Shown: in pieces, positions 1-64,000 of the stretch | Position numbering within the stretch: position 1 is the stretch's first letter | Layout of the letters: each line of letters begins with the position of its first letter | Origin: a virus | DNA length: 64,000 nt | Direction: 5' to 3' (one strand) | IMG/VR virus record: IMGVR_UViG_3300042090_002148 | The notes under the pieces: generated by a model | Database searches by the model: none | The model's input: the letters and a program-made list of their open reading frames with translations, nothing else | Told to the model about the DNA's origin: nothing | Made by a program: the position numbers and the translations under genes

Positions 1-578
1 ATGGCGTCCACTTCGTTGAGGAAGCGGACGTCAGAGATGGCAACTCCCTGTATGGAGCCCTTGGGCTCATCGTCGCGGTGCCACTCACCTGTCGCAGTCT
101 GCTCGATGCGCTCTACGATGCCTTCCTGTTGCGTGTACATGACGGACGAGTCTTCAAGCAACCGCTTCGCCACACGCAGCGCGTAGTTGATCCAGATGTT
201 CGGGTAGCAATAGCGTCCGAACTCTGTGCCGAGTTGTTGGAGAGCGTAACGCGGGGTAAGGAAGGCGCGTGCAGGGCAGGTGCGCTCCATCATCTCTACG
301 GCATCCTCCGTGCGTTCACCGCAGTACTGGCAGGTGAAAGGCGCACTGCCTTCGGCGCGTGACCAACCACACGGGACCTGGCGTGGGTACCTTTTGTCCG
401 GCTTGTTCCGTTCTTCACTTGGACCCCAGAGCTGGGTATCGGTGAAAGCGAAGAACTCTTTCGCTGCGCGCTTGATCGGATCAGCGAGCGCAACCTTCAC
501 GAAGCCGTGGTTCTTCACGAGGAAGTCCGCGACCGTGTCCTTGCCTGCGCCGGCTTGTCCGCAGAGTCCGATGATCAT
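1..578 (-). CDS. Deoxynucleoside monophosphate kinase (T4 gp1-like), partial, runs off the window start
   Basis: Not on the ORF track; translated by hand. MIIGLCGQAGAGKDTVADFL (P-loop) ... LQQLGTEFGR ... ISDVRFLNE. ATGA overlap with the dCMP deaminase stop. Confidence 0.9.
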   Translation of the reverse strand, partial: MIIGLCGQAGAGKDTVADFLVKNHGFVKVALADPIKRAAKEFFAFTDTQLWGPSEERNKPDKRYPRQVPCGWSRAEGSAPFTCQYCGERTEDAVEMMERTCPARAFLTPRYALQQLGTEFGRYCYPNIWINYALRVAKRLLEDSSVMYTQQEGIVERIEQTATGEWHRDDEPKGSIQGVAISDVRFLNEVDA

Positions 579-1015
579 GTGTTCTCCGGCATGTGCGTGG
601 CCTTGATGGATGCGCGCTCGAACCAGTCGAGGGAGTCCTTGATGCGGTAGTCGTTGCGGTAGATGACGCGCTGCACGCCCCCGAGGTTGATGAGAAACTT
701 CGCGCACGTTAGGCAGGGCAGGTGCGTGCAGAACACGACCTTGCCGTACTCCCTCGGTGCGTCACAGTTGATGACGGCGTTCTGCTCAGCATGGATGCAG
801 CCGCAATTGCCTACAGCTTCTGCGCCGTGGCGGTCGCAACCGTTCGGTCCCCCGGTGGCGTTGCCGTTGTAGCCCCAGGAGAGAACCTTCCTGAAGTCTA
901 TGCTTGTGATGACGCAGCCTACGCGCAGGCGCTCACAAGTAGATCGATCACTGATTCGCTCAGCAATACTGAGGCAGATGTCTGTGAACGACGGTCGCGT
1001 CTTCTGATCTTCCAT
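575..1015 (-). CDS. dCMP deaminase
   Basis: STCERLRVGCVI, GYNG, HAEQNA and PCLTC zinc motifs; GGAGG SD. Confidence 0.93.
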   Translation of the reverse strand: MEDQKTRPSFTDICLSIAERISDRSTCERLRVGCVITSIDFRKVLSWGYNGNATGGPNGCDRHGAEAVGNCGCIHAEQNAVINCDAPREYGKVVFCTHLPCLTCAKFLINLGGVQRVIYRNDYRIKDSLDWFERASIKATHMPENT

Positions 1016-1398
1016 GCAGCTTTTCCTCCCATGCTCGCAATCTCACGCTGGTTCTTGGAATCCATGGCCCCGAAACCGGACTTACGGCCCTTCGACATAC
1101 GGTCGTGGATGTTGTCCAGGTTTGTGCCCAAGAAGAGGTGGTCTGGGCGCACACACGGGCGGTTGTCGCAGCGATGCAACACATGCAGACCTTCCGGGAT
1201 AGGACCGAACCAAAACTCCCAAGCAATACGGTGCGTCGTCCGTACCTTCCGCTGCCAGTTCAAGACACCGTAGCCGCTCTTCGCACACGCTCCTTGCCAC
1301 ACCCAGCAGCCGTCTTCTTCCTGAGACAGGAGCACCTGCTGCCAGAACCGGTTGCACAGGACCAGGTCCGTCGCTAGGGCGCGCCCCATCAGCGCCAT
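919..1398 (-). CDS. HNH endonuclease with a C-terminal KGG-like repeat
   Basis: CWVWQG...HRIAW...VLHRCDNRPCVRPDHLFLGTNLDN, then GFGAMDSKNQREIASMGGK. Start trimmed from the ORF-track 1752 to MALMG. Confidence 0.85.
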   Translation of the reverse strand: MALMGRALATDLVLCNRFWQQVLLSQEEDGCWVWQGACAKSGYGVLNWQRKVRTTHRIAWEFWFGPIPEGLHVLHRCDNRPCVRPDHLFLGTNLDNIHDRMSKGRKSGFGAMDSKNQREIASMGGKAAWKIRRRDRRSQTSASVLLSESVIDLLVSACA

Positions 1399-1508
1399 CC
1401 CGGTCCCACGAACTTCGCCAGGGCGCAGATGCCACCGACGATGAAGCCGACCACGAACCCGATGAGCGCAGGCCAAACCCAGCTCGGTACAATGAAGTGA
1501 ACTTCCAT
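1389..1508 (-). CDS. Small single-pass membrane protein (39 aa)
   Basis: Hand translation MEVHFIVPSWVWPALIGFVVGFIVGGICALAKFVGPGWR; ATGA overlap with the upstream gene fills the gap. Confidence 0.6.
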   Translation of the reverse strand: MEVHFIVPSWVWPALIGFVVGFIVGGICALAKFVGPGWR

Positions 1509-1786
1509 CAGACTCCTCTTGCCGCGAGCACCTCACTGATGATCTCGCGCGTGTGGTCACAGACGCGGCGCTGCACCACGGGGATGCGGCGTGCCGACGT
1601 GCCAAAGACGAAGGCCCGGTCGAACACCTTCTCGTAGGTGCCGCCGGGCCAGGTGACCTTGACGGAGAACTCTCCGTTGGGTCGTGCTGCGATGCTGACT
1701 GTCGCGCAGGTAGAGCGCTCGAGGGTGGGACGCCGCTCTTCCAGCTTGGCACGGAGCCCGGCTAGAAGAACGGCGCCACGGTCCAC
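1508..1786 (-). CDS. Hypothetical protein
   Basis: High GC3 and tight packing between neighbours. Confidence 0.6.
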   Translation of the reverse strand: MDRGAVLLAGLRAKLEERRPTLERSTCATVSIAARPNGEFSVKVTWPGGTYEKVFDRAFVFGTSARRIPVVQRRVCDHTREIISEVLAARGV

Positions 1787-1788
1787 GA

Positions 1789-2529
1789 TCAGCCGCCGTG
1801 CCCTACCGAGGGCACGCTGTTCACCGGGGGCGCCCCCAGAGTGAAGCCGGGGACCATCTTGCGCGCGGACTCCTCGGCCTGGGCAAGGATGCTCTGGTCG
1901 GTCGTGGAGACCGGCGCAGGCGCCTGCCCCGCCTGGCCGGCGAGCTGCTCACGCAGAGAGACCGGGAGGGGCTTGGGGGCCGGAGCCGCGGGCGCCTCGA
2001 GAGACTGCGTGGCCTTGGTCACAGCCGCCAGGTAGAGGCGCTCCTCCACCGGCGTGCGCGCCGCGTTGTTCGCGAGGGCCACCACGATCTCGGTGGCGTT
2101 GCGCTCACGAACCACGCTCTCCCCGATGAGGGAGGGCGAGACCGCGTTGACCGGAAGGCGGAGCGCCTCGGTGGGTGCCGTCGCGCTGGAGTCCTTCGCC
2201 TGGGTCTCGCGAACCGTGGTGGTCGCGACAGGAGCGCGACGCGCAGCGCGCTTGGCAGCGGGTGCGGCCTTCGCAGCTGGCTTGGCAGCGGCCTTCTTCG
2301 CGACCTTCTTGGCAGCAGCCTTCTTCGCCGTCTTCTTCGCGGCGCGCGGAGCTGCAGCCTTGCTGCCGTCCTCGCCGAAGTAGCTGTTGATAGCGTTGGC
2401 TGCGAGCTGCCGGTCGTGCGGACCCCAGTCGCTCTTGCCCACAGCGCGACGCGCGCCAGTCGCCGTGTCGTACTTCCCTGCCTTGAGGTTTTCGCTGAAC
2501 GTCGCCAGCGTCATCCGCTCGTATGCCAT
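1789..2529 (-). CDS. Lys/Ala-rich histone-H1-like putative DNA-binding protein
   Basis: AAKKTAKKAAAKKVAKKAAAKPAAKAAPAAKRAARR tract; AGGAG SD. Confidence 0.7.
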   Translation of the reverse strand: MAYERMTLATFSENLKAGKYDTATGARRAVGKSDWGPHDRQLAANAINSYFGEDGSKAAAPRAAKKTAKKAAAKKVAKKAAAKPAAKAAPAAKRAARRAPVATTTVRETQAKDSSATAPTEALRLPVNAVSPSLIGESVVRERNATEIVVALANNAARTPVEERLYLAAVTKATQSLEAPAAPAPKPLPVSLREQLAGQAGQAPAPVSTTDQSILAQAEESARKMVPGFTLGAPPVNSVPSVGHGG

Positions 2530-2596
2530 CTGATCATCTCCTGGGCACTCGGCCCGTAGTGGTAGAAAAGAACAAGTACTCCCGTTGTAGAAGAAG

Positions 2597-2734
2597 TCAA
2601 CGGTAGAACGTAAGAACGCAGAGCAGAGCTACCCAGATTCCGACGAAGGCAACGTACTTCCAGCCAGCTCCACGGATGGGGCGGTGAGACTCACGCATCT
2701 TTCGCAACGCTCGATCACTGAACTCTAGGGCCAT
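2597..2734 (-). CDS. Small membrane protein (45 aa)
   Basis: MALEFSD...WKYVAFVGIWVALLCVLTFYR with a C-terminal TM segment; GAGG SD. Confidence 0.55.
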   Translation of the reverse strand: MALEFSDRALRKMRESHRPIRGAGWKYVAFVGIWVALLCVLTFYR

Positions 2735-2839
2735 GGCTTCCTCGCTTCCCTTGTACCCGCGACGCACCTGCAGTTGTTGTCGAAGAGAGGGTATAAGCAC
2801 AACGACCACAACGCTTGCCCGTGGCGCAGTGCCCGCTGC

Positions 2840-2845
2840 TATCAT
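2840..2845 (+). promoter_or_regulatory. Extended -10 (TGc-TATCAT), 6 nt before ATG; probably leaderless
   Basis: gcTGcTATCATgcggccATG, with no SD before the ATG at 2852. Confidence 0.55.
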
Positions 2846-2851
2846 GCGGCC

Positions 2852-3223
2852 ATGCGAATCCTCATCTACACGTTGATGTGCGCGCTCATAGCGTGCCAGA
2901 CACCAGCTCCTCCAACGCCCTGTGTTCCGGACGCGATGTCTGCGCCGGTCAAGGCAACGCCCTGCGTGAATCCCGCCCCTTCGGGGTCAGTGACGCCGCC
3001 CGCTCCCTCGCCTCCCGAGCCGCATGACGCCTGCTGGAACGCGGCGCAGAAGCTCATCGCACTCGGCTGCAAGGACACGCGCGGTCGCCTCCTCGGCGGC
3101 CCCGACCTCAGCGGTCTCACCTGGTCGCAGGTCTGTCGTCAGGACCTCTCGAACGGAGTCAACCTCAACGCGAGCTGCATCTCTGCAGCCAGCACGTGCG
3201 CGGCAGCGGAGGCATGCAAATGA
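2852..3223 (+). CDS. Cys/Pro-rich lipoprotein
   Basis: MRILIYTLMCALIAC is a lipobox-like signal, followed by a Pro-rich linker and several Cys. Confidence 0.7.
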   Translation: MRILIYTLMCALIACQTPAPPTPCVPDAMSAPVKATPCVNPAPSGSVTPPAPSPPEPHDACWNAAQKLIALGCKDTRGRLLGGPDLSGLTWSQVCRQDLSNGVNLNASCISAASTCAAAEACK

Positions 3224-4056
3224 ACCAGATCACCTGGCAGGGCCGCACCTTCAAGAGCCACGAGCTCTTCGACAGCACGATGCCCGACGCTCTTCGGGCC
3301 CACGTCGCAGCGCCTCGTCCCTTCGAGGACGTGATGAAGTCGTTCAAGGCTTCAGACACGGCACAGGACGGAAGCGACTACGACATCCCCAACCAGCCGC
3401 CGGCGTACGACCAGGGTGACGAGGGCTCCTGCGTCCTCAACTCCACGGTCGGCGCGATGAGCATCGTCCTCGGCGTCGAGAAGCTCTCCATCGTGATGCT
3501 CTCGCGCAACTTCCTGTACTGGCTGTGCCGCGAAGTCATGGGCACCACCACGCAGGACAGCGGGACCTACTCGTCCCTCGCTGTCGACCGCGTCGGCAAG
3601 ATCGGCGTCTGCCAGGAGAGCACCTGGGCGTACGGCGACCAGACGATGTACGTCGCACCGTCGCTCCAGGCCTACAGCGAGGCCTCGGACAACAAGGCCA
3701 CCGCGTGGTTCCAGGTCGACTCTCCCAGCGCCAAGGTCGCGCGCCTCACGCAGCTCGAGGCCGCGATTCGCTCGAACCACCCGGTCATCTTCGGCACCCC
3801 CGTCGACAACGCCATCCAGACTTACCAGCCGGGACAGATCCTCACCGTCCCGGATGTGAACGCCCTCATCGGCGGTCACGAGATGGTCGTCACCGGCGTC
3901 CACTACATCAACGGCCAGCGCGTGTGGATCTGGCGCAACTCCTGGGGCACGTCCTACGGGAACAACGGCTACCTCATGGTGGACGACAACTGGATGAACT
4001 GGGCCCAGCTCCAGGACATCTGGTTGTTGACGCGGCTCTCCCCGTTGCTATTCTAG
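3220..4056 (+). CDS. Papain-family (C1A) cysteine peptidase
   Basis: DQGDEGSCV (Gln, catalytic Cys), GGHEM (His), RNSWG (Asn); ATGA overlap with the lipoprotein gene. Confidence 0.92.
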   Translation: MNQITWQGRTFKSHELFDSTMPDALRAHVAAPRPFEDVMKSFKASDTAQDGSDYDIPNQPPAYDQGDEGSCVLNSTVGAMSIVLGVEKLSIVMLSRNFLYWLCREVMGTTTQDSGTYSSLAVDRVGKIGVCQESTWAYGDQTMYVAPSLQAYSEASDNKATAWFQVDSPSAKVARLTQLEAAIRSNHPVIFGTPVDNAIQTYQPGQILTVPDVNALIGGHEMVVTGVHYINGQRVWIWRNSWGTSYGNNGYLMVDDNWMNWAQLQDIWLLTRLSPLLF

Positions 4057-4060
4057 GTGG

Positions 4061-4717
4061 ATGCAGCGTACTCCTCCGATCATCCGCGTAGGTGACACCT
4101 ACGGACTATGGACTGTAGTAACAAGCCCCTGGCGTAATGCCAGGGGCTTTCTTGTTGTAGGGGTAGCGTGCGGCTGCTCCCCGGAGCACGAGGTCGTACG
4201 TGACGCGTACAGTGTGTATCGCGGCGACTCCGGATCTTGCGGCTGCAGACGTATGCGGGCCTCGCGGGAAGCGCATCTACGGCACGGGCAGTCCAGTGGG
4301 AAACGTACGCGTGTCTACCGCATCTGGCGTGGCATGCGGCAGCGCTGCCTAAACAAGAACAACCCTATCTACAGGGGTTATGGTGAACGAGGCATCACCA
4401 TCACTCCTCGATGGAACAAGTTCGAGAACTTCTGGAAGGACATGGGAGATCCGCCAAGCAAGCAGCACTCACTGGGTCGCATCAACAATGACGGCCCCTA
4501 CTCTAAAGCCAACTGTGAGTGGCAAACCGCAGACGCGCAGTGCAACAACACCAGAAGTACTCGCCGTGTCACTTTTGAGGGACGTACGGCATCACTCACG
4601 CAATGGGCACGTGAGTACGGACTGCGCCCGCATACCTTGCGCGCAAGACTAGAAGCTAACTGGGAAGTGCAGCGCGCCCTACAGACACCAATACGGCCAC
4701 GTAGCACGACTACCTAG
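4061..4717 (+). CDS. HNH-type homing endonuclease
   Basis: YRIWRGMRQRC...YGERGITI...SLGRINNDGPYSKANCEW, with a C-terminal HTH-like segment; lower GC3 than neighbours. Confidence 0.85.
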   Translation: MQRTPPIIRVGDTYGLWTVVTSPWRNARGFLVVGVACGCSPEHEVVRDAYSVYRGDSGSCGCRRMRASREAHLRHGQSSGKRTRVYRIWRGMRQRCLNKNNPIYRGYGERGITITPRWNKFENFWKDMGDPPSKQHSLGRINNDGPYSKANCEWQTADAQCNNTRSTRRVTFEGRTASLTQWAREYGLRPHTLRARLEANWEVQRALQTPIRPRSTTT

Positions 4718-4724
4718 AGGAACC

Positions 4725-4922
4725 ATGGCACGACAACTCGTTCTCATCTGCGACGGCAAAGACTGCGGCACCGTACTGCTCGAGCCCCACGCGGGTTTCA
4801 TCATCAAGGGCTCCATCGAGGAGGCCGCCATCGAGAACCCGAAGCCACTTGTTTCACCGTCAGATGAGACGGTGCTCTGCAGAGAGTGCTTTCTCACCGT
4901 GCTCGGTGCAGCTACAAAGTAG
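4725..4922 (+). CDS. Small putative zinc-binding protein
   Basis: CDGKDC...CREC; GAGG SD. Confidence 0.65.
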   Translation: MARQLVLICDGKDCGTVLLEPHAGFIIKGSIEEAAIENPKPLVSPSDETVLCRECFLTVLGAATK

Positions 4923-4924
4923 GG

Positions 4925-5347
4925 ATGCCGAAACCACGACGGATCAACCTGCCGGTGGGCAAGGAGCTCGGTATCCTGCTGGATGTACTGGTCTGGGGAG
5001 TGCGCGAAGAGTTCCGCAAAGCGGGCAAGCCGAAGCCCACCCAGGTGGACATCATCAACAGCGCGCTCCTCGCCTACTGCCTCGAGCGAAAAGAATCCCT
5101 GCTGAAGGTGCTCGCCAATGAAGCCGACCAAGCCACCGTCGAAGACGCTCTTCAACGAGCAGGACAGCCTGCCGGACTACAGCGCTTCGCTAAGCAGCTT
5201 CACGGCCGAACCGGTCACGCCCATCCCAAGCGTCGAGGAGATCGCAGCACACCAGGCGGGACAGATAGTGCACCCGCTCTTCCAATCCACCCCCGTGTTG
5301 CCGAGGCGCTCGGAGACCTCGATCCTACAAGGCCTTCTGGGTGGTGA
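4925..5347 (+). CDS. Hypothetical protein (coding-like for the first ~65 codons, then run-on overlap)
   Basis: High GC3 to about 5117, then lower GC3 where it overlaps the next ORF. Confidence 0.55.
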   Translation: MPKPRRINLPVGKELGILLDVLVWGVREEFRKAGKPKPTQVDIINSALLAYCLERKESLLKVLANEADQATVEDALQRAGQPAGLQRFAKQLHGRTGHAHPKRRGDRSTPGGTDSAPALPIHPRVAEALGDLDPTRPSGW

Positions 5348-5657
5348 CATCCACGTCTTGCTGGACGACCGCGCGCGTAACCCGAAGCGCTACGGCCCCG
5401 AGACCTCTGCCGTCCTCGACAAGCTCGAGGGCAACCTGTCCACCACCGACCTGACCCCTGAAGACCAGCACCTCCTGAACATGGCGGTGTTCGAGTTCGC
5501 CTCGGCCCCGAAGCCAGAGCCGCCGGCGGCGATGAAGCCCAAGCCGAGGCCGAAGAAGGAGCCCGTCGCACCAGACGGAGAGGAGCCCACGCGCAAGGTG
5601 CCCTGGGACGAAGACGCGCCGGGCCAGAAGCCCGAGCTCTACTGGTGGATGAAGTAG
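5118..5657 (+). CDS. Hypothetical Pro-rich protein
   Basis: High GC3 from the ATG at 5118; followed by a terminator. Confidence 0.7.
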   Translation: MKPTKPPSKTLFNEQDSLPDYSASLSSFTAEPVTPIPSVEEIAAHQAGQIVHPLFQSTPVLPRRSETSILQGLLGGDIHVLLDDRARNPKRYGPETSAVLDKLEGNLSTTDLTPEDQHLLNMAVFEFASAPKPEPPAAMKPKPRPKKEPVAPDGEEPTRKVPWDEDAPGQKPELYWWMK

Positions 5658-5663
5658 CCACCA

Positions 5664-5704
5664 AAGAGAAGAGGGCAGCCCGTAGGGGCCGCCCTCTTTC
5701 TTCT
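5664..5704. terminator. Bidirectional intrinsic terminator
   Basis: aagagggc...gccctctt stem with A/T-rich flanks, between convergent genes. Confidence 0.75.
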
Positions 5705-5720
5705 TAGCCCTCGAGGAGGA

Positions 5721-6794
5721 CTACTGGCTGAGCGAGCCGTTGGGGAGCTGGTTCCCGTCGATCTCGTACTCGATGGAGTAGGAGTGGCCCGTGCCCGCCG
5801 TGGTCCCCGCGCTGAGGCCGAGCAGGGTGTTGGCCGTGCCCGCGCCGACCACGATGGTGAAGACCGAGCCCTTCTTGAGGTCCGTGAGGACGAGGTAGCC
5901 GCTCGAGTTCACCGTCGCAGCGAGTCCCGGCCACGCCACGTTGATGGCCTGGAGGAGAGCCGCCAGGCTGAACGCGTTGGTCTGCGCGTTGAGCGTGAGC
6001 GTCTTGGCGACGGTGTTGACGGTCAGGATGAGGGTGAGCCCGTTGAGGGTGCCCGCCCCGCCGTTGCCGCCGTAGAGCGCCGCGGTGTTGAGGTTGGCGG
6101 TCCCGGTGACCACGGCTGCCGAGCTCGAGGTCGGAGCCGTCGCCGGCGTGTAGGAGCCGTACGGGGGATGCGCCTGGGGCGTGGTGATGACGCCCGTGGC
6201 CGGGGGTCCGATGAGGACACCGTCGACGATCTCGTTGCGCACGAGAGGCACCGACTGACCGCAGCGGAGCTTCGGGAGGAAGCTGAGGCCGATGACCGCA
6301 CCCGTCCCCACCGAGAAGGTGGCCCCGGTGCCCGTGCCCGCGGGCAGCGAGACAGACTGGACCTGGGCGAAGCAGCTGGCCGTCACGTAGGTCCCCGCGC
6401 CGCCGCTGGTGCCGGTGATGGTCTCCGACAGGGCGTTGCCCTGCGCGTCGAAGCCCGTGATCGTGACAGAGGCCGGCATGTTCGCCGGCGTTCCGCCCGC
6501 GACGACGACCTCGATGTTGCGCGCCGGGTACATCTCGGCGTCGCCCACCGAGCCGGTGAGGGCCGCGTAGGAGTAGGTCGCTGCGACAGTCTGGGAGGCC
6601 GTGACAGGGAGGATGGCCGTGGCGGTCGCCGGCGGGGGACCGTCGAACTCCTCGATGGCGACGCCGAGCAGCGGAGCCAGCGTGGCGGCGAGGTCCTTGC
6701 GGACGTCGAGGACTTCTTCCGCGAGGCCACCAGGACCAACGAGGAGATGAGGACGAGTCGGAGCTTGGGTGCCCCAGAGGCCTGAACCGAACAT
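5721..6794 (-). CDS. Virion structural protein carrying one copy of the sheath-insertion repeat domain
   Basis: Thr/Gly/Ala-rich; LNGLTLILTVN...LLQAINVAWPGL...YLVLTD...GAGTANTLLGLSAG matches the sheath repeats. Confidence 0.65.
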   Translation of the reverse strand: MFGSGLWGTQAPTRPHLLVGPGGLAEEVLDVRKDLAATLAPLLGVAIEEFDGPPPATATAILPVTASQTVAATYSYAALTGSVGDAEMYPARNIEVVVAGGTPANMPASVTITGFDAQGNALSETITGTSGGAGTYVTASCFAQVQSVSLPAGTGTGATFSVGTGAVIGLSFLPKLRCGQSVPLVRNEIVDGVLIGPPATGVITTPQAHPPYGSYTPATAPTSSSAAVVTGTANLNTAALYGGNGGAGTLNGLTLILTVNTVAKTLTLNAQTNAFSLAALLQAINVAWPGLAATVNSSGYLVLTDLKKGSVFTIVVGAGTANTLLGLSAGTTAGTGHSYSIEYEIDGNQLPNGSLSQ

Positions 6795-6804
6795 GATGTG
6801 TCTC

Positions 6805-7374
6805 CTAGAGTAGGGGTGTTCCGAGCTGCGGCTGACCGTACTGATTCACGCCGTATGCGAGCTGTTGTCCGAATCTTCCGCCACCGAATGTAGCAGGTCC
6901 AGGTGCCGGTTGTCCTAGTGCCTGGACTCCTTTGTTCACGCCGTACGCTCCAAGAGCCCCGGCGGCGAGAGTACCTGCACCAACAGCGAGGCCGACGCGC
7001 CCCATTGTTTTCTTCGCGGCTTGTACTCCCTGCTGACCCAACGACTTGCTCGCCTCGAGCGCCTTCTTGCCGATGTCTGCCATGGGCGTGAGGCTGAACC
7101 CCGCGGTCTTCGCGAGCTCCGCGCCGAGGTCCACGCCGACAGCGGCGAGGCGAATCATCTCCTCGGGCACGTCGGTGTGTCGCAGCGCCTCCGTTGCCGG
7201 TGCCATCTGGACGGCTGCGCGCTCGTGCTTGTCCTCGTACCTCTGGTCCTGCTCCGCGCGCACCTTCTCGTCGTCAGCATGAGCCGCCGCGAGGAACCCC
7301 TCGCTCAGCAAGGCCATGCCGATGCGCGTGATGAGCGAGCCGTTCATCCGAGCACCCAGATGCGGAGCGTGCAT
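6805..7374 (-). CDS. Putative internal head protein (K-x-A motif plus Gly zipper)
   Basis: ELAKTA|GFSL and GLAVGAGTLAAGALGAYG; the start may be 7347. Confidence 0.65.
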   Translation of the reverse strand: MHAPHLGARMNGSLITRIGMALLSEGFLAAAHADDEKVRAEQDQRYEDKHERAAVQMAPATEALRHTDVPEEMIRLAAVGVDLGAELAKTAGFSLTPMADIGKKALEASKSLGQQGVQAAKKTMGRVGLAVGAGTLAAGALGAYGVNKGVQALGQPAPGPATFGGGRFGQQLAYGVNQYGQPQLGTPLL

Positions 7375-7736
7375 GCCGCTGTGTACGTGATGGCCGCGGC
7401 GGTGACGCCCGTGACAGGCAGCGCGTTGAAGTAGGCGAGGAAGGAACCAGGCGTGAGCTCCAGCGCACCCTCTCCGTTCACCGAGAGGTAGACCGGAGCG
7501 GCCTCGGCCTGGTTCGGCTCGTCGTATCGAATGAGGAGCCCCACGGCACCTGGTGAGACGATGGTGCCGAAGGGCAGGTCGAGGGTGCCACTCCCCGAGG
7601 GGTTGGCGACCTGGGCCTCGAGAGCGACGTACGACCCAGCGAAGTTGAACGGGATGGGGCTCTGCGGCAGCGACTGATCCGCTGCCAGCTGGAACTGTCC
7701 CGAGAATACAACCGGCTGGGGCGTAGGTCCGCTCAT
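7344..7736 (-). CDS. Hypothetical virion protein
   Basis: Beta-rich, high GC3, directly downstream of the tube gene. Confidence 0.65.
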   Translation of the reverse strand: MSGPTPQPVVFSGQFQLAADQSLPQSPIPFNFAGSYVALEAQVANPSGSGTLDLPFGTIVSPGAVGLLIRYDEPNQAEAAPVYLSVNGEGALELTPGSFLAYFNALPVTGVTAAAITYTAACTLRIWVLG

Positions 7737-7739
7737 GGG

Positions 7740-8498
7740 TTACGAGTTGGGGATGCCCGGGAAGGTGGCTGCAGAGCCGCCGGCGTTCGAGGAGTTGGTG
7801 TTGGTCACCAGGGTGAGCGCCGAGACTGCGACGGGGACCGCGCGCTCGAACTGCACCGCCACCGACTCCTGGATGAGGACGCCCTGCGCGTCCGTCGCCC
7901 AGCTGTGGTTCGGCAGGTAGCAGGCCTCGAAGTACACCGCCCCGAGCGTGTCGAGGTTGATGTCGCGGATGTACATCAGGATGCCGATGGGCTGCGCGAA
8001 CAGGTCCGACGCTAGGTTGACGTAGATGTTCTCGTAGCCCGGCGGGATGATGACGTCGTGCGGGTTGGACACCGACGCCGCGCCGGCGTTGGGGAACATC
8101 GCCGGGATGACCGTCGGGGGGATGAGGTCCTGGTAGTACGCGTACAGGATGCGGAGCAGAGACGCGCCGTGGTAGTAGATGCGCCCCAGCCCGAGCTGCC
8201 CCACCGTGCGGCCGGCGATGAAGTAGCTGCGCTCCGAACCGATCTCGAAGATGCGGGAGAACTGCCGCGTGTGCGAGAGATTGAAGTTCTGGATGACGCC
8301 GATGGGGAAGACGATCTGGTTGGCAGCCTGACCGTTCCCCGCAACCGCGCCGGCAACCGCCGCGGCTCCCCCGATGTTCGCGAGGCGGGGCGGACCCGCT
8401 GCGAGCATGGTGAAGCCTGCGTTGGCGTAGGCTCCGTCGACCAAGCCCGCCTGGACGTAGTTCGAGTACGGCGCCCAGTCTGAGAAGTTCCCTGCCAT
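7740..8498 (-). CDS. Tail tube protein
   Basis: IGVIQNFNLSHTRQFSRIFEIGS tube-like motif; immediately downstream of the sheath. Confidence 0.75.
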   Translation of the reverse strand: MAGNFSDWAPYSNYVQAGLVDGAYANAGFTMLAAGPPRLANIGGAAAVAGAVAGNGQAANQIVFPIGVIQNFNLSHTRQFSRIFEIGSERSYFIAGRTVGQLGLGRIYYHGASLLRILYAYYQDLIPPTVIPAMFPNAGAASVSNPHDVIIPPGYENIYVNLASDLFAQPIGILMYIRDINLDTLGAVYFEACYLPNHSWATDAQGVLIQESVAVQFERAVPVAVSALTLVTNTNSSNAGGSAATFPGIPNS

Positions 8499-8539
8499 GG
8501 TGGTGTCCTTTGTGAGTCAGGCTCGGAGTACGACGGTGG

Positions 8540-11500
8540 TTAGACGGTCAGGGTGAGGCGGATGTAGTTGCAGGGCAGCGGGACATCGAGGGTGATGTCC
8601 ACGTCGACCTGGTCCGGCTCGTTGGTGTCCTGGATCAGGTTGTTCAGCGTCGCGCCGATGAGCACACCCGAGTCCGAGAGGAACCCGAGAAGACCCGCGA
8701 TGACGTGCCCGAGGGAGTCGAGGAAGCCCTGGGTGATGTTGAACCGACCGATGTAGTTCTTCAGGCCGGTGCGCAGGAACTTGGCGACGAAGTCGACGAT
8801 CTTCGTGACCGAGTCCGTGCGCGTCTCGACGGATGTCATGTCCGTCGTGAGGGCCATCCGGGAGTACAGCGGGGTACCCGGGGAGTCCTGGATGATGATG
8901 TACGTGCCGCCCGCCGCCATGATGTCGAGCTGCGACTGGCTGAACGTGCCCTTCGACCCGATGACGCTGATGAAGCCCGTCATGGGGAAGTTGGTGAACG
9001 ATTGTTGCGGAGGCTGAGCTCCGATCATGCCGGCGATGGCCGCCGTCATGTAGAAGCCGTCGATGATCTGCTGGACCCCGTTGATCGTCGCCGAGCAGGA
9101 GTCCGGGAAGACCGACCAGACGCGGCGGTTCGCGTAGCCCTGGCTGGTCTGCTGGACCGTCAGCGCAATGTTGTCGTAGTCCGGCATCCCGTCGGGGAGC
9201 AGGAGCGCAGCGCCGCGGATGCGGACCGCGAAGGGCTCCGAGATGAGCGGGTCGGGCAGCGGTGTCGTCGCGTAGAAGCCGTCGTCGTTCTGACCCGGGA
9301 GGAAGCCCGAGGTCTGAATGGTGAGGACCGACCCGACGAGATTGACGATGCTGTAGTGATTGCCGTCGCCAATGTCGAGGTAGATACCTGCCGTGACCGA
9401 GTAGGGTCCGGTGCCCGTCTGCCCCGCTGCGACAAGCAGCGAGTCGAGACCGGCAATGCCAGTGTCAAACTGGTTGGTCGTCAACGTGGTGTTGCCGTCC
9501 GTGCCCGACGCGACGAGCGTGTCGATGTACGTGGTCGGTGTCTCCGCGTTGATGAGTACGATGCGCTCGCCCTTCTGGGCGGGCTCGCTCATCAGCGTGA
9601 CGTGCGTGTTGAAGACCTGGAAGACCGTGGGGTCATGGGTCAGGGGCGCGATGGCGTAGACCTCGTAGCCCTCGAGGAACTGCGCCGCGCGGGTGAACGC
9701 GTCCAGCGTGCCGAAAGGCGAGCCCTCCGTTACTGCATCGACGCCGATACCCGTGACAGCGATGCCTGGCGCGTTGAGGAGCGCGAAGTAGAGACCCAGT
9801 CCGAGCGGGTTGTCCGTCGTGATGGGGCTCAGGTTCGCTGCGAGGGTGGTCGTGTCCCCGAAGGAGAGCAGGCCGGGGTTGGTGGCCTGCGCCGTGACGT
9901 CGAGACGCAGCGCCTGGTACTGCACGTAGAGCTGCGCGCGTGCCGTGGTGACCGGGTTGCCGCGGATGTTGCGGAGGACGTTGGCCTTGATGGTCGCGTT
10001 CCCCACGTCGTCGACGGAGAGGTTCGGGATGGGACGCGTGACGCCGGTGTTGGCGTTGTTCACGTTCAGCCCGTTGGCTGTGATGTACCAGGCGTTGCCG
10101 ACGTCGCTCGAGACCGGCACCTGCGTGCTGATCTGGAGCTGGCTGTTGTTCCCTCCGGGCGCGACCTTGACGATGGTCGCGTACGGGGTGCCGTCCACCG
10201 TGATGGTGTCCCCGGGGAGGGGCTGGTAGGGGGCTCCGGTCGCTGCACTCACCGTGAGGCCGAGCGCTGTGAGCGCCGTGCCTCCGAGGACGGAGAGGAT
10301 GGACTCCGCTCCGAGCTGGGTGCTCGTGAGCACCAGGTCGCCGCCGCCGTTGGTGGTGGCAATCGTCTGACCGCCCACAGCCTCGCCGAAGAGCGCGTTG
10401 ATCTGCGCGAGGATCTTCGTGGGCGTGGTGGCGCCCATGAAGGTCAGCGTCTGCGGACCCGTGCCGTCGTCGAGCGTGAAGGTCAGACCGTCCGTGACAG
10501 CCGTGAGGCTCACGGTGCCGACGATGGACGCGGCTCCCGGAGCTGCCGTGAAGTTCGTGCCCGGGAAGTTGAGGAGGTTCGTGACAGCCGCACCGCTGCC
10601 AGCGTTGAGCGCCTGGACACCTGCGACGCCGGCGACCACACCGCCTGCCGTGAGGCCGAGGTGCGTGAGGGCCGTGCCGCCGGTGATCTGGATGGTGAAG
10701 TTCGGGCCGTACCCGACGTTCTGGAGAACGAGGAAGTGCGAGGTCACCGCCTCGTTGGCCGTTGCAAGAGAGCCGAACGAGGAAGCGAATGCCGTGAGGA
10801 TGTCCGCGATGCTGAGCGGCACCCCGAACGTCAGCGTCGCCACGGCCAGGCCGTTGAGCGAGTACATGACGGTCTCGCCGTCGAGCTCGCCGGCGACACC
10901 CGGGTTGGGGCCTGCTGTGAGGCCGAGGTGCGTGTTCGCCGTGCCTGCTCCGACCGTGATGCTGCCCGCCGCACCGGGGGTGAGGTCGGTCAGCGTGAGG
11001 ACGTTCGCAGGAGACGTGACCGCGAGGCTCGTCCACTGTGCCGCGATGGCCGCCAGGAGCGTGGCCTCGTTCAGTGCGTTGCCCGTGCCGACGAGGTTGA
11101 GCGTCGTGGCTCCGGCACCGTTCACGTTCAGGATGAGCGTCTCCCCGTCGAGGAGACCGCCGCCACCGTAGAGGCTGCCGGAGCTGATGTTCCCGCCCAC
11201 CACCTGCGCGTAGGTCGCGTAGGTGATCGTGGTGAGGTCCACGCTGCCGGTGATGGTGGCCTGCGTACCGATGCCGTTCTGGAGGAACGCCGAGGTCCGG
11301 GTGACCTCCATGAGCGCGCTTCCGAGACCCGCGCCGCCGAGGAAGAGGAAGACGCGGACGGTGTCCGGCTCAACCACGATCTCGTCGATGTTGTGGTTCG
11401 GGTCGGGGAAGCTGTCGACGTAGACCGGCGTGATGTCCTGCGTGTAGTAGACCGCGCCGGAGTAGATGCGGCCGACCGCGAAGCCGAACGCCGCGAGCAC

Positions 11501-11998
11501 GGCGGGGGCTGTGGTGGAGAGAACCTCGATGGTCTCGTACTGATCCGCAGCCACCGAGCGGATGCGCCACGCTGAAGGCACCTGCTGGCCTTCGACGCTG
11601 ATGAACTCAGTCACCTCGGCGACGTAGTTCGTGATGCCCGCCGCGCTGAACGCGAGCTGGATCTGAGCCGCGACCTGCGCCGGCGAGAGCGGGGTGCCCC
11701 CGAAGGTGACGTCGAGCTCGGGCCCGTTGCCGAGAGACAGCGCGAGGACGAGACCGCTAAGGCCAGAGTACACGGGCGGTGTTCCGACGCCGGGATCCGC
11801 GAGGAGGATGGCCTGCAGCGGGACCTGAGCTTCGGAGTTCACCACCTGCGCGCCGGCAGCGTTGGTCGTCAGAACCTCGACCTCCTGGAAGCATGCACCC
11901 ACGATGCACGGAACAAGCGTCGGCGTGATGACCGTGGGCGTGGTCGACGAGAACTGCTGAATTACTTCAACGCCCGGTTGCGGGAGTGACGCTGCCAT
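8540..11998 (-). CDS. Contractile tail sheath protein with four inserted repeat domains (1152 aa)
   Basis: N-terminal PGVEVIQ; C-terminal DFVAKFLRTGLKNYIGRFN...VDVDITLDVPLPCNYIRLTLTV is typical of sheaths. Confidence 0.9.
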   Translation of the reverse strand: MAASLPQPGVEVIQQFSSTTPTVITPTLVPCIVGACFQEVEVLTTNAAGAQVVNSEAQVPLQAILLADPGVGTPPVYSGLSGLVLALSLGNGPELDVTFGGTPLSPAQVAAQIQLAFSAAGITNYVAEVTEFISVEGQQVPSAWRIRSVAADQYETIEVLSTTAPAVLAAFGFAVGRIYSGAVYYTQDITPVYVDSFPDPNHNIDEIVVEPDTVRVFLFLGGAGLGSALMEVTRTSAFLQNGIGTQATITGSVDLTTITYATYAQVVGGNISSGSLYGGGGLLDGETLILNVNGAGATTLNLVGTGNALNEATLLAAIAAQWTSLAVTSPANVLTLTDLTPGAAGSITVGAGTANTHLGLTAGPNPGVAGELDGETVMYSLNGLAVATLTFGVPLSIADILTAFASSFGSLATANEAVTSHFLVLQNVGYGPNFTIQITGGTALTHLGLTAGGVVAGVAGVQALNAGSGAAVTNLLNFPGTNFTAAPGAASIVGTVSLTAVTDGLTFTLDDGTGPQTLTFMGATTPTKILAQINALFGEAVGGQTIATTNGGGDLVLTSTQLGAESILSVLGGTALTALGLTVSAATGAPYQPLPGDTITVDGTPYATIVKVAPGGNNSQLQISTQVPVSSDVGNAWYITANGLNVNNANTGVTRPIPNLSVDDVGNATIKANVLRNIRGNPVTTARAQLYVQYQALRLDVTAQATNPGLLSFGDTTTLAANLSPITTDNPLGLGLYFALLNAPGIAVTGIGVDAVTEGSPFGTLDAFTRAAQFLEGYEVYAIAPLTHDPTVFQVFNTHVTLMSEPAQKGERIVLINAETPTTYIDTLVASGTDGNTTLTTNQFDTGIAGLDSLLVAAGQTGTGPYSVTAGIYLDIGDGNHYSIVNLVGSVLTIQTSGFLPGQNDDGFYATTPLPDPLISEPFAVRIRGAALLLPDGMPDYDNIALTVQQTSQGYANRRVWSVFPDSCSATINGVQQIIDGFYMTAAIAGMIGAQPPQQSFTNFPMTGFISVIGSKGTFSQSQLDIMAAGGTYIIIQDSPGTPLYSRMALTTDMTSVETRTDSVTKIVDFVAKFLRTGLKNYIGRFNITQGFLDSLGHVIAGLLGFLSDSGVLIGATLNNLIQDTNEPDQVDVDITLDVPLPCNYIRLTLTV

Positions 11999-12027
11999 TA
12001 GGAGGCTCCTCTACACGTTCAGGTGGT

Positions 12028-12999
12028 TCATCGAATCCGCACGCGCTGTACCGGACTACGGCTCGATTGTTCCACACACGGAGTGGCTAAGGGAATAGGT
12101 CGCCCCCCTATGCTGGGCGACCGAACTGCTGGCGCATTCGCACGGGAAGAACGGATGTAGACAGTCTGAGACGGGTTCCGTGGGTCCGGAACAACCATCG
12201 GTTGTGGCGCAGGAAGACCGGGTCTCGGTGTGCCTCCGTACGCATCACTCGCAGCCGGAGCGAAGGCAGGAGGGAAGCGTGCGTCGAACTCGAAAGGCAG
12301 TCCGCCGTTCGGGGCCATGGCCTGTTGTTCTCCGCCGTTCGGCGCTTGTTCTCGAATCGTCGCGAGACGTTGTCTCAGCGTGAGCCGAATCCCCTGGAGA
12401 ACCCGTCGGTTGAGCGGGCTGACCTGCGACGTGCGGTAGAACTGGAAGGGACACGAGACCGGCGTCGCATACCACTCATCCGCGGAGTCTCCGCTCACGA
12501 GGGCACCGGCAGAAGACACCGCGCCGACGATGGGCTGTCGTCCGATCTCGAAGAAGCCCTCCGCCATCAGCATCTCACGATGGAGCCACAGCTGTTCTGC
12601 CGCGACCCACGCAAGGTTCGTCGCCTCCGTGGGCACACGCGAGCACACGTTGATGGTCATCGTGCCAGGCACGAGCACCGACTTCTTCTTGGTCCCGGTG
12701 CGCGCGTCGTAGTTCAACATGTCGTCGAGGCCGAGCGTGTAGAACTGCACGGGACCACGCGTGAACGACATGCCCGGCCGCGTCCCCATGGACGTGTCCT
12801 TGAGCGGGTTCTCCCCCGAGATGTAGATCTCGGTGAGGTCGTCATCCTCCGACCAGTGGTACATCCCCGGCGGCGAGTAGCTGAAGAGCCCCTGGTAAAA
12901 CGCGATGTACAGCGAGCTGACGTGCTCGAGAGGAGAGTACTTGAAGCTATCCTCGGGGAACGCTCCCGCCGCTGTGGTGCTGGGGATTCTTGCCGTCAC
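12028..12999 (-). CDS. Probable tail terminator/completion protein
   Basis: Lies between the neck genes and the sheath; assigned mainly by synteny. Confidence 0.5.
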   Translation of the reverse strand: MTARIPSTTAAGAFPEDSFKYSPLEHVSSLYIAFYQGLFSYSPPGMYHWSEDDDLTEIYISGENPLKDTSMGTRPGMSFTRGPVQFYTLGLDDMLNYDARTGTKKKSVLVPGTMTINVCSRVPTEATNLAWVAAEQLWLHREMLMAEGFFEIGRQPIVGAVSSAGALVSGDSADEWYATPVSCPFQFYRTSQVSPLNRRVLQGIRLTLRQRLATIREQAPNGGEQQAMAPNGGLPFEFDARFPPAFAPAASDAYGGTPRPGLPAPQPMVVPDPRNPSQTVYIRSSRANAPAVRSPSIGGRPIPLATPCVEQSSRSPVQRVRIR

Positions 13000-13288
13000 T
13001 GTTCGAGTCCTCCTGCGCGCTCCGGTACGCCAATGCTAGCAGAGTGCCGACCACAGGGGCTGCAGCGGCCAGGTAACCGCCGGGGATCTTCTGACCCTTG
13101 TTGAAGTGCGAGTAGATCTTGTCGGCCATCGCGCCGCCGAGCATCCCCGCTCCAGTGCCCGCGGCGAAAGCCGCAGCCGTGGGAGCAGCCTTGCGCAGGT
13201 GAACACGCCAGTCGACCGTGTCCTCCGCGGTCTTGAAGAACGCGACGGCCTCCTCGTAGTGCTGGGCGTTGAACATCGAGACGCTCAC
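12947..13288 (-). CDS. Small K-x-A/Gly-zipper membrane-like protein
   Basis: GTG start with GTGA overlap and GAGG SD; FFKTA|ED followed by two hydrophobic Gly/Ala segments. Confidence 0.65.
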   Translation of the reverse strand: MSVSMFNAQHYEEAVAFFKTAEDTVDWRVHLRKAAPTAAAFAAGTGAGMLGGAMADKIYSHFNKGQKIPGGYLAAAAPVVGTLLALAYRSAQEDSNSDGKNPQHHSGGSVPRG

Positions 13289-14184
13289 GAGTTCCTCTTC
13301 GTGGTGGGGAAGAGCTCGAACACACGGGGGAGCTTCTCCTCCATGAAGTTCTCGAGCGTAGTGGGGTTGGTGTAGTTCCTCGAGGGGCTGAGCCACAGGT
13401 CGCGCAGCGGGATGCCGAGCTCGAGGGGGATGGAGAACTCGAGGTCGCGCGGAGGAATCTCGTGGAGACCCACCTCCTGGTGAATGCCTGCGCGCCCCTT
13501 CTCCGTCTGGGTCACCGTGGTCACGCGCCAGCGACGGTTCTCTCCCTCGATGACCAGGTCACGCGGCTTGAGCGGCGGGTACCAGGGCATTCGCATCGTC
13601 GTGTTCGACTGCTGCTGCGCACCGACGTTGGTGTTCTGCTCGGACTTCGGAGACGGATCGATCTGCATCCAGCTCTCGACCGGGTGCATGTAGCCACGCA
13701 CGTAGGTCGTACCCCAGCATGTCTTGCACCCTGAGCGGTTGGCTTGCCGCGTGTTCGGGTTCCAACACGAGCAGCGCTGCCCGAAGGTGCGCACCGGAAG
13801 AACCCAGCAGCGTCGACCTGCGAACTCTCGGAAGAGAAGCACGTTGTGCCGACGGAGCTCGAGGGCGATGAGATCCGGGTCAGGATCCTTGCTGACAGGA
13901 CCGAACGTCTGACAGTCCCCGCTCGGCACGTGCTTCACGAGCAGCTGGTAGAAGTACTTCCGCCAGCGATGCCCGGTGTGGATCGTGTTGTCGATGAAGC
14001 GGTAGCTGTCAGAGAAGGGGACGTCGAGGTTGCTCCATGGACCCGAGCCAGACTCGCTGCGCTGCACCTGGATGGTGTAGTCGAGCACGTCCTCGGACGT
14101 GTCCTCGAGCTCCCACGTCACCTCGTTGAAGTCGCAGTCGAGCGACCTCACACGGATGCGACGAAACTCGAGGAGGACCGGCAT
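13285..14184 (-). CDS. Head closure/neck protein with an FN3-like N-terminus and a Cys4 site
   Basis: EVTWE...YTIQVQRS...YRFID...YFYQL (FN3-like), then CSC...CKTCWGTTYVRGY. Confidence 0.6.
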   Translation of the reverse strand: MPVLLEFRRIRVRSLDCDFNEVTWELEDTSEDVLDYTIQVQRSESGSGPWSNLDVPFSDSYRFIDNTIHTGHRWRKYFYQLLVKHVPSGDCQTFGPVSKDPDPDLIALELRRHNVLLFREFAGRRCWVLPVRTFGQRCSCWNPNTRQANRSGCKTCWGTTYVRGYMHPVESWMQIDPSPKSEQNTNVGAQQQSNTTMRMPWYPPLKPRDLVIEGENRRWRVTTVTQTEKGRAGIHQEVGLHEIPPRDLEFSIPLELGIPLRDLWLSPSRNYTNPTTLENFMEEKLPRVFELFPTTKRNS

Positions 14185-14185
14185 G

Positions 14186-14545
14186 TCAGGCTCGCGTGGC
14201 TGCGTCCGGAGAGATGCGACCTGGGGCGGGCATGTACTTGTCGAGCGCACCGCCCAAGCCCATCTTGCTGTTCTGCGGAACGCTCCATCCGAGCAGCTTC
14301 ACTGCGGCTCCAGGAGACATCGGCTGCTGACCCTTGGGCAGCCCGGCGCCGCTCACCAGGGGGTGCGAGAGGATGCGCTGCTGCGCTTCCTCTGGAAGAC
14401 GCTGGAACGCCGCATGGTCTTCGTTCGCCGAGATCATCGAGATGTTCTGGGGACGGCGCTGCGGCTGTACGGCCGACGTCACCGGGTTCGATGCGATGGG
14501 CGCACTTCCGTGGGCCGCTGGCGTGATGCCACCAGGAGAGGCCAT
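14186..14545 (-). CDS. Hypothetical protein; possibly the -1 frameshift extension of 14653..15942
   Basis: No SD; its frame is open upstream to the slippery site at 14659-14665. Confidence 0.55.
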   Translation of the reverse strand: MASPGGITPAAHGSAPIASNPVTSAVQPQRRPQNISMISANEDHAAFQRLPEEAQQRILSHPLVSGAGLPKGQQPMSPGAAVKLLGWSVPQNSKMGLGGALDKYMPAPGRISPDAATRA

Positions 14546-14624
14546 CGTCGGCGCGAACGCCGGTGCCGCTCCCTGTGTGCGAAGAGCACCAGAGAGCGGC
14601 GGTTGGTTGAGGGTGGGCGTCCGT

Positions 14625-14665
14625 GGCCCCGCAGCGAGTGCGCCGGGAGCCCCTACGCTTTTGGG
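14625..14665 (-). other. Candidate -1 ribosomal frameshift signal (C CCA AAA, 7-nt spacer, 10-bp GC hairpin)
   Basis: In-phase heptamer at 14665-14659, two codons before TAG; hairpin GGCTCC-CGGC/GCTG-C-GGGGCC at 14651-14625. Confidence 0.55.
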
Positions 14666-15942
14666 CTGGGGGTACCTCCGACGAGGCCCATCACGCGCTG
14701 CTTGATGCCGCTGGCCGAGGCTCCTGCGGCCTGCCCGAGCGTGGCCCCAGGGTTGGCAGCCATGTGGGCCTGCATCCCGCGGCCGAGGTGACCCGCACCG
14801 GCGCCGAGGGCAGCTCCACCTAGAGCTCCTCCGAAACGGTTATCCGGTCCTCCTGCGAGTGCGCCGCCGGCGGCACCGAGAGCGGCACCCGCGAGCTCGG
14901 GATGCGCCTTCGCAGCTCCCAGCGCCTTGGTGGCCATCCCACCGATGGCCTTCATGTCGATGGCAGCGATCTTCGTTTGGGTGCGCGCGAGGATGCGCCC
15001 CATGCGGTCGGCCATCGCGAGATGCTGCGCGTGCTTGGCTTCCTCGGCGTGCTTCGGCTTGCTCTTGCCTAGTTCGCCGAGCAGACCCGGTGTGCCGCCT
15101 TCCTCGTGAGACGAGGGAGTGAGCAGACCGCCTAGTGGATTCCAGGCGTTACCGCCCGCTTCGTGCTTCTTCGCGGCATACTCGTGATGACGTGCATTGA
15201 TGTCAGGCCGCTGGCCGTTCTCGTCAATGGTGCCGAAGCGCAACTTGTCAAGCAGACTGCTCTTGGCAGCGCCTCGGTGTGGCAGACCACCATAGCCCTG
15301 AGAATGCTCTGCAAGCTCCGCGTCGTGCCGTGCCATCAGGCGATATTTCTCTGCGTCGAACTTGTGCCCCTTCTCGGTGATTGCAAAGCCTGTCTTCGCA
15401 ACCCCGCCACCGAGGCCACCCGAGCTGTCCTGAACGCCCTCCGCGGGGACAGGACCAGGAGCTCCGGCACCCTGCGCGGTGTCTCCCACCGGTTCCCCCG
15501 CCGGTGCAGCGCCCGCTGCGGCAGCTCCACCCTGCTGCTTGGCCAGCTCGAGCTCGAGGAGACGCTTGCGGACGCGGAGCTTGTCCTTCGCGTCCCAGAT
15601 GGTGTCCTCGTTCTGTCGGTTCGCGCGGCTCTCCTGGCGCTTCTGGAGATCCAGCATCTCCGCTTGGAGCTCTTCCTGCTCGAGGGCGACGGCCTGGTCG
15701 AACAGGGGCGTGCCCTTGAAGCGATCGAGGAAGGTCTTCGGCTCGCCGTCCGGGCCGCACTCGCTGGCCGTCTTCGTCAGCGGCTTGCGATCGAGGTGGC
15801 CGTAGAGCTCGGAGATGGGCATCCCCGAGGCGATCTTCTCGACCTCCCAGTCAGGGAGACCATCGAGCAAACCGATGACCTCGAACGTGGCCTGCTGCCG
15901 TCCCATCTTCTCGTACGTGGCTTCGAGGAACTCTTCAAACAC
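14653..15942 (-). CDS. Putative internal head polyprotein with K-x-A-flanked cassettes
   Basis: TKTA|S, AKTG|F, PKHA|E, AKHA|Q, TKIA|A; C-terminal Gly zippers. Confidence 0.75.
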   Translation of the reverse strand: MFEEFLEATYEKMGRQQATFEVIGLLDGLPDWEVEKIASGMPISELYGHLDRKPLTKTASECGPDGEPKTFLDRFKGTPLFDQAVALEQEELQAEMLDLQKRQESRANRQNEDTIWDAKDKLRVRKRLLELELAKQQGGAAAAGAAPAGEPVGDTAQGAGAPGPVPAEGVQDSSGGLGGGVAKTGFAITEKGHKFDAEKYRLMARHDAELAEHSQGYGGLPHRGAAKSSLLDKLRFGTIDENGQRPDINARHHEYAAKKHEAGGNAWNPLGGLLTPSSHEEGGTPGLLGELGKSKPKHAEEAKHAQHLAMADRMGRILARTQTKIAAIDMKAIGGMATKALGAAKAHPELAGAALGAAGGALAGGPDNRFGGALGGAALGAGAGHLGRGMQAHMAANPGATLGQAAGASASGIKQRVMGLVGGTPSPKA

Positions 15943-15952
15943 AGCGGGCCTC

Positions 15953-17896
15953 CTACTTCTTCTTCGCAGCAGCCTGCGCTGCGCGGATGGATCGAACGTG
16001 CTCTCGGACCTTGACGATGTTGTCCTTCATCCTCGGGCCGAGGTACCCCCCAGCTGCGCCACCGACAGCAGCGCTCATGGCGGTGAACTTGCCTGGGTTC
16101 TTCTTCGCATAGTCATCCGTGGCGAGCTCGCTCTTCGCGGCCCCTAGGCGGCGTGACTCGGAGAAGCTCCGGTCCTTCTTGCCCTCGAGCTCCTTCTCGA
16201 CGGCCTTCACGTGGGAGACGTCGCGCTTCGTCTCGTAGTGCCCGGTGGCGGCACCGAGTGCGGCGCCGGCAGCGGCGCCTGGGCCATGCTTCTTCGCGGC
16301 GCCGATCGCCTTGGTCATCTTGGAGACGGCCGCGGCGAGGACCTCCTTCTGTGGGGTCTTCGCGTCGCCGGTCTGCTCCTTCTGGCCCACGTTGGTCGCG
16401 GTCTGCGCGGTGTCCATCATCGGCTTGGACATCGCGATGCCGTCTGCGTTGGGCACGGTGGCGTCTCCCTCGGGGGCAGGGGAACCAGGCGGGGTGCCTG
16501 GAGCGGGGGCCTGACCGGCAGGACCCGAGGTGGGGTTGGGGACGCTTGAGGGTGCAGCCCCGGTGCTCGCTGCGGACATGGCGGCCTGGTCCGGGCTCAT
16601 CGACGGCGGGTCGCTCGAGACCGTGTTGAGGATCTGCCCGCGGAGCTGCTGGTAGGCCATCCGCATGGCAGCAGCTCCCTGCTGCTCCTTCAGCACCTGG
16701 TCGCTCGCCATCATCGCCTTCTGGGTGGAGTCGGCGACCTGGGCCTGGATCTGCGCGAGCTCCTGCTCGTGCAGCGCCTGCGCTTGCTGAAGCTGCTGGG
16801 CCTCCTGCTGCGCAGCCTCGAGCTGCTCCTTCGCCTGGGCAAGCTGCTCCTGGTAGAACTGCACCGCGCTCGCGTCGGTGGCCTGGTTGAGCTCCTGCTG
16901 CGTGGCGAGGTACTGCTGGGTGGCCTGGTCGACTGCCGGCGTGACGGGGACGGGCTTGGCTGGAGGCTGGTCGAGTGCCTGCGCGGCCTGCTGTGGGTCG
17001 ACGGGAGAGGACGGGCCCATCCCCATGCCTGCGTTCTGGACCTCCTCGAAGGCGCGCTTCATCGCAGCCCCGAGCTTCTTCTTGGCCTTGTTGTACTCGT
17101 GTACCGCCATCCCGCCTATGATGGGAGCACCGATCGCCGCCGTACCCAGACCGGTCAGACCCTGTGCATCAGCAAACGGGTGCATGAACTTGGGCAGAGG
17201 ATTCGCAGCAGCGGTCTTCGCGTGGCGGTCCATGACCGCGCCGACCTCACGCCCCGTCTTGCCGGCGATGTGGTGGCCAACAGCTGCGCCGGCGATGGTG
17301 GCGAGGGGGTTGCCCTTCCCGTACCGGTGGGAGGCGTATCCCCCGAGCGCGGCGCCGGTGATGCTGCCCACCAGGCCTCCGCCGTGCTCGCGCTTGTGCG
17401 CCTCGGCCTTCTCCTTCTCGGCGGAGAGGGAGGCTCGCGCGCGCTCCTTGCCGATCTCCTCGGGTGTCTTGTCCGAAGCGGCAGTCTTCTGCAGTCGCTT
17501 GTTGACGTCGTGCAGAACCGTACGATCCACCAAAGCTGCCGCCATCATGGCTGCGCTTCCGATGAGTGCTCCCGGTACCGCCAGTCCCGCGGGTGCCCCT
17601 GCGAGTCCGCCCATGACGGCGCCGACACCCGCTGCACGCGGATACGCCTTATGTGCGGGCATGTCGATGCCCTTCTCCGCCTGCTTGACGGTGTTCTGCC
17701 CCATCGCCGTGCTGGGCAGGGTGATCGGAGCGGGCGCGGGCATCTGCTGCCCGTTGGCCGTCGGAGGGAGGGTCGGCGCGGCCATCCCGCCGGCGGTGGC
17801 CAGCTTGGGACGGTCGTAGCCGAGAAGCTTCACATGGAAGGCGGCTGCGTCCGCGAGGGGCAGTCCGTTGAGCAGGGCGTTCTCAAAGTCACTCAT
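15953..17896 (-). CDS. Putative internal head polyprotein (cassettes plus a Gln-rich coiled coil)
   Basis: PKLA, VKQA, QKTA, AKTA, MKRA motifs; Gln/Ala coiled coil; GAAAGAALGAATG. Confidence 0.75.
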   Translation of the reverse strand: MSDFENALLNGLPLADAAAFHVKLLGYDRPKLATAGGMAAPTLPPTANGQQMPAPAPITLPSTAMGQNTVKQAEKGIDMPAHKAYPRAAGVGAVMGGLAGAPAGLAVPGALIGSAAMMAAALVDRTVLHDVNKRLQKTAASDKTPEEIGKERARASLSAEKEKAEAHKREHGGGLVGSITGAALGGYASHRYGKGNPLATIAGAAVGHHIAGKTGREVGAVMDRHAKTAAANPLPKFMHPFADAQGLTGLGTAAIGAPIIGGMAVHEYNKAKKKLGAAMKRAFEEVQNAGMGMGPSSPVDPQQAAQALDQPPAKPVPVTPAVDQATQQYLATQQELNQATDASAVQFYQEQLAQAKEQLEAAQQEAQQLQQAQALHEQELAQIQAQVADSTQKAMMASDQVLKEQQGAAAMRMAYQQLRGQILNTVSSDPPSMSPDQAAMSAASTGAAPSSVPNPTSGPAGQAPAPGTPPGSPAPEGDATVPNADGIAMSKPMMDTAQTATNVGQKEQTGDAKTPQKEVLAAAVSKMTKAIGAAKKHGPGAAAGAALGAATGHYETKRDVSHVKAVEKELEGKKDRSFSESRRLGAAKSELATDDYAKKNPGKFTAMSAAVGGAAGGYLGPRMKDNIVKVREHVRSIRAAQAAAKKK

Positions 17897-17902
17897 CGCG
17901 CA

Positions 17903-18457
17903 CTACTCCCAGGTGTAGACGACGTTTGTTCCGTTGTTGTCGGTGTCCGACCACACCCAGCACGGAGGTGTCGGAGAGACCTCGACCGGCGAGTACAGCT
18001 TGCCCACCGAGTTGTTGTTCCCGTCGAAGCCGAGAGGGCCGTTCGCACTGTTGGCTGCGCCCATGCCGCCCTGTACCGTGACTCCGTGTGTTGGCGTCGT
18101 CTCGATGATCTGGATGAATCCCGCCGCCATGGAGACGGTAACCCCCGAGATAGCCGCCTCGATCTGCGCCTTCACGTCCTTGAGCAGGAGGTTGTACGGG
18201 TCCGGATTCGTGCCCGGAGTAACCGAGCTCCCGCTCCCCACGTTGGCCGCTACGAAGGTGACAGTGCCCGCAGGACCGGGCCCTACGAGAGTGAGCGTCG
18301 TGCCGACGAGACCAGGAAAGCCCGGGGTGTTGGGCGTGTGCGCGAACCCGCCTCCTGCGTTGGCTCCGATGCGGCCGTTGTTGCCGAAGACCGCCCCGTT
18401 CAGGAACGCGGTCAGCACGTCGATTGTCGGGAACTTGTAGACCTTGTTCTGAGCCAT
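17903..18457 (-). CDS. Virion structural protein with a divergent copy of the sheath-repeat domain
   Basis: GLVGTTLTL...TVTF...DVKAQIEAAISGVTV...FIQII...ANGPLGF. Confidence 0.6.
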   Translation of the reverse strand: MAQNKVYKFPTIDVLTAFLNGAVFGNNGRIGANAGGGFAHTPNTPGFPGLVGTTLTLVGPGPAGTVTFVAANVGSGSSVTPGTNPDPYNLLLKDVKAQIEAAISGVTVSMAAGFIQIIETTPTHGVTVQGGMGAANSANGPLGFDGNNNSVGKLYSPVEVSPTPPCWVWSDTDNNGTNVVYTWE

Positions 18458-18483
18458 GAGGGGTCTTCTTTCAGCGCGTAGCT

Positions 18484-18512
18484 AAAAAGACTGAGGAGGG
18501 TGACCCCAGTCT
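18484..18512 (-). terminator. Intrinsic terminator after the HNH gene
   Basis: AGACTG...CAGTCT stem followed by TTTT on the minus strand. Confidence 0.65.
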
Positions 18513-18518
18513 ACAGGT

Positions 18519-19556
18519 TCAGTGAGAGGTAGGAGAAGCCAAGGGAACAGGGACCACGTTGTGCGAGTCGCAGTCTGCGCACTGAAGTGAGAAGCCACCT
18601 GCCGTGTTGGGCTGCAGAGGCGTGTTCGCCGAACCGCACAACGCACACACGAAGGCAGCGCCCTTACCGTGGCGTCCCTGACGCAGTTGCAGATTCTCCA
18701 GTGCGTTGTTCTCCTTGTTACCGTCGATGTGATGGACGGTCTCGAAGGCTGTAAGGGAACGACCGAGATGCCGCGCCATCACAAGACGGTGCTCCATCAC
18801 ATAACGCCCGCCCTCTGATGCAGAAACACCCATGTCGTAGTGTGGATCCTCTGGGTAGACGCGCACAATCAAGTAGCCACGTGACTTTCCCTTGCCGCCC
18901 TTCCACCAGTGATGCGCTTCGCCAGCGGGAGCGCCTACCTGCCGGAGCTCTACGCCAGCCCTAACGAGATGCTTGGTAGCCGTCGTGTGCCCCACGTTGA
19001 ACGCCAAAGCAACCTCGGACACAGAAGAACCTGCCTTGTACATCGCCACCATCTTCTCGGGCATATCTCCCATAACCTTGGGGGGTGAACCACGATGACC
19101 GCGGCGAAGTCCGAGCCGCTTCAACCCGATGCGCACGGCGTTCACTGGGATCTGCAGCGAGTTGGAGATCTGTACTGAAGTACTCCCTGCGCGGAAGCAG
19201 TCGGCGATGGTCAGCAACTGCGTTTCGGTCAAGACAACGGCCGCCGCAGCCACCCCGGGTGCGTACGCCTTCTCACGCAGAAGGGTCTGACGAACAGTGG
19301 GCTTGGGCACACCTGACGCCACAGCTATCTCCCCCAGAGTCATGCCCCGTGCGTGCAGCGCTAGCACCTGTGCTGCGACGTGCGGGTTAGGCCGCGGCCC
19401 ACGTGCCAGCTGCACACCACGCCGCCGCAACGCTGTGCGTACCGTGGCCGGGTTCACCCGCAGTACCTCTGCGATCTCTTCGGCATCCTTGCCCTCGGCG
19501 TACAGCGCAAGTGCGTGCTCCTCTTCCTTGGGACCAACCTTCCTTGCGTACGGCAT
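18519..19556 (-). CDS. HNH endonuclease with tandem N-terminal HTH repeats and a NUMOD-like motif
   Basis: About four HTH-like units, GEAHHWWKGG, YVMEHRLVMA...VHHIDGNKENNALENL; GAGGAG SD. Confidence 0.88.
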   Translation of the reverse strand: MPYARKVGPKEEEHALALYAEGKDAEEIAEVLRVNPATVRTALRRRGVQLARGPRPNPHVAAQVLALHARGMTLGEIAVASGVPKPTVRQTLLREKAYAPGVAAAAVVLTETQLLTIADCFRAGSTSVQISNSLQIPVNAVRIGLKRLGLRRGHRGSPPKVMGDMPEKMVAMYKAGSSVSEVALAFNVGHTTATKHLVRAGVELRQVGAPAGEAHHWWKGGKGKSRGYLIVRVYPEDPHYDMGVSASEGGRYVMEHRLVMARHLGRSLTAFETVHHIDGNKENNALENLQLRQGRHGKGAAFVCALCGSANTPLQPNTAGGFSLQCADCDSHNVVPVPLASPTSH

Positions 19557-19592
19557 GTGTTTTCTCCTCGAGTTCCTTGTACCCGAACCTAG

Positions 19593-19604
19593 AGGATACT
19601 AGCA
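19593..19604 (-). promoter_or_regulatory. Candidate extended -10 (TGc-TAGTAT or TATCCT) for the HNH gene
   Basis: gTGcTAGTATCCT about 40 nt upstream of the ATG at 19556. Confidence 0.4.
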
Positions 19605-19626
19605 CCACACTAACCAGCCAAGGAAG

Positions 19627-20136
19627 TTAGTAAGCTGCGTAGGTGGCGTTCGTGTTCCAGAGCTCGCTGTGAACCCCGGACTGACTCGGACCCAAGATGC
19701 CCTCGATGTTGAGTGCTACTTTGACACGCTGCTTTTGCTGTGTCGTGAAAGCTTTATAATACGAAAGCCAATTCAGTAACAAGGGGGTCTTATCGTTGAC
19801 CCCTACGTTAGTTCCACCATCACTGTAATTTATGTGATTGCGGGTCTGCAGGAGACCGACGCTCTCGATGACCGAGCACACCGTCATCCGCAGCAGGAGG
19901 TACTGCTGGTTGCGCTGCAGCAGATCCTCGAGCGTGTAGTTGGTCAGGTGGGGCGTACCGTTGAAGTCACTGAGCGCATCAAGTGCGGCCCACGCAATCA
20001 TGCGGTCGCTCGTCTCTTCGCCGGAGACGATGCGATTGAGCTCCTCGAAGTCACGCATGTAGAGCCGGACCATCTGGACAAAGTCCTGGAAGGTCTGGCT
20101 CATCCACGGGATGCCCTGGAGCTTCGGTAGAGACAT
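19627..20136 (-). CDS. Probable head-tail adaptor
   Basis: ALSDFN...P...LL...V...L.......N...YSDGG pattern typical of adaptors; sits downstream of the MCP. Confidence 0.6.
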   Translation of the reverse strand: MSLPKLQGIPWMSQTFQDFVQMVRLYMRDFEELNRIVSGEETSDRMIAWAALDALSDFNGTPHLTNYTLEDLLQRNQQYLLLRMTVCSVIESVGLLQTRNHINYSDGGTNVGVNDKTPLLLNWLSYYKAFTTQQKQRVKVALNIEGILGPSQSGVHSELWNTNATYAAY

Positions 20137-20145
20137 GACGAGCTC

Positions 20146-20769
20146 CTAGCGGCGGTTCTTCTTGCTGCGGCGAGACGACTCCTCGGTGGTGGTTGCCTCG
20201 GCCGGCGTCTCCGCGGGCACCTCGGCAGACTCCTCGACGACGGGTGCTGCTGGCTCCGCCGACTCCTCGTTCATCGCGGCAGCGATGTTCTTCTCGAGCT
20301 CGGGATCGACCGGCCCGGGGATGACGGGGACGATGTTCTCCGGCGTGGGCTCCTCGTCCTTCAGCAGGTCCGGCTTGGCGCCCTTCGGGAGGATGCCGGG
20401 CTGGTTGCCGTCGTCGCCGAGCATGGGCGGGATCATGATGCCCGAGGGCTTGTCGTAGTTGACCGAGTCGAGGCGCTTCTTCACCAGCGGGGGCGGCATC
20501 TTCGGGGGCGCGGCCTTGAGCGTGCTGAGGTCCACGAGGCGGTCGTCGTGTGTGCGCACCTCGAAGATGTGCGAGGCGACCTTCTGGCGGAGCTCGGGGA
20601 GGCACTCCTGGAGCTGCTCCTCCGAGAGGTGCACGGGTCGTCCTGGGAGGACGCGCTGCTGGGACGTGCCGACGTGTTGCTTCAGACGCGGGTTCGCCGG
20701 CAGTCCGGCTCGGGCCCCCCTGTTGTGCCTTCCGTGCGCGACGTTGATGACTTTGTACATGGTGGCCAT
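20146..20769 (-). CDS. Hypothetical protein with an acidic/Pro-rich C-terminus
   Basis: Start at MATMYKV with AGGAG SD; the ORF-track upstream part is a shadow of the MCP. Confidence 0.75.
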   Translation of the reverse strand: MATMYKVINVAHGRHNRGARAGLPANPRLKQHVGTSQQRVLPGRPVHLSEEQLQECLPELRQKVASHIFEVRTHDDRLVDLSTLKAAPPKMPPPLVKKRLDSVNYDKPSGIMIPPMLGDDGNQPGILPKGAKPDLLKDEEPTPENIVPVIPGPVDPELEKNIAAAMNEESAEPAAPVVEESAEVPAETPAEATTTEESSRRSKKNRR

Positions 20770-20786
20770 GGGGATCTCCTCACTCG

Positions 20787-20792
20787 AGTGTA
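20787..20792 (-). promoter_or_regulatory. Candidate -10 TACACT
   Basis: TACACT-cgagtga-ggagatccccATG, just after the MCP terminator. Confidence 0.5.
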
Positions 20793-20820
20793 CGTCAGGG
20801 GACAGGTACCTGAAACGTCG

Positions 20821-20850
20821 AAAGGCAGCCTGGTCTCCCAAGCTGCCTCT
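20821..20850 (-). terminator. Hairpin after the MCP gene (probable terminator)
   Basis: AGGCAGC...GCTGCCT stem followed by TTCG..TTTC. Confidence 0.55.
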
Positions 20851-20888
20851 CGAGCGCCACCCATCCCAATGCGCCGAGGCGCCTTCGC

Positions 20889-22013
20889 TCAGTACGTGTT
20901 GACCTGGGGGAAGAAGAGCCCCGCGTCGACCTGGTTGTTCGGAGCGCCGAGAGCGTCCTCGCTGACCGGAATGAAGTTGGACAGGAGCGTGTCCGCGTTC
21001 GTGACGGGGTTCGCATCGGCGGAGTAGAGCTCCAGCTTGCGGACGGCCGCGATGTTCAGGAGTCCCATGCCCACGTCCTCCCAGGCCTGGAACGTGATGA
21101 CGTTCGCGATCTTGTCGATGTAGAACTTCGTGTTGTTCAGGATGTAGAACTTCCCGAAGAACTCCGGCTTCGTGAACACGTAGATGTTCCCGGGCCGCAG
21201 GATGTCCGTCTTGATCGTGCGGATGTACGCACGCCCGAGGAGCGTGTTGTACTTGTAGCCGTCGACCGCGGTCTCGGACTGGATGCGGTCGCCGAAGTCC
21301 TCGACCGTCCACTGGAGGACGTCGTCCCAGTCGACCTCCGTGGTCAGGAGGCGCTCCGAGCGGAGGCGATTCCCGTCCAGGAGCTTGAACAGGTTGACGA
21401 GGTCGGGGCGCTGAACCGGGCGCACCGTCGCGTCGTTGGTGGTCGCGTTGCGTGCGAGCTCGCCCTTGCGGATCGAGAACTCGACGACGTCGCCGGCCTT
21501 GATGTTGCTGGCGTTGAGCGCCGTCGCGACGCCGCCGTTGGCCTGCATCTGGAGGGCCTGGCACGCGGCCTCAGTGTTGATCGTGAACTCGTGGTCCTCG
21601 ATCTCCTGGATGTCCTTCACCGAGTTCTCCTCGATGATCTTGGTGATGGGCATCTCGTACGCGAGGAGCTCCTGCTCGGTCTTCTGGAAGACCTCGGAGC
21701 TGATCGTGTAGAACCCGATCTCCGCCTTGGGGCCGCGGATGAAGCGCGCCGTGGGGGTGCCACGGAAGTCCATCGTCATGGCCTTGGACTGGGGCTCGAT
21801 GTCCACGATCTTCACCAGCGTGTCGTGGTTGACGGAACGCTGGCAGTCCGTGCGGGTCACCTGCTCCGGCGGAAGGATCTTCCGTGTGAACGAGACCTCG
21901 CGAAGACGGTCGCGGATGTACGAGCCACCGTACTCTGCGAGCTTCTCCTTGGTGTCGCTCGAGCCGAGCTTGGTGCTGAACAGGTCGTTGAGAACGCGTG
22001 CCGGAACACTCAT
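20889..22013 (-). CDS. Major capsid protein (HK97 fold)
   Basis: YIRDRLREVSFTRKIL, LLAYEMPITKII, KDIQEIEDHEF; 374 aa; follows the protease, scaffold and decoration genes. Confidence 0.85.
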   Translation of the reverse strand: MSVPARVLNDLFSTKLGSSDTKEKLAEYGGSYIRDRLREVSFTRKILPPEQVTRTDCQRSVNHDTLVKIVDIEPQSKAMTMDFRGTPTARFIRGPKAEIGFYTISSEVFQKTEQELLAYEMPITKIIEENSVKDIQEIEDHEFTINTEAACQALQMQANGGVATALNASNIKAGDVVEFSIRKGELARNATTNDATVRPVQRPDLVNLFKLLDGNRLRSERLLTTEVDWDDVLQWTVEDFGDRIQSETAVDGYKYNTLLGRAYIRTIKTDILRPGNIYVFTKPEFFGKFYILNNTKFYIDKIANVITFQAWEDVGMGLLNIAAVRKLELYSADANPVTNADTLLSNFIPVSEDALGAPNNQVDAGLFFPQVNTY

Positions 22014-22047
22014 GTGAGTTGCCTCTTTCCTTTCCTGATGGTTCCGG

Positions 22048-22581
22048 TTACTGCGCGTAACCCGTCATGAACCGGAGTTGTCCACCGTTGCTGGTGGGGA
22101 GACGGGTGACGTACCCGACGATGGGATCCGTGTCGGAACCCACACCGCCGTGACCGACGAGCCCGCTGAACGAGCGGGAGCTGAACGTGACCGTCGCAAC
22201 CTTGAGGGGCTGCATGACGGTCGCGATGGCCGCTCCGCCGTGGACGACAGCCGCCGCATCGAAGATGCGGGTGTCGAACTCGTAGAAGCCGCCGAAGAGG
22301 AACGTCACCTTGTGCAGGGACATCGCCTGGGTGTCGTAGCGCCCCTTCTCGACGAAGACGGGGAAGCTGCGAACCGTCGCGTAGTCGGGCACCGGAGCCG
22401 CCACATCCGGCGTAGCGCGGATGAGCTGGTAGCTCGAGTTGATGGTGACCCACTCGCCATCGACGAGTGCGATGGCGTTGTTCGGGTTGCAGAGCGTCCC
22501 ATCCGCGAGCGGAAGCGCGCGGCGGTTGACGTCCAGGATGCTGGTAACGGGCTGGAAGTTGATCTTCTGCAGAGTCGACAT
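22048..22581 (-). CDS. Probable capsid decoration/minor capsid protein
   Basis: 177 aa, beta-rich, directly upstream of the MCP. Confidence 0.55.
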   Translation of the reverse strand: MSTLQKINFQPVTSILDVNRRALPLADGTLCNPNNAIALVDGEWVTINSSYQLIRATPDVAAPVPDYATVRSFPVFVEKGRYDTQAMSLHKVTFLFGGFYEFDTRIFDAAAVVHGGAAIATVMQPLKVATVTFSSRSFSGLVGHGGVGSDTDPIVGYVTRLPTSNGGQLRFMTGYAQ

Positions 22582-22614
22582 GACGTAACTACTCCTTGGT
22601 GATGGGTGGGTCTG

Positions 22615-22989
22615 TCAGCCGACAGTACCGAGGATGTACCTCTCGAAGTCCGTGGTGCCTTGCGCGATGCCCTCCGATGCGTCGGAGGTCAACGACGCGA
22701 CCTTCATCCCCATGTCGGGACCAACGAGGTCCACGCCCTGCTCGATGGCATCGAGCTTCTCGGGGGTCGCCTCCGCCATCTTCTCGAGGCGGTCAGCGAG
22801 GACCTCGACGGAGGTGTCGAGGTCGATGCCCTTGTTGTGCATGTTGTGCGCGAGCTTCTCGACGCGGTCACGCGTCTCACGCGCGGCGAGCTTGCTCTGC
22901 AGGTCGTGGATGACCTCCTGCTGCGAGCGGAGGGTGGTCGCGGCGTCGGACATGACTTCCGCGAACTGGCTGGCTGCTGTCTTGTCCAT
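22615..22989 (-). CDS. Scaffold-like coiled-coil protein
   Basis: MDKTA|ASQF; coiled coil; C-terminal DFERYILG; GGGAG SD. Confidence 0.6.
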   Translation of the reverse strand: MDKTAASQFAEVMSDAATTLRSQQEVIHDLQSKLAARETRDRVEKLAHNMHNKGIDLDTSVEVLADRLEKMAEATPEKLDAIEQGVDLVGPDMGMKVASLTSDASEGIAQGTTDFERYILGTVG

Positions 22990-22997
22990 GGTCTCCC

Positions 22998-24371
22998 TCA
23001 CGCCCCCTGCTTGCTGGGGTCTGCGTTGATGCCTTCGACGAGGCGGCCGAGAAGAACGCGAGCTGCCGCAGTCTTCACCGGGCCACCGGGCTCGGCGCTC
23101 GCGAACTTGGTGCCGGCCTTGCCCGTGTTCTCGAGGACGTCACGGAGCGTGCTGTCGTGCGCCATGCTGAGCGCCGGCTCGTTGAAGTACTTCCCGAGCT
23201 CCGCGCGGCGCGGACCGTGCGACTGCCCCTTCGTGTAGTTCTGGGCAGCCTCGTTGCTGCCCACGAGAGAGGTGGGGCCCTGGGGCGCGCCGCCGACAGG
23301 CTCACCGCCGGGCTGACCCGCGGCGCTGGTGTCCGGGGGAACTGCCGCACCGGCGGAGATCTGCGCCGGGTTGATGGCGTCCTCCGCGACCTTGGTGATG
23401 TGCTTCCGCAGGCCGTCGACGAGGCCCGCCATCTTTGCAGCGGCCTCCTTGTCCTTGTTCTCGGGCTCGGACTCGTGAGCCTTCTCCGCCTTGGCGAGAC
23501 CCTTCTCGGCCTCGCGCATCCCCTCGGTCTCCTTCTTCTCCGCCTCCGGGCTCGCGAGCTTGGCGCGGATGAGGCTGAGGGCCGAGCCCCGCTTCTCCGA
23601 GACGATGTTCTTCGGCATCTCCTTGTGGAGCTGCGGCGCATCGTTCTGGGTGTTCGCCATCTGCGTGGCGCCGTGCTCGGTGGGCATTGCCTTCTGCTCA
23701 CCGGGATTCTTGGGGACGATGTTGACGCCCTGACCGTGGTGGTCCTTGAGCGTCGCGCCGCCCATGGCCTCGGAGACGCCCGGGGGGTTGGTCACCTTCG
23801 ACTCGGTGAGGTTGTAGGGGCCGCCCATGCCGGAGGCCTCCTTGCGGAGAAGGTCCGCCCCGTAGTCGAGGGCAGCGGCGAGCTTGGTGACGGCCTCGTC
23901 GTCGATGAGCGCGAACGCCGAGGCCATCTTGCCCCCGCACGCGCACTTCTCCTTGCCGCACTTCTCGCACTTCTTCTTGTCCTCACCGGCGGTCTTCACC
24001 GCCTGGAGCTGTGCCTCCGTAGTGACGCGGACGCGCTCGGCAGTCTTGGCCACCGCCGTCTTCACCATCGAACTCAGACTCGCGCGACCTGCAAGGCTTC
24101 CCATGGACTCTTCTCCGTGTGCCAACTTCGGCAGCATCTCAGCACCCCGCGGGGGCGCACTCTTCTGTTCGCTTGCTCCCGCATCCGGAACGGTGGGGAG
24201 ACCGGTGTTCACGCGCGAGTAGTTGGTCCGAGGCCCCATGCCTGCGGGCCCGCGCTTTCCGGGTGCCAGTGTGGGTTCGATGCTGGGTGTGGGGAGAGGG
24301 GCGGACGCGCTCATGCCCGTCGATGAAGGCATGGGGTTCTCCCCCGTCTTCACCAGCTTGAGCATGTTCAC
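22998..24371 (-). CDS. Scaffold/core protein dense in K-x-A sites; second in-frame start at 24104
   Basis: More than 10 K-x-A/G motifs (VKTA, AKTA, GKMA, TKLA, RKEA, AKLA, AKMA, TKVA, TKFA); start GTG 24371 or ATG 24365. Confidence 0.7.
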   Translation of the reverse strand: MNMLKLVKTGENPMPSSTGMSASAPLPTPSIEPTLAPGKRGPAGMGPRTNYSRVNTGLPTVPDAGASEQKSAPPRGAEMLPKLAHGEESMGSLAGRASLSSMVKTAVAKTAERVRVTTEAQLQAVKTAGEDKKKCEKCGKEKCACGGKMASAFALIDDEAVTKLAAALDYGADLLRKEASGMGGPYNLTESKVTNPPGVSEAMGGATLKDHHGQGVNIVPKNPGEQKAMPTEHGATQMANTQNDAPQLHKEMPKNIVSEKRGSALSLIRAKLASPEAEKKETEGMREAEKGLAKAEKAHESEPENKDKEAAAKMAGLVDGLRKHITKVAEDAINPAQISAGAAVPPDTSAAGQPGGEPVGGAPQGPTSLVGSNEAAQNYTKGQSHGPRRAELGKYFNEPALSMAHDSTLRDVLENTGKAGTKFASAEPGGPVKTAAARVLLGRLVEGINADPSKQGA

Positions 24372-24393
24372 GGCCGTCCATCTCCCTTCTCCT

Positions 24394-25350
24394 TCAGGTC
24401 GCTGCCGGGTCGTTCCAGGTGACGGGGTACCCCGCAGCCTCGAGGATCTCGAGGGCACGGATGTCGACGCCGACCTGGTAGTTGGGGGCCGAGGCGACCT
24501 TCTCGCTCTCGCCGAGGAGGCCGAGCTCGAGGACGGCGGCGACCTTGCGGCCTGCCTCCTCGACGTCGAAGGTGCCGTCCGCGGCAACCATCTCGACTGC
24601 GCGCTCCGCGCCGAGCTCGTCGAGAGCCGACGCGTGCTTCTTGTGGTGGTGCGCAGCAGCTGCTCCCGCGCCCGCCGCGGCAGCGCCGCCAGCGACAGCC
24701 GCTCCGCCGACCGCCTTGGCGTGGCTGGGCTTCATGTTGTGGGTGCCGACGCCGGTGGCCTTCTCGGTGATCTTCTTGCCGAGGTGCTCGAGGCCCTTGC
24801 CCGCCTTGTCGGCGACGCGACCCGCAGCCTCACCCACGGCATGGGCGCCGTGGCGAACCGCCTCACCGGCGTCGTGCGCCGCCATGTGCGGCCCCTTGCC
24901 CGTGAGCTTCTTGAAGGCTTCGGCGGCGCCGGCCTCCTTGATGTAGCCGCGCTCTTGCTCGAAGGAGTGCGCCATGACGCGCCCGAGGTAGTCGGCCTTG
25001 GCGATGTCCGCGGCCATCGCGGTCTTCTCCGCGAACTCCGCAGCAGCCGCCGCGTGCTTCTTCTCCTCCTCTTCCTTCTTCTTCTCCTCTTCCTTCTTCT
25101 CGTCCTTGGGCGGCTCGTGAGCCGGCTCCTCCGAGGCGAGCTTGGCGACCTCGGCCTGGAACTCCCCGTAGAGGGTCTGGACGTCCGCGTCGGACATCGA
25201 GTTCAGGTCGATCTGCTGGTCGCTGGCGACCTTCAGGAAGAGCTCGACGGAGGCGACCTTCTCGGCCTCTTCGTCGGTGACCGCGCTGGCTTGCTTGGTG
25301 CCGTAGAACTGCGCGAGAGATTCGTTCATCTGGGGTGCGGTAGCGGGCAT
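24394..25350 (-). CDS. Scaffold/internal head protein with a Gly/Ala cassette
   Basis: TKQA, EKVA, LKVA, AKLA, EKTA, IKEA, KKHA; poly-E/K tract. Confidence 0.75.
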   Translation of the reverse strand: MPATAPQMNESLAQFYGTKQASAVTDEEAEKVASVELFLKVASDQQIDLNSMSDADVQTLYGEFQAEVAKLASEEPAHEPPKDEKKEEEKKKEEEEKKHAAAAAEFAEKTAMAADIAKADYLGRVMAHSFEQERGYIKEAGAAEAFKKLTGKGPHMAAHDAGEAVRHGAHAVGEAAGRVADKAGKGLEHLGKKITEKATGVGTHNMKPSHAKAVGGAAVAGGAAAAGAGAAAAHHHKKHASALDELGAERAVEMVAADGTFDVEEAGRKVAAVLELGLLGESEKVASAPNYQVGVDIRALEILEAAGYPVTWNDPAAT

Positions 25351-27044
25351 CAGACTTCTCCAGTGGGCACGGGCCGAGTGTTCGAGGGTGTTCCCTCTAC
25401 TGCCGTTGCGACGGTGTCAGACGGTACACCAACTTCATCCCAGTAGGCCAGTTTGAGGTAGCTCGCTGAGAGGGGCGTGAACAGTGAATCAACACTGACT
25501 GACGCCAGCTTACGCGTCTGCGCCGTCTTCGCCAACTGCGAAGAAGAAACAAACTCTTGGGCGTGAGCGACGAGGTCCATGATTCCGGTTCGATACCCGT
25601 TGTAGGCAGCTCCTATCTTACGCAGCGAGACTGAAGGAAGGGAAGAAGTCGAGGCGCGCTTCTCTTTCGGCTCGTCATGCGTAAGTAGAATCCGCTGTTC
25701 TACTTGTGGTCCAAAGGCAGAACGTTCTGCGAGAAGAGGCAGCAGTAGATGCGCCAGTGTCTCGGAGAAGAACTGCGGACCCATCGGTACGTCCAGGGTC
25801 TCTTCGGTCTTCGGGAAGACCGTTCCTTTGCGTTCCAACTCATTCGCGAGAGGACGTTGTCCCATCTGAATGAGGATGATGCGCTGGAACTCCCGTGGCC
25901 GAAGAACCATCCCCAGACTCGTGGGTGTGGACAGCGCTTCTTCGAGAGGAGAGTCCCCCAGGATGTCGAGGATGTCCTTCGGGATGTCGCGCTCGTTTGC
26001 AGTGAGAACAGGCACCGCCTTGGCTGCGAACTGACTCGGCAGAACATCCTTGGTGATCTCGGCGCCCTTGTCCTTGGCGCCTTTGAAGAACACGGCTGCG
26101 AGTTTGTCGCCCTCGGGGATGGACTCATCGTAGCCGAGCTTCTCGGCGAGCTCAGCACCGCCCATGAAGAAGTACGACTTCCCCTCGCCGGCGATCTTCA
26201 TCATCACCTTGGCCGTCTTGTCGGCGCCGATGAAGACGAAGCTGATGTCGAAGAAGCGCGGGTAGTCGTTGAAGACGAAGACCTTGCGCCCGTCCGGAAG
26301 AATCCGATTCAGGTTCTTCCTGGTGAACTCGTCGTAGTCGTTGCGTGTGATGGACACGCCGGGGATGCCGTAACCTGTCCGCTTCTGCAGCTCCTTGTGG
26401 AACTGGAGGACCGCATCCCCGGGAGAGCGATGCCGCTTCTTGTCGAAGGTGGCCTGCGCCTTCCGGTACATGTCCCAGTCGAGGGTGATGGACGACGTGT
26501 CGAACGGAACACGGGTGCCCATCGAGACGTCAACGAACTGTCCGGCGTGGAGCTTGTCCCACACCCCCGTGCCGCCGAACTGCTGGCACTTGTCCTGGTC
26601 AACGCGTACCACGAGCTCGACGCGCTTCATGCGCGGATGCCAGGCCGCGAGCTCCACGTCCCCGAACGCGCGCTTCGCATCCTTGTTCCGATGGTGAGCG
26701 AACGGGTGCGCGTTGTAGAACGTCGGGAACCCGTAGGCCCAGTCCTTCGCCTTGATCCTGTCGAGCAGTGGGTTGCCCGTCCAGTCATCCGGCTTGTGGA
26801 TGAGGGACTCCTCGGTGAAGGCGTCGCCATTGACGTTGGCTCCCCAGAACTCGCTTGCCCCCATCGCGTTGACGAGGACGTACTGCGAGTTCTTGCTGGG
26901 CTTCAGCGACGCGATGTACTGCGACACCTCCGGCAGGAGCGTGGGTGCCGCTGTCTTCTCGAACACCGCGTCGGAAGGGCCGAAGAGCGGGAACGTGTGG
27001 ATTCCCTTCTCGTCCTCCCCGCGAAACAACGCCACCTTGAGCAT
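25350..27044 (-). CDS. Prohead (maturation) protease, HK97/herpes-type Ser protease
   Basis: NVNGDAF, HHRN (His), VDVSMG (Ser), PRFFDISFV..GADKTA; upstream of scaffold and MCP. Confidence 0.82.
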   Translation of the reverse strand: MLKVALFRGEDEKGIHTFPLFGPSDAVFEKTAAPTLLPEVSQYIASLKPSKNSQYVLVNAMGASEFWGANVNGDAFTEESLIHKPDDWTGNPLLDRIKAKDWAYGFPTFYNAHPFAHHRNKDAKRAFGDVELAAWHPRMKRVELVVRVDQDKCQQFGGTGVWDKLHAGQFVDVSMGTRVPFDTSSITLDWDMYRKAQATFDKKRHRSPGDAVLQFHKELQKRTGYGIPGVSITRNDYDEFTRKNLNRILPDGRKVFVFNDYPRFFDISFVFIGADKTAKVMMKIAGEGKSYFFMGGAELAEKLGYDESIPEGDKLAAVFFKGAKDKGAEITKDVLPSQFAAKAVPVLTANERDIPKDILDILGDSPLEEALSTPTSLGMVLRPREFQRIILIQMGQRPLANELERKGTVFPKTEETLDVPMGPQFFSETLAHLLLPLLAERSAFGPQVEQRILLTHDEPKEKRASTSSLPSVSLRKIGAAYNGYRTGIMDLVAHAQEFVSSSQLAKTAQTRKLASVSVDSLFTPLSASYLKLAYWDEVGVPSDTVATAVEGTPSNTRPVPTGEV

Positions 27045-27053
27045 GACGAGCGA

Positions 27054-27599
27054 CTACTCCTCGCGGCTCTGCCCCTGCGGACGAGGCACGCCGGGATCGT
27101 GCTTCATGCCCTTCTGCGCAGCTCCCATCATGACGTGCCCGAGCGACGGCTCGTTGCCGCCCGAGTTGCCGAGCATCTTGCGGCGTGAGTCGAGAGCCCC
27201 TCCGATGAGGCCGTTCACTCCCTGCGGGCTGCCGACCATCTGACGGACGTACGCACCTGCGACCGTGGGGTCTGCCGAGAACTCGGGCGCGAAGGTGCGC
27301 AGCGTGGAGAACATTCGGTTCACCGTGCGCGGGTCGTTCTGGTGCATCTCGTGGAGGTCCTCGTTCTCCGCGAGCATGTTCCTGAAGTCGCGTGCCTTGG
27401 TGGCTGCGTCGTAGATGGCGTGTCCCGCCATGCCGACCGCTGCGACGGCGCCGGCACCGAGAGCTGCTGCCCCAGCACCGACGATGCTTCCGGCGAGGTT
27501 CTTCGGAGCCATCACCGCCTTGGCCGCCTGGCCGAAGGCCTGTCCGTACCCAGCGGCCTTCTTCTCGAGGTACTCCGTCAGCGGGTTCTCACTGGCCAT
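27054..27599 (-). CDS. K-x-A/Gly-zipper putative internal head protein
   Basis: MASENPLTEYLEKKA|AGYG followed by a hydrophobic Gly/Ala helix; GGAG SD. Confidence 0.7.
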   Translation of the reverse strand: MASENPLTEYLEKKAAGYGQAFGQAAKAVMAPKNLAGSIVGAGAAALGAGAVAAVGMAGHAIYDAATKARDFRNMLAENEDLHEMHQNDPRTVNRMFSTLRTFAPEFSADPTVAGAYVRQMVGSPQGVNGLIGGALDSRRKMLGNSGGNEPSLGHVMMGAAQKGMKHDPGVPRPQGQSREE

Positions 27600-28809
27600 T
27601 CTGGATTCTCCACTCGTGTTCTTGCTGCGCCTGAGTGCCGGGGACCTGCTGAGCGACGGTGCGGACCGTGGCGCGTGCCGCACGCGCCGGAAGGCTGGGG
27701 CTGTTCTGGTAGTGGGTGTACGCCTCGTTGGCTGCCATGCCGGCCGCCAGATGCGGCGCGTACTTCGTGGCGGCTCCTGCGAGAGTGCCGGCGAGCGGGT
27801 GGATGTGCTTGGAGACCGCCTTGTCCACGGCGCCACCCGCTTCCGCTGCAGCGCCCGTGATGCCCTTGATGACCTTGCCCGCGGTGGAGTCGGCCTGCTT
27901 GAGGATGCCGGTGAGGCCGTTGTGGTTCGCGACCACATCCTTCCGAACCTCGCGCGCCTCGGCGAGCTTGCCGAGGATGCCGCAGAAGTCCGCGAAGTCG
28001 ACGACGAGCTCGTGCTCGGCGTTCACCAGGCTGCCCTGGCTAGCCACCTTGTCGAGAGAGGAGAGCATCTCTTCTCCGCCGTGGAACACCCCCTCACGCA
28101 GGAGGCGCGGCGTCATGAGCTCGAAGGCGACCTTGATGTGCTCCTCCGTCGGAGCCACGGTCTCCCAGGCCTGCATGATCTGTCCGAGCGAGACGTTGCT
28201 GAGCGCCGCCTGCTTCACGTGGTGGTAGACCTGGTCGCCGCACTCGGCGTACGCGATCTCGAGGCCGCTGATCTCGGTGAGGAGATGGTCCGCTGCGCCA
28301 GCGAGCTTGTCACGCAGGTCGATGATGGGACCGTACGGGTTGGCGAAGGGCTCCTCTACTGAGGCCTCCTTGACGCCGAACGCCTCACGCAGGAGCGCAT
28401 CGTCATCCTCCGCCGAGGCCGTCTTCGTGTGACCCCCGTGAGAGGGGGGCGAACTGTAGTCGAGCGTGCCGCGGTCGAAAACAGAACCACCGCCTCCATC
28501 ATTCAGGTCTTTCAGGATGTCGCTTATGTTCGCGGGGCCGCCCTCGAACTCGATGACCCGGTGAGCCGAGCCCTCCTTCTTGAACTCGGTCAGGAAGGCC
28601 GATGTGTTGGCGAACTCCACCACCCGCTTCACCTGCTCGGGGGAGAGCTGCGCCTGCTTCACGATCGAGGTCACCGCCTCGGTGAGCGTTGGGTAGACCG
28701 CCTTCTCCCAGTCTGCCGCGGCCTTCTTCCCCATCAGCTCGAGGTGTTCGCCGGAGACGGGGTGGGCGTGCGTCTGCTGGAGACGGGCTTGTGTCGGCAT
28801 CTCGCTCAT
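27589..28809 (-). CDS. Putative internal head protein
   Basis: GKKA, VKQA, TKTA, VKEA, DKLA, DKVA, LKQA motifs; amphipathic C-terminal cassette. Confidence 0.75.
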   Translation of the reverse strand: MSEMPTQARLQQTHAHPVSGEHLELMGKKAAADWEKAVYPTLTEAVTSIVKQAQLSPEQVKRVVEFANTSAFLTEFKKEGSAHRVIEFEGGPANISDILKDLNDGGGGSVFDRGTLDYSSPPSHGGHTKTASAEDDDALLREAFGVKEASVEEPFANPYGPIIDLRDKLAGAADHLLTEISGLEIAYAECGDQVYHHVKQAALSNVSLGQIMQAWETVAPTEEHIKVAFELMTPRLLREGVFHGGEEMLSSLDKVASQGSLVNAEHELVVDFADFCGILGKLAEAREVRKDVVANHNGLTGILKQADSTAGKVIKGITGAAAEAGGAVDKAVSKHIHPLAGTLAGAATKYAPHLAAGMAANEAYTHYQNSPSLPARAARATVRTVAQQVPGTQAQQEHEWRIQNGQ

Positions 28810-28816
28810 GCTTCAG

Positions 28817-28822
28817 AGTGTA
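28817..28822 (-). promoter_or_regulatory. -10 TACACT 7 nt before ATG (leaderless); TTGTGA 18 nt upstream
   Basis: TACACT-ctgaagc-ATG with no SD. Confidence 0.6.
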
Positions 28823-28857
28823 CTGCACCATCTCGCCGATTCACAACCCGAGGAGTC

Positions 28858-29583
28858 ATGCCGAAACCCGAACCAAGTGAGTACGTGACCAGGGACGAGG
28901 CAGCCGAGCTCCTGGGAGTAGGAGCCGACACCATCACGCGGTGGACGAAGACGGGCCGACTTGTGTCGGCTTCGCTCGAAAAGAGCGGGCCCAAGGGAGG
29001 ACGGCCTCGCGTTCTGTACAAGCGGGTGCACATCATGGAGATGGCGACACTTCTCGCCAACGAGCCCGACATGGCGCAGACGCACGCGCTCGGTCTGAGG
29101 AACGCCGCGTCTGTCTCCACCCTCGAGCGGCGGGTCGACGAGATCTACGACGCCATGGGCCTGGGCGTCGCCTCCCTGCCGACGGACGAGAGCTCTGTCC
29201 GCGCGCTGCTCCAAGAGACCAACTACTCCCCGGACCGACAGCAGCTACGGGCAATCACGTGGGTACGTCTGTGGGGCTCCCGCTTCTTCGGCATGAACAC
29301 CTTCTACTTCGAGCTCGCAGAACGAGTGCGACCGGATGCCTGGCAGTGCTACGCCGGCTTTGGGGACCTCATCGAGTACCGCGCTCACGACCTACTCGAA
29401 GAGGTCATCCAGCGCGATCCGGAGCTTGTACGCGCGTACAAGTACCTCGCCGCGGCGAAGCGGCACCTCCACTACCAGAGCTTCATGTACTGCGTGCAGC
29501 ACCACGGCCTGAAGGCGACTGTCGCTCAGCTGGGTCGCCCACCGAACGCCATCGCAGAAGTCTCTGCGCTGCTGATGAACTAG
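28858..29583 (+). CDS. MerR/excisionase-type HTH DNA-binding protein
   Basis: YVTRDEAAELLGVGADTITRWTKTGRL...RVLYKR; AGGAG SD. Confidence 0.8.
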   Translation: MPKPEPSEYVTRDEAAELLGVGADTITRWTKTGRLVSASLEKSGPKGGRPRVLYKRVHIMEMATLLANEPDMAQTHALGLRNAASVSTLERRVDEIYDAMGLGVASLPTDESSVRALLQETNYSPDRQQLRAITWVRLWGSRFFGMNTFYFELAERVRPDAWQCYAGFGDLIEYRAHDLLEEVIQRDPELVRAYKYLAAAKRHLHYQSFMYCVQHHGLKATVAQLGRPPNAIAEVSALLMN

Positions 29584-31439
29584 CCCTGGTTCGTCGGTCC
29601 GCTCCAGGTGGAGCGAAGAGGACCCACACCTGGGAGCTCGCGGTTCGGCGCGATGATGTCGGGGCGCGGAAACTTGAGCATCGAGGCGAGGAAGCAGTAG
29701 AGCACTGCGTGCATCGTGTCGTCGGGTCGATCAGGGCGGTGATCGTACTGGAGCATCCGAAGCGTGTTGTTGTACTTCGCGAAGATGTTCAGGAAGTCCG
29801 TGCCGTGCGGGTCCTCGAACTCGTCCCAGTTCGGGAACTCGATCTGCTTGCGCTTCACCGCGTTGAAGAGATCGCTCATCACCTCCGTGCGGACCGCCAT
29901 GTAGCGACGGAAGCCGGGGTGGAAGTAGAGCTTCTTCTTGCCGCGGGGGAGGTACTGGTACTTCCAGATGCGCTTCGGTCCGAAGAGGCGCGTCAGGTAG
30001 TCGTTCGGGTGGAAGCCTCCGCCGTAGTCGACGCCCACCAGGAGGACGTTGAAGTACTGCAGCATCTGCGAGATCTTCGCGAGCTGCGGCTCGGGATTCA
30101 CATCCTCTCCGGTGAAGCGGTGCGCGTAGAAGATGCGGAACCTGTTGCCGATGTACGTGCCCAGGACGAGCACCGTGTACGTGTTCTCTCCTGTGCCCCA
30201 GTCGATGCCTGCGAAGACCGGCTGCCCCGCGCTGAGCGCCTTGTACTTCGCCAGGCTGTGCGAGAGCATCGAGCCGCCCGTGCAGCACTCAACAAGCTGC
30301 TGACGAGTGAGGGGACGCAGGCCGGAGTCGTACGAGATGCCGAGCACCTCGTTGTGGAACCGCGCGCGGTCGTAGCGCGTGTAGTCCAGCATGATCTCTT
30401 GCCAGGACCGCCACGGCACCATCAGCTGGGGGATGCGGTAGCTCTCGAAGATGCCCTTCGACTGGAGCATCGCCCACTGCGCATCGGGGTGCGCGGGGTC
30501 GATGAGCTTGTGGCACTTCTCGCAGGAGAGACCCTTCTTCTGGATGTTCGCCTCACCGAGGATGTTCCAGTAACGGCCGGTCTCTCCGCCATGGTGATCA
30601 CAGGGGACGACCCACTCCCCCATCGTCGACATCGGGGTGCCGTCCTTCGACGTCCCGCTGCGGTAGTACTCGATGGAGTTGTCCAGGCCCTTGGGTGTGC
30701 CGGCGTAGATGAAGCTCTTCCACTTGTCGTCGGCGTGGCTGACGGCCTGCTCGATGACAGGGATGTTGTCCGAGAGGATGTCCTGGATCTCGTCGATGCA
30801 GAGACGCCAGGCTGAGATACCTCGGATGCGGTCGGCGTTGAGGAAGGCGTAGCGCAGTGTGATCTTCGAGCGGTTCACGAACTGCTTCTCGAAGACGTTC
30901 TGCTGGAGGAGCGTTGTGGTGAAGCCCTTCAGGACGTCGCTGGTCTCGAGGGGCTCCTTCAGACGGTCGACCGAGAAGGTCTTGGTCTGCGTCGCCGATG
31001 GAGAGACGTATAGCGTGCGGTACCCAGGGACCATGCAAGAGTACGCCACAGCCAGGTTCCCGAGCGCCGTCGACTTCTCGACCTGACGTCCGCACATCAG
31101 GTGGATGCGCTTCGCTGGCGTGTCGTAGATGCGCTTCATGTGCCGGCGGCCGTTGAAGCTGAACGGCACGTGTGTAGGGTCGGTCTCCTTCTGGATGTTC
31201 GTGTTTGGCATCCGGAACGCGAACTCGGTGAACTCCGAGGGTGTGACGCTCAGCATCCCCGTAGCCTGCACGCCGGACGTGTCTCCGAAGAGGTCGTAGT
31301 CACCGCACGGGTCATCACCAGGAGCCCAGCCCGACGCGAGGATCTCGTCGATCAGCTCTTGCTCTCGCAGCTCTTCTTCAGCATCCTCGTCGGTGTAGGG
31401 GATGTCCTCCGAGACCTCTGTTTCAACAGCCATCGTCAT
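29580..31439 (-). CDS. Terminase large subunit
   Basis: Walker A GRQVEKST, Walker B LCIDEIQD, nuclease AGIDWG and DDTMHA; start 31439 or 31433. Confidence 0.93.
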   Translation of the reverse strand: MTMAVETEVSEDIPYTDEDAEEELREQELIDEILASGWAPGDDPCGDYDLFGDTSGVQATGMLSVTPSEFTEFAFRMPNTNIQKETDPTHVPFSFNGRRHMKRIYDTPAKRIHLMCGRQVEKSTALGNLAVAYSCMVPGYRTLYVSPSATQTKTFSVDRLKEPLETSDVLKGFTTTLLQQNVFEKQFVNRSKITLRYAFLNADRIRGISAWRLCIDEIQDILSDNIPVIEQAVSHADDKWKSFIYAGTPKGLDNSIEYYRSGTSKDGTPMSTMGEWVVPCDHHGGETGRYWNILGEANIQKKGLSCEKCHKLIDPAHPDAQWAMLQSKGIFESYRIPQLMVPWRSWQEIMLDYTRYDRARFHNEVLGISYDSGLRPLTRQQLVECCTGGSMLSHSLAKYKALSAGQPVFAGIDWGTGENTYTVLVLGTYIGNRFRIFYAHRFTGEDVNPEPQLAKISQMLQYFNVLLVGVDYGGGFHPNDYLTRLFGPKRIWKYQYLPRGKKKLYFHPGFRRYMAVRTEVMSDLFNAVKRKQIEFPNWDEFEDPHGTDFLNIFAKYNNTLRMLQYDHRPDRPDDTMHAVLYCFLASMLKFPRPDIIAPNRELPGVGPLRSTWSGPTNQG

Positions 31440-31758
31440 GTTTCCACCGAAGCCTACCCACAACCCTCAAGAGCTGCTGAACAATCTCTGGATGAGCGTT
31501 CAACGCGCCGGCCCGGTCTTCACCGGAGACGCGAACATCATCCCCAAGGGAGACAAGCAGAGCTGCTCCATCTGCCTTGCGCCAGGCACCTTGATGCACG
31601 AGGTGAAGCACGCGCTACGGCGGTACATCAAGGCCTACGCCAAGGACAGCGGCTGGTACTTGAGCGACATCCGCTTCGAGAAGAGCTACCTCGCGTTCTC
31701 CATCGAGCTCTCGAGCGCAGCATCGAGCTTGTCGCAGAAGCCCAGCGCGAAGCGCTGA
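31438..31758 (+). CDS. Hypothetical protein
   Basis: High GC3; start uncertain (alternative ATG at about 31492). Confidence 0.55.
   Translation: MFPPKPTHNPQELLNNLWMSVQRAGPVFTGDANIIPKGDKQSCSICLAPGTLMHEVKHALRRYIKAYAKDSGWYLSDIRFEKSYLAFSIELSSAASSLSQKPSAKR
31451..31456 (-). promoter_or_regulatory. Candidate -10 TAGGCT for the terminase gene
   Basis: TAGGCT 11 nt before the ATG at 31439, embedded in the divergent ORF. Confidence 0.4.
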
Positions 31759-32156
31759 GGATCCAGCTTCATCCCCGCTCCCTTTGCGCGCAGCCACCAC
31801 GAGGCCTTCTCCTCGGTGTACGCCGCGACCAGACGACGCTCATCGGCGTCGAAGTACTCGCGCGCGACCTTCTCCATCACCTGCGGGAAGAGCTCGAGCC
31901 AGTACTTGTGTGGAGTGATCCCTAGCGTGAACGTTCCCGCCGAGGTCACCCAATGCGGCAGCGCATTGGCTTCCTTGGTCACGTAGAAGTGGTAGACCGC
32001 GTCACCTTCCGTGACGGCCACCTCCGCAGAGAAGGTCGTGAGGTCCTCAACCCTCGTGAAGTGGAGGGGTAGCAGGGGGAGTACCCCCTTCTGCTCCTCC
32101 GAGACCGTCCTCGTCACCTGGGTCGGGGTCAACTTCGTCGCGGTCATCTTTCCCAT
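31686..32156 (-). CDS. Hypothetical protein
   Basis: High GC3 from the first codon; AAGGGA SD. Confidence 0.65.
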   Translation of the reverse strand: MGKMTATKLTPTQVTRTVSEEQKGVLPLLPLHFTRVEDLTTFSAEVAVTEGDAVYHFYVTKEANALPHWVTSAGTFTLGITPHKYWLELFPQVMEKVAREYFDADERRLVAAYTEEKASWWLRAKGAGMKLDPQRFALGFCDKLDAALESSMENAR

Positions 32157-33084
32157 CGGACATTCCCTTCATCGGTACAAGCTCGGCTGTATGGTTTCCA
32201 TGCCCACCCGAGAGCTGACTGAGCGTGGGAACGGGGGCTGGGTCTGTTCGGAGAGCGATGGTCTCCAGGCCCTTGAGGCCGTCGTTCGGACGACCCAACG
32301 TCTGCTGGATGTTCGTGAGCGTCTGAGCTGCGCCCAGCCAGTTCGCGTACTCCTCGGATGCCCGTGGGCCGCCGATCATCAGCGCCTGCGCGGCTGCGTG
32401 GAAAGTGCGCCCCACCAGGTCCTCGATGCTCTCCATGATGTTCCCGACGGGAGGCAGGAAGCCAAGGGCCTGCTGCACCGCGTACGCAGAGAACATCGAG
32501 TTCGGCATCGAGACGGCGAAGTAGCGCGGGTCCTTGTAGTAGGCGCGGCGCAAGATCTCGGCGCGACCTTTGAACTCCGGGATGGACTCCTCCATGATCT
32601 TGTAGCGAATCTCCAGGAGGATGCGGAGCTTCGGTACGTCGAGCGCGGTGGTGTCCCAGAAGTAGTGCTTGTACAGCCCGACAGCGTCTGGCGTCGCGAA
32701 GATCTGGTACGCGCGCATCAACGCCGCAGAGATCGTCAGGAAGGTCTGCCCGCACATGAGCATCGCCTCTACCTGCAGCTTGGCGCGCGCGTGCTCGAGG
32801 ATGGAACGCGACAACCGCATCGTCTGGTCCGGGATGTAGAACCGGTTGATGCCGTTCTCGCAGATGTACATGAACGACGGCTGGTGACTCTGGTCCGTCG
32901 GGTAGAAGATCCGCGGCCTGGGCGGCATCTTCTTTCGGAGGCTGTCGATGTACTTGACCGAGATGAAGTCGAGCCCGTCGTCGATGAGGCGCTCCTTGAT
33001 GTCGGCCGAGGAGTACTCGTCGGGATGAACTACCAGTGCGCGAATGTACCGCTCAGCGGGACTGGTCAGGCGCAGTGATGCCAC
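32047..33084 (-). CDS. Hypothetical protein (possible terminase small subunit by position)
   Basis: Helical protein upstream of terL; function is inference only. Confidence 0.6.
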   Translation of the reverse strand: MASLRLTSPAERYIRALVVHPDEYSSADIKERLIDDGLDFISVKYIDSLRKKMPPRPRIFYPTDQSHQPSFMYICENGINRFYIPDQTMRLSRSILEHARAKLQVEAMLMCGQTFLTISAALMRAYQIFATPDAVGLYKHYFWDTTALDVPKLRILLEIRYKIMEESIPEFKGRAEILRRAYYKDPRYFAVSMPNSMFSAYAVQQALGFLPPVGNIMESIEDLVGRTFHAAAQALMIGGPRASEEYANWLGAAQTLTNIQQTLGRPNDGLKGLETIALRTDPAPVPTLSQLSGGHGNHTAELVPMKGMSDGKDDRDEVDPDPGDEDGLGGAEGGTPPATPPLHEG

Positions 33085-33105
33085 AACTCCAGCAGTACAA
33101 CTCGC

Positions 33106-35463
33106 TCAACCGGCTGTAAAGGCCAACTGCTGAAGGCCCTCGATCACCTGCTCCACGGTACGCATGGCCTTCTCGAGCGCGGGGATGGGGATGTTCCGCA
33201 GGCCGAGGCGCGCCGCCAAGAGGAGCTCACAGATCTTCTCCTGCGCCTCGTCGATCTTCGGGAGGTACGAGATGAAGACGCCGAGATTCTCTGCGTTGAG
33301 GAAGCCGAGTGAAAGAACCGCGTCGACCGCCGTCGGGTCCGGGATGACGGCGGCCTCCTTCACGAGGTCATGCTTCAGGCTGTTCGCCACCGCGGTGGCA
33401 GGTCCGATCTCCGTGGCCATATTCACCGCGGCCATCTTTGCCTGGAGCGCGCGCGGCTGGATGTAGTGCGCCACGCGCACCTCGACGGGCATGTTGTGGT
33501 ACTCCGCCTCGCCCATCTTCTTCTGCGCGTAGTTCATGTCCACGCCGAGGCCCGCGAGCAGGAAGAGCGTGTCGTCGATGCTCATAAAGGAGCGCTCGTC
33601 AGACGCGAGCTTGTCCACGGGGAAGCCGCTGACAGAGAAGGCCCCACCGCCACCGCGAAGAGTGACGGTCGCGAGAGTACGCTGCGCCTGGGCCTCCTTG
33701 CCGAAGCCCTCGGGCTTCTCGACCAGCGTGGTGTCCTCCGCCTTGTTGAGCGGGAGCCAGGAGAACGTGTCGGGGATGAGCAGGTGGTCACCGTCAGGAG
33801 ACGGCATGACCTTCTGGATGTTCGGCTGCACCGAGACCTGGACCTCGCGGCCGTCGTAGGTGACGCAGTGGAGCACAGCACCGCCGTTCTCCTGGTCGTT
33901 GACCGAGCCCTTCACGGTCATCGGGATGGTGGCCTCCGCGCTTCCATTCGAGAGGCGGTGGTAGAAGCAGCCCGCGCCCTTCGGTGTGCCCTCGAAGATG
34001 CTGCCCGCCTGGCTGACCGGGATGCCGACGATGTCGCTCTGGACCGCGTACTGGCTGCCGTTGGTGAAGAGCGCGATGGGCAGTGAGGTGCCGTCGATGT
34101 CGATGAGGTTCGGGAAGACGTAGCCGACCAGGTGACGGCCCTTCTCGTCCTGCACCTTGTAGACGCCGAAGCGATCGACGTGCTCCGGCTTGTCCTCCTC
34201 GGGGCTCTCCGGTTCCTCCACCGGCTTGTCGACGACGTTCTTCGGCGCTGCCTCCCCCTCTGCGGGCGGCGGCGAATCCATGGCCATCGTCGCCGAGCCC
34301 GTCTCATCCGCCGCGAGGACGACCTTCCCGCCGAGCAACTTGTAGGCCGTGCCGCGATCGAGGAGCTCCTCTTTCGGTGCCCAGCTGGTGTGCGAGGCGG
34401 ACTTCATCAAGTACCCCTCGTCCACCTTCTGGAGCTGAACCACGCTCGGATGGAGAGCCGCCGCAGCCGCGGTCTTCGGGGTGTACTCCATGAGCGACTT
34501 CAGGGAGTCACCCGCCGAGTTCCCGTTGGCCACGAACTGTCGCTGCAGCCCGACGCTGCTGCCGAGCTTGGCGATGAACGCGTCGTAGTCCTTCTCACTG
34601 ATGGTTGGCAGGATGGACTCGAGAATCGAACCATGCTTGGTGTTCTCGAACCCCTCCGCCAGTCCCGTGGTGATGGCCAGGCGTTTCTTTGCCTGCTCTT
34701 CCTTACCCAAGGCAGAGAGATGAAGGCCCCTCTCCTGGTTCTTGAACCCGCGCTCGGCAACGTCCTCGCCGGCGCGCCGCAAGCGCTCCCGCGTGGTCGG
34801 ATGAGCCCCCCACGACGAATTCCCGCGCGGGCCTGCGTGTACCCAATCGTGTGCTGCCTCCCCTGTGCGTCGAGCAACCTCCTTCACCTTTTGGACGGAA
34901 ATGGCCTCCTTCTCGAGATACTCCTCGAGCGCAGAGCCCTCCTTCCCCATGCCCACGCTCATCGTGGCGCCGCCGCCACCGAAGCCGTAGTTCTGTCGGT
35001 ACGGCGGGTAGAGCTGGCCGATGAGGGACATGTCGCCAGGTCCGCGGCCCGTGATGTCGAACGCCTGAGGGCGGAAGATGGCCTGGCGGAGACGCATCTC
35101 GGTGAGGGGGAGGAGCTTGTTGTCCGCGGTCACCATCAGGTCGAGAGGCTGGAGCTTCTTGTCCTTGATGATGACAGGGACCTTCACCTTCTGAACACCC
35201 GCTGCTTGCAGACCAGCCGGATCTGCACCATGCTGGATCTCAGTCTGATTGGCGAGCTCGAGAGACCCGAATCCATAGCCGCGCTCTCCGTCGACCTTCT
35301 CCATCGTGACCATGGGAGCGAAGTCAGAGGCCGCAGGGAACTGCTTGTAGAGGGCCTGCATGACCTCCGTGGACCACTGGTTCGGATCGTCGCTTAGCGC
35401 CTCCTCCCCACCGGCAGTCTTCTCAAACTCCACGTCGGGCACCAAGAACAGGGGCTGAACCAT
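33106..35463 (-). CDS. Large putative internal head protein (785 aa) with a K-x-A-flanked cassette
   Basis: Start MVQPLF; EKTA, EKEA, TKHG, PKTA, GKEA, DKLA, AKMA, VKEA motifs. Confidence 0.78.
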   Translation of the reverse strand: MVQPLFLVPDVEFEKTAGGEEALSDDPNQWSTEVMQALYKQFPAASDFAPMVTMEKVDGERGYGFGSLELANQTEIQHGADPAGLQAAGVQKVKVPVIIKDKKLQPLDLMVTADNKLLPLTEMRLRQAIFRPQAFDITGRGPGDMSLIGQLYPPYRQNYGFGGGGATMSVGMGKEGSALEEYLEKEAISVQKVKEVARRTGEAAHDWVHAGPRGNSSWGAHPTTRERLRRAGEDVAERGFKNQERGLHLSALGKEEQAKKRLAITTGLAEGFENTKHGSILESILPTISEKDYDAFIAKLGSSVGLQRQFVANGNSAGDSLKSLMEYTPKTAAAAALHPSVVQLQKVDEGYLMKSASHTSWAPKEELLDRGTAYKLLGGKVVLAADETGSATMAMDSPPPAEGEAAPKNVVDKPVEEPESPEEDKPEHVDRFGVYKVQDEKGRHLVGYVFPNLIDIDGTSLPIALFTNGSQYAVQSDIVGIPVSQAGSIFEGTPKGAGCFYHRLSNGSAEATIPMTVKGSVNDQENGGAVLHCVTYDGREVQVSVQPNIQKVMPSPDGDHLLIPDTFSWLPLNKAEDTTLVEKPEGFGKEAQAQRTLATVTLRGGGGAFSVSGFPVDKLASDERSFMSIDDTLFLLAGLGVDMNYAQKKMGEAEYHNMPVEVRVAHYIQPRALQAKMAAVNMATEIGPATAVANSLKHDLVKEAAVIPDPTAVDAVLSLGFLNAENLGVFISYLPKIDEAQEKICELLLAARLGLRNIPIPALEKAMRTVEQVIEGLQQLAFTAG

Positions 35464-36061
35464 GCCGACAAGCGTAGCAGAGACTTCGACCGCGCAGAAC
35501 AACGAGAAACGATGCACCAAGTGCGGGGGAACAGGACCCTTCAACAAGAAGCCAGGCGGGCGTGAGGGGCTGAACAGCCGGTGTGTGGGCTGCATGTCAG
35601 CCATGACCAAGGCATGGCGCAAAAACAATCCAGAGAAGAACAAAGCCAACAACTTGCGTGGCAACAAACGCAAGCTCGAACTACACCCCGAGAAGTACAA
35701 AGAACTGAACCGCAAATACTCCAAAGAGTGGGCGTGCAATCATCCGGAAGAACGACTACACGCAGCTGCTCGACAGCGCGCCAACCAGAACAACATCCCT
35801 TTCGACATCAAACGTAGCGACATTGTCATCCCCACACACTGTCCGTTGCTCGGCCTATCGCTGCAGAGAAGCGGATCAGGAAGGGTCGAATACAACTCTC
35901 CATCTTTGGATCGCATCCACAACAACCGCGGTTACGTGAAGGGAAACATCTGGGTCATCTCCCACCGAGCCAACCGCCTCAAAAGCAACGCTACCCTAGA
36001 AGAGCTCGAGCTCCTCACGACCAACCTCCGCAAGGCGCTAAGCCGTCAGGAAGATGGCTGA
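35462..36061 (+). CDS. HNH-like homing endonuclease with an N-terminal CxxC...CxxC
   Basis: CTKC, CVGC, HCPLLG, SPSLDRIHNNRGYVKGNIWVISHRANRLK; lower GC. Confidence 0.85.
   Translation: MPTSVAETSTAQNNEKRCTKCGGTGPFNKKPGGREGLNSRCVGCMSAMTKAWRKNNPEKNKANNLRGNKRKLELHPEKYKELNRKYSKEWACNHPEERLHAAARQRANQNNIPFDIKRSDIVIPTHCPLLGLSLQRSGSGRVEYNSPSLDRIHNNRGYVKGNIWVISHRANRLKSNATLEELELLTTNLRKALSRQEDG
35471..35476 (-). promoter_or_regulatory. Extended -10 TGc-TACGCT, 7 nt before ATG (leaderless)
   Basis: ctcTGcTACGCTtgtcggcATG, lying inside the first codons of the divergent HNH gene. Confidence 0.6.
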
Positions 36062-36712
36062 CATCGCAGCCGCCGCTGTCGGGTCCTTCGTGATGAGCGT
36101 GATGCCGGCCACTTCATCCGTAGGAAGAAGCGTCGTAGATCCGAAGGGTCCGCTACCTGTGATGCCGCCGGCGGCGATCATCCCGGAGAAGTCTGACCCC
36201 ACGTCCTGCAGCGTTTCGGTGCCCTGAGCTGGGAAGCCGAAGGCGAGCAGCATCACCGGTCCTGCGGATACCGCTGCGCTGATGGTGGCGATGAGGTCGA
36301 CGACGGGGAGCTTGATGGCGAGCGAGGCGCTGATGAGGGCCTGGATGCCCGCCACCTGTACGCCCAACAACGCGGTCAGCCCAAGGGACGCGGACAGCGA
36401 GGCACTGAGCTGCACCGAGACAGAAGGGAGGCCAAGCGAGAGTACGACGCTGATGCTCGCCTGGATCTGGATGATGGCCTGAAGCTGGGCCTCGAGTGCC
36501 GCTATGGGGTTCGAGATCGAGAGGCCGACGTTCAGCTGGAAGGAGAGCGATGCCTGGAGCTGAAGGTTCAGCGTCACGCCCAAGCTGCCGAGGCCAAAGC
36601 TGCCCGTGAGCATCAGGTCGAACTGCGAAAGCAGCGGCACGATAGCTGTGATGGAGCCGTCGAGCGCGACGTTGATGGCTCCGAGCGGGAGGGCGCCGAT
36701 GACTGTCAGCAT
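36038..36712 (-). CDS. Hydrophobic baseplate/tail-associated hypothetical protein
   Basis: Leu/Ser/Ala-rich helical protein next to the spike gene. Confidence 0.6.
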   Translation of the reverse strand: MLTVIGALPLGAINVALDGSITAIVPLLSQFDLMLTGSFGLGSLGVTLNLQLQASLSFQLNVGLSISNPIAALEAQLQAIIQIQASISVVLSLGLPSVSVQLSASLSASLGLTALLGVQVAGIQALISASLAIKLPVVDLIATISAAVSAGPVMLLAFGFPAQGTETLQDVGSDFSGMIAAGGITGSGPFGSTTLLPTDEVAGITLITKDPTAAAAMSAIFLTA

Positions 36713-37296
36713 GTCGGAAGTACTGTACGCGCAGGCGGGTTCAGGAGGTAGCTTGCTGCACGCTGAAGAAGTGCCGGGTCGTCCTTGAAGCGGCCGATGC
36801 CGTTGTTGCAGCTGCTACAGAGGAGGCCGCGCACCATCTTCCGGACATGGTCATGATCCACGTGCCACCTCACTGGCTTTCCATCGCGCAGCAGAGGTTC
36901 CTTACGCCCGCAGATCGCGCAGCATCCTCCCTGCACCCTCTCGAGCTCCTCGTACTGCTCGAGAGTGATGCCGTAGTTCGACATGAGCTTGATGGAGATG
37001 ACGCGTCTAGGGTCTTTCTCTCGTTGTGCCGCGGCGTAGCCCCTCGCACGCAGAAGCTGCTTGGCGTGCTGTTCAGGGTCTTCTTTACGCCGTTGTTCCT
37101 TCGCACGTAACTTCTCAGTATTGCTGCTGCGCCAGACGCGGTCTTGTGCGCGAGCAGCTGCTGCCTTCTCTGGGTGACGTGCGCGCCATCGACGCGTGTT
37201 CTCCGCAAGCGCGGCTCTTCCCTCTGGCGTAGCTGCACGTTTGCGCGCCTGTTCCCGTGCATAAGCACGGCGCTTCTTCGGGTCCTTGATCGGCAC
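36706..37296 (-). CDS. Endonuclease VII-like homing endonuclease
   Basis: YGITLEQYE...CAICG...HVDHDH...VRGLLCSSCNNGIG; GTG start. Confidence 0.88.
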   Translation of the reverse strand: MPIKDPKKRRAYAREQARKRAATPEGRAALAENTRRWRARHPEKAAAARAQDRVWRSSNTEKLRAKEQRRKEDPEQHAKQLLRARGYAAAQREKDPRRVISIKLMSNYGITLEQYEELERVQGGCCAICGRKEPLLRDGKPVRWHVDHDHVRKMVRGLLCSSCNNGIGRFKDDPALLQRAASYLLNPPARTVLPTC

Positions 37297-37302
37297 CGTA
37301 AG

Positions 37303-37331
37303 AGCGTATCACCGGTGGTAATCCTAGGCAA
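37303..37331 (-). promoter_or_regulatory. Sigma70-like promoter TTGCCT-17-TACGCT, 6 nt before GTG (leaderless)
   Basis: TTGCCTaggattaccaccggTGaTACGCTcttacgGTG. Confidence 0.6.
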
Positions 37332-38616
37332 GGACGTCTGGGTTCCCTCCAGTGATCGTTCCCAGCACCTTGCCGATGAGCAGGAGGTTCCCTGGCGACG
37401 GGATGATCTGCAGCATCGCAGACACGGGAGTGCCTGGCACAGGAGGCGACTGCAGCGTGATGGCCACCTGCATCATCGGCGAAGCCGCGGTGAACGGCTG
37501 CGTAACGTCGATGGGCGTTGTTACAACGTCACCCTGTCGACCCACTGGCAGTGTCCCCGCGCCGAGTCGCACGACCTTCCCCTTGATGTTCGTGTACGAC
37601 CCTCCGTCGATGTCGATGCCGTTCACTGCGGTCACCGAGATGGAGTCCTCACAGGTGAGCGTCACGGTGCCCGTCACATCGAAGGTGAGGTTCTTCGTGA
37701 CCTGGAAGTAGAAGTTGCCGGCGAAGCGTGTGAGCCCGTTACCCTGTCGGTCGAAGGTGAACTTCATCACCGAAGCAGCGACCGCGCCGCTCAGCGCCTC
37801 CCCTGTCTGGGTGTTGAAGCCCTTCGGAGAGACCGTCACCTCGTAGACGATGGGGTTGCTTCCCTTGCCGTCGTCGCCGGCGCCCACACCCGCTGTGCCG
37901 ATGCCGGTCTGGTCGGGCTCAGGGATGGGGTTGGTCACGTAGCCAGAGGCGATCTTGATGTCGGCCGCTGCGTCGTTCGCGAACACCCGCAGCGTCTGCA
38001 TGAACGTCGCCGGGTACTGCGTGATGGAGGGCCCGGTCTGGATGCCCCATGCGATGGTGCCACCAGCGTTGTCGTGCTCGTAGTTCTGGCTGATGTCGAT
38101 GACCTGGTTGTTCAGCGGGATGAAGATGCGCTGCGCGAGCTCGGTGGATCCGATCTGCAGGACGCCGCCTCGACGCAGGATGATGAAGTTGTCGTCGCGC
38201 GTGCGGAACCAAAGGTCCCCGGGGTTGGCCGGAGGGCGCCCACCCGCGAAGCTAGAATCGGTCGAGTTCGCCGCAGGAGCTCCGTGTGAAGAGGTACCCT
38301 GCGGCGCATCGGCCGCGGAGGCATCGACGGTCTCGGACGTCATGACGAAGCACATCACGAACGGTGGCGAGGTGTCGCTCGGGATCGCCACCATCACCGT
38401 CGCGTTGACCTCCGGGATCACGTACATGCCCTCGCCGTTCGAGTGATGCAGGTACGGAGAGCCGACCGAGATGCCCTTGTAGAAGGTGCGGTCGAACTGT
38501 CCCTGGACGTCGACCGTCCAGTTGTTCAGGTTGTAGTTCACAACCTTGCCCTGGACGATGCGTCCCGCGTCGTGCCCCTGCCGACTCGTGAAGGAGGTGC
38601 GAAACTTGGTCGCCAC
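37324..38616 (-). CDS. Baseplate central spike (gp5/gpV/VgrG-like)
   Basis: N-terminal OB fold GKVVNYN...WTVDV...IPEVNATVMV; beta-repeat C-terminus VRLG...VGRQGDVV...GTITGG. Confidence 0.7.
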   Translation of the reverse strand: MATKFRTSFTSRQGHDAGRIVQGKVVNYNLNNWTVDVQGQFDRTFYKGISVGSPYLHHSNGEGMYVIPEVNATVMVAIPSDTSPPFVMCFVMTSETVDASAADAPQGTSSHGAPAANSTDSSFAGGRPPANPGDLWFRTRDDNFIILRRGGVLQIGSTELAQRIFIPLNNQVIDISQNYEHDNAGGTIAWGIQTGPSITQYPATFMQTLRVFANDAAADIKIASGYVTNPIPEPDQTGIGTAGVGAGDDGKGSNPIVYEVTVSPKGFNTQTGEALSGAVAASVMKFTFDRQGNGLTRFAGNFYFQVTKNLTFDVTGTVTLTCEDSISVTAVNGIDIDGGSYTNIKGKVVRLGAGTLPVGRQGDVVTTPIDVTQPFTAASPMMQVAITLQSPPVPGTPVSAMLQIIPSPGNLLLIGKVLGTITGGNPDVLA

Positions 38617-38622
38617 GAGCTG

Positions 38623-38628
38623 ACTCTA
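38623..38628 (-). promoter_or_regulatory. Candidate -10 TAGAGT, 6 nt before GTG
   Basis: TAGAGTcagctcGTG; a GAGG further upstream makes this ambiguous. Confidence 0.4.
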
Positions 38629-38630
38629 CC

Positions 38631-41600
38631 TCAGTAGTGGTGCGGCGCGACGTCTTTGAGGTGACCTTGCCCTGGAACGAGGGAGTCCTTCTTGGTCAGC
38701 CCGATCTCTGCGCCGAACGCCAGAGCGGGAATGGGATGCGTGCCGTGGATGAGGGAAACACCGTGGACGGCCGCGGCCTCCTGAAGCGTTTCGCGCAGGT
38801 GGTTGTGCTGCAGCTTCGCCATCCAGTCCTCGTGGAGCTCGCGCGGCATGATGTCGATGCCCTTGAGGACCGGGGTGTGCTCGATGGGTGCCTTGCCGGC
38901 GTGAACGAGCTCCTCGTTCATCTTCCGAACAACAGGGAGCGGACGGAACTCTCCACGCAGAACACTGTCATGGTCTCCTGGATCTTCCACGCGGGTGAGG
39001 CTGCCCATCGACTTCACCACCATCTCGATGGCACGGCGCTTGAGGCCCTCGTTCTTGTACAGATCGAAGATGGACTCCGTCAGGTGGTTCTGGACCTTGT
39101 CCATCGAGCCGGTGGCCGCGAAGAGATGGTGCGGGTTCACCACGGTACGGTTCGGATCCGAGAGACGCTGCCCAGCCTCGACCTTCATCCCTACCTTCGG
39201 CGGGAACCACGGCCTGTAGCCGGCGATCACGGAAGCTCCAGGCAGGTTCTCGTGCAGGGCAAAGCCGCCGGCGTCCTTGCCGACGTGGTGCTTGCGCCCG
39301 CCCACGAAGATGTCCACGCCCGTGGCGGTCGGCTGGATCTTGTCGATGGTCCCCGCGGCGCTAGCGATGGTCGCCTGATTCGCGAGCTTCTTCGGCAGCC
39401 GGAGGAGGTTGTCGAAGTGCGCGAAGGCGCTGAGCAGCTTCGAGCCACCCTGCTCGCTGACACCGCCTGTGTGGAAGCTCTTGAGGGTGAGCTGGACTGC
39501 ACGCTCCCCTACGGCATGCGCCGCCTGGATTCCGACGTTCGTCCCGAGCTCGTAGTGCTGTCCCCCGGAGGTGAGGCCTGCGCACTTCTGACAGACGCCG
39601 TGTTCTTCCTCGCACTTCAGCGGCGAGCGCACCACGATGTTGGCGTGCGGGTCGGCTGCACGAATCTTCCCGACGTCTGCCGGTGTGAGCAGCGTGTTCG
39701 CGGGGATGTGTACGTTGCCGTGGTTGAAGTCCTGCTGGAGATAGCGGTCGTGGACGTCGGGCTCGTTGATGCCGAGCGCGATGCCTTCCTTCGTCCCGCA
39801 GTCGTGGCTGTTCACGAGCACGTTCATCATGCTCTGCATCAGCACCTTTGAGAGCGCGCCGGGCTTCTCGACCTCCTGCACCTTCATCACGGCGCCGCGG
39901 CGAGCTCCGTGCATCTGGGTCCAGTAGCTGCCCATGTCGAGCCCCTCGGAGTAGCTCTTCGTGACAGCGTTAGGGATGGGGCGGTCGTGGGCGTCGCGGT
40001 AGATCATCGGAGCCAGGACCATCTGACGGTACTGATCCCATCCAGGCTTCACACCGGCCTTGTACATCGTGAAGAGGTTGCTCGGGTTCTCCTCCTGGCT
40101 CTTCACGTGGAGCGCCTTCATCTCCGTGGCTGCCTCGTTGTACAACGCGACGACCTGGTGGTCCTTCTGCGCTTGGGTGAGCTTCGTGTTCGCCGCGACC
40201 TGCTTCACCTTCTCCTCGATAGGCCGCAGTGCCTTCTCTCGAGAGGCGACGTCCGGCACGAAGTCCTTGAGCGAGAGGGAGTGCGTGGGCATCGGCACGA
40301 AGATGCTCTTGTGCGGGTCGAGCGCGGCGTTGTGTGCTCCTCCCTTCCCGAGCTCGAACGGGTGACCGATGCCGGTGGGCCGTGGCACCAGCACCGAACC
40401 GAAGGCCGCACCGTTGCCGAGGTCCTTGAGCTTGTTCACCGAGCTGTCGTAGCTCGCGGTGTGCTCCTTCGCGATGCGTGTGAGCAGCTTGTCGAGCCCC
40501 TTCGTTCCGCCGTCCTTCGTACCAGCGTTGTCCAGGCGGTACTGCATGTCGTGCATCATGTGCGCCTCGAGGTCAGGTGGCACCGCGCTGGACAGGAGCA
40601 CACGACCTGGGGTGGTCACACCGCCGGGGAGGTGGACCTGGTCCGTCATCTGGACATGGCCCTTCTGCACTGCGGACAACACCTCCGCCGGGTTCGCGTA
40701 CTTCTTCCCCGTGTCCTTTCCAACCACCGAGAGCTTGTACAGCCCGAGTGCGCTCTCGAGCGTGGGCTGGTACATGCTCTTGCCCGAGGCATCACTGAAG
40801 AGGTTGTTCGAGGGGTACATCTTGCGCGCCTCGGCCTTGGCTGCCTCCGTGATGGGCACGTACACGCTCATCGTGTCGCCGTCGAAGTCCGCGTTGAAGC
40901 CCCCGGTCACGAGGGGATGGATCTTGATGGCGTTGCCCTCGACCGCGCGCGCCTTGAACGCCTGGATGCTGTACTTGTGCAGCACCGGGTCGCGCTTCAG
41001 CAGCACGGGATGGTCCGCCATCACCTTGTCGAGCGCCTTCCAGACCTGCGCGTTCGGCTTCACGAGCAGCGGAGGCGCGTCCATCTCTGCGTGGATGGCG
41101 CCCATCTCCTTGAGCTTCCTCACCACGAAGGGACGGAACAAGTTGAGCGCAGCGTTCTTCGGTAGGCCCACCTCGTCGAGACCGAGCGCGGGCTCAGGCA
41201 CGATGGTGGACCTCATCGACAGGTCCTGACGCCGACTCAGCAGCACGTTCTGGAAGTAGCCATACTTCGGCGAGCTCCCTGCGATGCGGTGGAGGATGCC
41301 CTTCTCCTTGGCGTCTGCGTACGGTGTCCCGACGCCCATGAGCGCCTTGACCCCGTCGTAGTAGTCGACGCGCAGGTCCCGCTTACCGGACTCGAGGATG
41401 TTCTGCTTGATGACCGGATCCTTGAGCTCGTCGTTGACCTTCGCGAAGTCTGAGTAGAGCTGGTTCAGGTCGTCTGGCTTCAGGCTCCCGTCCGGCATCG
41501 GAGTGATGGGGCGCATCACCGGAGGGAGCACGGGCAGGTGGTGCAGGATGTACGCCTCGCTCGGCTTCAGCTTCAGGTCATGAAGCGCGCGCAAGAACTT

Positions 41601-44600
41601 CACACGCTTCAACGCCGGATCGATCTTCGCCCCTGTCGCGTGGTCTAGTGCCAGCTGCGCAGGGCCGATCTCCTTGCGAACATCCACACGATCGAGGAGC
41701 AGCTTGATGCCAGCGCCTCCGGTGGCGCCCTTGTTAGGGTCGGTGAGCTGTCCGGTAGCGGTCACGCCCTTCTCGCCGTGGACGATGGACTGGAAGTCCT
41801 TCTTGCCGATCTGCGCCACGCTGCAGATGGCCTTCTCGAAGAAGGGGTTGGGCAGCGGCTCGGCGAGCTCGATGTGCGTCCAGTGTCGGCCGCCGTGCCC
41901 ACCGGTAAGGCGCTCGTCGAAGAGTCCGCCGGTGCGCGGCTTGAGCTCTCCCTTCGAGTCGAGCTTCGTGTTGAGACGCTCGGCCGCATGAGGCAGTGCC
42001 TTGGGCGCTAGCTCGAGGACCTGCGCGTCCGTCATCGGGGAGAGCGCGATGCTGTGTCCGACCTTGTCCACGTTCACGCCGGTCGCCCGCAGCATGTCGG
42101 TGAACTTCTGGTAAGCGAAGGTCGGCTTCGGTGGCGGGATGAGCCCGCCCGACTGGATGGCTGCCCAGATCTTGTTGTGGTCGCTCGGCCACGCCTTGCG
42201 TGGATCGGTCTGGGGGTCCACGCCTTCGGACTTGTACGTCTGCATCTCGCGCAGGTTGGCCTTCGCCCCATGCGCCAAGAGCGCGTAGAGATCGAGGCCG
42301 CCGATGGACGGACCACCGGTGCCCGAACCTCCCACCGGCTGCAGGTTCAGGTCATAGCCCTCGGGCTGTGTTCCGGGGATGTTCATCCCACTGCGCACCG
42401 AGAGCTTCTTCTCGACCTGATGCACGAGCTTGAGCAGGTGCTGCGGGCCCACAAGCGCCTTGCCCAGGGACTGGTGCGTATGGGGGTCGAAGAGCTCCTC
42501 GGTGTCCTCGAGACCGTGAGCCTTGAGATCCGCGGTCACTTTCTCGAGCGCGTTGAACTTCGGCTGGAAGTTCTGGACGATGTACGGCTTGCCTGTCTTC
42601 AGTGCGATCTTGCCGGCAGCGGTCTCGAGGACCTGACCCACGTTCATGCGGCCCGGTACACCGGAGGGGTTGAGCGCCACCTCGATGTGCTTGCCATCCT
42701 TCGTGTGGGGCATCTCCTTGTCCGGGAGGATCATCGTGCAGATGCCCTTGTTGCCGTAGCGACCGGCCAGCTTGTCGCCCACCTGCATGGGTTCCACGGT
42801 GCGCACGTGCACCGTCACGCCCTCCTTGGTGTGGTGGACGCCGACGACCTCGCCGTCGAACTCGCTGTCCCACCGCAGACTCTTGTCCACGTGCGCGGCA
42901 GCCATGATCTTGCGGACCGCGGCCATCCCCGTACGGTCCTTGAGCTGATAGGGCTTCATCGCCGTGATGAGCGGGTCGCCTGGCTTGACCGTCTGGCCGA
43001 CGCGGATGATGCCCTTGTCGTCGAGCTTGTCGAACTGCTTGTTGTTGTAGAGCCCGTGGTGCTCCAGCATGAAGCGCTTCTTGTCGAGCACCAGCGTGTC
43101 CTCGAGCGGCAACGAGGGCTTGTGCATGTGTGCGCTGGAGAGCGCGTCTGCGGCGCTCTGACTGATGACGACGCCGTCCTCGAAGTTGTATCCCTTGAAC
43201 GGGATGTACGCGACGCGCAGGTTCGTACCGAGCGCCAACACCCCCTTCTTCGAGTAGTTCGTGTCGGCCACCACCTGGTTCTTCTTCACGCGGTCACCGA
43301 CAGCAACGATGGGCGTGGAGTCGAGCACCCCCTTCGCCTCGTTGACCGGGAAGTTGTGGTAGATCTGGACCTCGTGCTTCTCCCCTGTGTCGCTGTGGAT
43401 GGTCACGCCATGTGGGGTCACCGCAGTGACCTTGCCGTCCGCCGGCGACGTGTGTGAGGTGAGCCCTCCCATGAGGCGCTCGAACGTCTGACCGCCCTCC
43501 GTGCTGGCTCCGGTGCCCACCTGTACGAGCGCGGGCTCACGGTGCACGAGGGAGATGGCCTGCTCCATGTGACGACTCGCCATCGAGGCGCGTCCACCCG
43601 AGGTGTTCGCCAGGAACGGCAGCAGGTTCGACGTCATGTTGAAGAGCTGGCTGGGGTAGCGAACGGCGTACTGGGCGTCGGCGAACTTCCCCTGCCGCAC
43701 GTCGTCCCCACCACCCGTCATCTGGACCATGTCGCTGATGGGATGGGGCTTGCCGTCCACCCAGTGCACCTGGTCAGGCAGCACGATGCGTACCTTGGAG
43801 GCTTCTCCGGGGGACACGAGGTCGTACTTGCCGGTCTTCAGGTTGTAGAGCCGGATGCGCGCCTCACCGCGAGGCTCACCGTTCACGACGTGGTCGACCT
43901 TCTGCAGTCCGAAGGGAAGGCGCAGGGTCACCCCTGTCGACGCGCCCTCGGGGGTGTTGATGGGGTCGAGGAAGCCGAGGTGGCTGGCATTGATGAACTT
44001 CACCTCGTCCTTGATCTGCCGATCGCTCTGGATGCCGCCGGGTCCCATGACCGTGGTCTGGAAAGATGCGGCCAGCATCTCCACCGGGTTGATCTGAGCT
44101 GCTGGCCCGGCCGCCGCGTTCTTCTGGAACGTCTCGAGGATGGGCTTGTTGAACATCCCGATCTGAACCACGTCACGAACGTTCTTCGCGGCGTTGATCT
44201 TGGCGGAGATCTTCCGCTGGATGACCTTGCGGCCGGCATCGAGGATGCGCTCGTGCGCGAAGTCACCCACCGAGCGGAGGTCCTTGAAGATGAGGGACTC
44301 GCGGTCGTCTTCCTTCTCACCGCCCTGCACCCGCAGGAGCTTCTGCGTGGCGCGCGTGAGTGCGTCTCCTGTGACGTGCTCGAAGGGCTTGCCCAGCGTG
44401 AGCTCCGTGGAGTCGGGCCGTAGCGTGGAGGCCGTCATCATGTCGTAGAAGTGAGCTGCCGCGGCCTCCCTGTCCGGGGCCGCGACCTTCTTCGTGCTCT
44501 TGTAGAAGGTGGCGAGCGCGCTGTCCTTCTTCGCGGCGTTCTTGTTCGCCTCGTAGACCTCCTTGCCCCAGGCCTTCTCAAGTGCCGCGTCGTCGACACC

Positions 44601-45140
44601 CAGCGTCTTCACGAGCTGGTAGAGCGGGATCTTGCTCGCGCTCTTGCCGTACTCCATGTGGAAGACCTTGCTGTCCGGGTCGAAGACGACGTCGAAGCTC
44701 TTGCGATTCTTGATGTTGAAGCGCGTCTCGAGCTCGCCGTTACTGCGCCGCTGCGTGTAGACGCCGGGCTTGAGCTGCCACTGGTTGTTGACCTGGTACT
44801 CCTTGGCGCCGCTGCGCGAGGCCACGATGTACGAGTACCGGTTCGTCATCTTCGGAATGTCGGCGATGCGCATCTTGCGCGAGTCCACGACGGCCCCGGT
44901 CGCGTTGTCGCGCAGCGTGAGGTTGGCGTACACCGGGACGGACCACGTCTCACCGGCGAGCTTGTGCGCGTGCTGGTCGCGGATGTCCGATGGATCCTTG
45001 TCGTCCTTGATGCTCAGCCCGTCGAGGTGGAGTGACTGAGCCTTCCCCTTGATGACGCCATCCGGGAATTGGCTCTTGATCCCCTCGAGCACGCGCTGCT
45101 GGAGGTTCTCGGACGCTTCTTTGGGATCCAGGTAGGCCAA
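38631..45140 (-). CDS. rpoBC: Fused beta-beta' multisubunit-type DNA-directed RNA polymerase (~2169 aa)
   Basis: Beta motifs DPINTPEG, GYNFEDGVVIS, GDKLAGRYGNKG, LNPSGVPGRMNVGQ; beta' motifs LPVLPPVMRP, LLKRDPVLH, NADFDGD (40875-40895), HGARRG bridge helix, QLTLKSFHTGG trigger loop. Likely TTG start with GAGG SD. Confidence 0.95.
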   Translation of the reverse strand: MAYLDPKEASENLQQRVLEGIKSQFPDGVIKGKAQSLHLDGLSIKDDKDPSDIRDQHAHKLAGETWSVPVYANLTLRDNATGAVVDSRKMRIADIPKMTNRYSYIVASRSGAKEYQVNNQWQLKPGVYTQRRSNGELETRFNIKNRKSFDVVFDPDSKVFHMEYGKSASKIPLYQLVKTLGVDDAALEKAWGKEVYEANKNAAKKDSALATFYKSTKKVAAPDREAAAAHFYDMMTASTLRPDSTELTLGKPFEHVTGDALTRATQKLLRVQGGEKEDDRESLIFKDLRSVGDFAHERILDAGRKVIQRKISAKINAAKNVRDVVQIGMFNKPILETFQKNAAAGPAAQINPVEMLAASFQTTVMGPGGIQSDRQIKDEVKFINASHLGFLDPINTPEGASTGVTLRLPFGLQKVDHVVNGEPRGEARIRLYNLKTGKYDLVSPGEASKVRIVLPDQVHWVDGKPHPISDMVQMTGGGDDVRQGKFADAQYAVRYPSQLFNMTSNLLPFLANTSGGRASMASRHMEQAISLVHREPALVQVGTGASTEGGQTFERLMGGLTSHTSPADGKVTAVTPHGVTIHSDTGEKHEVQIYHNFPVNEAKGVLDSTPIVAVGDRVKKNQVVADTNYSKKGVLALGTNLRVAYIPFKGYNFEDGVVISQSAADALSSAHMHKPSLPLEDTLVLDKKRFMLEHHGLYNNKQFDKLDDKGIIRVGQTVKPGDPLITAMKPYQLKDRTGMAAVRKIMAAAHVDKSLRWDSEFDGEVVGVHHTKEGVTVHVRTVEPMQVGDKLAGRYGNKGICTMILPDKEMPHTKDGKHIEVALNPSGVPGRMNVGQVLETAAGKIALKTGKPYIVQNFQPKFNALEKVTADLKAHGLEDTEELFDPHTHQSLGKALVGPQHLLKLVHQVEKKLSVRSGMNIPGTQPEGYDLNLQPVGGSGTGGPSIGGLDLYALLAHGAKANLREMQTYKSEGVDPQTDPRKAWPSDHNKIWAAIQSGGLIPPPKPTFAYQKFTDMLRATGVNVDKVGHSIALSPMTDAQVLELAPKALPHAAERLNTKLDSKGELKPRTGGLFDERLTGGHGGRHWTHIELAEPLPNPFFEKAICSVAQIGKKDFQSIVHGEKGVTATGQLTDPNKGATGGAGIKLLLDRVDVRKEIGPAQLALDHATGAKIDPALKRVKFLRALHDLKLKPSEAYILHHLPVLPPVMRPITPMPDGSLKPDDLNQLYSDFAKVNDELKDPVIKQNILESGKRDLRVDYYDGVKALMGVGTPYADAKEKGILHRIAGSSPKYGYFQNVLLSRRQDLSMRSTIVPEPALGLDEVGLPKNAALNLFRPFVVRKLKEMGAIHAEMDAPPLLVKPNAQVWKALDKVMADHPVLLKRDPVLHKYSIQAFKARAVEGNAIKIHPLVTGGFNADFDGDTMSVYVPITEAAKAEARKMYPSNNLFSDASGKSMYQPTLESALGLYKLSVVGKDTGKKYANPAEVLSAVQKGHVQMTDQVHLPGGVTTPGRVLLSSAVPPDLEAHMMHDMQYRLDNAGTKDGGTKGLDKLLTRIAKEHTASYDSSVNKLKDLGNGAAFGSVLVPRPTGIGHPFELGKGGAHNAALDPHKSIFVPMPTHSLSLKDFVPDVASREKALRPIEEKVKQVAANTKLTQAQKDHQVVALYNEAATEMKALHVKSQEENPSNLFTMYKAGVKPGWDQYRQMVLAPMIYRDAHDRPIPNAVTKSYSEGLDMGSYWTQMHGARRGAVMKVQEVEKPGALSKVLMQSMMNVLVNSHDCGTKEGIALGINEPDVHDRYLQQDFNHGNVHIPANTLLTPADVGKIRAADPHANIVVRSPLKCEEEHGVCQKCAGLTSGGQHYELGTNVGIQAAHAVGERAVQLTLKSFHTGGVSEQGGSKLLSAFAHFDNLLRLPKKLANQATIASAAGTIDKIQPTATGVDIFVGGRKHHVGKDAGGFALHENLPGASVIAGYRPWFPPKVGMKVEAGQRLSDPNRTVVNPHHLFAATGSMDKVQNHLTESIFDLYKNEGLKRRAIEMVVKSMGSLTRVEDPGDHDSVLRGEFRPLPVVRKMNEELVHAGKAPIEHTPVLKGIDIMPRELHEDWMAKLQHNHLRETLQEAAAVHGVSLIHGTHPIPALAFGAEIGLTKKDSLVPGQGHLKDVAPHHY

Positions 45141-45158
45141 CGGATGTACCTCAGCATC

Positions 45159-45164
45159 AGCGTA
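45159..45164 (-). promoter_or_regulatory. -10 TACGCT upstream of the RNAP gene; TTGCAC 18 nt upstream
   Basis: TTGCAC-18-TACGCT-gatgctgaggtacatccgTTG. Confidence 0.5.
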
Positions 45165-45220
45165 CCGCGCGGCAGGAAAGCGGTGCAAGCAACGTGTGGA
45201 TGCGGGGACAAGGATCTCGC

Positions 45221-45358
45221 ATGAAACAGACACCTAAACAGCCGCCGCCTACGCAAGGAGCTCGCTTCGCGGATCTCATCGCGGAGATGTTCGAGCCCAG
45301 AAAGAACAACGAACAGAAGACAGAAGAAGACGAGAAACGAGATAAGAAAACTGCGTGA
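45221..45358 (+). CDS. Small charged protein (45 aa)
   Basis: Hand translation MKQTPKQ...KRDKKTA; AAGGA SD; GTGA overlap with the next ORF. Confidence 0.4.
   Translation: MKQTPKQPPPTQGARFADLIAEMFEPRKNNEQKTEEDEKRDKKTA
45339..45354 (+). promoter_or_regulatory. GAGATAAGAAAACTGC motif (candidate phage promoter or operator)
   Basis: 15/16 match to 55181-55196. Confidence 0.45.
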
Positions 45359-45546
45359 ACACGCTGTGGAAGTACTTCATCGCGGGCCTTCTGAATGGAC
45401 TCATGATCTGGATGCGCGAACGACTCAAGGAGGATGATGCTGCTCAACGTCTACGAAACGCGTCCGGAGGTGATCCCCGGAACGCGCCGACTGGAGGCGG
45501 ACTTCGGGATCCAAGGCCAGCGCCTCCGGGACCTGCACAACGCTGA
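45355..45546 (+). CDS. Small hydrophobic peptide (run-on overlap)
   Basis: MNTLWKYFIAGLLNGLMIWM hydrophobic N-terminus. Confidence 0.35.
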   Translation: MNTLWKYFIAGLLNGLMIWMRERLKEDDAAQRLRNASGGDPRNAPTGGGLRDPRPAPPGPAQR

Positions 45547-46024
45547 ACGGTTCTGGGAGGTGGGCGAGTCCTACCTCCCTTTCTACGGCCGCGCCCTCGG
45601 CGGCATACGCGTCAAGCTTACGGACCAGAAGGGCTTCATCACGTTCTGCAACCAGCGTGACTTCGAGGTGCTTCTGGGGATGGCGCGCCCTGGCGAATGG
45701 TGTCGCTGGGCGCACGAGGAGTACGTCGCACCCGGCCACGAGAAGTGGGTGGGCTTCTGCTGCGACGAAGCGGATGTCGAGGACGTGTTGTTCGGAGCCG
45801 AGCTGACGCTCCGACAGTACAGCCAGTACAACGGCTGGCTCATTCCTCCGATGGACGTGGAGTTCCGCATCCACGTCGAGGCCGGGTACGACGTCGAAGA
45901 AACGCACGTACTCATCCTGGACCACGACCCGGAGACGGGGCTGGGTCCCGACACACAACTCGAGACGCTTCATCGCCGATGGGCGCGCTCAGAAAGGAGG
46001 CGTATCCAATGGAACCGGGTCTGA
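45434..46024 (+). CDS. Hypothetical protein
   Basis: AAGGAGG SD; high GC3. Confidence 0.75.
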   Translation: MMLLNVYETRPEVIPGTRRLEADFGIQGQRLRDLHNAERFWEVGESYLPFYGRALGGIRVKLTDQKGFITFCNQRDFEVLLGMARPGEWCRWAHEEYVAPGHEKWVGFCCDEADVEDVLFGAELTLRQYSQYNGWLIPPMDVEFRIHVEAGYDVEETHVLILDHDPETGLGPDTQLETLHRRWARSERRRIQWNRV

Positions 46025-46602
46025 CTCTTCCCCCTGCACCCCGGCGCAACTCGGGCAACAACTGCGCCGACCCTGACTGTGACGCCACGCTGTTCTACGG
46101 CGACGAGGTCGTCCGCATCCAGGTTGTCTTCGCTCAACGCGGAGACGGCGAGATTCTCCAGTACCCAGTTCTCGACGAGGAAGATCCGGCCCGGGACTTC
46201 TTGTTCGAGCCGTACTACTTCTGCATGGACTGCTGGAGCAAGACGTACGAGTTCGCGAAGAGCGAGCTCGCAGATCAGCTGCCTGTGTCCGACGTGCACA
46301 GCGTCTTCGAGTGCTCCTTCTGTGCGAGCGGTATCCGCGAGGTGACGGAGTACGCGGGCGTCGCCGAGATCGGAGAGTTCGAGCTCTCCAAGCGCGCGCC
46401 GGACGGACTGAAGGGGCCGATCTTCGTGGTCACCGCAAAGCCGATGCTCCTCTGCATCAGCTGCCTCCAACTCATCAACGAGGGCTACATCGAGCTCTGG
46501 TCGAACCTTTCACAGAACAACGAGTGCATCGACTGCTGCACCGCGCGTTGCTGGCGCGCTCCCTGTTCCTGTACCTGCCACACGGAAGAGACCCCCGAAT
46601 GA
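46009..46602 (+). CDS. Cys-rich putative multi-zinc protein
   Basis: CADPDC, CMDC, CSFC, CISC, CIDCC, CSCTC; AAGGAGG SD. Confidence 0.75.
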   Translation: MEPGLTLPPAPRRNSGNNCADPDCDATLFYGDEVVRIQVVFAQRGDGEILQYPVLDEEDPARDFLFEPYYFCMDCWSKTYEFAKSELADQLPVSDVHSVFECSFCASGIREVTEYAGVAEIGEFELSKRAPDGLKGPIFVVTAKPMLLCISCLQLINEGYIELWSNLSQNNECIDCCTARCWRAPCSCTCHTEETPE

Positions 46603-47825
46603 ACCTCAAGCTCATCATGTACATCTGCCTCCTCACTCCCGCGAAGCCCGTCGGCAAGGAGTGGCGCTGGGGCGTTCCTTACCTCCTGATGGGGGCTCCT
46701 TCGACCGCGAAGACCAGCAGCATTATCCAGGTCTGCGAACGCATGCAGGCGCCCAACGAGACGCTGTACCTGAGCACCCACATGCCGGAAGACCTCTCCG
46801 GCATCCCGGTGGTGATGAACGGGAAGGGGCAGCGCGTGAACTTCATGGCCGAGGTCGACGCACTTGCAGCACAGGGCTGCGGAGTCTTGGTGCTGGACGA
46901 GCTCACCACCGCGCGAGAGACCACGCAGAACGCCGCGATGGGGCTCGTCCTCGAGCGCGTGTTGGCTGGAACGAAGCTGCCCAACGGCCTACGCATCGCC
47001 GCCGCCGCGAACCCGCCCGAGCAGGCTGCTGCGGCTCGCGACCTGTCCCTCCCGGCTGCGAACCGCTTCCTGCACTTCGACGTGACGGAGGAGAACCGGC
47101 AGGGCTTCGATGAGACCCTCGAGCGGAGCTGCGCGTTGGCGCGCGGCGAGGAACCGCCGCCCTACACCGAGGAAAACGAGCTCGGCACGCTCAAGGACGG
47201 CGAGAAGATGGTCATGCAGCGCTGGGGTGTGGCGTTGCCGCGTACCTGGCGCCTCGTGAAGCGCTTCCTCGACAGCGCACCCGACCGCCTGACCGTCATC
47301 CCGCCCGTCGGGAACCCTGCGCGTGGCCGCGCCTGGGCCTCCAAGCGCAGCTGGGAGATGGGGACCATGGCGATGGCCGCTGCTGAGGCGCTCGCGCATC
47401 CCGAGTGCAACGCAGACCTTCTGACCGCCGCAGTCGGGGAAGACATCGCAGGCGAGTACATCGAGTTCGTCACCAAGCTGAACCTGCCCCACCCGACGGA
47501 CGTCATCAGCGGCAAGTGGACCCCGGACAAGACGCGCCTCGACACCGCTGCAACCGCGTTCGAGTCCGCGACGCTGTTCATCCTCGGCACCACCGACAAG
47601 GCGCTGCAGGCGCAGTACATCACGGACTACTGGGGCGTTCTCCACAAGGCCGCGGTCAAGCACAACTTTCTCGATGTCGTGCGAGGCAGCATCGAGTCCA
47701 TGGTGCAGCGCGGCTTCGCCAACCAGAGCATCAACCCGGAGTTCCACAAGGCGGCCAACCCCCTGCTCACCGCCTTGGGCGAGAAGTTCCACGAGCACCT
47801 GAACTTCCCGACAGCCGCTCCATGA
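46599..47825 (+). CDS. MoxR-family AAA+ ATPase
   Basis: Walker A GAPSTAKT, Walker B LVLDE, AAANP, LPAANRF. Confidence 0.85.
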   Translation: MNLKLIMYICLLTPAKPVGKEWRWGVPYLLMGAPSTAKTSSIIQVCERMQAPNETLYLSTHMPEDLSGIPVVMNGKGQRVNFMAEVDALAAQGCGVLVLDELTTARETTQNAAMGLVLERVLAGTKLPNGLRIAAAANPPEQAAAARDLSLPAANRFLHFDVTEENRQGFDETLERSCALARGEEPPPYTEENELGTLKDGEKMVMQRWGVALPRTWRLVKRFLDSAPDRLTVIPPVGNPARGRAWASKRSWEMGTMAMAAAEALAHPECNADLLTAAVGEDIAGEYIEFVTKLNLPHPTDVISGKWTPDKTRLDTAATAFESATLFILGTTDKALQAQYITDYWGVLHKAAVKHNFLDVVRGSIESMVQRGFANQSINPEFHKAANPLLTALGEKFHEHLNFPTAAP

Positions 47826-49108
47826 CAGACATCAACGAAGCCGAGGCGAAGATCTCTCTCGCGCGTACCATCGTTCGCTCGAAGGGTCCCTACTACTCGA
47901 AGACGATGGCCAGCCTGGTGTTCATGCCCCTCGAGGGCATCAAGACCATGTGCGTGACCACGAACCTCATCCTCGGCTACGACCCGGAGTGGGCGCTCAT
48001 GGCGCCCGCGACGGTACTCGCCGCGGACGTTGTTCACGAGATCAACCACTTCATCCGGCGGCATCTTTACCGCATCCCCGGCGGAGACCCGCACCTGAAG
48101 AACATCGCCGGCGACCTGTCCATCAACCCCGACCTCCTCATCGGAGGTTGGGACTTGGCGGACAAGACCTCGCCACGACCTGCCATCCTGCCGAAGGACT
48201 TCAAGTTCCCCGACGGGCTCTCACAGGAGGAGTACTACGCGCTCCTGCTGAAGGAACAACAGAAGAAGAACCCGAAGCTGCAGGAGATGCTCGATGCGCT
48301 GCGCGGTGGCCAGGGCGGCGTAGGCAGCGGTGCCTGCGGCGGCATCGCCCAGGGTGCGGGGCTCTCCGCTGCTGAGAAGGCACTCGAAGCCATCCCCGGA
48401 GTCGGTCGCTCGAAGGCCGAGATCAAGAACGTCGAGGTCATCGCAGCGAAGCAGATCAAGGACTACGTCGCCCAGAAGGGACGGGGTTCCGTCCCTGAGA
48501 AGCTCATTCGCGATGCAGAGCTCTCCAAGGAGATCTCAAGGATCCGCTGGCAGGACATCCTGTCTCGCGTCGTCCGCACCGCCACGGGGCAGATCACGCT
48601 GGGCGGCGAGATCGAGCCCTCGTACATACGACTCTCACGGCGCATGCAGCCGGAGATGGGCATCATCCGTCCGAGCTACATCACGCAGATGCCCGAGATC
48701 GCCATCGTGCGCGACACCTCGGGCTCGATGGGACAGAAGCAGCTGCAGGACTGCGTGCGCGAGTCCTACGCCATCGTGAAGAGCTTGGGCATCGACGAGG
48801 TCTGGTTCACGGACGCAGATGCTGCCGTGGCAATGCCCTGGCAGCGCGTGAGGAAAGAGTTCTTCGAGAAGCTGACAACTTCTCGAGGGGGAGGCGGAAC
48901 AGACTTCGCTCCTGCTATCAAAGACGCACTGAAGCTCAAGCCGAAGCCCGACCTCCTCATCTACTGCACCGACGGCGACGGCTACGCAGGCGACGCCCCA
49001 CGAGGCATGGGCGTCGTGTTCGCTGTCGTCCCGTCCCACTACAACAAGGCCCCCTGCGAGTGGGCCACCACCGTCTTCATCGAAGACCCGGAGAAGAGCA
49101 CGTCGTAG
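47822..49108 (+). CDS. DUF2201-like HExxH plus VWA domain protein
   Basis: HEINH; MIDAS DTSGSMG, GGGTDF, TDGDG. Confidence 0.88.
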   Translation: MTDINEAEAKISLARTIVRSKGPYYSKTMASLVFMPLEGIKTMCVTTNLILGYDPEWALMAPATVLAADVVHEINHFIRRHLYRIPGGDPHLKNIAGDLSINPDLLIGGWDLADKTSPRPAILPKDFKFPDGLSQEEYYALLLKEQQKKNPKLQEMLDALRGGQGGVGSGACGGIAQGAGLSAAEKALEAIPGVGRSKAEIKNVEVIAAKQIKDYVAQKGRGSVPEKLIRDAELSKEISRIRWQDILSRVVRTATGQITLGGEIEPSYIRLSRRMQPEMGIIRPSYITQMPEIAIVRDTSGSMGQKQLQDCVRESYAIVKSLGIDEVWFTDADAAVAMPWQRVRKEFFEKLTTSRGGGGTDFAPAIKDALKLKPKPDLLIYCTDGDGYAGDAPRGMGVVFAVVPSHYNKAPCEWATTVFIEDPEKSTS

Positions 49109-49109
49109 T

Positions 49110-49134
49110 GAAGGAGGGCCTCGTGCCCTTCTTC
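49110..49134. terminator. Bidirectional intrinsic terminator
   Basis: gaaggagggc/gcccttcttc stem between the convergent VWA and portal genes. Confidence 0.75.
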
Positions 49135-51180
49135 TTAGGTACCGCCTGCTCTGCGTGGGGGACGCTGCTGTGGCATCGGGCGCGTGTCGACGCCGGCCAC
49201 CTGTGACCCGGTGTTCCCCGAGCTCTCTCCACCTTCGCCCCCCATCTGGGCCAGGTACTGACGCACCAGGTCCGCGAGCTCGGGGCTCTGGAAGCCGAGG
49301 TTGGTGATGGCCTGCGCCTGCTGCTGCTTCGGCAGGGTCGCGATGGTGCGCGCCTGCATCAGCGCCAAGGAGGGCAGGTCGATGTTCTGCTTGGCCTGGC
49401 CGCCGCCAGCGCCCTGCATCTTCTGCCCGCCGGAGAGCTGGCTGCCGATCTGCTGGAGGAAGTCCGGAGGAGACGCTCCTCCGTTCGCAGGCTGCTGTTG
49501 CTGCGGAGCCTGCTCTCCGAGCTGCGGGGCCTGTCCCTGCTCGGGCGGTGGAGGTGCCATGCCCGCAGCGCCCTCGAGGCCACCAGGCTCTCCGGGTGCC
49601 TGTGGGGCCCCCATCGCCGTCTGAGTCTCCTGCTGCGCGCGAGCCTGGTACTTCACCATCACGAGCTGGGACTCGCCCTGGATGGTCGCCATCGCAAGCT
49701 GCTGCTTCTTCGTGGCCTCGAGACGTGTGTCGGTCTCGCGGATCATGATCTGGTTCTCGTCCTCCTGGGACATGTCGCTGTCTGCGAGGAGGGTCGTGTC
49801 GCTGATCTTGCCGGCCGCGTTGAGCTGGAAGTTGAACGCCTTGCGCTGCAGGTCGTCCGCCATCTTGAACGGCTTGAAGCGGATGTTCGCGAGCGGCCAC
49901 CCGAGGAACGAGGAGACCTGCCGCATGATGAAGCGGGCGAGGTCGCGCTGACGCTGGAGGTAGCCGATGAACATGTTCTCGAGCATGCGCATCGACACGT
50001 TCGTGCCGGCGTAACTCATGCCGCCCTTGATGAACTCGAGGGGGACACCCATGCCGTTGAGGATCTGCTCCGACCAGGTCACGATCTCCTGCGTGAGAAG
50101 AAGCGCACGACCGTCACCGCCGATGGTCTGGTTGCCGATGGGCAGAGGAAGGATGGGGATGTAGTTGTTGTCCGTCCTCCAGCGCGCAATCTCCTGGGCA
50201 ATCTGGTCGCGCCAGTCGATGAGGTTGATGGTGGTGTACGGGTCCGAGCTCCCCGAACCGGCCTGCGGGAAGATGACGCGCAGCGGGACGATGTGCTCGA
50301 CGAGGATGGCCTCCTGCGCCTTCTTCATGATCTGCAGGTAGAAGGTGTCCTTCAGGACCGGCAGAAGAAGGGGAACACCCACGCCGCGGTCCTGCCCTGC
50401 CAGGGTCGGACGACGCATGTGGAAGAAGTTGTCCTTCGAGAAGATGACCCCCTTCTGCTCGCGCATCGCCTGGATGAAGACCTGCGGGATGCCGTCGACG
50501 ACGTCCTTGCGGCCGATGACGATGTCGTTCCGGATGATGGCGGGGATGTCGTAGAAGTACGTGTAGTCCCCGGTCATGTCGTTGTAGCGAACCTCGACAT
50601 CCTCCGGGTTCCAGCGGATCGTCTTGATGCCGCTCGCGTTCTTGTAATAGACGTCCTTCGGCGTGGCATCACCGACGCGACCACAGCGCGGGCAGGTGAG
50701 CCGGAAGTTGAAGTTCGTGAAGATCCAGTTCGCCCGGATCTTCGACGCCTCGTCGCGGAAGTTGCACGCGTTGCAGAAGAGGAACTTCTTGAACGGGAAC
50801 CCGAGCGAGACGTAGCCGTTGCCGTACGCATGGAAGTCGAGACCCGACTCCACCTGGAACGAACGGTAGCGGAGATGATCCTGGAAGTACTCCGTCCAGC
50901 GCTTCTTCACCTCCGGGTCTTCGTGGTCGATGATGATGTCGGTGACGGGGTACTCGCTCAGCTTGAACACCGTCGCATTGATGAGCGGGTTCGTGAGGAA
51001 GTAGTAGCGGCACCACTTGAAGAGCTGCTTGACCGTGACCGGCAAGTACGTGTGCGCGATGTCGAAGAACGGCGAGGGGTAGTTGACCCCTTGGATGTTG
51101 GAGCCGTTGATGCGCCCGCGTGTTGTGGCGAAGCGGAGCCCGCTTGCCGGGCCTGTCGCCATTCCTCCCAGAAAGCTCAT
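49135..51180 (-). CDS. Portal protein
   Basis: LINATVFKLSEYP, YGNGYV, RWNP, FHMRRP...GVGVPLLLP, GVPLEFI; CxxC insertions; Pro/Gln-rich tail. Confidence 0.85.
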   Translation of the reverse strand: MSFLGGMATGPASGLRFATTRGRINGSNIQGVNYPSPFFDIAHTYLPVTVKQLFKWCRYYFLTNPLINATVFKLSEYPVTDIIIDHEDPEVKKRWTEYFQDHLRYRSFQVESGLDFHAYGNGYVSLGFPFKKFLFCNACNFRDEASKIRANWIFTNFNFRLTCPRCGRVGDATPKDVYYKNASGIKTIRWNPEDVEVRYNDMTGDYTYFYDIPAIIRNDIVIGRKDVVDGIPQVFIQAMREQKGVIFSKDNFFHMRRPTLAGQDRGVGVPLLLPVLKDTFYLQIMKKAQEAILVEHIVPLRVIFPQAGSGSSDPYTTINLIDWRDQIAQEIARWRTDNNYIPILPLPIGNQTIGGDGRALLLTQEIVTWSEQILNGMGVPLEFIKGGMSYAGTNVSMRMLENMFIGYLQRQRDLARFIMRQVSSFLGWPLANIRFKPFKMADDLQRKAFNFQLNAAGKISDTTLLADSDMSQEDENQIMIRETDTRLEATKKQQLAMATIQGESQLVMVKYQARAQQETQTAMGAPQAPGEPGGLEGAAGMAPPPPEQGQAPQLGEQAPQQQQPANGGASPPDFLQQIGSQLSGGQKMQGAGGGQAKQNIDLPSLALMQARTIATLPKQQQAQAITNLGFQSPELADLVRQYLAQMGGEGGESSGNTGSQVAGVDTRPMPQQRPPRRAGGT

Positions 51181-52112
51181 ACGGGTGACTCCGGCGCCTG
51201 TCCGGCAGCAGCGGGACTCATGACGCGTTCAGTGGCGGTCTGCTGTGCCTCGGTTGGCTCCATCGTAGGAGTCGGGGCGTTGTGGAGTCGACGCCCCCGA
51301 AGACGATCTACTCCACGACCTGCCCAGGCACCGACCTGAGAAGACCCCGCACCGAGCGCGGCCTGCCCACCCATCGGCAGCATGCCACCGGCGATGCCGC
51401 CCACCGCACCTCCAACCGCACGACCCACGGACTCACCTCGGCCCTGTCCTTCTTCGGTCGGAGCAAGAGCACCTGCCGCGAGGGGGAGCCCGACGGCTGC
51501 TGCAGTCAGAAGTGGTTGGTTACGCAACTGCTCTTCCGCGCTCGTGCGCAGCGTATTGCCGACGCCGTTGTTCTTCATCGACTTGAGGTAGCCGGGGATG
51601 CTGGTGAGTCCCATGTTCTGCGCCTTCTCGGAAGCGTTTAGCGCTTTCTCCAGCCGTGGGACACTCCTGCTCCCCTCGGCCTTTGCTGTCGCGAGCGCTT
51701 GACGAGCATCATGTGCTCCGCCGCGCACTCCCTCGATCTCTGCAGGGGAAAGCATTCCGGTGAAGCCATGAACCTGTCGTTGACCGAACCGTGACGCCGC
51801 GCCCATAGCGCCCGAAGCTTGCGTAAGGTGGCTGAGATCTTTCTTGACCAGGCCGCCAGCTGCTCCGCCAGCGAGACCACCAACCATCCCGCCCATCGTC
51901 GCGCCTTGAACAGCACCCCCGAGAGCTCCTGAGACACCACTCTGTCCGTTCTCCTCTGCGTGCTGGTAGCCGTGGATGCCGCCAAGGACTGCTCCACCGC
52001 CGGCGCCCAGCAGAGCACCACGCCCGCCGAGCGCACCGATGTTCTTCAACGCGAAACCGGCCTCCTTGCGGAGCTCGTCGCGGAACGCGAGCAGCATGGC
52101 CTCATCGAGCAT
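51177..52112 (-). CDS. Gly-zipper putative internal head protein
   Basis: AFRDELRKEA|GF followed by multiple GxxxG zippers; lower GC3 in the interior. Confidence 0.72.
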   Translation of the reverse strand: MLDEAMLLAFRDELRKEAGFALKNIGALGGRGALLGAGGGAVLGGIHGYQHAEENGQSGVSGALGGAVQGATMGGMVGGLAGGAAGGLVKKDLSHLTQASGAMGAASRFGQRQVHGFTGMLSPAEIEGVRGGAHDARQALATAKAEGSRSVPRLEKALNASEKAQNMGLTSIPGYLKSMKNNGVGNTLRTSAEEQLRNQPLLTAAAVGLPLAAGALAPTEEGQGRGESVGRAVGGAVGGIAGGMLPMGGQAALGAGSSQVGAWAGRGVDRLRGRRLHNAPTPTMEPTEAQQTATERVMSPAAAGQAPESPV

Positions 52113-52896
52113 GGAACAACCCCAGCTGGTTCATGAGTCGTTCGCGGTTCTCGTTGAGCTGCTGCTGCACCACAAGGAGACGATCCAGCTGCACAGCCAC
52201 GGGTGTTGTAGCAGGAAGCGGCTTGCCTGCGCGCAGTACCTCGTCACAACGAGCCTGCACAGCACCGAGGTCCAGTCCCTCGGGGGCGTCAGGTGTCACG
52301 AAGTCAGCGGGTGGCAGCGTGCGGTAGATCCCATCGTGCTCGTAGATGGTCTTGACGTACGCCTTGAGCTCCTCCGACCAAGCCGGCACGCCCTCGGTGC
52401 GAACGTGTCCGGCCGTGGCGCAGGCGATGAGCACCTGACCTACCGTCGGCACCTGCATCACCACGAAGTCCGGGAACTCGCCGTTGAACGGCATGCAGCA
52501 TGCGAGGAAGACTCCCCAGCGTTCCCAGAAGGCGTCAGAGAGAAGGAGCGCACGCACCGCCTGGATCTTCGACAGGTTCAACGCGCTCAACCCGACGCCG
52601 AGGAACTCCTCCGCGATGCGGGGAGCAAACGTCTCGGCTTCCCACTCGAGCCAGTCGTCGCCGAAGGCGCCTCGAAGAAGAGCCTGGAGCACTACGGGGT
52701 GTGCCTCGGGGTGGCCCCAGATGTTCTGCTTCGTCACCGCGGCGAGAGGCAACGGGATGGTGGTCGTGGTCACCGTAGGGACGGGTGGCGTCGACTCGAG
52801 GTGCTCAGTGACGGCGTCCTCCAGAGGAAGATGAGGAGCGCCGACGTTCTTGAGCGTCTCGAGGAAGGTCTCCTCGGAGATGGGCAGCGGGGCCAT
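52102..52896 (-). CDS. Hypothetical protein
   Basis: High GC3; GAGGG SD. Confidence 0.72.
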   Translation of the reverse strand: MAPLPISEETFLETLKNVGAPHLPLEDAVTEHLESTPPVPTVTTTTIPLPLAAVTKQNIWGHPEAHPVVLQALLRGAFGDDWLEWEAETFAPRIAEEFLGVGLSALNLSKIQAVRALLLSDAFWERWGVFLACCMPFNGEFPDFVVMQVPTVGQVLIACATAGHVRTEGVPAWSEELKAYVKTIYEHDGIYRTLPPADFVTPDAPEGLDLGAVQARCDEVLRAGKPLPATTPVAVQLDRLLVVQQQLNENRERLMNQLGLFHAR

Positions 52897-52907
52897 CGCG
52901 TCCCTCT

Positions 52908-54599
52908 CTAGTACGCCGGCTCTGCGCCCGGTGCGGTGCCCTGCGCCATGTGGATGACCATCTTCTTCTGGTCGCGGGGCAGGCTCTCGTAGACGCCGAT
53001 GGGGTCCTTGCGGAACTCCTCCTGGAAGTCTTCACCGAAGGTGTCACGCACCGTGTGCGTCCCGACGTGCGCGAGACGCTTCAGGTCCGCGTAGGTGATC
53101 ATGTCGTTGCCGATGATGTCGGACCACGACGACTTGCTCGCGATCTTCTCGTTGCCGAAGATGGAGAAGTAGGGGTCAGGGATCGTCTTGTCGTAGGAGC
53201 GGTTCAGCCCGGTGTCCTTGTCGAACTCCGAGAGCAGTGCGCACGCCTCGACGGGATGAAGGGCCAGCGACGCCAGCTTCGAGCCACCCTGCGTGAGGAT
53301 GACGTCCTCCACGGCATCGAGGACACGAAGCACGTCAGGGTACGCCTGGAGCTCTGCCCGTCGCGCGTCGAAGGCGATCTTGATCTCGGTCTCCGGAGCG
53401 AGGCCCTCTGCGCCGTACTTGTGCGCGATGTCCGGGATGTCGATGGCCATCGCCGACGCCTGCTTCACGAGGTTCACGGCGTACTCACGGCGCTCTTCGG
53501 GAGCGAAGAACTTGTAGTACTCCCCGAAGTAGGAGCCTGCTGCCTTCACCTGCGCGTAGCTGTCGAGCGGGTAACGGGACAAGCTTGGCAGCGCGTACTT
53601 GCTGGCCTTCTTCTCCGTCACGTAGGTCGGAGGCTTCGCGTTGGTGACGTCCACTGTCGGCTGCAGGTGCTTCGCCTGCGGCAACGACTTCGGTCCCTCG
53701 CCAGCGATGGCGCTGTTCTCCTGCAGCATCTCCTCGTGGTCGCTCTTCGAGGCCGAGACCAGATGACCGACGCGCGCGGTCTTGTTGATGGTTGTCTTCG
53801 ACGGGGTCGGCGAGAGCTTCCCAGGCTCCTCCATGGGAGCAGTCGTTGTGCCGTTGACCTCTGCCCCTTTGAACGTGCTCATCAACTGTCCGCCTGCCTG
53901 GCCGGCCGCAGCCATGTTGTTCTTGATGGCACCTCCTGCACCTACAGCCGTGCGCGCCAAACCCACGGCCTTACCGATGCCGCCCGGCAACATCTCAGCT
54001 GCGCTACCCAAGAGCTCACCACCAAGACCCGCGAACTTTGCGCCAGCTCCCATGTGCTGCTGCACCGCTTTCTGCGCCGAGGCGACGTTCACAGGCCCAC
54101 CGGTGGCACCTGCGTAACCCGCCACCCGATCACCCTGCATGATGCGCTTATACCTTCCTCCATACTGCGCCTTCATGCGGGCCTCTACGGCCATCTGCTC
54201 AGGACTGCCCAGTACGTTGGTAGCATCCGATGAACCCATGCCCGCCTTCTTCACAAGTTCCTCTGGGACCTCGAGGTCGTACCAGCCAGAGGCGACGATG
54301 AGGTTCTCCGCGGCTGTCTTCTGCGCCTCGACGGGAAGCTTGTGCGCGTTCTTGAGGAAGTACGCGACGGAGAGCTCGGTGTTGCCTGGGTCGACGCAGG
54401 CGTACTTCCTGAGCTTCTCTCCGTTGTTCACCATGACGAGTGCGAAGACGTCGTCCGGCAGCCGGTTGCGCGTGCCTTTCAGGTCTGACGCCACCTTCAC
54501 GCCTTCCGGCAGCGCGTCGAGCGTGGGGTAGAGAGAACGCAGAGTCTCTCCGTTGAAGTCGTCGTAGACATCGAGAATGAGGCCGCTGATCGAGTCCAT
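52908..54599 (-). CDS. Putative internal head protein with a K-x-A-flanked cassette
   Basis: VKVA, QKTA, VKKA, AKFA, FKGA, NKTA, EKKA, VKQA, SKLA, EKIA motifs. Confidence 0.78.
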   Translation of the reverse strand: MDSISGLILDVYDDFNGETLRSLYPTLDALPEGVKVASDLKGTRNRLPDDVFALVMVNNGEKLRKYACVDPGNTELSVAYFLKNAHKLPVEAQKTAAENLIVASGWYDLEVPEELVKKAGMGSSDATNVLGSPEQMAVEARMKAQYGGRYKRIMQGDRVAGYAGATGGPVNVASAQKAVQQHMGAGAKFAGLGGELLGSAAEMLPGGIGKAVGLARTAVGAGGAIKNNMAAAGQAGGQLMSTFKGAEVNGTTTAPMEEPGKLSPTPSKTTINKTARVGHLVSASKSDHEEMLQENSAIAGEGPKSLPQAKHLQPTVDVTNAKPPTYVTEKKASKYALPSLSRYPLDSYAQVKAAGSYFGEYYKFFAPEERREYAVNLVKQASAMAIDIPDIAHKYGAEGLAPETEIKIAFDARRAELQAYPDVLRVLDAVEDVILTQGGSKLASLALHPVEACALLSEFDKDTGLNRSYDKTIPDPYFSIFGNEKIASKSSWSDIIGNDMITYADLKRLAHVGTHTVRDTFGEDFQEEFRKDPIGVYESLPRDQKKMVIHMAQGTAPGAEPAY

Positions 54600-54606
54600 G
54601 CTCCGT

Positions 54607-54612
54607 ATCCTA
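54607..54612 (-). promoter_or_regulatory. -10 TAGGAT, 7 nt before ATG (leaderless)
   Basis: TAGGATacggagcATG. Confidence 0.55.
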
Positions 54613-54617
54613 CCCGG

Positions 54618-55121
54618 TCACGCGGGCGATTGGTACTGCAGCAGGTACATCCGGGCCTTCTCGGTCCTTACCGGATCCTTCTCCAAGAAGCCGACAGTCA
54701 GGTTGCATCCATGGCACAGCAGCGCCCGCAGCTTGTTCGTTCGGTGGTTGTGATCTACGCACAGCGGCTTCCCGCCTGGCTGTGGCTTGCCACAGATGGC
54801 GCAGACCCCTCCTTGGGCGCGTACACGCTCCTCGTACTCTTCCGCGGTGAGCCCGTACTCTCGAAGGAAACGTTCCCTGTTGTACTGCTTGCGCTCCGCC
54901 TTGTGTGCATCTCTCCAGCGTTGGGCGGTGGCACGCCCCTTCTCGCTGATCGCGTATCTACGCTGAACCGGCTGCGTCGTACGCGGCTTGCCGCGGTAGT
55001 AGTGGGCGTTGTAGTGCTCGCGGCAGAAGGACATGCTGTACGCCTCCCTTTTACAGCCACTCGGCTCTGCGCACTGTTTGCCCTTGTTCTTCTGGTACTT
55101 CTTTCGGCGCTCCGTGTACAC
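54618..55121 (-). CDS. Endonuclease VII-like homing endonuclease
   Basis: YGLTAEEY...CAICG...VDHNH...RALLCHGCN; N-terminal C...C...C..H. Confidence 0.85.
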   Translation of the reverse strand: MYTERRKKYQKNKGKQCAEPSGCKREAYSMSFCREHYNAHYYRGKPRTTQPVQRRYAISEKGRATAQRWRDAHKAERKQYNRERFLREYGLTAEEYEERVRAQGGVCAICGKPQPGGKPLCVDHNHRTNKLRALLCHGCNLTVGFLEKDPVRTEKARMYLLQYQSPA

Positions 55122-55180
55122 AATTCGCTTAGTACTCTGGAACTAAGTGAAAAGCAAACGGCAAGTTAGGCGCGAGCAAG

Positions 55181-55196
55181 GAGATAAGAAACCTGC
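55181..55196 (+). promoter_or_regulatory. GAGATAAGAAACCTGC motif (candidate phage promoter or operator)
   Basis: Intergenic, heading the replication operon. Confidence 0.5.
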
Positions 55197-55220
55197 CACG
55201 TGACTATGCCAGGAGGCCGC

Positions 55221-55886
55221 ATGAACGTATCTGTCGCACCGACACCGAGCGTCTCACAAGGAGCGCCGAGTTGCTTCGGAAAGGAGTGGGACAATCGAGC
55301 ACCCGAGTGTACTGGTGGACCCGACCCGAGCTTCAAGGACGAGGAGGGCAAGCACGTCCGCATCCGTTGTGGATGGTTCACGACGTGCGGGTCCGTGACT
55401 CAATCCGCGCGCCAGCTCATCGCACCGCAGACGTTGATCCGTCCACAAGCCCCCGCGGCGCCGTCGTTCGTGCCGACGCCCCCGGGCATGCCGCCGCGTC
55501 CGATGTGGACGCCCCCCGTTTCTCACCCACCCGTCGCGCCGCAGTCTGTTCAGACTGACTGGCAGCGCATCGAGCAGCAACGACAAGAGGGCCTGCGTCG
55601 TCTACAGGCCACCCCACCCCCGCAGTACCAGCCCATACCGTCAGGGCAGCAGATGCAGCCCCAGCAGTTCGTGCAGATGCAGGGGCCCGTCCACTACCCG
55701 GCGCAGACCTGGCAGGTCGGCTACGGAATGCCCGCCTATCTCACCCACGAAGAAGTACGGCAGACCGGAGAGTCCTGGTGGTCCGTGTTCATACGTGAGA
55801 TCTTTCGCGGCGCGTTGAAGGCGCTGTTTCACTCAGGAGCGCGCTACATAGACGTCAACCCGTTCAAGGGTCCACCCAGGAGCTAG
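55221..55886 (+). CDS. Cys-containing, Pro/Gln-rich hypothetical protein
   Basis: SCFG...EC...RCGWFTTC; AGGAGG SD. Confidence 0.7.
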   Translation: MNVSVAPTPSVSQGAPSCFGKEWDNRAPECTGGPDPSFKDEEGKHVRIRCGWFTTCGSVTQSARQLIAPQTLIRPQAPAAPSFVPTPPGMPPRPMWTPPVSHPPVAPQSVQTDWQRIEQQRQEGLRRLQATPPPQYQPIPSGQQMQPQQFVQMQGPVHYPAQTWQVGYGMPAYLTHEEVRQTGESWWSVFIREIFRGALKALFHSGARYIDVNPFKGPPRS

Positions 55887-56390
55887 ATGAGAAGACTGAA
55901 CCTGACGGGGCGGCGCTTTGGCCGCCTCGTCGCAGTAGCACGCGAAGGAAGCGACGGCAGCGGTGGCGCTACCTGGCGTTGCCGTTGCGACTGCGGTCAG
56001 GAGAAAGTCATCAGCGCACACTCGTTGAACAAGGGACGTACCGTCTCGTGCGGTTGCTGGAACCGCACGAGACCACGAGCAACGCACGGTGAAGCATCGC
56101 CCAGCACCCGCACAACTGAGTACCGTATCTGGTCTGCGATGAAGGATCGCTGCGGTAACAGCAAGAACCCACAGTACAAAGACTACGGCGGTAGGGGCAT
56201 CACAGTTGACCCACGCTGGCTAACGTACGAAAACTTTCTCGAGGACATGGGACGTCGGCCTCCTGGTCTCACCATCGAACGAAACAACAACGACGGACCG
56301 TACGCACCCTGGAACTGTCGCTGGGCTACACGCAAAGAGCAACAAGCCAACACAAGGAAGCGACATGGACATCATCGTACGGCGCCCTAA
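55887..56390 (+). CDS. HNH-type homing endonuclease (similar to 4061..4717)
   Basis: LTGRRFGRL, WRCRCDCG, YRIWSAMKDRC, YGGRGITV, TIERNNNDGPYAPWNCRWAT. Confidence 0.88.
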   Translation: MRRLNLTGRRFGRLVAVAREGSDGSGGATWRCRCDCGQEKVISAHSLNKGRTVSCGCWNRTRPRATHGEASPSTRTTEYRIWSAMKDRCGNSKNPQYKDYGGRGITVDPRWLTYENFLEDMGRRPPGLTIERNNNDGPYAPWNCRWATRKEQQANTRKRHGHHRTAP

Positions 56391-58146
56391 TGTTGGTTAT
56401 CTTGACAGTGCGCTTTGGGTACCCAAGGCCGCGATCAATGCCGAGGGGGTGAAGCGCGTCCTCACCTTCGAGTTCTTTGAGCGCGACAAGATGAACGTGC
56501 TCACGCTCTACAAAGAGACGGACCACCACCTCATCGTGCCGCGAGAGTTCTGGCCACCCCAGACCTTCCAGTTTCCGGTCATCGACTGCCGCCCCCTCCG
56601 CTACACGCGGACGGGGGTGGTCAGCCGCATCAAGCTCGACCACGAGTTCGAGGACGGCACGCTGCGTCCCACCGGAAAGACAACGCAGCACGACGCGATG
56701 GCAGCGTTGCTGAGCACACGCGGCGGAGTACTGCAGCTGGCTTGCGGACTCGGCAAGACGGTCATCGCGCTCGACTTTCTAGCTAGGCGCGGCTTCCCCG
56801 CCCTCATCATCCTCGACACCACGCAGCTGATGCACCAGTGGACGAAGGAGATCAACGAGCACCTCATCGTTCCCGGAGGAGTAGGGCTCATCCAGGGGCA
56901 GACGTTCGACTGGAAGAAGAGCGTCGTCATCGCCACGTACCACACGCTTGCAGAACGAGCGGCCTCGATGCCGGAGGAAGTACGCCAGTGGTTCGGAACA
57001 ATCATCTGGGATGAAGCGCATCACCTTGGGGCACCGAAGTTCTCGCGCACGGCCGATCTCTTCTACGGGTTGCGCCTTCTACTCACCGCGACCCCAGACA
57101 GGGACGACGGCACGCAGGTCATCTACAACTTCCACGCTGGCCCCGTCTTCTACAAGGACCTGAAGCAGGAGCTCACACCGGACATCTTCTTTAGGTGGAC
57201 GGGCGTCGGGCTCGACATGACGGACAAGACCGTCGCTGCCGCCGTCAACGACTGCAACGGGGAGATGCACATCGGGAAAGTCGCTGGGCACCTGGGTCGT
57301 CAGCCTGCGCGCATTCAGTTCGTCCTCGACGAGGTGAAGCAAGCCATCGACGCCGGCCGCAAGGTCATCGTTCTCTCGAAGAGCGTCGACGCGCTCGTGA
57401 ACATGTTCGCCGCGTGGAACATGCGGCAGGCCCTCATCACCGACATCCCGTTCCCGACCGCGGCCGAGGTCGGAGAAACGGTGCCGCCGCGAGAGCTCGA
57501 CAAGGCCTCCGCAAGCAAGCTGATGGCTCACATCATGACGGCGAAGAAGGAGCTCGAGAACCCACTCCTACCTCCCCAGAAGCGCATCGAGCTCCAGATC
57601 AAGAAGGAGCACTTCGACCAGGCGTGGCAGGCCCACCTCGTCTTCAAGAAGTGCGAAGCGCTCTACAACGCCAAGCGCGCGGCCTACCTGAAGGAGCTCA
57701 TCACCCTGCCGAGCAACGCCGGGCTGATGATCTACAAGGTCAAGCCGGCGATGCGCGACAAGATGCTGCGAGAGCGGCAGGTCACCTTCGCCGTCATGAA
57801 GTACGGACGTGAAGGGCTCGACGACCGCAACCTCGACACCATCATCATCAACGAGCCGATCTCCAGCCGCAACTCGCTCCAGCAGATAATGGGACGCGTT
57901 TTGCGGAAGAAGAAGGGTAAGCAGACGTCCGTCGTCGTCTTCCTCGAGGACAACATCGGACCCTTCATCGGCATGTGCCAGAAGCTCCGCAACCACCTCC
58001 GTACCTGGGCGCCTGAAGAAGGCGGTCCCTTCGACTACGAGAACATCGGACAGCCCGTCTCCATGCGCACGAAGAAAAAAGCCGTGCTTCAAGCCACCGC
58101 CTACGCACAGTCCACCTCCATCCGACCCGCCACAAGGACCACATGA
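56365..58146 (+). CDS. Superfamily 2 (UvsW/XPB-like) helicase
   Basis: LACGLGKT, IIWDEAHH, LTATP, EGLD, QQIMGRVLR. Confidence 0.92.
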   Translation: MDIIVRRPNVGYLDSALWVPKAAINAEGVKRVLTFEFFERDKMNVLTLYKETDHHLIVPREFWPPQTFQFPVIDCRPLRYTRTGVVSRIKLDHEFEDGTLRPTGKTTQHDAMAALLSTRGGVLQLACGLGKTVIALDFLARRGFPALIILDTTQLMHQWTKEINEHLIVPGGVGLIQGQTFDWKKSVVIATYHTLAERAASMPEEVRQWFGTIIWDEAHHLGAPKFSRTADLFYGLRLLLTATPDRDDGTQVIYNFHAGPVFYKDLKQELTPDIFFRWTGVGLDMTDKTVAAAVNDCNGEMHIGKVAGHLGRQPARIQFVLDEVKQAIDAGRKVIVLSKSVDALVNMFAAWNMRQALITDIPFPTAAEVGETVPPRELDKASASKLMAHIMTAKKELENPLLPPQKRIELQIKKEHFDQAWQAHLVFKKCEALYNAKRAAYLKELITLPSNAGLMIYKVKPAMRDKMLRERQVTFAVMKYGREGLDDRNLDTIIINEPISSRNSLQQIMGRVLRKKKGKQTSVVVFLEDNIGPFIGMCQKLRNHLRTWAPEEGGPFDYENIGQPVSMRTKKKAVLQATAYAQSTSIRPATRTT

Positions 58147-58649
58147 ACACGCCCAAGCTCAACGAACTGTTCCAGCCCGAGAAGCACGCCTGGGTCATGG
58201 CGTACCGCCACTCGGCGAAGTACTTCGGTCGCCTCATCGACATCGACGGCGCGAAGCCGCCCGAGGGAAAGGTCAGCGCCTTCGAGGTGCGCAAGGCGAA
58301 GAACGTCGCGCTCAGCCCCATCTTCCAGCTCATCACCGCGCAGCGTCAGGTGCCCCTTGATGCGCGCGGCAAGCCCATCGAGTTCGACGAGTCAGGACGC
58401 CCCACGAGCCGCCCGGTGAGCACCGGCATCACGACCGAGCCTTTCGTGCAGCTCGTCGAGTTCTGCGACTACATGACCCCGATGCACTTCGAGGGCGCGG
58501 ACATCCAGCGGTTCTTCAGCGAGATGACCGAAGAGGACGTGAAGGGCTACCGCGGGCTCCTCGAGGGCGTTGTGGCATCCGTGCAGGCCGCGTCTCCCAT
58601 CGCGCTCGCGACGCCGGCGGAGACCAGCAAGGTCACCCGTGGACGTTGA
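58143..58649 (+). CDS. Hypothetical protein
   Basis: ATGA overlap; AAGGA SD. Confidence 0.7.
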   Translation: MNTPKLNELFQPEKHAWVMAYRHSAKYFGRLIDIDGAKPPEGKVSAFEVRKAKNVALSPIFQLITAQRQVPLDARGKPIEFDESGRPTSRPVSTGITTEPFVQLVEFCDYMTPMHFEGADIQRFFSEMTEEDVKGYRGLLEGVVASVQAASPIALATPAETSKVTRGR

Positions 58650-59496
58650 CGCACGCAAGCCACTCGGCATCCTGCAGAACGAGTGGAGCACCTGCCAACG
58701 CTGCCCGCTCGGGGAGCGACGCCTGAACGTGGGGGCACACTTCGTCCCCGGTGTGGGCTACCCGCGTTCCGTCATGCTCATCGGCGATGGACCGAACGAA
58801 GAGTCCGAGCAGATCGGCGCACCCTTCGTCGGCCGCTCAGGAGGAATCCTGCGCGCCATCCTCGCTCGCTTGGGGCTGAAGGAGTACTACCTCACCAACC
58901 TCGTTGCTTGCCGCTCCTGCGTGCCGCAGACCAACGCCTCTGGCGAACCGATGCAGCGGCGCGTGGGCGGGGTGATGACCCCCGTCTACAAGGACGAGAC
59001 GCCCATCCCAGCGCACATCGCAGCGTGCCGCGCTCGTCTCAACGAGGAGATCTACCTCGTGGATCCGACGGTTATCGTAGGGCTGGGTCCGAAGGTCTGC
59101 GAGGCCCTCACGGGACGAGCCGCAAACCTGGCGCGTGACAACGGGGAGGCTCGTCCCATCTCCATCCCCGGTGCTTCACGCGTCGCCGAACTCACTGACA
59201 AGGGCGCCTGGCTCCGCAAGGTGAAGGGCCAGTGGATCCAACCGGTCGCGCGCAGCGAGGTGCGTTACCACTTCGTCCCCACCTACCATCCGCTCGACGT
59301 CGAGCGGGTGATGGACGACATGAGCCCGAACAGCACCTTCAACAAGTTCATCGTCGCACTCCGAACGGCAGTCCAGACGCATGACGCCTACCTCGAGGGA
59401 GCCTACGGCATGACGCCGGCCAACCGCGGACAGGCCACCGATCTCGACCTTCAACACGTAGCGCAGCAAGAGGCACAGACCCATGAAGAAGCGTGA
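58639..59496 (+). CDS. Family-4 (Fe-S) uracil-DNA glycosylase-like protein
   Basis: CQRC, IGDGPNEESEQIGAPFVGRSG, YLTNLVACR, PTYHP; GTG start. Confidence 0.85.
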   Translation: MDVDARKPLGILQNEWSTCQRCPLGERRLNVGAHFVPGVGYPRSVMLIGDGPNEESEQIGAPFVGRSGGILRAILARLGLKEYYLTNLVACRSCVPQTNASGEPMQRRVGGVMTPVYKDETPIPAHIAACRARLNEEIYLVDPTVIVGLGPKVCEALTGRAANLARDNGEARPISIPGASRVAELTDKGAWLRKVKGQWIQPVARSEVRYHFVPTYHPLDVERVMDDMSPNSTFNKFIVALRTAVQTHDAYLEGAYGMTPANRGQATDLDLQHVAQQEAQTHEEA

Positions 59497-59917
59497 AGCG
59501 AGACCCGTCACCGTAGACGAGGTCCCGGAGCTGATGGCGTACGAACTCGCGAAGCGGGATCTCGACAACTTCAAGAAGAAGCACGCAGCCGTCATCGAGG
59601 AGCTGGCATCCCTCGTCGAAGCTCACAACACAACCCTCGAGGCAGCAGACAAGGTGATGCGCGCGAACAACTACACCTGCGCGCCGTTCAACCTCCAGCA
59701 CTTCACCACGAAGTACAGCGCAGACGAGGCCTTCGTCCTGCTCGGCCGCGACGGCTTCCTCGCGGTCGGGGGCAAGATCGACAAGAAGGAGATCTACGAC
59801 CTCGACAAGGATCGCTTCGAGGCAGCAGCCTCGCAGGGCAAGATCGCCGACGCCGTTGTAGAGAAGGTCCGCACCGAGACGCCGACCTACAAGAAGCCCA
59901 AGCCCCTGGCTGTCTGA
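59483..59917 (+). CDS. Hypothetical coiled-coil protein
   Basis: High GC3; GAGG SD. Confidence 0.72.
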   Translation: MKKREARPVTVDEVPELMAYELAKRDLDNFKKKHAAVIEELASLVEAHNTTLEAADKVMRANNYTCAPFNLQHFTTKYSADEAFVLLGRDGFLAVGGKIDKKEIYDLDKDRFEAAASQGKIADAVVEKVRTETPTYKKPKPLAV

Positions 59918-59920
59918 GCG

Positions 59921-60217
59921 GTGAACTCCGCGCGGCTCACCATCGAGCGAAACGACGTCATCATCTACGAGAGGATCGAACCGATGGACAAGTTCCAGTC
60001 CCTGCGACAGACAACAGGACCCGAGGCACATGTCGGGATGAACATGGGCGTAGGCCAGGACTTCGGGAAGCTGAAGGTCGGTGCATCCGTCACCCTCAGC
60101 TGCGACCAGAACGAGGCGGCCATCAACGCGGCCGGCTACCAGGCGTTCACCAAGTGCATGGAGCTGGTCGAGCAGGGCATGAAGTACCTCGCGCAGAACC
60201 CGGAGGTGCCGACGTGA
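59921..60217 (+). CDS. Hypothetical protein
   Basis: High GC3; tight packing. Confidence 0.65.
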   Translation: MNSARLTIERNDVIIYERIEPMDKFQSLRQTTGPEAHVGMNMGVGQDFGKLKVGASVTLSCDQNEAAINAAGYQAFTKCMELVEQGMKYLAQNPEVPT

Positions 60218-60543
60218 TTCGCGGGCACATGAAGTGCGACGGAATCGCGCTGGGCGAAGCGAGTTTCAGCTTCATGAACTCGGGCGGCATCGTCCTCGAG
60301 GCGAAGGCCGCTTTCGTCAGCACGAAGACCGGCGACACGTACGGCTGGACGAAGAACACGGTCTGGTCTCCGCCCACCATCGAGAAGCTGAAGGAGCTCC
60401 GCACGTTGATGGAGATCGATCTCGGTCACCTTCACCTCGAGGAGGGCGGCGAGTCGCTCACGGGCGCCTCAGCGCCTACGGAGGGACGCGGGCTGGGCAG
60501 CATGCCGAAGGGCGGGATCGGCGAAGAGGTTGGGTCCGTCTGA
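60214..60543 (+). CDS. Hypothetical protein
   Basis: GTG start with GTGA overlap; GGAGG SD. Confidence 0.65.
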   Translation: MIRGHMKCDGIALGEASFSFMNSGGIVLEAKAAFVSTKTGDTYGWTKNTVWSPPTIEKLKELRTLMEIDLGHLHLEEGGESLTGASAPTEGRGLGSMPKGGIGEEVGSV

Positions 60544-60670
60544 CCCCCTACCGCTAGTGGCGTGACCTGCCGTCCACGCAGCTAATAGAGAAAGCGCGGA
60601 GGCGATTGACGTGGGCCGCGCGGGCGGCCACGGTGATCGTCCCCCGCGTGTCCACTTTTGTTAGCCGTGG

Positions 60671-60686
60671 GGGATAAGAGGTCCGC
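60671..60686 (+). promoter_or_regulatory. GGGATAAGAGGTCCGC motif
   Basis: Intergenic, 33 nt before the helicase ATG; third copy of G[AG]GATAAGA. Confidence 0.4.
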
Positions 60687-60718
60687 CTACGTCATCGATC
60701 CTTGCTCTCCGAGGTGCA

Positions 60719-62197
60719 ATGTCTCACCAGCTCACACTCTGCTCACGCATCATCAGGACCGGTTGTCTAGCGGAGGTACTGGACTACGGGATTACCTCCG
60801 ACGACTTCACCACTCCCGAGGCGCTCTCGATCTGGACCCTTATCCACAACTACCACACGATGGCGCAGACACGTGGGTCTGTGCTCGACATGACAGGGCT
60901 GCTGGAGAAGCATCCCAGCTATGTTCTGGTGCCGGATCGCCCGGAGAGCTCGACACACGCGCTCTGCTTTGCGGTCCGTCGAGAGCGCATACAAGCCGGA
61001 GGCTTGAAGGCAATCGGTGACGCGGCCAGCCTCATCTCCACGGGCATCGACCCGATGGTCCCGCTTGCACGACTGCAGGCGGAAGTGAGCGCGTACCTCG
61101 CCCTGGGCTGCACCGCCAACGCAGACGTCGGGTTCGGCCGCGGTCTCGCCAGCGTCATGCAGCGCATGCAGCTGCAGCGCGACGGCGTAGACCTGGCGCT
61201 GATGAAGTGGCCGTGGGCGGCGATGAACAAGGCCACGCTCGGACTCCAGCGCGACGACTACGTCGTCTTCTACGGGCGGCCCAAGTCGATGAAGACCTGG
61301 ACGCTCGCGTACCTCGTGGCCTGGTGTTACGAGAACGAAAAGAAGCTCGTGCTCTACACGAAGGAGATGACGCCGGACAACGTCTACCAGCGTGTGCTCG
61401 CCTGCATCTGCCGCATCCACTACGAGTTCGTTCGCGACGCGTACACGATGTCCGACAACGACTGGTACGCCATCCAGAAGCTGTACCACCAGCTGACGTT
61501 AGACCCGGTCCTTGCGAACACCATCGTGGTCCTCAACGGCCGCGACGCTCCTGCAGGTGGAGACACTGTCTCGTGGCTGAACAGCAAGATCGACAAGCAC
61601 AAGCCAGTCGTAGCCTTCATCGACGGGCTCTACTTGCTCAGCGACCAGAACAAGAAGAGCAAGGATCATGAGCGCGTAACGAGCATCAGCCGCGACATCC
61701 GCGGCATGGTCCTCGGCAGCGGAGTGCCGGTCATCGCGACGATGCAAGCCAACCGCAAGGCTGCCGGACACACCGACGCGAACCTCGACGAGATCGCGTA
61801 CTCCGATTCCCTTGCCCAGGACTGCACCGCGGCCATCCGCACCATCCAGCGCAAGGTCAACCCCACCGAGGAGGAGAAAGAGAAGAACCCCCAAGCCGAG
61901 CCCAAGAAGTTCATCGACCTCATCTTCGGCGGCAGTCGTGAGTACTCTCTGCACGGCATCCGTCTGCACGCAGTGCCAGCCCGTGACTTCTCGCAGGTGA
62001 AGGAGCTCACCGAAGCCGACGTGCTCGCCTCCAAGGAAGCGGACGCTGAGGAAGAGGAAGAGCGCAAGGCCGCACGCGCCGCGAAACGGCGCAAAGCAAA
62101 GGTGAAGGCCGCACAGAACATGGCGCAGGGAGGCATCAAGGAACAACAAGCCGCAGGCGAACAGGCCGTCGCTGCACGCATGCCACACGTACAATGA
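60719..62197 (+). CDS. dnaB: DnaB-like replicative helicase
   Basis: YGRPKSMKT, TKEM, FIDGLYLL, ATMQANR, IAYSDSLAQD. Confidence 0.9.
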   Translation: MSHQLTLCSRIIRTGCLAEVLDYGITSDDFTTPEALSIWTLIHNYHTMAQTRGSVLDMTGLLEKHPSYVLVPDRPESSTHALCFAVRRERIQAGGLKAIGDAASLISTGIDPMVPLARLQAEVSAYLALGCTANADVGFGRGLASVMQRMQLQRDGVDLALMKWPWAAMNKATLGLQRDDYVVFYGRPKSMKTWTLAYLVAWCYENEKKLVLYTKEMTPDNVYQRVLACICRIHYEFVRDAYTMSDNDWYAIQKLYHQLTLDPVLANTIVVLNGRDAPAGGDTVSWLNSKIDKHKPVVAFIDGLYLLSDQNKKSKDHERVTSISRDIRGMVLGSGVPVIATMQANRKAAGHTDANLDEIAYSDSLAQDCTAAIRTIQRKVNPTEEEKEKNPQAEPKKFIDLIFGGSREYSLHGIRLHAVPARDFSQVKELTEADVLASKEADAEEEEERKAARAAKRRKAKVKAAQNMAQGGIKEQQAAGEQAVAARMPHVQ

Positions 62198-63183
62198 CCG
62201 ACCAGATCAAGAGCGCGGTCGCTCCGTACCTGAACCGGATGCGTGCAGCAGGACCCGAGGAGGTCTCTGCGGTGTGTCCGTTTCACCGCCGAGCCGACGG
62301 GTCGGAGGGAGGTGCCACGAACTTCTTCATGAACGTGTACAGCGGGCTGTGGTTCTGCCACTCCTGCCACGCTCGCGGGAACCTCTACACCTTCCTCCGT
62401 GACGTCGGTCTCTCACGCGACCAGATCAAGATGCAGTACCAACCGGCGCTCGACGATGCCGGGAAGTACGCACCCCCACCGCCGGACCCCGTCAACCCGG
62501 TGGAGGCGGTACTCGAACCGCTAGACGAAGGCTTCCTCGGGTACTTCGACTACTGCCCGCAGCAGCTCCTCGACGACGGCTTCCCGATGGAACTCTTGCG
62601 CAGGTTCGACATCGGGTACGACTGGACCCACCACCGCATCACCTTTCCCCTGCGCGACTGGCGGGGGCGTCTCGTCGGCATCAGCGGACGTGCGGCGCAA
62701 GACGGAGTCCAGCCCCGGTACAAGCTGTACGACAAGGAGTACCTCGCGTTCGGCCTGCCCATCCGCAAGACCGAACGACGTCCGCTCATCTGGAACATCC
62801 ACAACGTCCTCCTCAAGCAGCACTTCACGTCCAACCCGGAGGTACAGCCCCTTGTCATCGTCGAAGGATACAAGGCCGCGCTGCGTGTCGCGCAGGCCAA
62901 CGTAGAAGTAGGAGCGCTCCTCGGCTCCCACATCACGCAGGAGCAGATCTGGTTGCTTCAGAAGCTAGACTGTCCTCTTCTCTTCATGTTCGACAACGAT
63001 GACGCCGGGAGAATGGGTCAGCTCGATGCTTGCCATCGACTGTCTCAGACCGGCTCCATCGGACACCGCTTGTTCGTCGTCGATTACGCCGCCCGTCAGC
63101 CCAGTGATCTCACCCCACATGCCGTCCTAGAAGCATTGCTCGCACCACAGCCATTCATGGAATGGTTCGTCCGTAACTCGTAG
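62194..63183 (+). CDS. dnaG: DNA primase
   Basis: CPFH...CHSC zinc finger; TOPRIM IVEG and FDNDDAG. Confidence 0.92.
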   Translation: MTDQIKSAVAPYLNRMRAAGPEEVSAVCPFHRRADGSEGGATNFFMNVYSGLWFCHSCHARGNLYTFLRDVGLSRDQIKMQYQPALDDAGKYAPPPPDPVNPVEAVLEPLDEGFLGYFDYCPQQLLDDGFPMELLRRFDIGYDWTHHRITFPLRDWRGRLVGISGRAAQDGVQPRYKLYDKEYLAFGLPIRKTERRPLIWNIHNVLLKQHFTSNPEVQPLVIVEGYKAALRVAQANVEVGALLGSHITQEQIWLLQKLDCPLLFMFDNDDAGRMGQLDACHRLSQTGSIGHRLFVVDYAARQPSDLTPHAVLEALLAPQPFMEWFVRNS

Positions 63184-63195
63184 CCAGGAGCACAC

Positions 63196-64000
63196 ATGTC
63201 ATACGGTAAGAACGAAGAAGACCAGAAGCGCGTCAGCTCATTCCGAAGGGAGAGTGCCGCTTTCTCCAAGTCGCAGCCACGCACGGGAGGGAAGGCCAAG
63301 ATCCCGGCGTTCCTCGACGAGTACAAGCCCAGCACCAGCTGCATCGACACGGTGCGGCTCATTCCCGGCGCCTACGCGCAGGACAAGATCATCCTGGCAC
63401 CCGACGCTGCGGGACAGATGGTGCCGACGCTCACGCAGACCACCTGCGACTTCATCAAGATCACCGAGCACTACGACGGGTACTACAAGAAGGGCTGCAT
63501 CTGCAGCGCCGGCCCGTTCAACGATCGCGAGCATCGCAAGCCCTGCCATGGCTGCGACATCTTCTTCGCGACCGGAGCCCGCAACGAGAACGGCCGCTTC
63601 GAGTCCACGCGGATGAGCAAGCAGAACAAGTTCGTCTTCTCGGTCTGGGACTACGGGGTCTACCACAACAACTACCAGCTCGATGAGCAGGGCAACGTCC
63701 GCGCGAACAAGAACACCGGCAAGCCGTATATGCAGTGGCAGAAGTGCATCGGCCAGGGCTGCCCCAGCTGCCGCGCGGGCAACATCGAGACGAAGCAGGG
63801 CTGCATGCGCTGCTGGCCTCTGAGCTTCACCTGGTTCCAGGTGCTGCGTCAGCAGGACATCAACGTCATCGGCCGCAACTGCGTCCGCTGCCTCAACCAG
63901 AACTGCATCAACAGCGTCTCCTGGAACACCACCTGCTGCGGAGCGTGCGTCATCGACATGCGCACCACGCAGATGACGACGGAGGAGATCAACAAGGTCA
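63196..64000 (+). CDS. T4 gp32-like single-stranded DNA-binding protein, partial
   Basis: Not on the ORF track; translated by hand. MSYGKN...VRLIPG...EHY...CICS...PCHGC...KFVFSVWD; AGGAG SD; follows the primase. Confidence 0.65.
   Translation, partial: MSYGKNEEDQKRVSSFRRESAAFSKSQPRTGGKAKIPAFLDEYKPSTSCIDTVRLIPGAYAQDKIILAPDAAGQMVPTLTQTTCDFIKITEHYDGYYKKGCICSAGPFNDREHRKPCHGCDIFFATGARNENGRFESTRMSKQNKFVFSVWDYGVYHNNYQLDEQGNVRANKNTGKPYMQWQKCIGQGCPSCRAGNIETKQGCMRCWPLSFTWFQVLRQQDINVIGRNCVRCLNQNCINSVSWNTTCCGACVIDMRTTQMTTEEINKV

Follow-up and report, generated by a model that had tools for sequence, protein, structure and literature searches.

Exchangeable modules bounded by K-x-A motifs in the head genes of an uncultured phage, and a candidate prohead protease that may release them

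The DNA analyzed here, a stretch of 64,000 nucleotides from the record IMGVR_UViG_3300042090_002148 (hereafter, the window), comes from an uncultured phage of ~187 kb, which we refer to as a myovirus. The window encodes a large terminase subunit, used here as a context gene, a major capsid protein, three further proteins that we denote g455, g128 and g406 (Table 1), and the products of five genes, gA (14653-15942), gB (15953-17896), gC (24394-25350), gD (33106-35463) and gE (52908-54599), in which the segments described below are located. The terminase is only 26-28% identical to its counterparts in Bacillus and other phages, and a megablast comparison of 10 kb with 50,697 phage records yielded zero matches. 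Neither Pfam nor PHROGs returned anything informative on gA-gE or the cassettes within them, and the window proteins under study lack Pfam domains except for a sub-threshold glycine zipper: the C-terminal part of gA matches Glycine zipper 2TM (PF05433) with 16.9 bits, below the Pfam cut-off of 24.2. Precomputed PF05433 matches exist for some gB homologues; this signal concerns the resident modules, not the cassettes. The product of gC is acidic and scaffold-like. The true start of gD lies near 35463 rather than 35739; neither a PDB profile search and PHROGs, both run on the gD alignment, identified this protein as a portal or anything else, nor did a protein Atlas search give a usable match. 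A weak portal match (E=0.004) falls on 49135-51180 instead. Among the related loci used for comparison, L004 carries frameshifted gA, gC and g455 and was left out for these genes.

Table 1. Genes, domains and segments of the window discussed in the text (positions in the window)
Feature	Position	Strand	Remarks
gA cassette, "EKGHKF" domain (aa 186-299)	15046-15387	-	after K-T-G, ends with K-H-A
gB cassette 2 (aa 230-276)	17069-17209	-	between K-T-A and K-L-G
gB resident module (aa 140-229)	17210-17479	-	conserved, glycine-zipper-like, between the two gB cassettes
gB cassette 1 (aa 74-139)	17480-17677	-	hydrophobic Gly/Ala-zipper peptide between K-Q-A and K-T-A
Major capsid protein	20889-22013	-	phrog_2522 major head protein, E=2e-7
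g128, small head-module protein	22615-22989	-	5 K-x-A vs 1.2 expected, z 3.9
g455, scaffold-like protein	22998-24365	-	21 K-x-[AG] motifs vs 10.7 expected, z 3.9
gC variable segment (aa 141-240)	24631-24930	-	after K-E-A, ends with K-H-A
Candidate prohead protease	25350-27044	-	assemblin/T4 gp21 fold in the AF2 model
Disordered linker of the candidate protease (aa 288-333)	26046-26183	-	six K-x-[AG] motifs
Assemblin-fold domain of the candidate protease (aa ~33-287)	26184-26948	-	AF2 model
g406, head-module protein without cassette	27589-28809	-	13 conserved K-x-[AG] vs 4.9 expected, z 4.1
Large terminase subunit (context gene)	29580-31463	-	phrog_675 E=6e-45; PF05876 E=2e-9
gD variable cassette (aa 188-278)	34630-34902	-	non-homologous fillings among relatives
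gE resident Gly-rich segment (aa 191-246)	53862-54029	-	ends with K-x-A, followed by Glu
gE insert (aa 120-190)	54030-54242	-	between K-K-A and K-F-A

An earlier note on this sequence proposed six segments that begin directly after a K-x-[AG] tripeptide and end at the next one. All six exist, and five of the six intervals translate in frame as quoted; for gB cassette 2, given as about 17210-17070, the segment is real and the frame was off by 1-2 nt. The gA and gD cassettes and both gB cassettes each run from one motif to the next. The gC interval is bounded by motifs as described and contains an internal K-A-G. The gE interval was drawn as one unit (53862-54242) and consists of two, of which only the upstream one, 54030-54242, is an insert; the Gly-rich remainder is found at the same position in 16 of 16 aligned homologues, and 89% of 121 family members retain its K244-x-A.

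Comparison with orthologues bears out the exchange of cassettes between conserved K-x-A sites that had been postulated: the flanks are 70-95% identical, and the segments are missing or swapped for unrelated sequence exactly at K-x-A. An empty slot contains one K-x-A and a filled slot contains two. Among 14 close homologues of gB, slot 1 is empty in seven, where it reads ..K-Q-A-A-S-D-K.., and is filled in the other seven by three unrelated types, each of which ends with K-[TH]-A; the resident module is almost invariant across all 14. Slot 2 of gB, in 50 homologues, holds at least 10 unrelated fillings, in addition to empty forms. Further cases of empty and filled sites were found in the N-terminal slot of gB (P0003), in gB slot 2, in P0058 compared with P0054, and in g455 of L005. 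The gE insert is missing from all 15 of the other homologues in the alignment, even from P0061, despite 96% identity outside the insert, and the gE slot is filled in the window, P0139, P0077, P0131 and P0127 and, in addition, by a 17-aa mini-cassette. The gC segment is of the same type in L003, L001, L002 and L005 have unrelated sequence in its place, and the gD cassettes of the window, L006 and L007 are non-homologous, with flanks of ~70-80% overall identity; at the left edge of this cassette, L006 and L007 lack the Lys. The protein g406, which carries no cassette, is collinear with its L002 and L003 counterparts.

Across 42 distinct rare inserts, the left junction coincides with the exact end of a motif in 13, compared to 0.96 expected and a maximum of 6 in 2000 randomizations. 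The mechanical statistic for the right junctions is weak (2-9 of 42) because the alignment program places the duplicated K-x-A in the conserved flank, and right junctions were therefore read by eye. At the DNA level, 15 junctions that were read have only AAG-NNN-GCN in common: the middle codon differs among them, as does the last position of the Ala codon. The signal lies in the peptide and not in the DNA, and, because the junctions share no DNA word, site-specific DNA recombination is not indicated. Several known kinds of mobile or variable elements were rejected. Inteins start with Cys or Ser and end with His-Asn followed by Cys, Ser or Thr, whereas the cassettes have Phe, Glu, Ala, Gly or Ile as their first residue and K-x-A at their end, and a true intein in L001 looks quite different. 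Introns do not fit segments that are in frame, stop-free and have a dN/dS of 0.04; diversity-generating retroelements do not fit replacements that are non-homologous rather than point-mutated; and cassette joints made of DNA words (PeSL-type) do not fit junctions that are not conserved at silent DNA positions.

The occurrence of one cassette in different genes, also anticipated in the earlier note, was found for the gA cassette, which is found over its full length in homologues of gD, gE and the scaffold-like g455. This cassette, the EKGHKF domain, belongs to the most mobile family that we observed. It is present in the gE homologue P0077 (E=1e-33), in the gD homologue P0341, where it fills the slot equivalent to that of the window's gD cassette, and in the g455 homologues of L005 and P0343, where it is placed after K-x-A. 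In homologues of gA, gD, gE and g455, as well as in four unplaced hosts, the domain starts with an invariant Phe directly behind K-x-[A/G/S]. Additionally, gB cassette 2 is homologous to the insert in the gE homologue P0139 (49% identity, E=8e-13). Head-module proteins are strings of modules separated by K-x-A (with Gly, or rarely Ser, in place of Ala), and the modules between two such motifs come and go, give way to unrelated ones and pass from one gene to another.

Codon usage differs between cassettes and flanks in the direction that had been described. After amino-acid matching, third-position GC content (GC3) is lower than in the flanks in five of the six segments (z -4.7 for gA, -3.2 and -2.6 for gB cassettes 1 and 2, -2.5 for gD and -3.3 for the gE insert), and it is not lowered in the gC segment (z +1.3), as had been noted. 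The excess of A/T-ending codons is real and smaller than the 35-45% given previously: because GC3 of the lowered cassettes is 0.65-0.72, compared to 0.80-0.91 in the flanks, the measured proportion is 28-35%. The high-GC3 resident module of gB (0.89) indeed lies between two low-GC3 cassettes (0.65 and 0.69). The claim that the switch in codon usage coincides with the motif boundaries is well supported for gB and gE and less so for gA, where the coincidence is looser because the dip begins ~50 codons ahead of the motif. The drop is not universal, being absent from the type-b cassettes of L001 and L003.

The motif itself is common, with 1-3 occurrences of K-x-[AG] expected per 100 aa, and gA and gB as wholes show no excess. 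In ten head-module proteins, K-x-A at this spacing occurs 91 times compared to 44.7 expected (p=1e-11), whereas eight other spacings in the same proteins give 35-55 occurrences, and the other 33 proteins show no peak; this set of ten was picked partly after the motif had been seen, and the per-protein scores (Table 1) are independent of the grouping. K-x-G is not enriched in the head proteins. An excess of the motif at 1789-2529 is unrelated and comes from a Lys/Ala low-complexity tail. The residue after the motif is Ser at 25 of 91 head sites and at 4 of 50 sites elsewhere (p=0.008), and in three families Lys is more strongly conserved within the motif than outside it (p=0.007, 0.046 and 0.005). 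Of the 17 motifs of gE, 12 recur in 74% or more of the family members.

These data bear on the highly improbable reading that a frequent tripeptide in an Ala/Gly-rich proteome would bracket any variable linker by chance, with the GC3 dips reflecting Gly/Ala codon choice. The abundance of K-x-[AG] and its lack of excess in gA and gB are compatible with such a coincidence, as is the codon usage of some Gly-rich segments, given that the strongest dips among the relatives fall in Gly/Ala-rich cassettes and that the resident Gly-rich segment of gE dips as well (z -3.2). However, the junctions lie exactly at the motif, the motif is doubled in filled sites, the cross-gene homologies begin at the first residue after it, the enrichment is confined to a single spacing, and amino-acid-matched GC3 is lowered also in the cassettes of gA and gD, which are not Gly-rich. 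The reading by chance is already contradicted by the junction, cross-gene and spacing data.

A prohead protease, which the earlier note had invoked, has a plausible candidate in the window (25350-27044). Its AF2 model (mean pLDDT 77) consists of a predicted assemblin-fold domain followed by a disordered linker and a helical C-terminal domain. The top 28 VIA matches of the model are all assemblin-fold proteases, the best being the protease of VZV (Z 9.4, 115 aligned residues, rmsd 3.0), with T4 gp21 at Z 8.9 (131 aligned residues, rmsd 2.8). In the aligned sequences of 30 homologues, H118 and S174 are invariant. Comparison with the Pfam and PHROG protease models gave nothing at E<=0.01, so that its assignment to the assemblin-fold proteases, which include T4 gp21, HK97 gp4 and herpesvirus assemblin, is drawn from the fold. 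The disordered N-terminus of the protein ends at an almost invariant K30-x-A32. Many members of this protease family carry inteins, for example the protease gene of L001. Among the other head-module proteins, the N-terminus of the major capsid protein contains K-L-G at residues 15-17 and K-L-A at residues 24-26, and the first K-x-A of g128 ends at residue 5, with the motifs of this protein kept in 6 orthologues. Judged from the predicted proteins, a K-x-A lies within the first 40 residues of 10 of 15 head-module proteins compared to 7 of 31 others (p=0.008).

K-x-A is probably the recognition site of this candidate protease. It is unlikely, in our assessment, that the motif is not cleaved at all and that the cassettes are domain or loop insertions in intact proteins, with K-x-A belonging to a linker, signalling docking or modification, or being left over from microhomology used in illegitimate recombination. 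We infer cleavage rather than observe it, and many conserved motifs lie in apparently folded regions, such as K121 and K124 in the confidently modeled protease domain; moreover, if every motif were cut, g406 and gE would be shredded. Lys-rich tails precede many junctions, and AAG..GC amounts to a weak microhomology, but the middle codon is free, which leaves only 5 non-contiguous bases of common DNA. The restriction of the excess to one spacing and to head-module proteins, the clustering of motifs in the linker and N-terminus of the protease itself, the frequent position of K-x-A near protein N-termini, and the small residue followed by Ser or Ala, which parallels assemblin sites, likewise argue against an uncleaved motif.

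On balance, and with moderate confidence, we favor the interpretation that the modules are bounded by protease-cut K-x-A sites and released in the prohead, with inserts filtered by selection. The protease would cut after the small residue and thereby release each module within the prohead. Where an insert brings along a C-terminal K-x-A, the mature products of the host protein would stay unchanged, and cleavage sites would therefore act as safe landing pads. Selection would retain only the inserts at cleavage sites, such that the pattern would arise from a filter by selection and not from a site-specific DNA recombination mechanism.

What the released modules would do is a separate matter, and the suggestion that they are mainly membrane-active peptides does not hold. 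The description as a cationic helix plus zipper fits gB cassettes 1 and 2, is borderline for the gC segment, and fails for the gA and gD cassettes and the gE insert. Membrane-like hydrophobic stretches are confined to the two gB cassettes, the first of which contains a 36-aa uncharged stretch, and a hydrophobic zipper is present in only 2-3 of the six segments. The proposed likeness to class II bacteriocins or pore-forming peptides found no backing in Pfam, where none of the cassettes has a match. The most mobile cassette, EKGHKF, is a soluble, His-rich, helical domain of ~110 aa; a protein Atlas search with it gave no usable match, and a structural search with its model returned nothing convincing (best Z 5.7, generic helical hairpins; no BFVD match at E<1.9). 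In distant relatives, the same kind of slot holds a ferritin-like domain (E=2e-17). The modules are heterogeneous: some are hydrophobic glycine-zipper peptides, one is the His-rich helical domain, and relatives add the ferritin-like domain.

The cassettes are under strong purifying selection, with dN/dS of 0.04 for the gA cassette and 0.03 for the gC segment (compared with L003), next to 0.02 for the resident module of gB; dS is 1.43 in the gA cassette and 0.43-0.57 in its flanks. Such constraint, together with the 18 invariant residues (three His among them) that EKGHKF keeps in at least five host contexts and the recognizable ferritin-like domain, is hard to reconcile with the rather doubtful alternative that the sites are cut and the cassettes are disposable filler, that is, parts of propeptides or scaffolds that are degraded and expelled at maturation with no role in the virion or the next host. 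This alternative draws on near-identical phages, some with and some without a cassette, that otherwise show no visible difference, on the lower GC3, suggestive of weaker codon adaptation, and on propeptide fragments of other phages being generally expected to exit the head (PMC10052503). Most likely, the modules are functional cargo or assembly factors. A role in assembly, rather than after injection, would fit both the cargo and the filler reading.

Among the closest parallels to the proposed cleaved and released modules is the set of internal proteins of T4 (IPI, IPII, IPIII and Alt), which involve a capsid-targeting sequence and gp21, a prohead protease of the same fold as our candidate. 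The motif of gp21 is [LI]-x-E, in place of K-x-A. Substrates with short N-terminal leaders ending in a protease motif are common to both phages, here at the sequence level. In T4, however, each cargo is a separate gene and only the N-terminal leader is removed, whereas here the modules, each flanked by the motif at either end, lie inside several head-module genes, and a given module moves from one gene to another. PHROGs and Pfam searches detected no sequence similarity of gA-gE or the cassettes to the T4 internal proteins. The T4 cargo is highly diverse between related phages, with the targeting and cleavage signal conserved (PMC3012670). Similarly, head and ejection proteins of phiKZ-like giant phages are processed by a prohead protease (gp245 in SPN3US, with the motif A-x-E): numerous head proteins, the portal and the protease's own chain are cut at a motif of three residues, and propeptides contain several motifs each, with Ser preferred after the cut (PMC10052503). 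In the phiKZ-like phages, the cuts remove N-terminal propeptides, P1 is Glu as opposed to Ala here, and neither exchangeable internal cassettes nor cross-gene cassettes are described.

For herpesvirus assemblin, which is made as the pUL26 protease-scaffold fusion and carries a release and a maturation site, the consensus is [VLI]-x-A↓S. Its fold matches that of the candidate protease (Z 8.4-9.4) at just 9-17% identity, and the two share the layout of a protease domain, a linker with cleavage sites and a helical C-terminal domain. The P3 residue is hydrophobic in the herpesviruses and Lys here, and the motifs in our phage recur in ten head-module proteins, bounding exchangeable modules. A cut after Ala is documented for PrV assemblin, the in-vivo C-terminus of which is Ala225 (PMC4498786). 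Polyvalent proteins combine unrelated modules in one polypeptide, are predicted to travel with the DNA, and have been proposed to be released by peptidases, including assemblin-like ones (Iyer et al. 2017, PMC5512222). They are large chains of recognizable conflict enzymes with an embedded peptidase, whereas the phage described here has a separate protease gene and small modules, mostly of no known family, inserted in core head-module genes at a tripeptide; no chain of conflict or enzymatic domains and no embedded peptidase was found in the window proteins.

In full-text literature searches, we did not encounter a K-x-A prohead-protease motif or cassettes between protease sites; if K-x-A is indeed the protease site, its specificity is one that these searches did not turn up. 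As a tentative and broader possibility, prohead-protease sites might serve as "safe harbours" for in-frame mobile cassettes, where any segment equipped with a cleavage motif might hop between head genes and between phages and spare the host protein, rapidly diversifying an injected capsid cargo made up of membrane-inserting glycine-zipper peptides, the His-rich domain and a ferritin/Dps-like domain. This would be a protein-level counterpart of the integron, possibly general across lineages with different protease motifs, and it could let the phage change what it packs into its capsid. If K-x-A is the protease site, capsid cargo would be gained by a simple rule, insertion at a cleavage site plus a copy of the site, which would account for hypervariable islands in otherwise conserved head genes and might be used to design capsids that carry foreign proteins. 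Injected proteins of uncultured phages could then be sought as modules that are bounded by the phage's own protease motif and vary among closely related phages. Candidates for early-acting or DNA-protecting functions, which annotation pipelines would miss, are the cassette families described here: EKGHKF, the ferritin-like domain and the glycine-zipper peptides.

Comparison with two IMG/VR relatives, three more contigs, gD orthologues, 60 gB homologues and more than 170 gE homologues shows that in-frame cassettes bounded by the tripeptide K-x-A (with Gly, rarely Ser, in place of Ala), a putative prohead-protease site, have been gained, lost, replaced and moved between genes. As the earlier note had anticipated, the relatives of all five cassette-bearing genes, gA-gE, combine conserved scaffolds with non-homologous or absent cassettes between K-x-A sites. 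The flanks are nearly identical among close gB homologues, and the slot that follows N-T-[VI]-K-[QA]-A has no insert in 7 of 14 of them and one of three unrelated inserts in the remaining 7; all of these inserts end in K-[TH]-A, so that K-x-A stands once at an empty site and twice at a filled one. A second gB slot, which follows D-R-H-A-K-T-A, is empty in some forms and otherwise holds unrelated fillings of at least ten kinds, and the homologue P0003 carries an additional cassette in an N-terminal slot, where the motif is likewise duplicated. The gA sequences of two related loci (L002 and L005) become dissimilar at the residue that follows G-V-A-K-[TM]-G, and gC sequences part ways immediately past I-K-E-A. 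In gD, a 91-aa segment is unrelated across three phages and ends in K-x-[GA] followed by Ser, with no Lys at its left edge in two of the three. The sole gE insert (aa 120-190) is missing from all 15 other aligned homologues; P0061 is 96% identical to gE elsewhere, yet lacks it. Among 42 distinct rare inserts of the gB and gE families, the left junction is the exact motif end in 13, against 0.96 expected and a maximum of 6 in 2000 randomisations.

Coordinates of features in the window
Feature	Position	Strand	Remark
Lys/Ala/Pro-tailed protein	1789-2529	-	246 aa
Tail sheath	8540-11998	-	1152 aa
gA	14653-15942	-	cassette-bearing
gA (EKGHKF) cassette	15046-15387	-	
gB	15953-17896	-	cassette-bearing
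gB cassette 2	17069-17209	-	
gB module	17210-17479	-	conserved, GC3 0.89
gB cassette 1	17480-17677	-	
HNH endonuclease	18519-19556	-	free-standing, HTH N-terminus
Major capsid protein	20889-22013	-	
g128	22615-22989		head-module protein
g455	22998-24365		scaffold-like
gC	24394-25350	-	cassette-bearing
Candidate prohead protease	25350-27044		
g406	27589-28809		head-module protein
Large terminase	29580-31463	-	
gD	33106-35463	-	cassette-bearing
ORF including gD	33106-35739	-	TTG start
gE operon	49135-55121	-	
Weak portal match	49135-51180	-	681 aa, E=0.004
gE	52908-54599	-	cassette-bearing
Endonuclease VII homologue	54618-55121	-	E=2e-29

The TTG-start ORF that includes gD is probably over-extended, with the gD start near 35463, as judged from orthologues, in which conservation begins at M-(x)-Q-P-L-F-L. 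In the contig L004 (ENA contig_9154), the gA, gC and g455 orthologues are frameshifted or split and the adjoining genes are intact; the broken head-module genes may reflect either an assembly error or real decay.

The same cassette recurs in different genes, another expectation that the relatives bear out. The gA cassette, here denoted EKGHKF, is matched from end to end by an insert in P0077, a gE homologue (E=1e-33), and also aligns with one carried by the L005 scaffold-like gene. A search among longer proteins located it in the g455 homologue P0343, in the gD homologue P0341, where it occupies the same slot as the gD cassette of the window, at several positions in gA homologues, and in four unplaced proteins, one with a tandem pair. 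The cassette always starts with an invariant Phe, immediately past K-x-[A/G/S]. Similarly, gB cassette 2 has a counterpart in P0139, a gE homologue whose insert matches it from the residue immediately past K-E-A onwards. Three small stand-alone proteins of relatives (P0337, P0339 and P0334) consist of a leader ending in D-E-L-E-K-I-S, the EKGHKF cassette (two in tandem in P0334), K-x-A and a Y-P-I-P-D..H module, a layout that resembles separate cargo genes, such as those of the T4 internal proteins.

Five of the six cassette intervals proposed from the sequence translate as given; the sixth, quoted as about 17210-17070, exists but was off frame by 1-2 nt (gB cassette 2). GC3 is indeed lowered in five cassettes, to 0.65-0.72 versus 0.80-0.91 in the flanks, a deficit that survives amino-acid-content matching (z -2.5 to -4.7), and is not lowered in the gC cassette (z +1.3), as previously described; the high-GC3 module of gB is flanked by two low-GC3 cassettes. 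Among relatives, GC3 is often lowered as well, but not in every case. At synonymous sites the cassettes are two to three times as divergent as the flanks, which points to a separate history. Their dN/dS of 0.03-0.04 shows strong purifying selection.

An excess of the motif is particular to head-module proteins. In per-protein shuffles, it reaches z 3.2-4.1 in g406, the protease, g455, g128 and gE, no excess was found in gA and gB, and the sheath, tail proteins and terminase are almost motif-free. K-x-A occurs 91 times in ten head-module proteins versus 35-55 times at eight other spacings (p=1e-11), a set picked partly after the motif was seen, a choice of which the per-protein z scores are independent. 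No such spacing peak was found in the other 33 proteins, and K-x-G shows no enrichment. Ser directly follows the motif at 25 of the 91 head sites versus 4 of 50 elsewhere, and in three families the motif Lys is more strongly conserved than Lys elsewhere. The only DNA common to the junctions is AAG-NNN-GCN, and thus K-x-A is selected as a peptide rather than as a recombination site. The K-x-A excess of the Lys/Ala/Pro-tailed protein, which has a low-complexity tail like those of histone H1 or HU, stems from its A-K-K-x-A repeats and has no link to the cassettes.

The window encodes a protease with an assemblin fold, modelled at residues ~48-295; herpesvirus assemblins and T4 gp21 make up the best 28 structural matches of the model, with Z up to 9.4, and His118 and Ser174 are invariant. 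A nearly invariant K30-x-A32 closes the disordered N-terminus, and a disordered linker (288-333) with six motifs is followed by a helical domain, so that the layout of domain, motif-bearing linker and helical domain resembles the herpesvirus protease-scaffold fusion. Herpesvirus assemblins cleave after Ala, usually before Ser, a preference matched here by a small residue followed by Ser or Ala. The in vivo C-terminus of the PrV assemblin is Ala225 (PMC4498786). We infer that the protease cuts at K-x-A, and the cleavage sites would then be safe landing pads for inserts carrying their own site. The protease is one of a very large family (2193 matches, many intein-interrupted). Lengths of 900-1700 aa, with 2-4 matched stretches, are common among the members, and hence the family appears to be heavily intein-invaded. 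The orthologue in L001 (17-2692) has an extra stretch of ~330 aa at the conserved W-G|N-V-N-G-D, with Cys first, His-Asn last and then Ser, which looks like an intein.

All cassettes are net cationic, and the proposal that they are membrane-active peptides fits only a minority of them: membrane-like hydrophobic stretches occur in gB cassettes 1 and 2, and the gC cassette is borderline, but those of gA and gD, like the gE insert, are hydrophilic. A helical hairpin with a conserved loop is predicted for the EKGHKF cassette, which has 18 invariant residues, including three His; no convincing structural relative was found. In seven distant gB homologues (P0050, P0051, P0054-P0056, P0058 and P0059), a ferritin-like domain (PF00210; E=2e-17 in P0050, 4e-13 in P0054) fills the N-terminal slot, flanked by K-T-A and K-I-A, directly past the N-terminal leader of a head-module protein. 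Loaded into the capsid, this domain would be a possible iron- or DNA-protecting cargo that recalls the cargo of encapsulins. Products of the cassettes may stay in the capsid and be injected, or else be expelled as propeptide fragments, the fate generally expected of such fragments in tailed phages (PMC10052503). The closest known systems are the T4 internal proteins with a capsid-targeting sequence (PMC3012670), the head-protein processing of phiKZ and SPN3US (PMC10052503) and polyvalent proteins (PMC5512222); searches of the literature found neither a prior account of K-x-A specificity nor one of cassettes set between protease sites.

The window has a GC content of 62-68%, with a virion module, which includes the large terminase, the major capsid protein and the tail sheath, on the minus strand, and no close relative was found among 50,697 phage records. 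Its gA protein is also on record, on a 187,301-bp contig, and the related contigs, uncultured and ~160-200 kb long, come from several archives. The HNH endonuclease gene, between head genes, lies in a lower-GC stretch (0.60), and the gene found at its position differs among relatives: L003 has none of this size, and those of L004 and L005 are 327 and 223 aa long. The operon neighbours of gE, an endonuclease VII homologue and a weak portal match, hint that gE is a member of a second head and packaging gene cluster.
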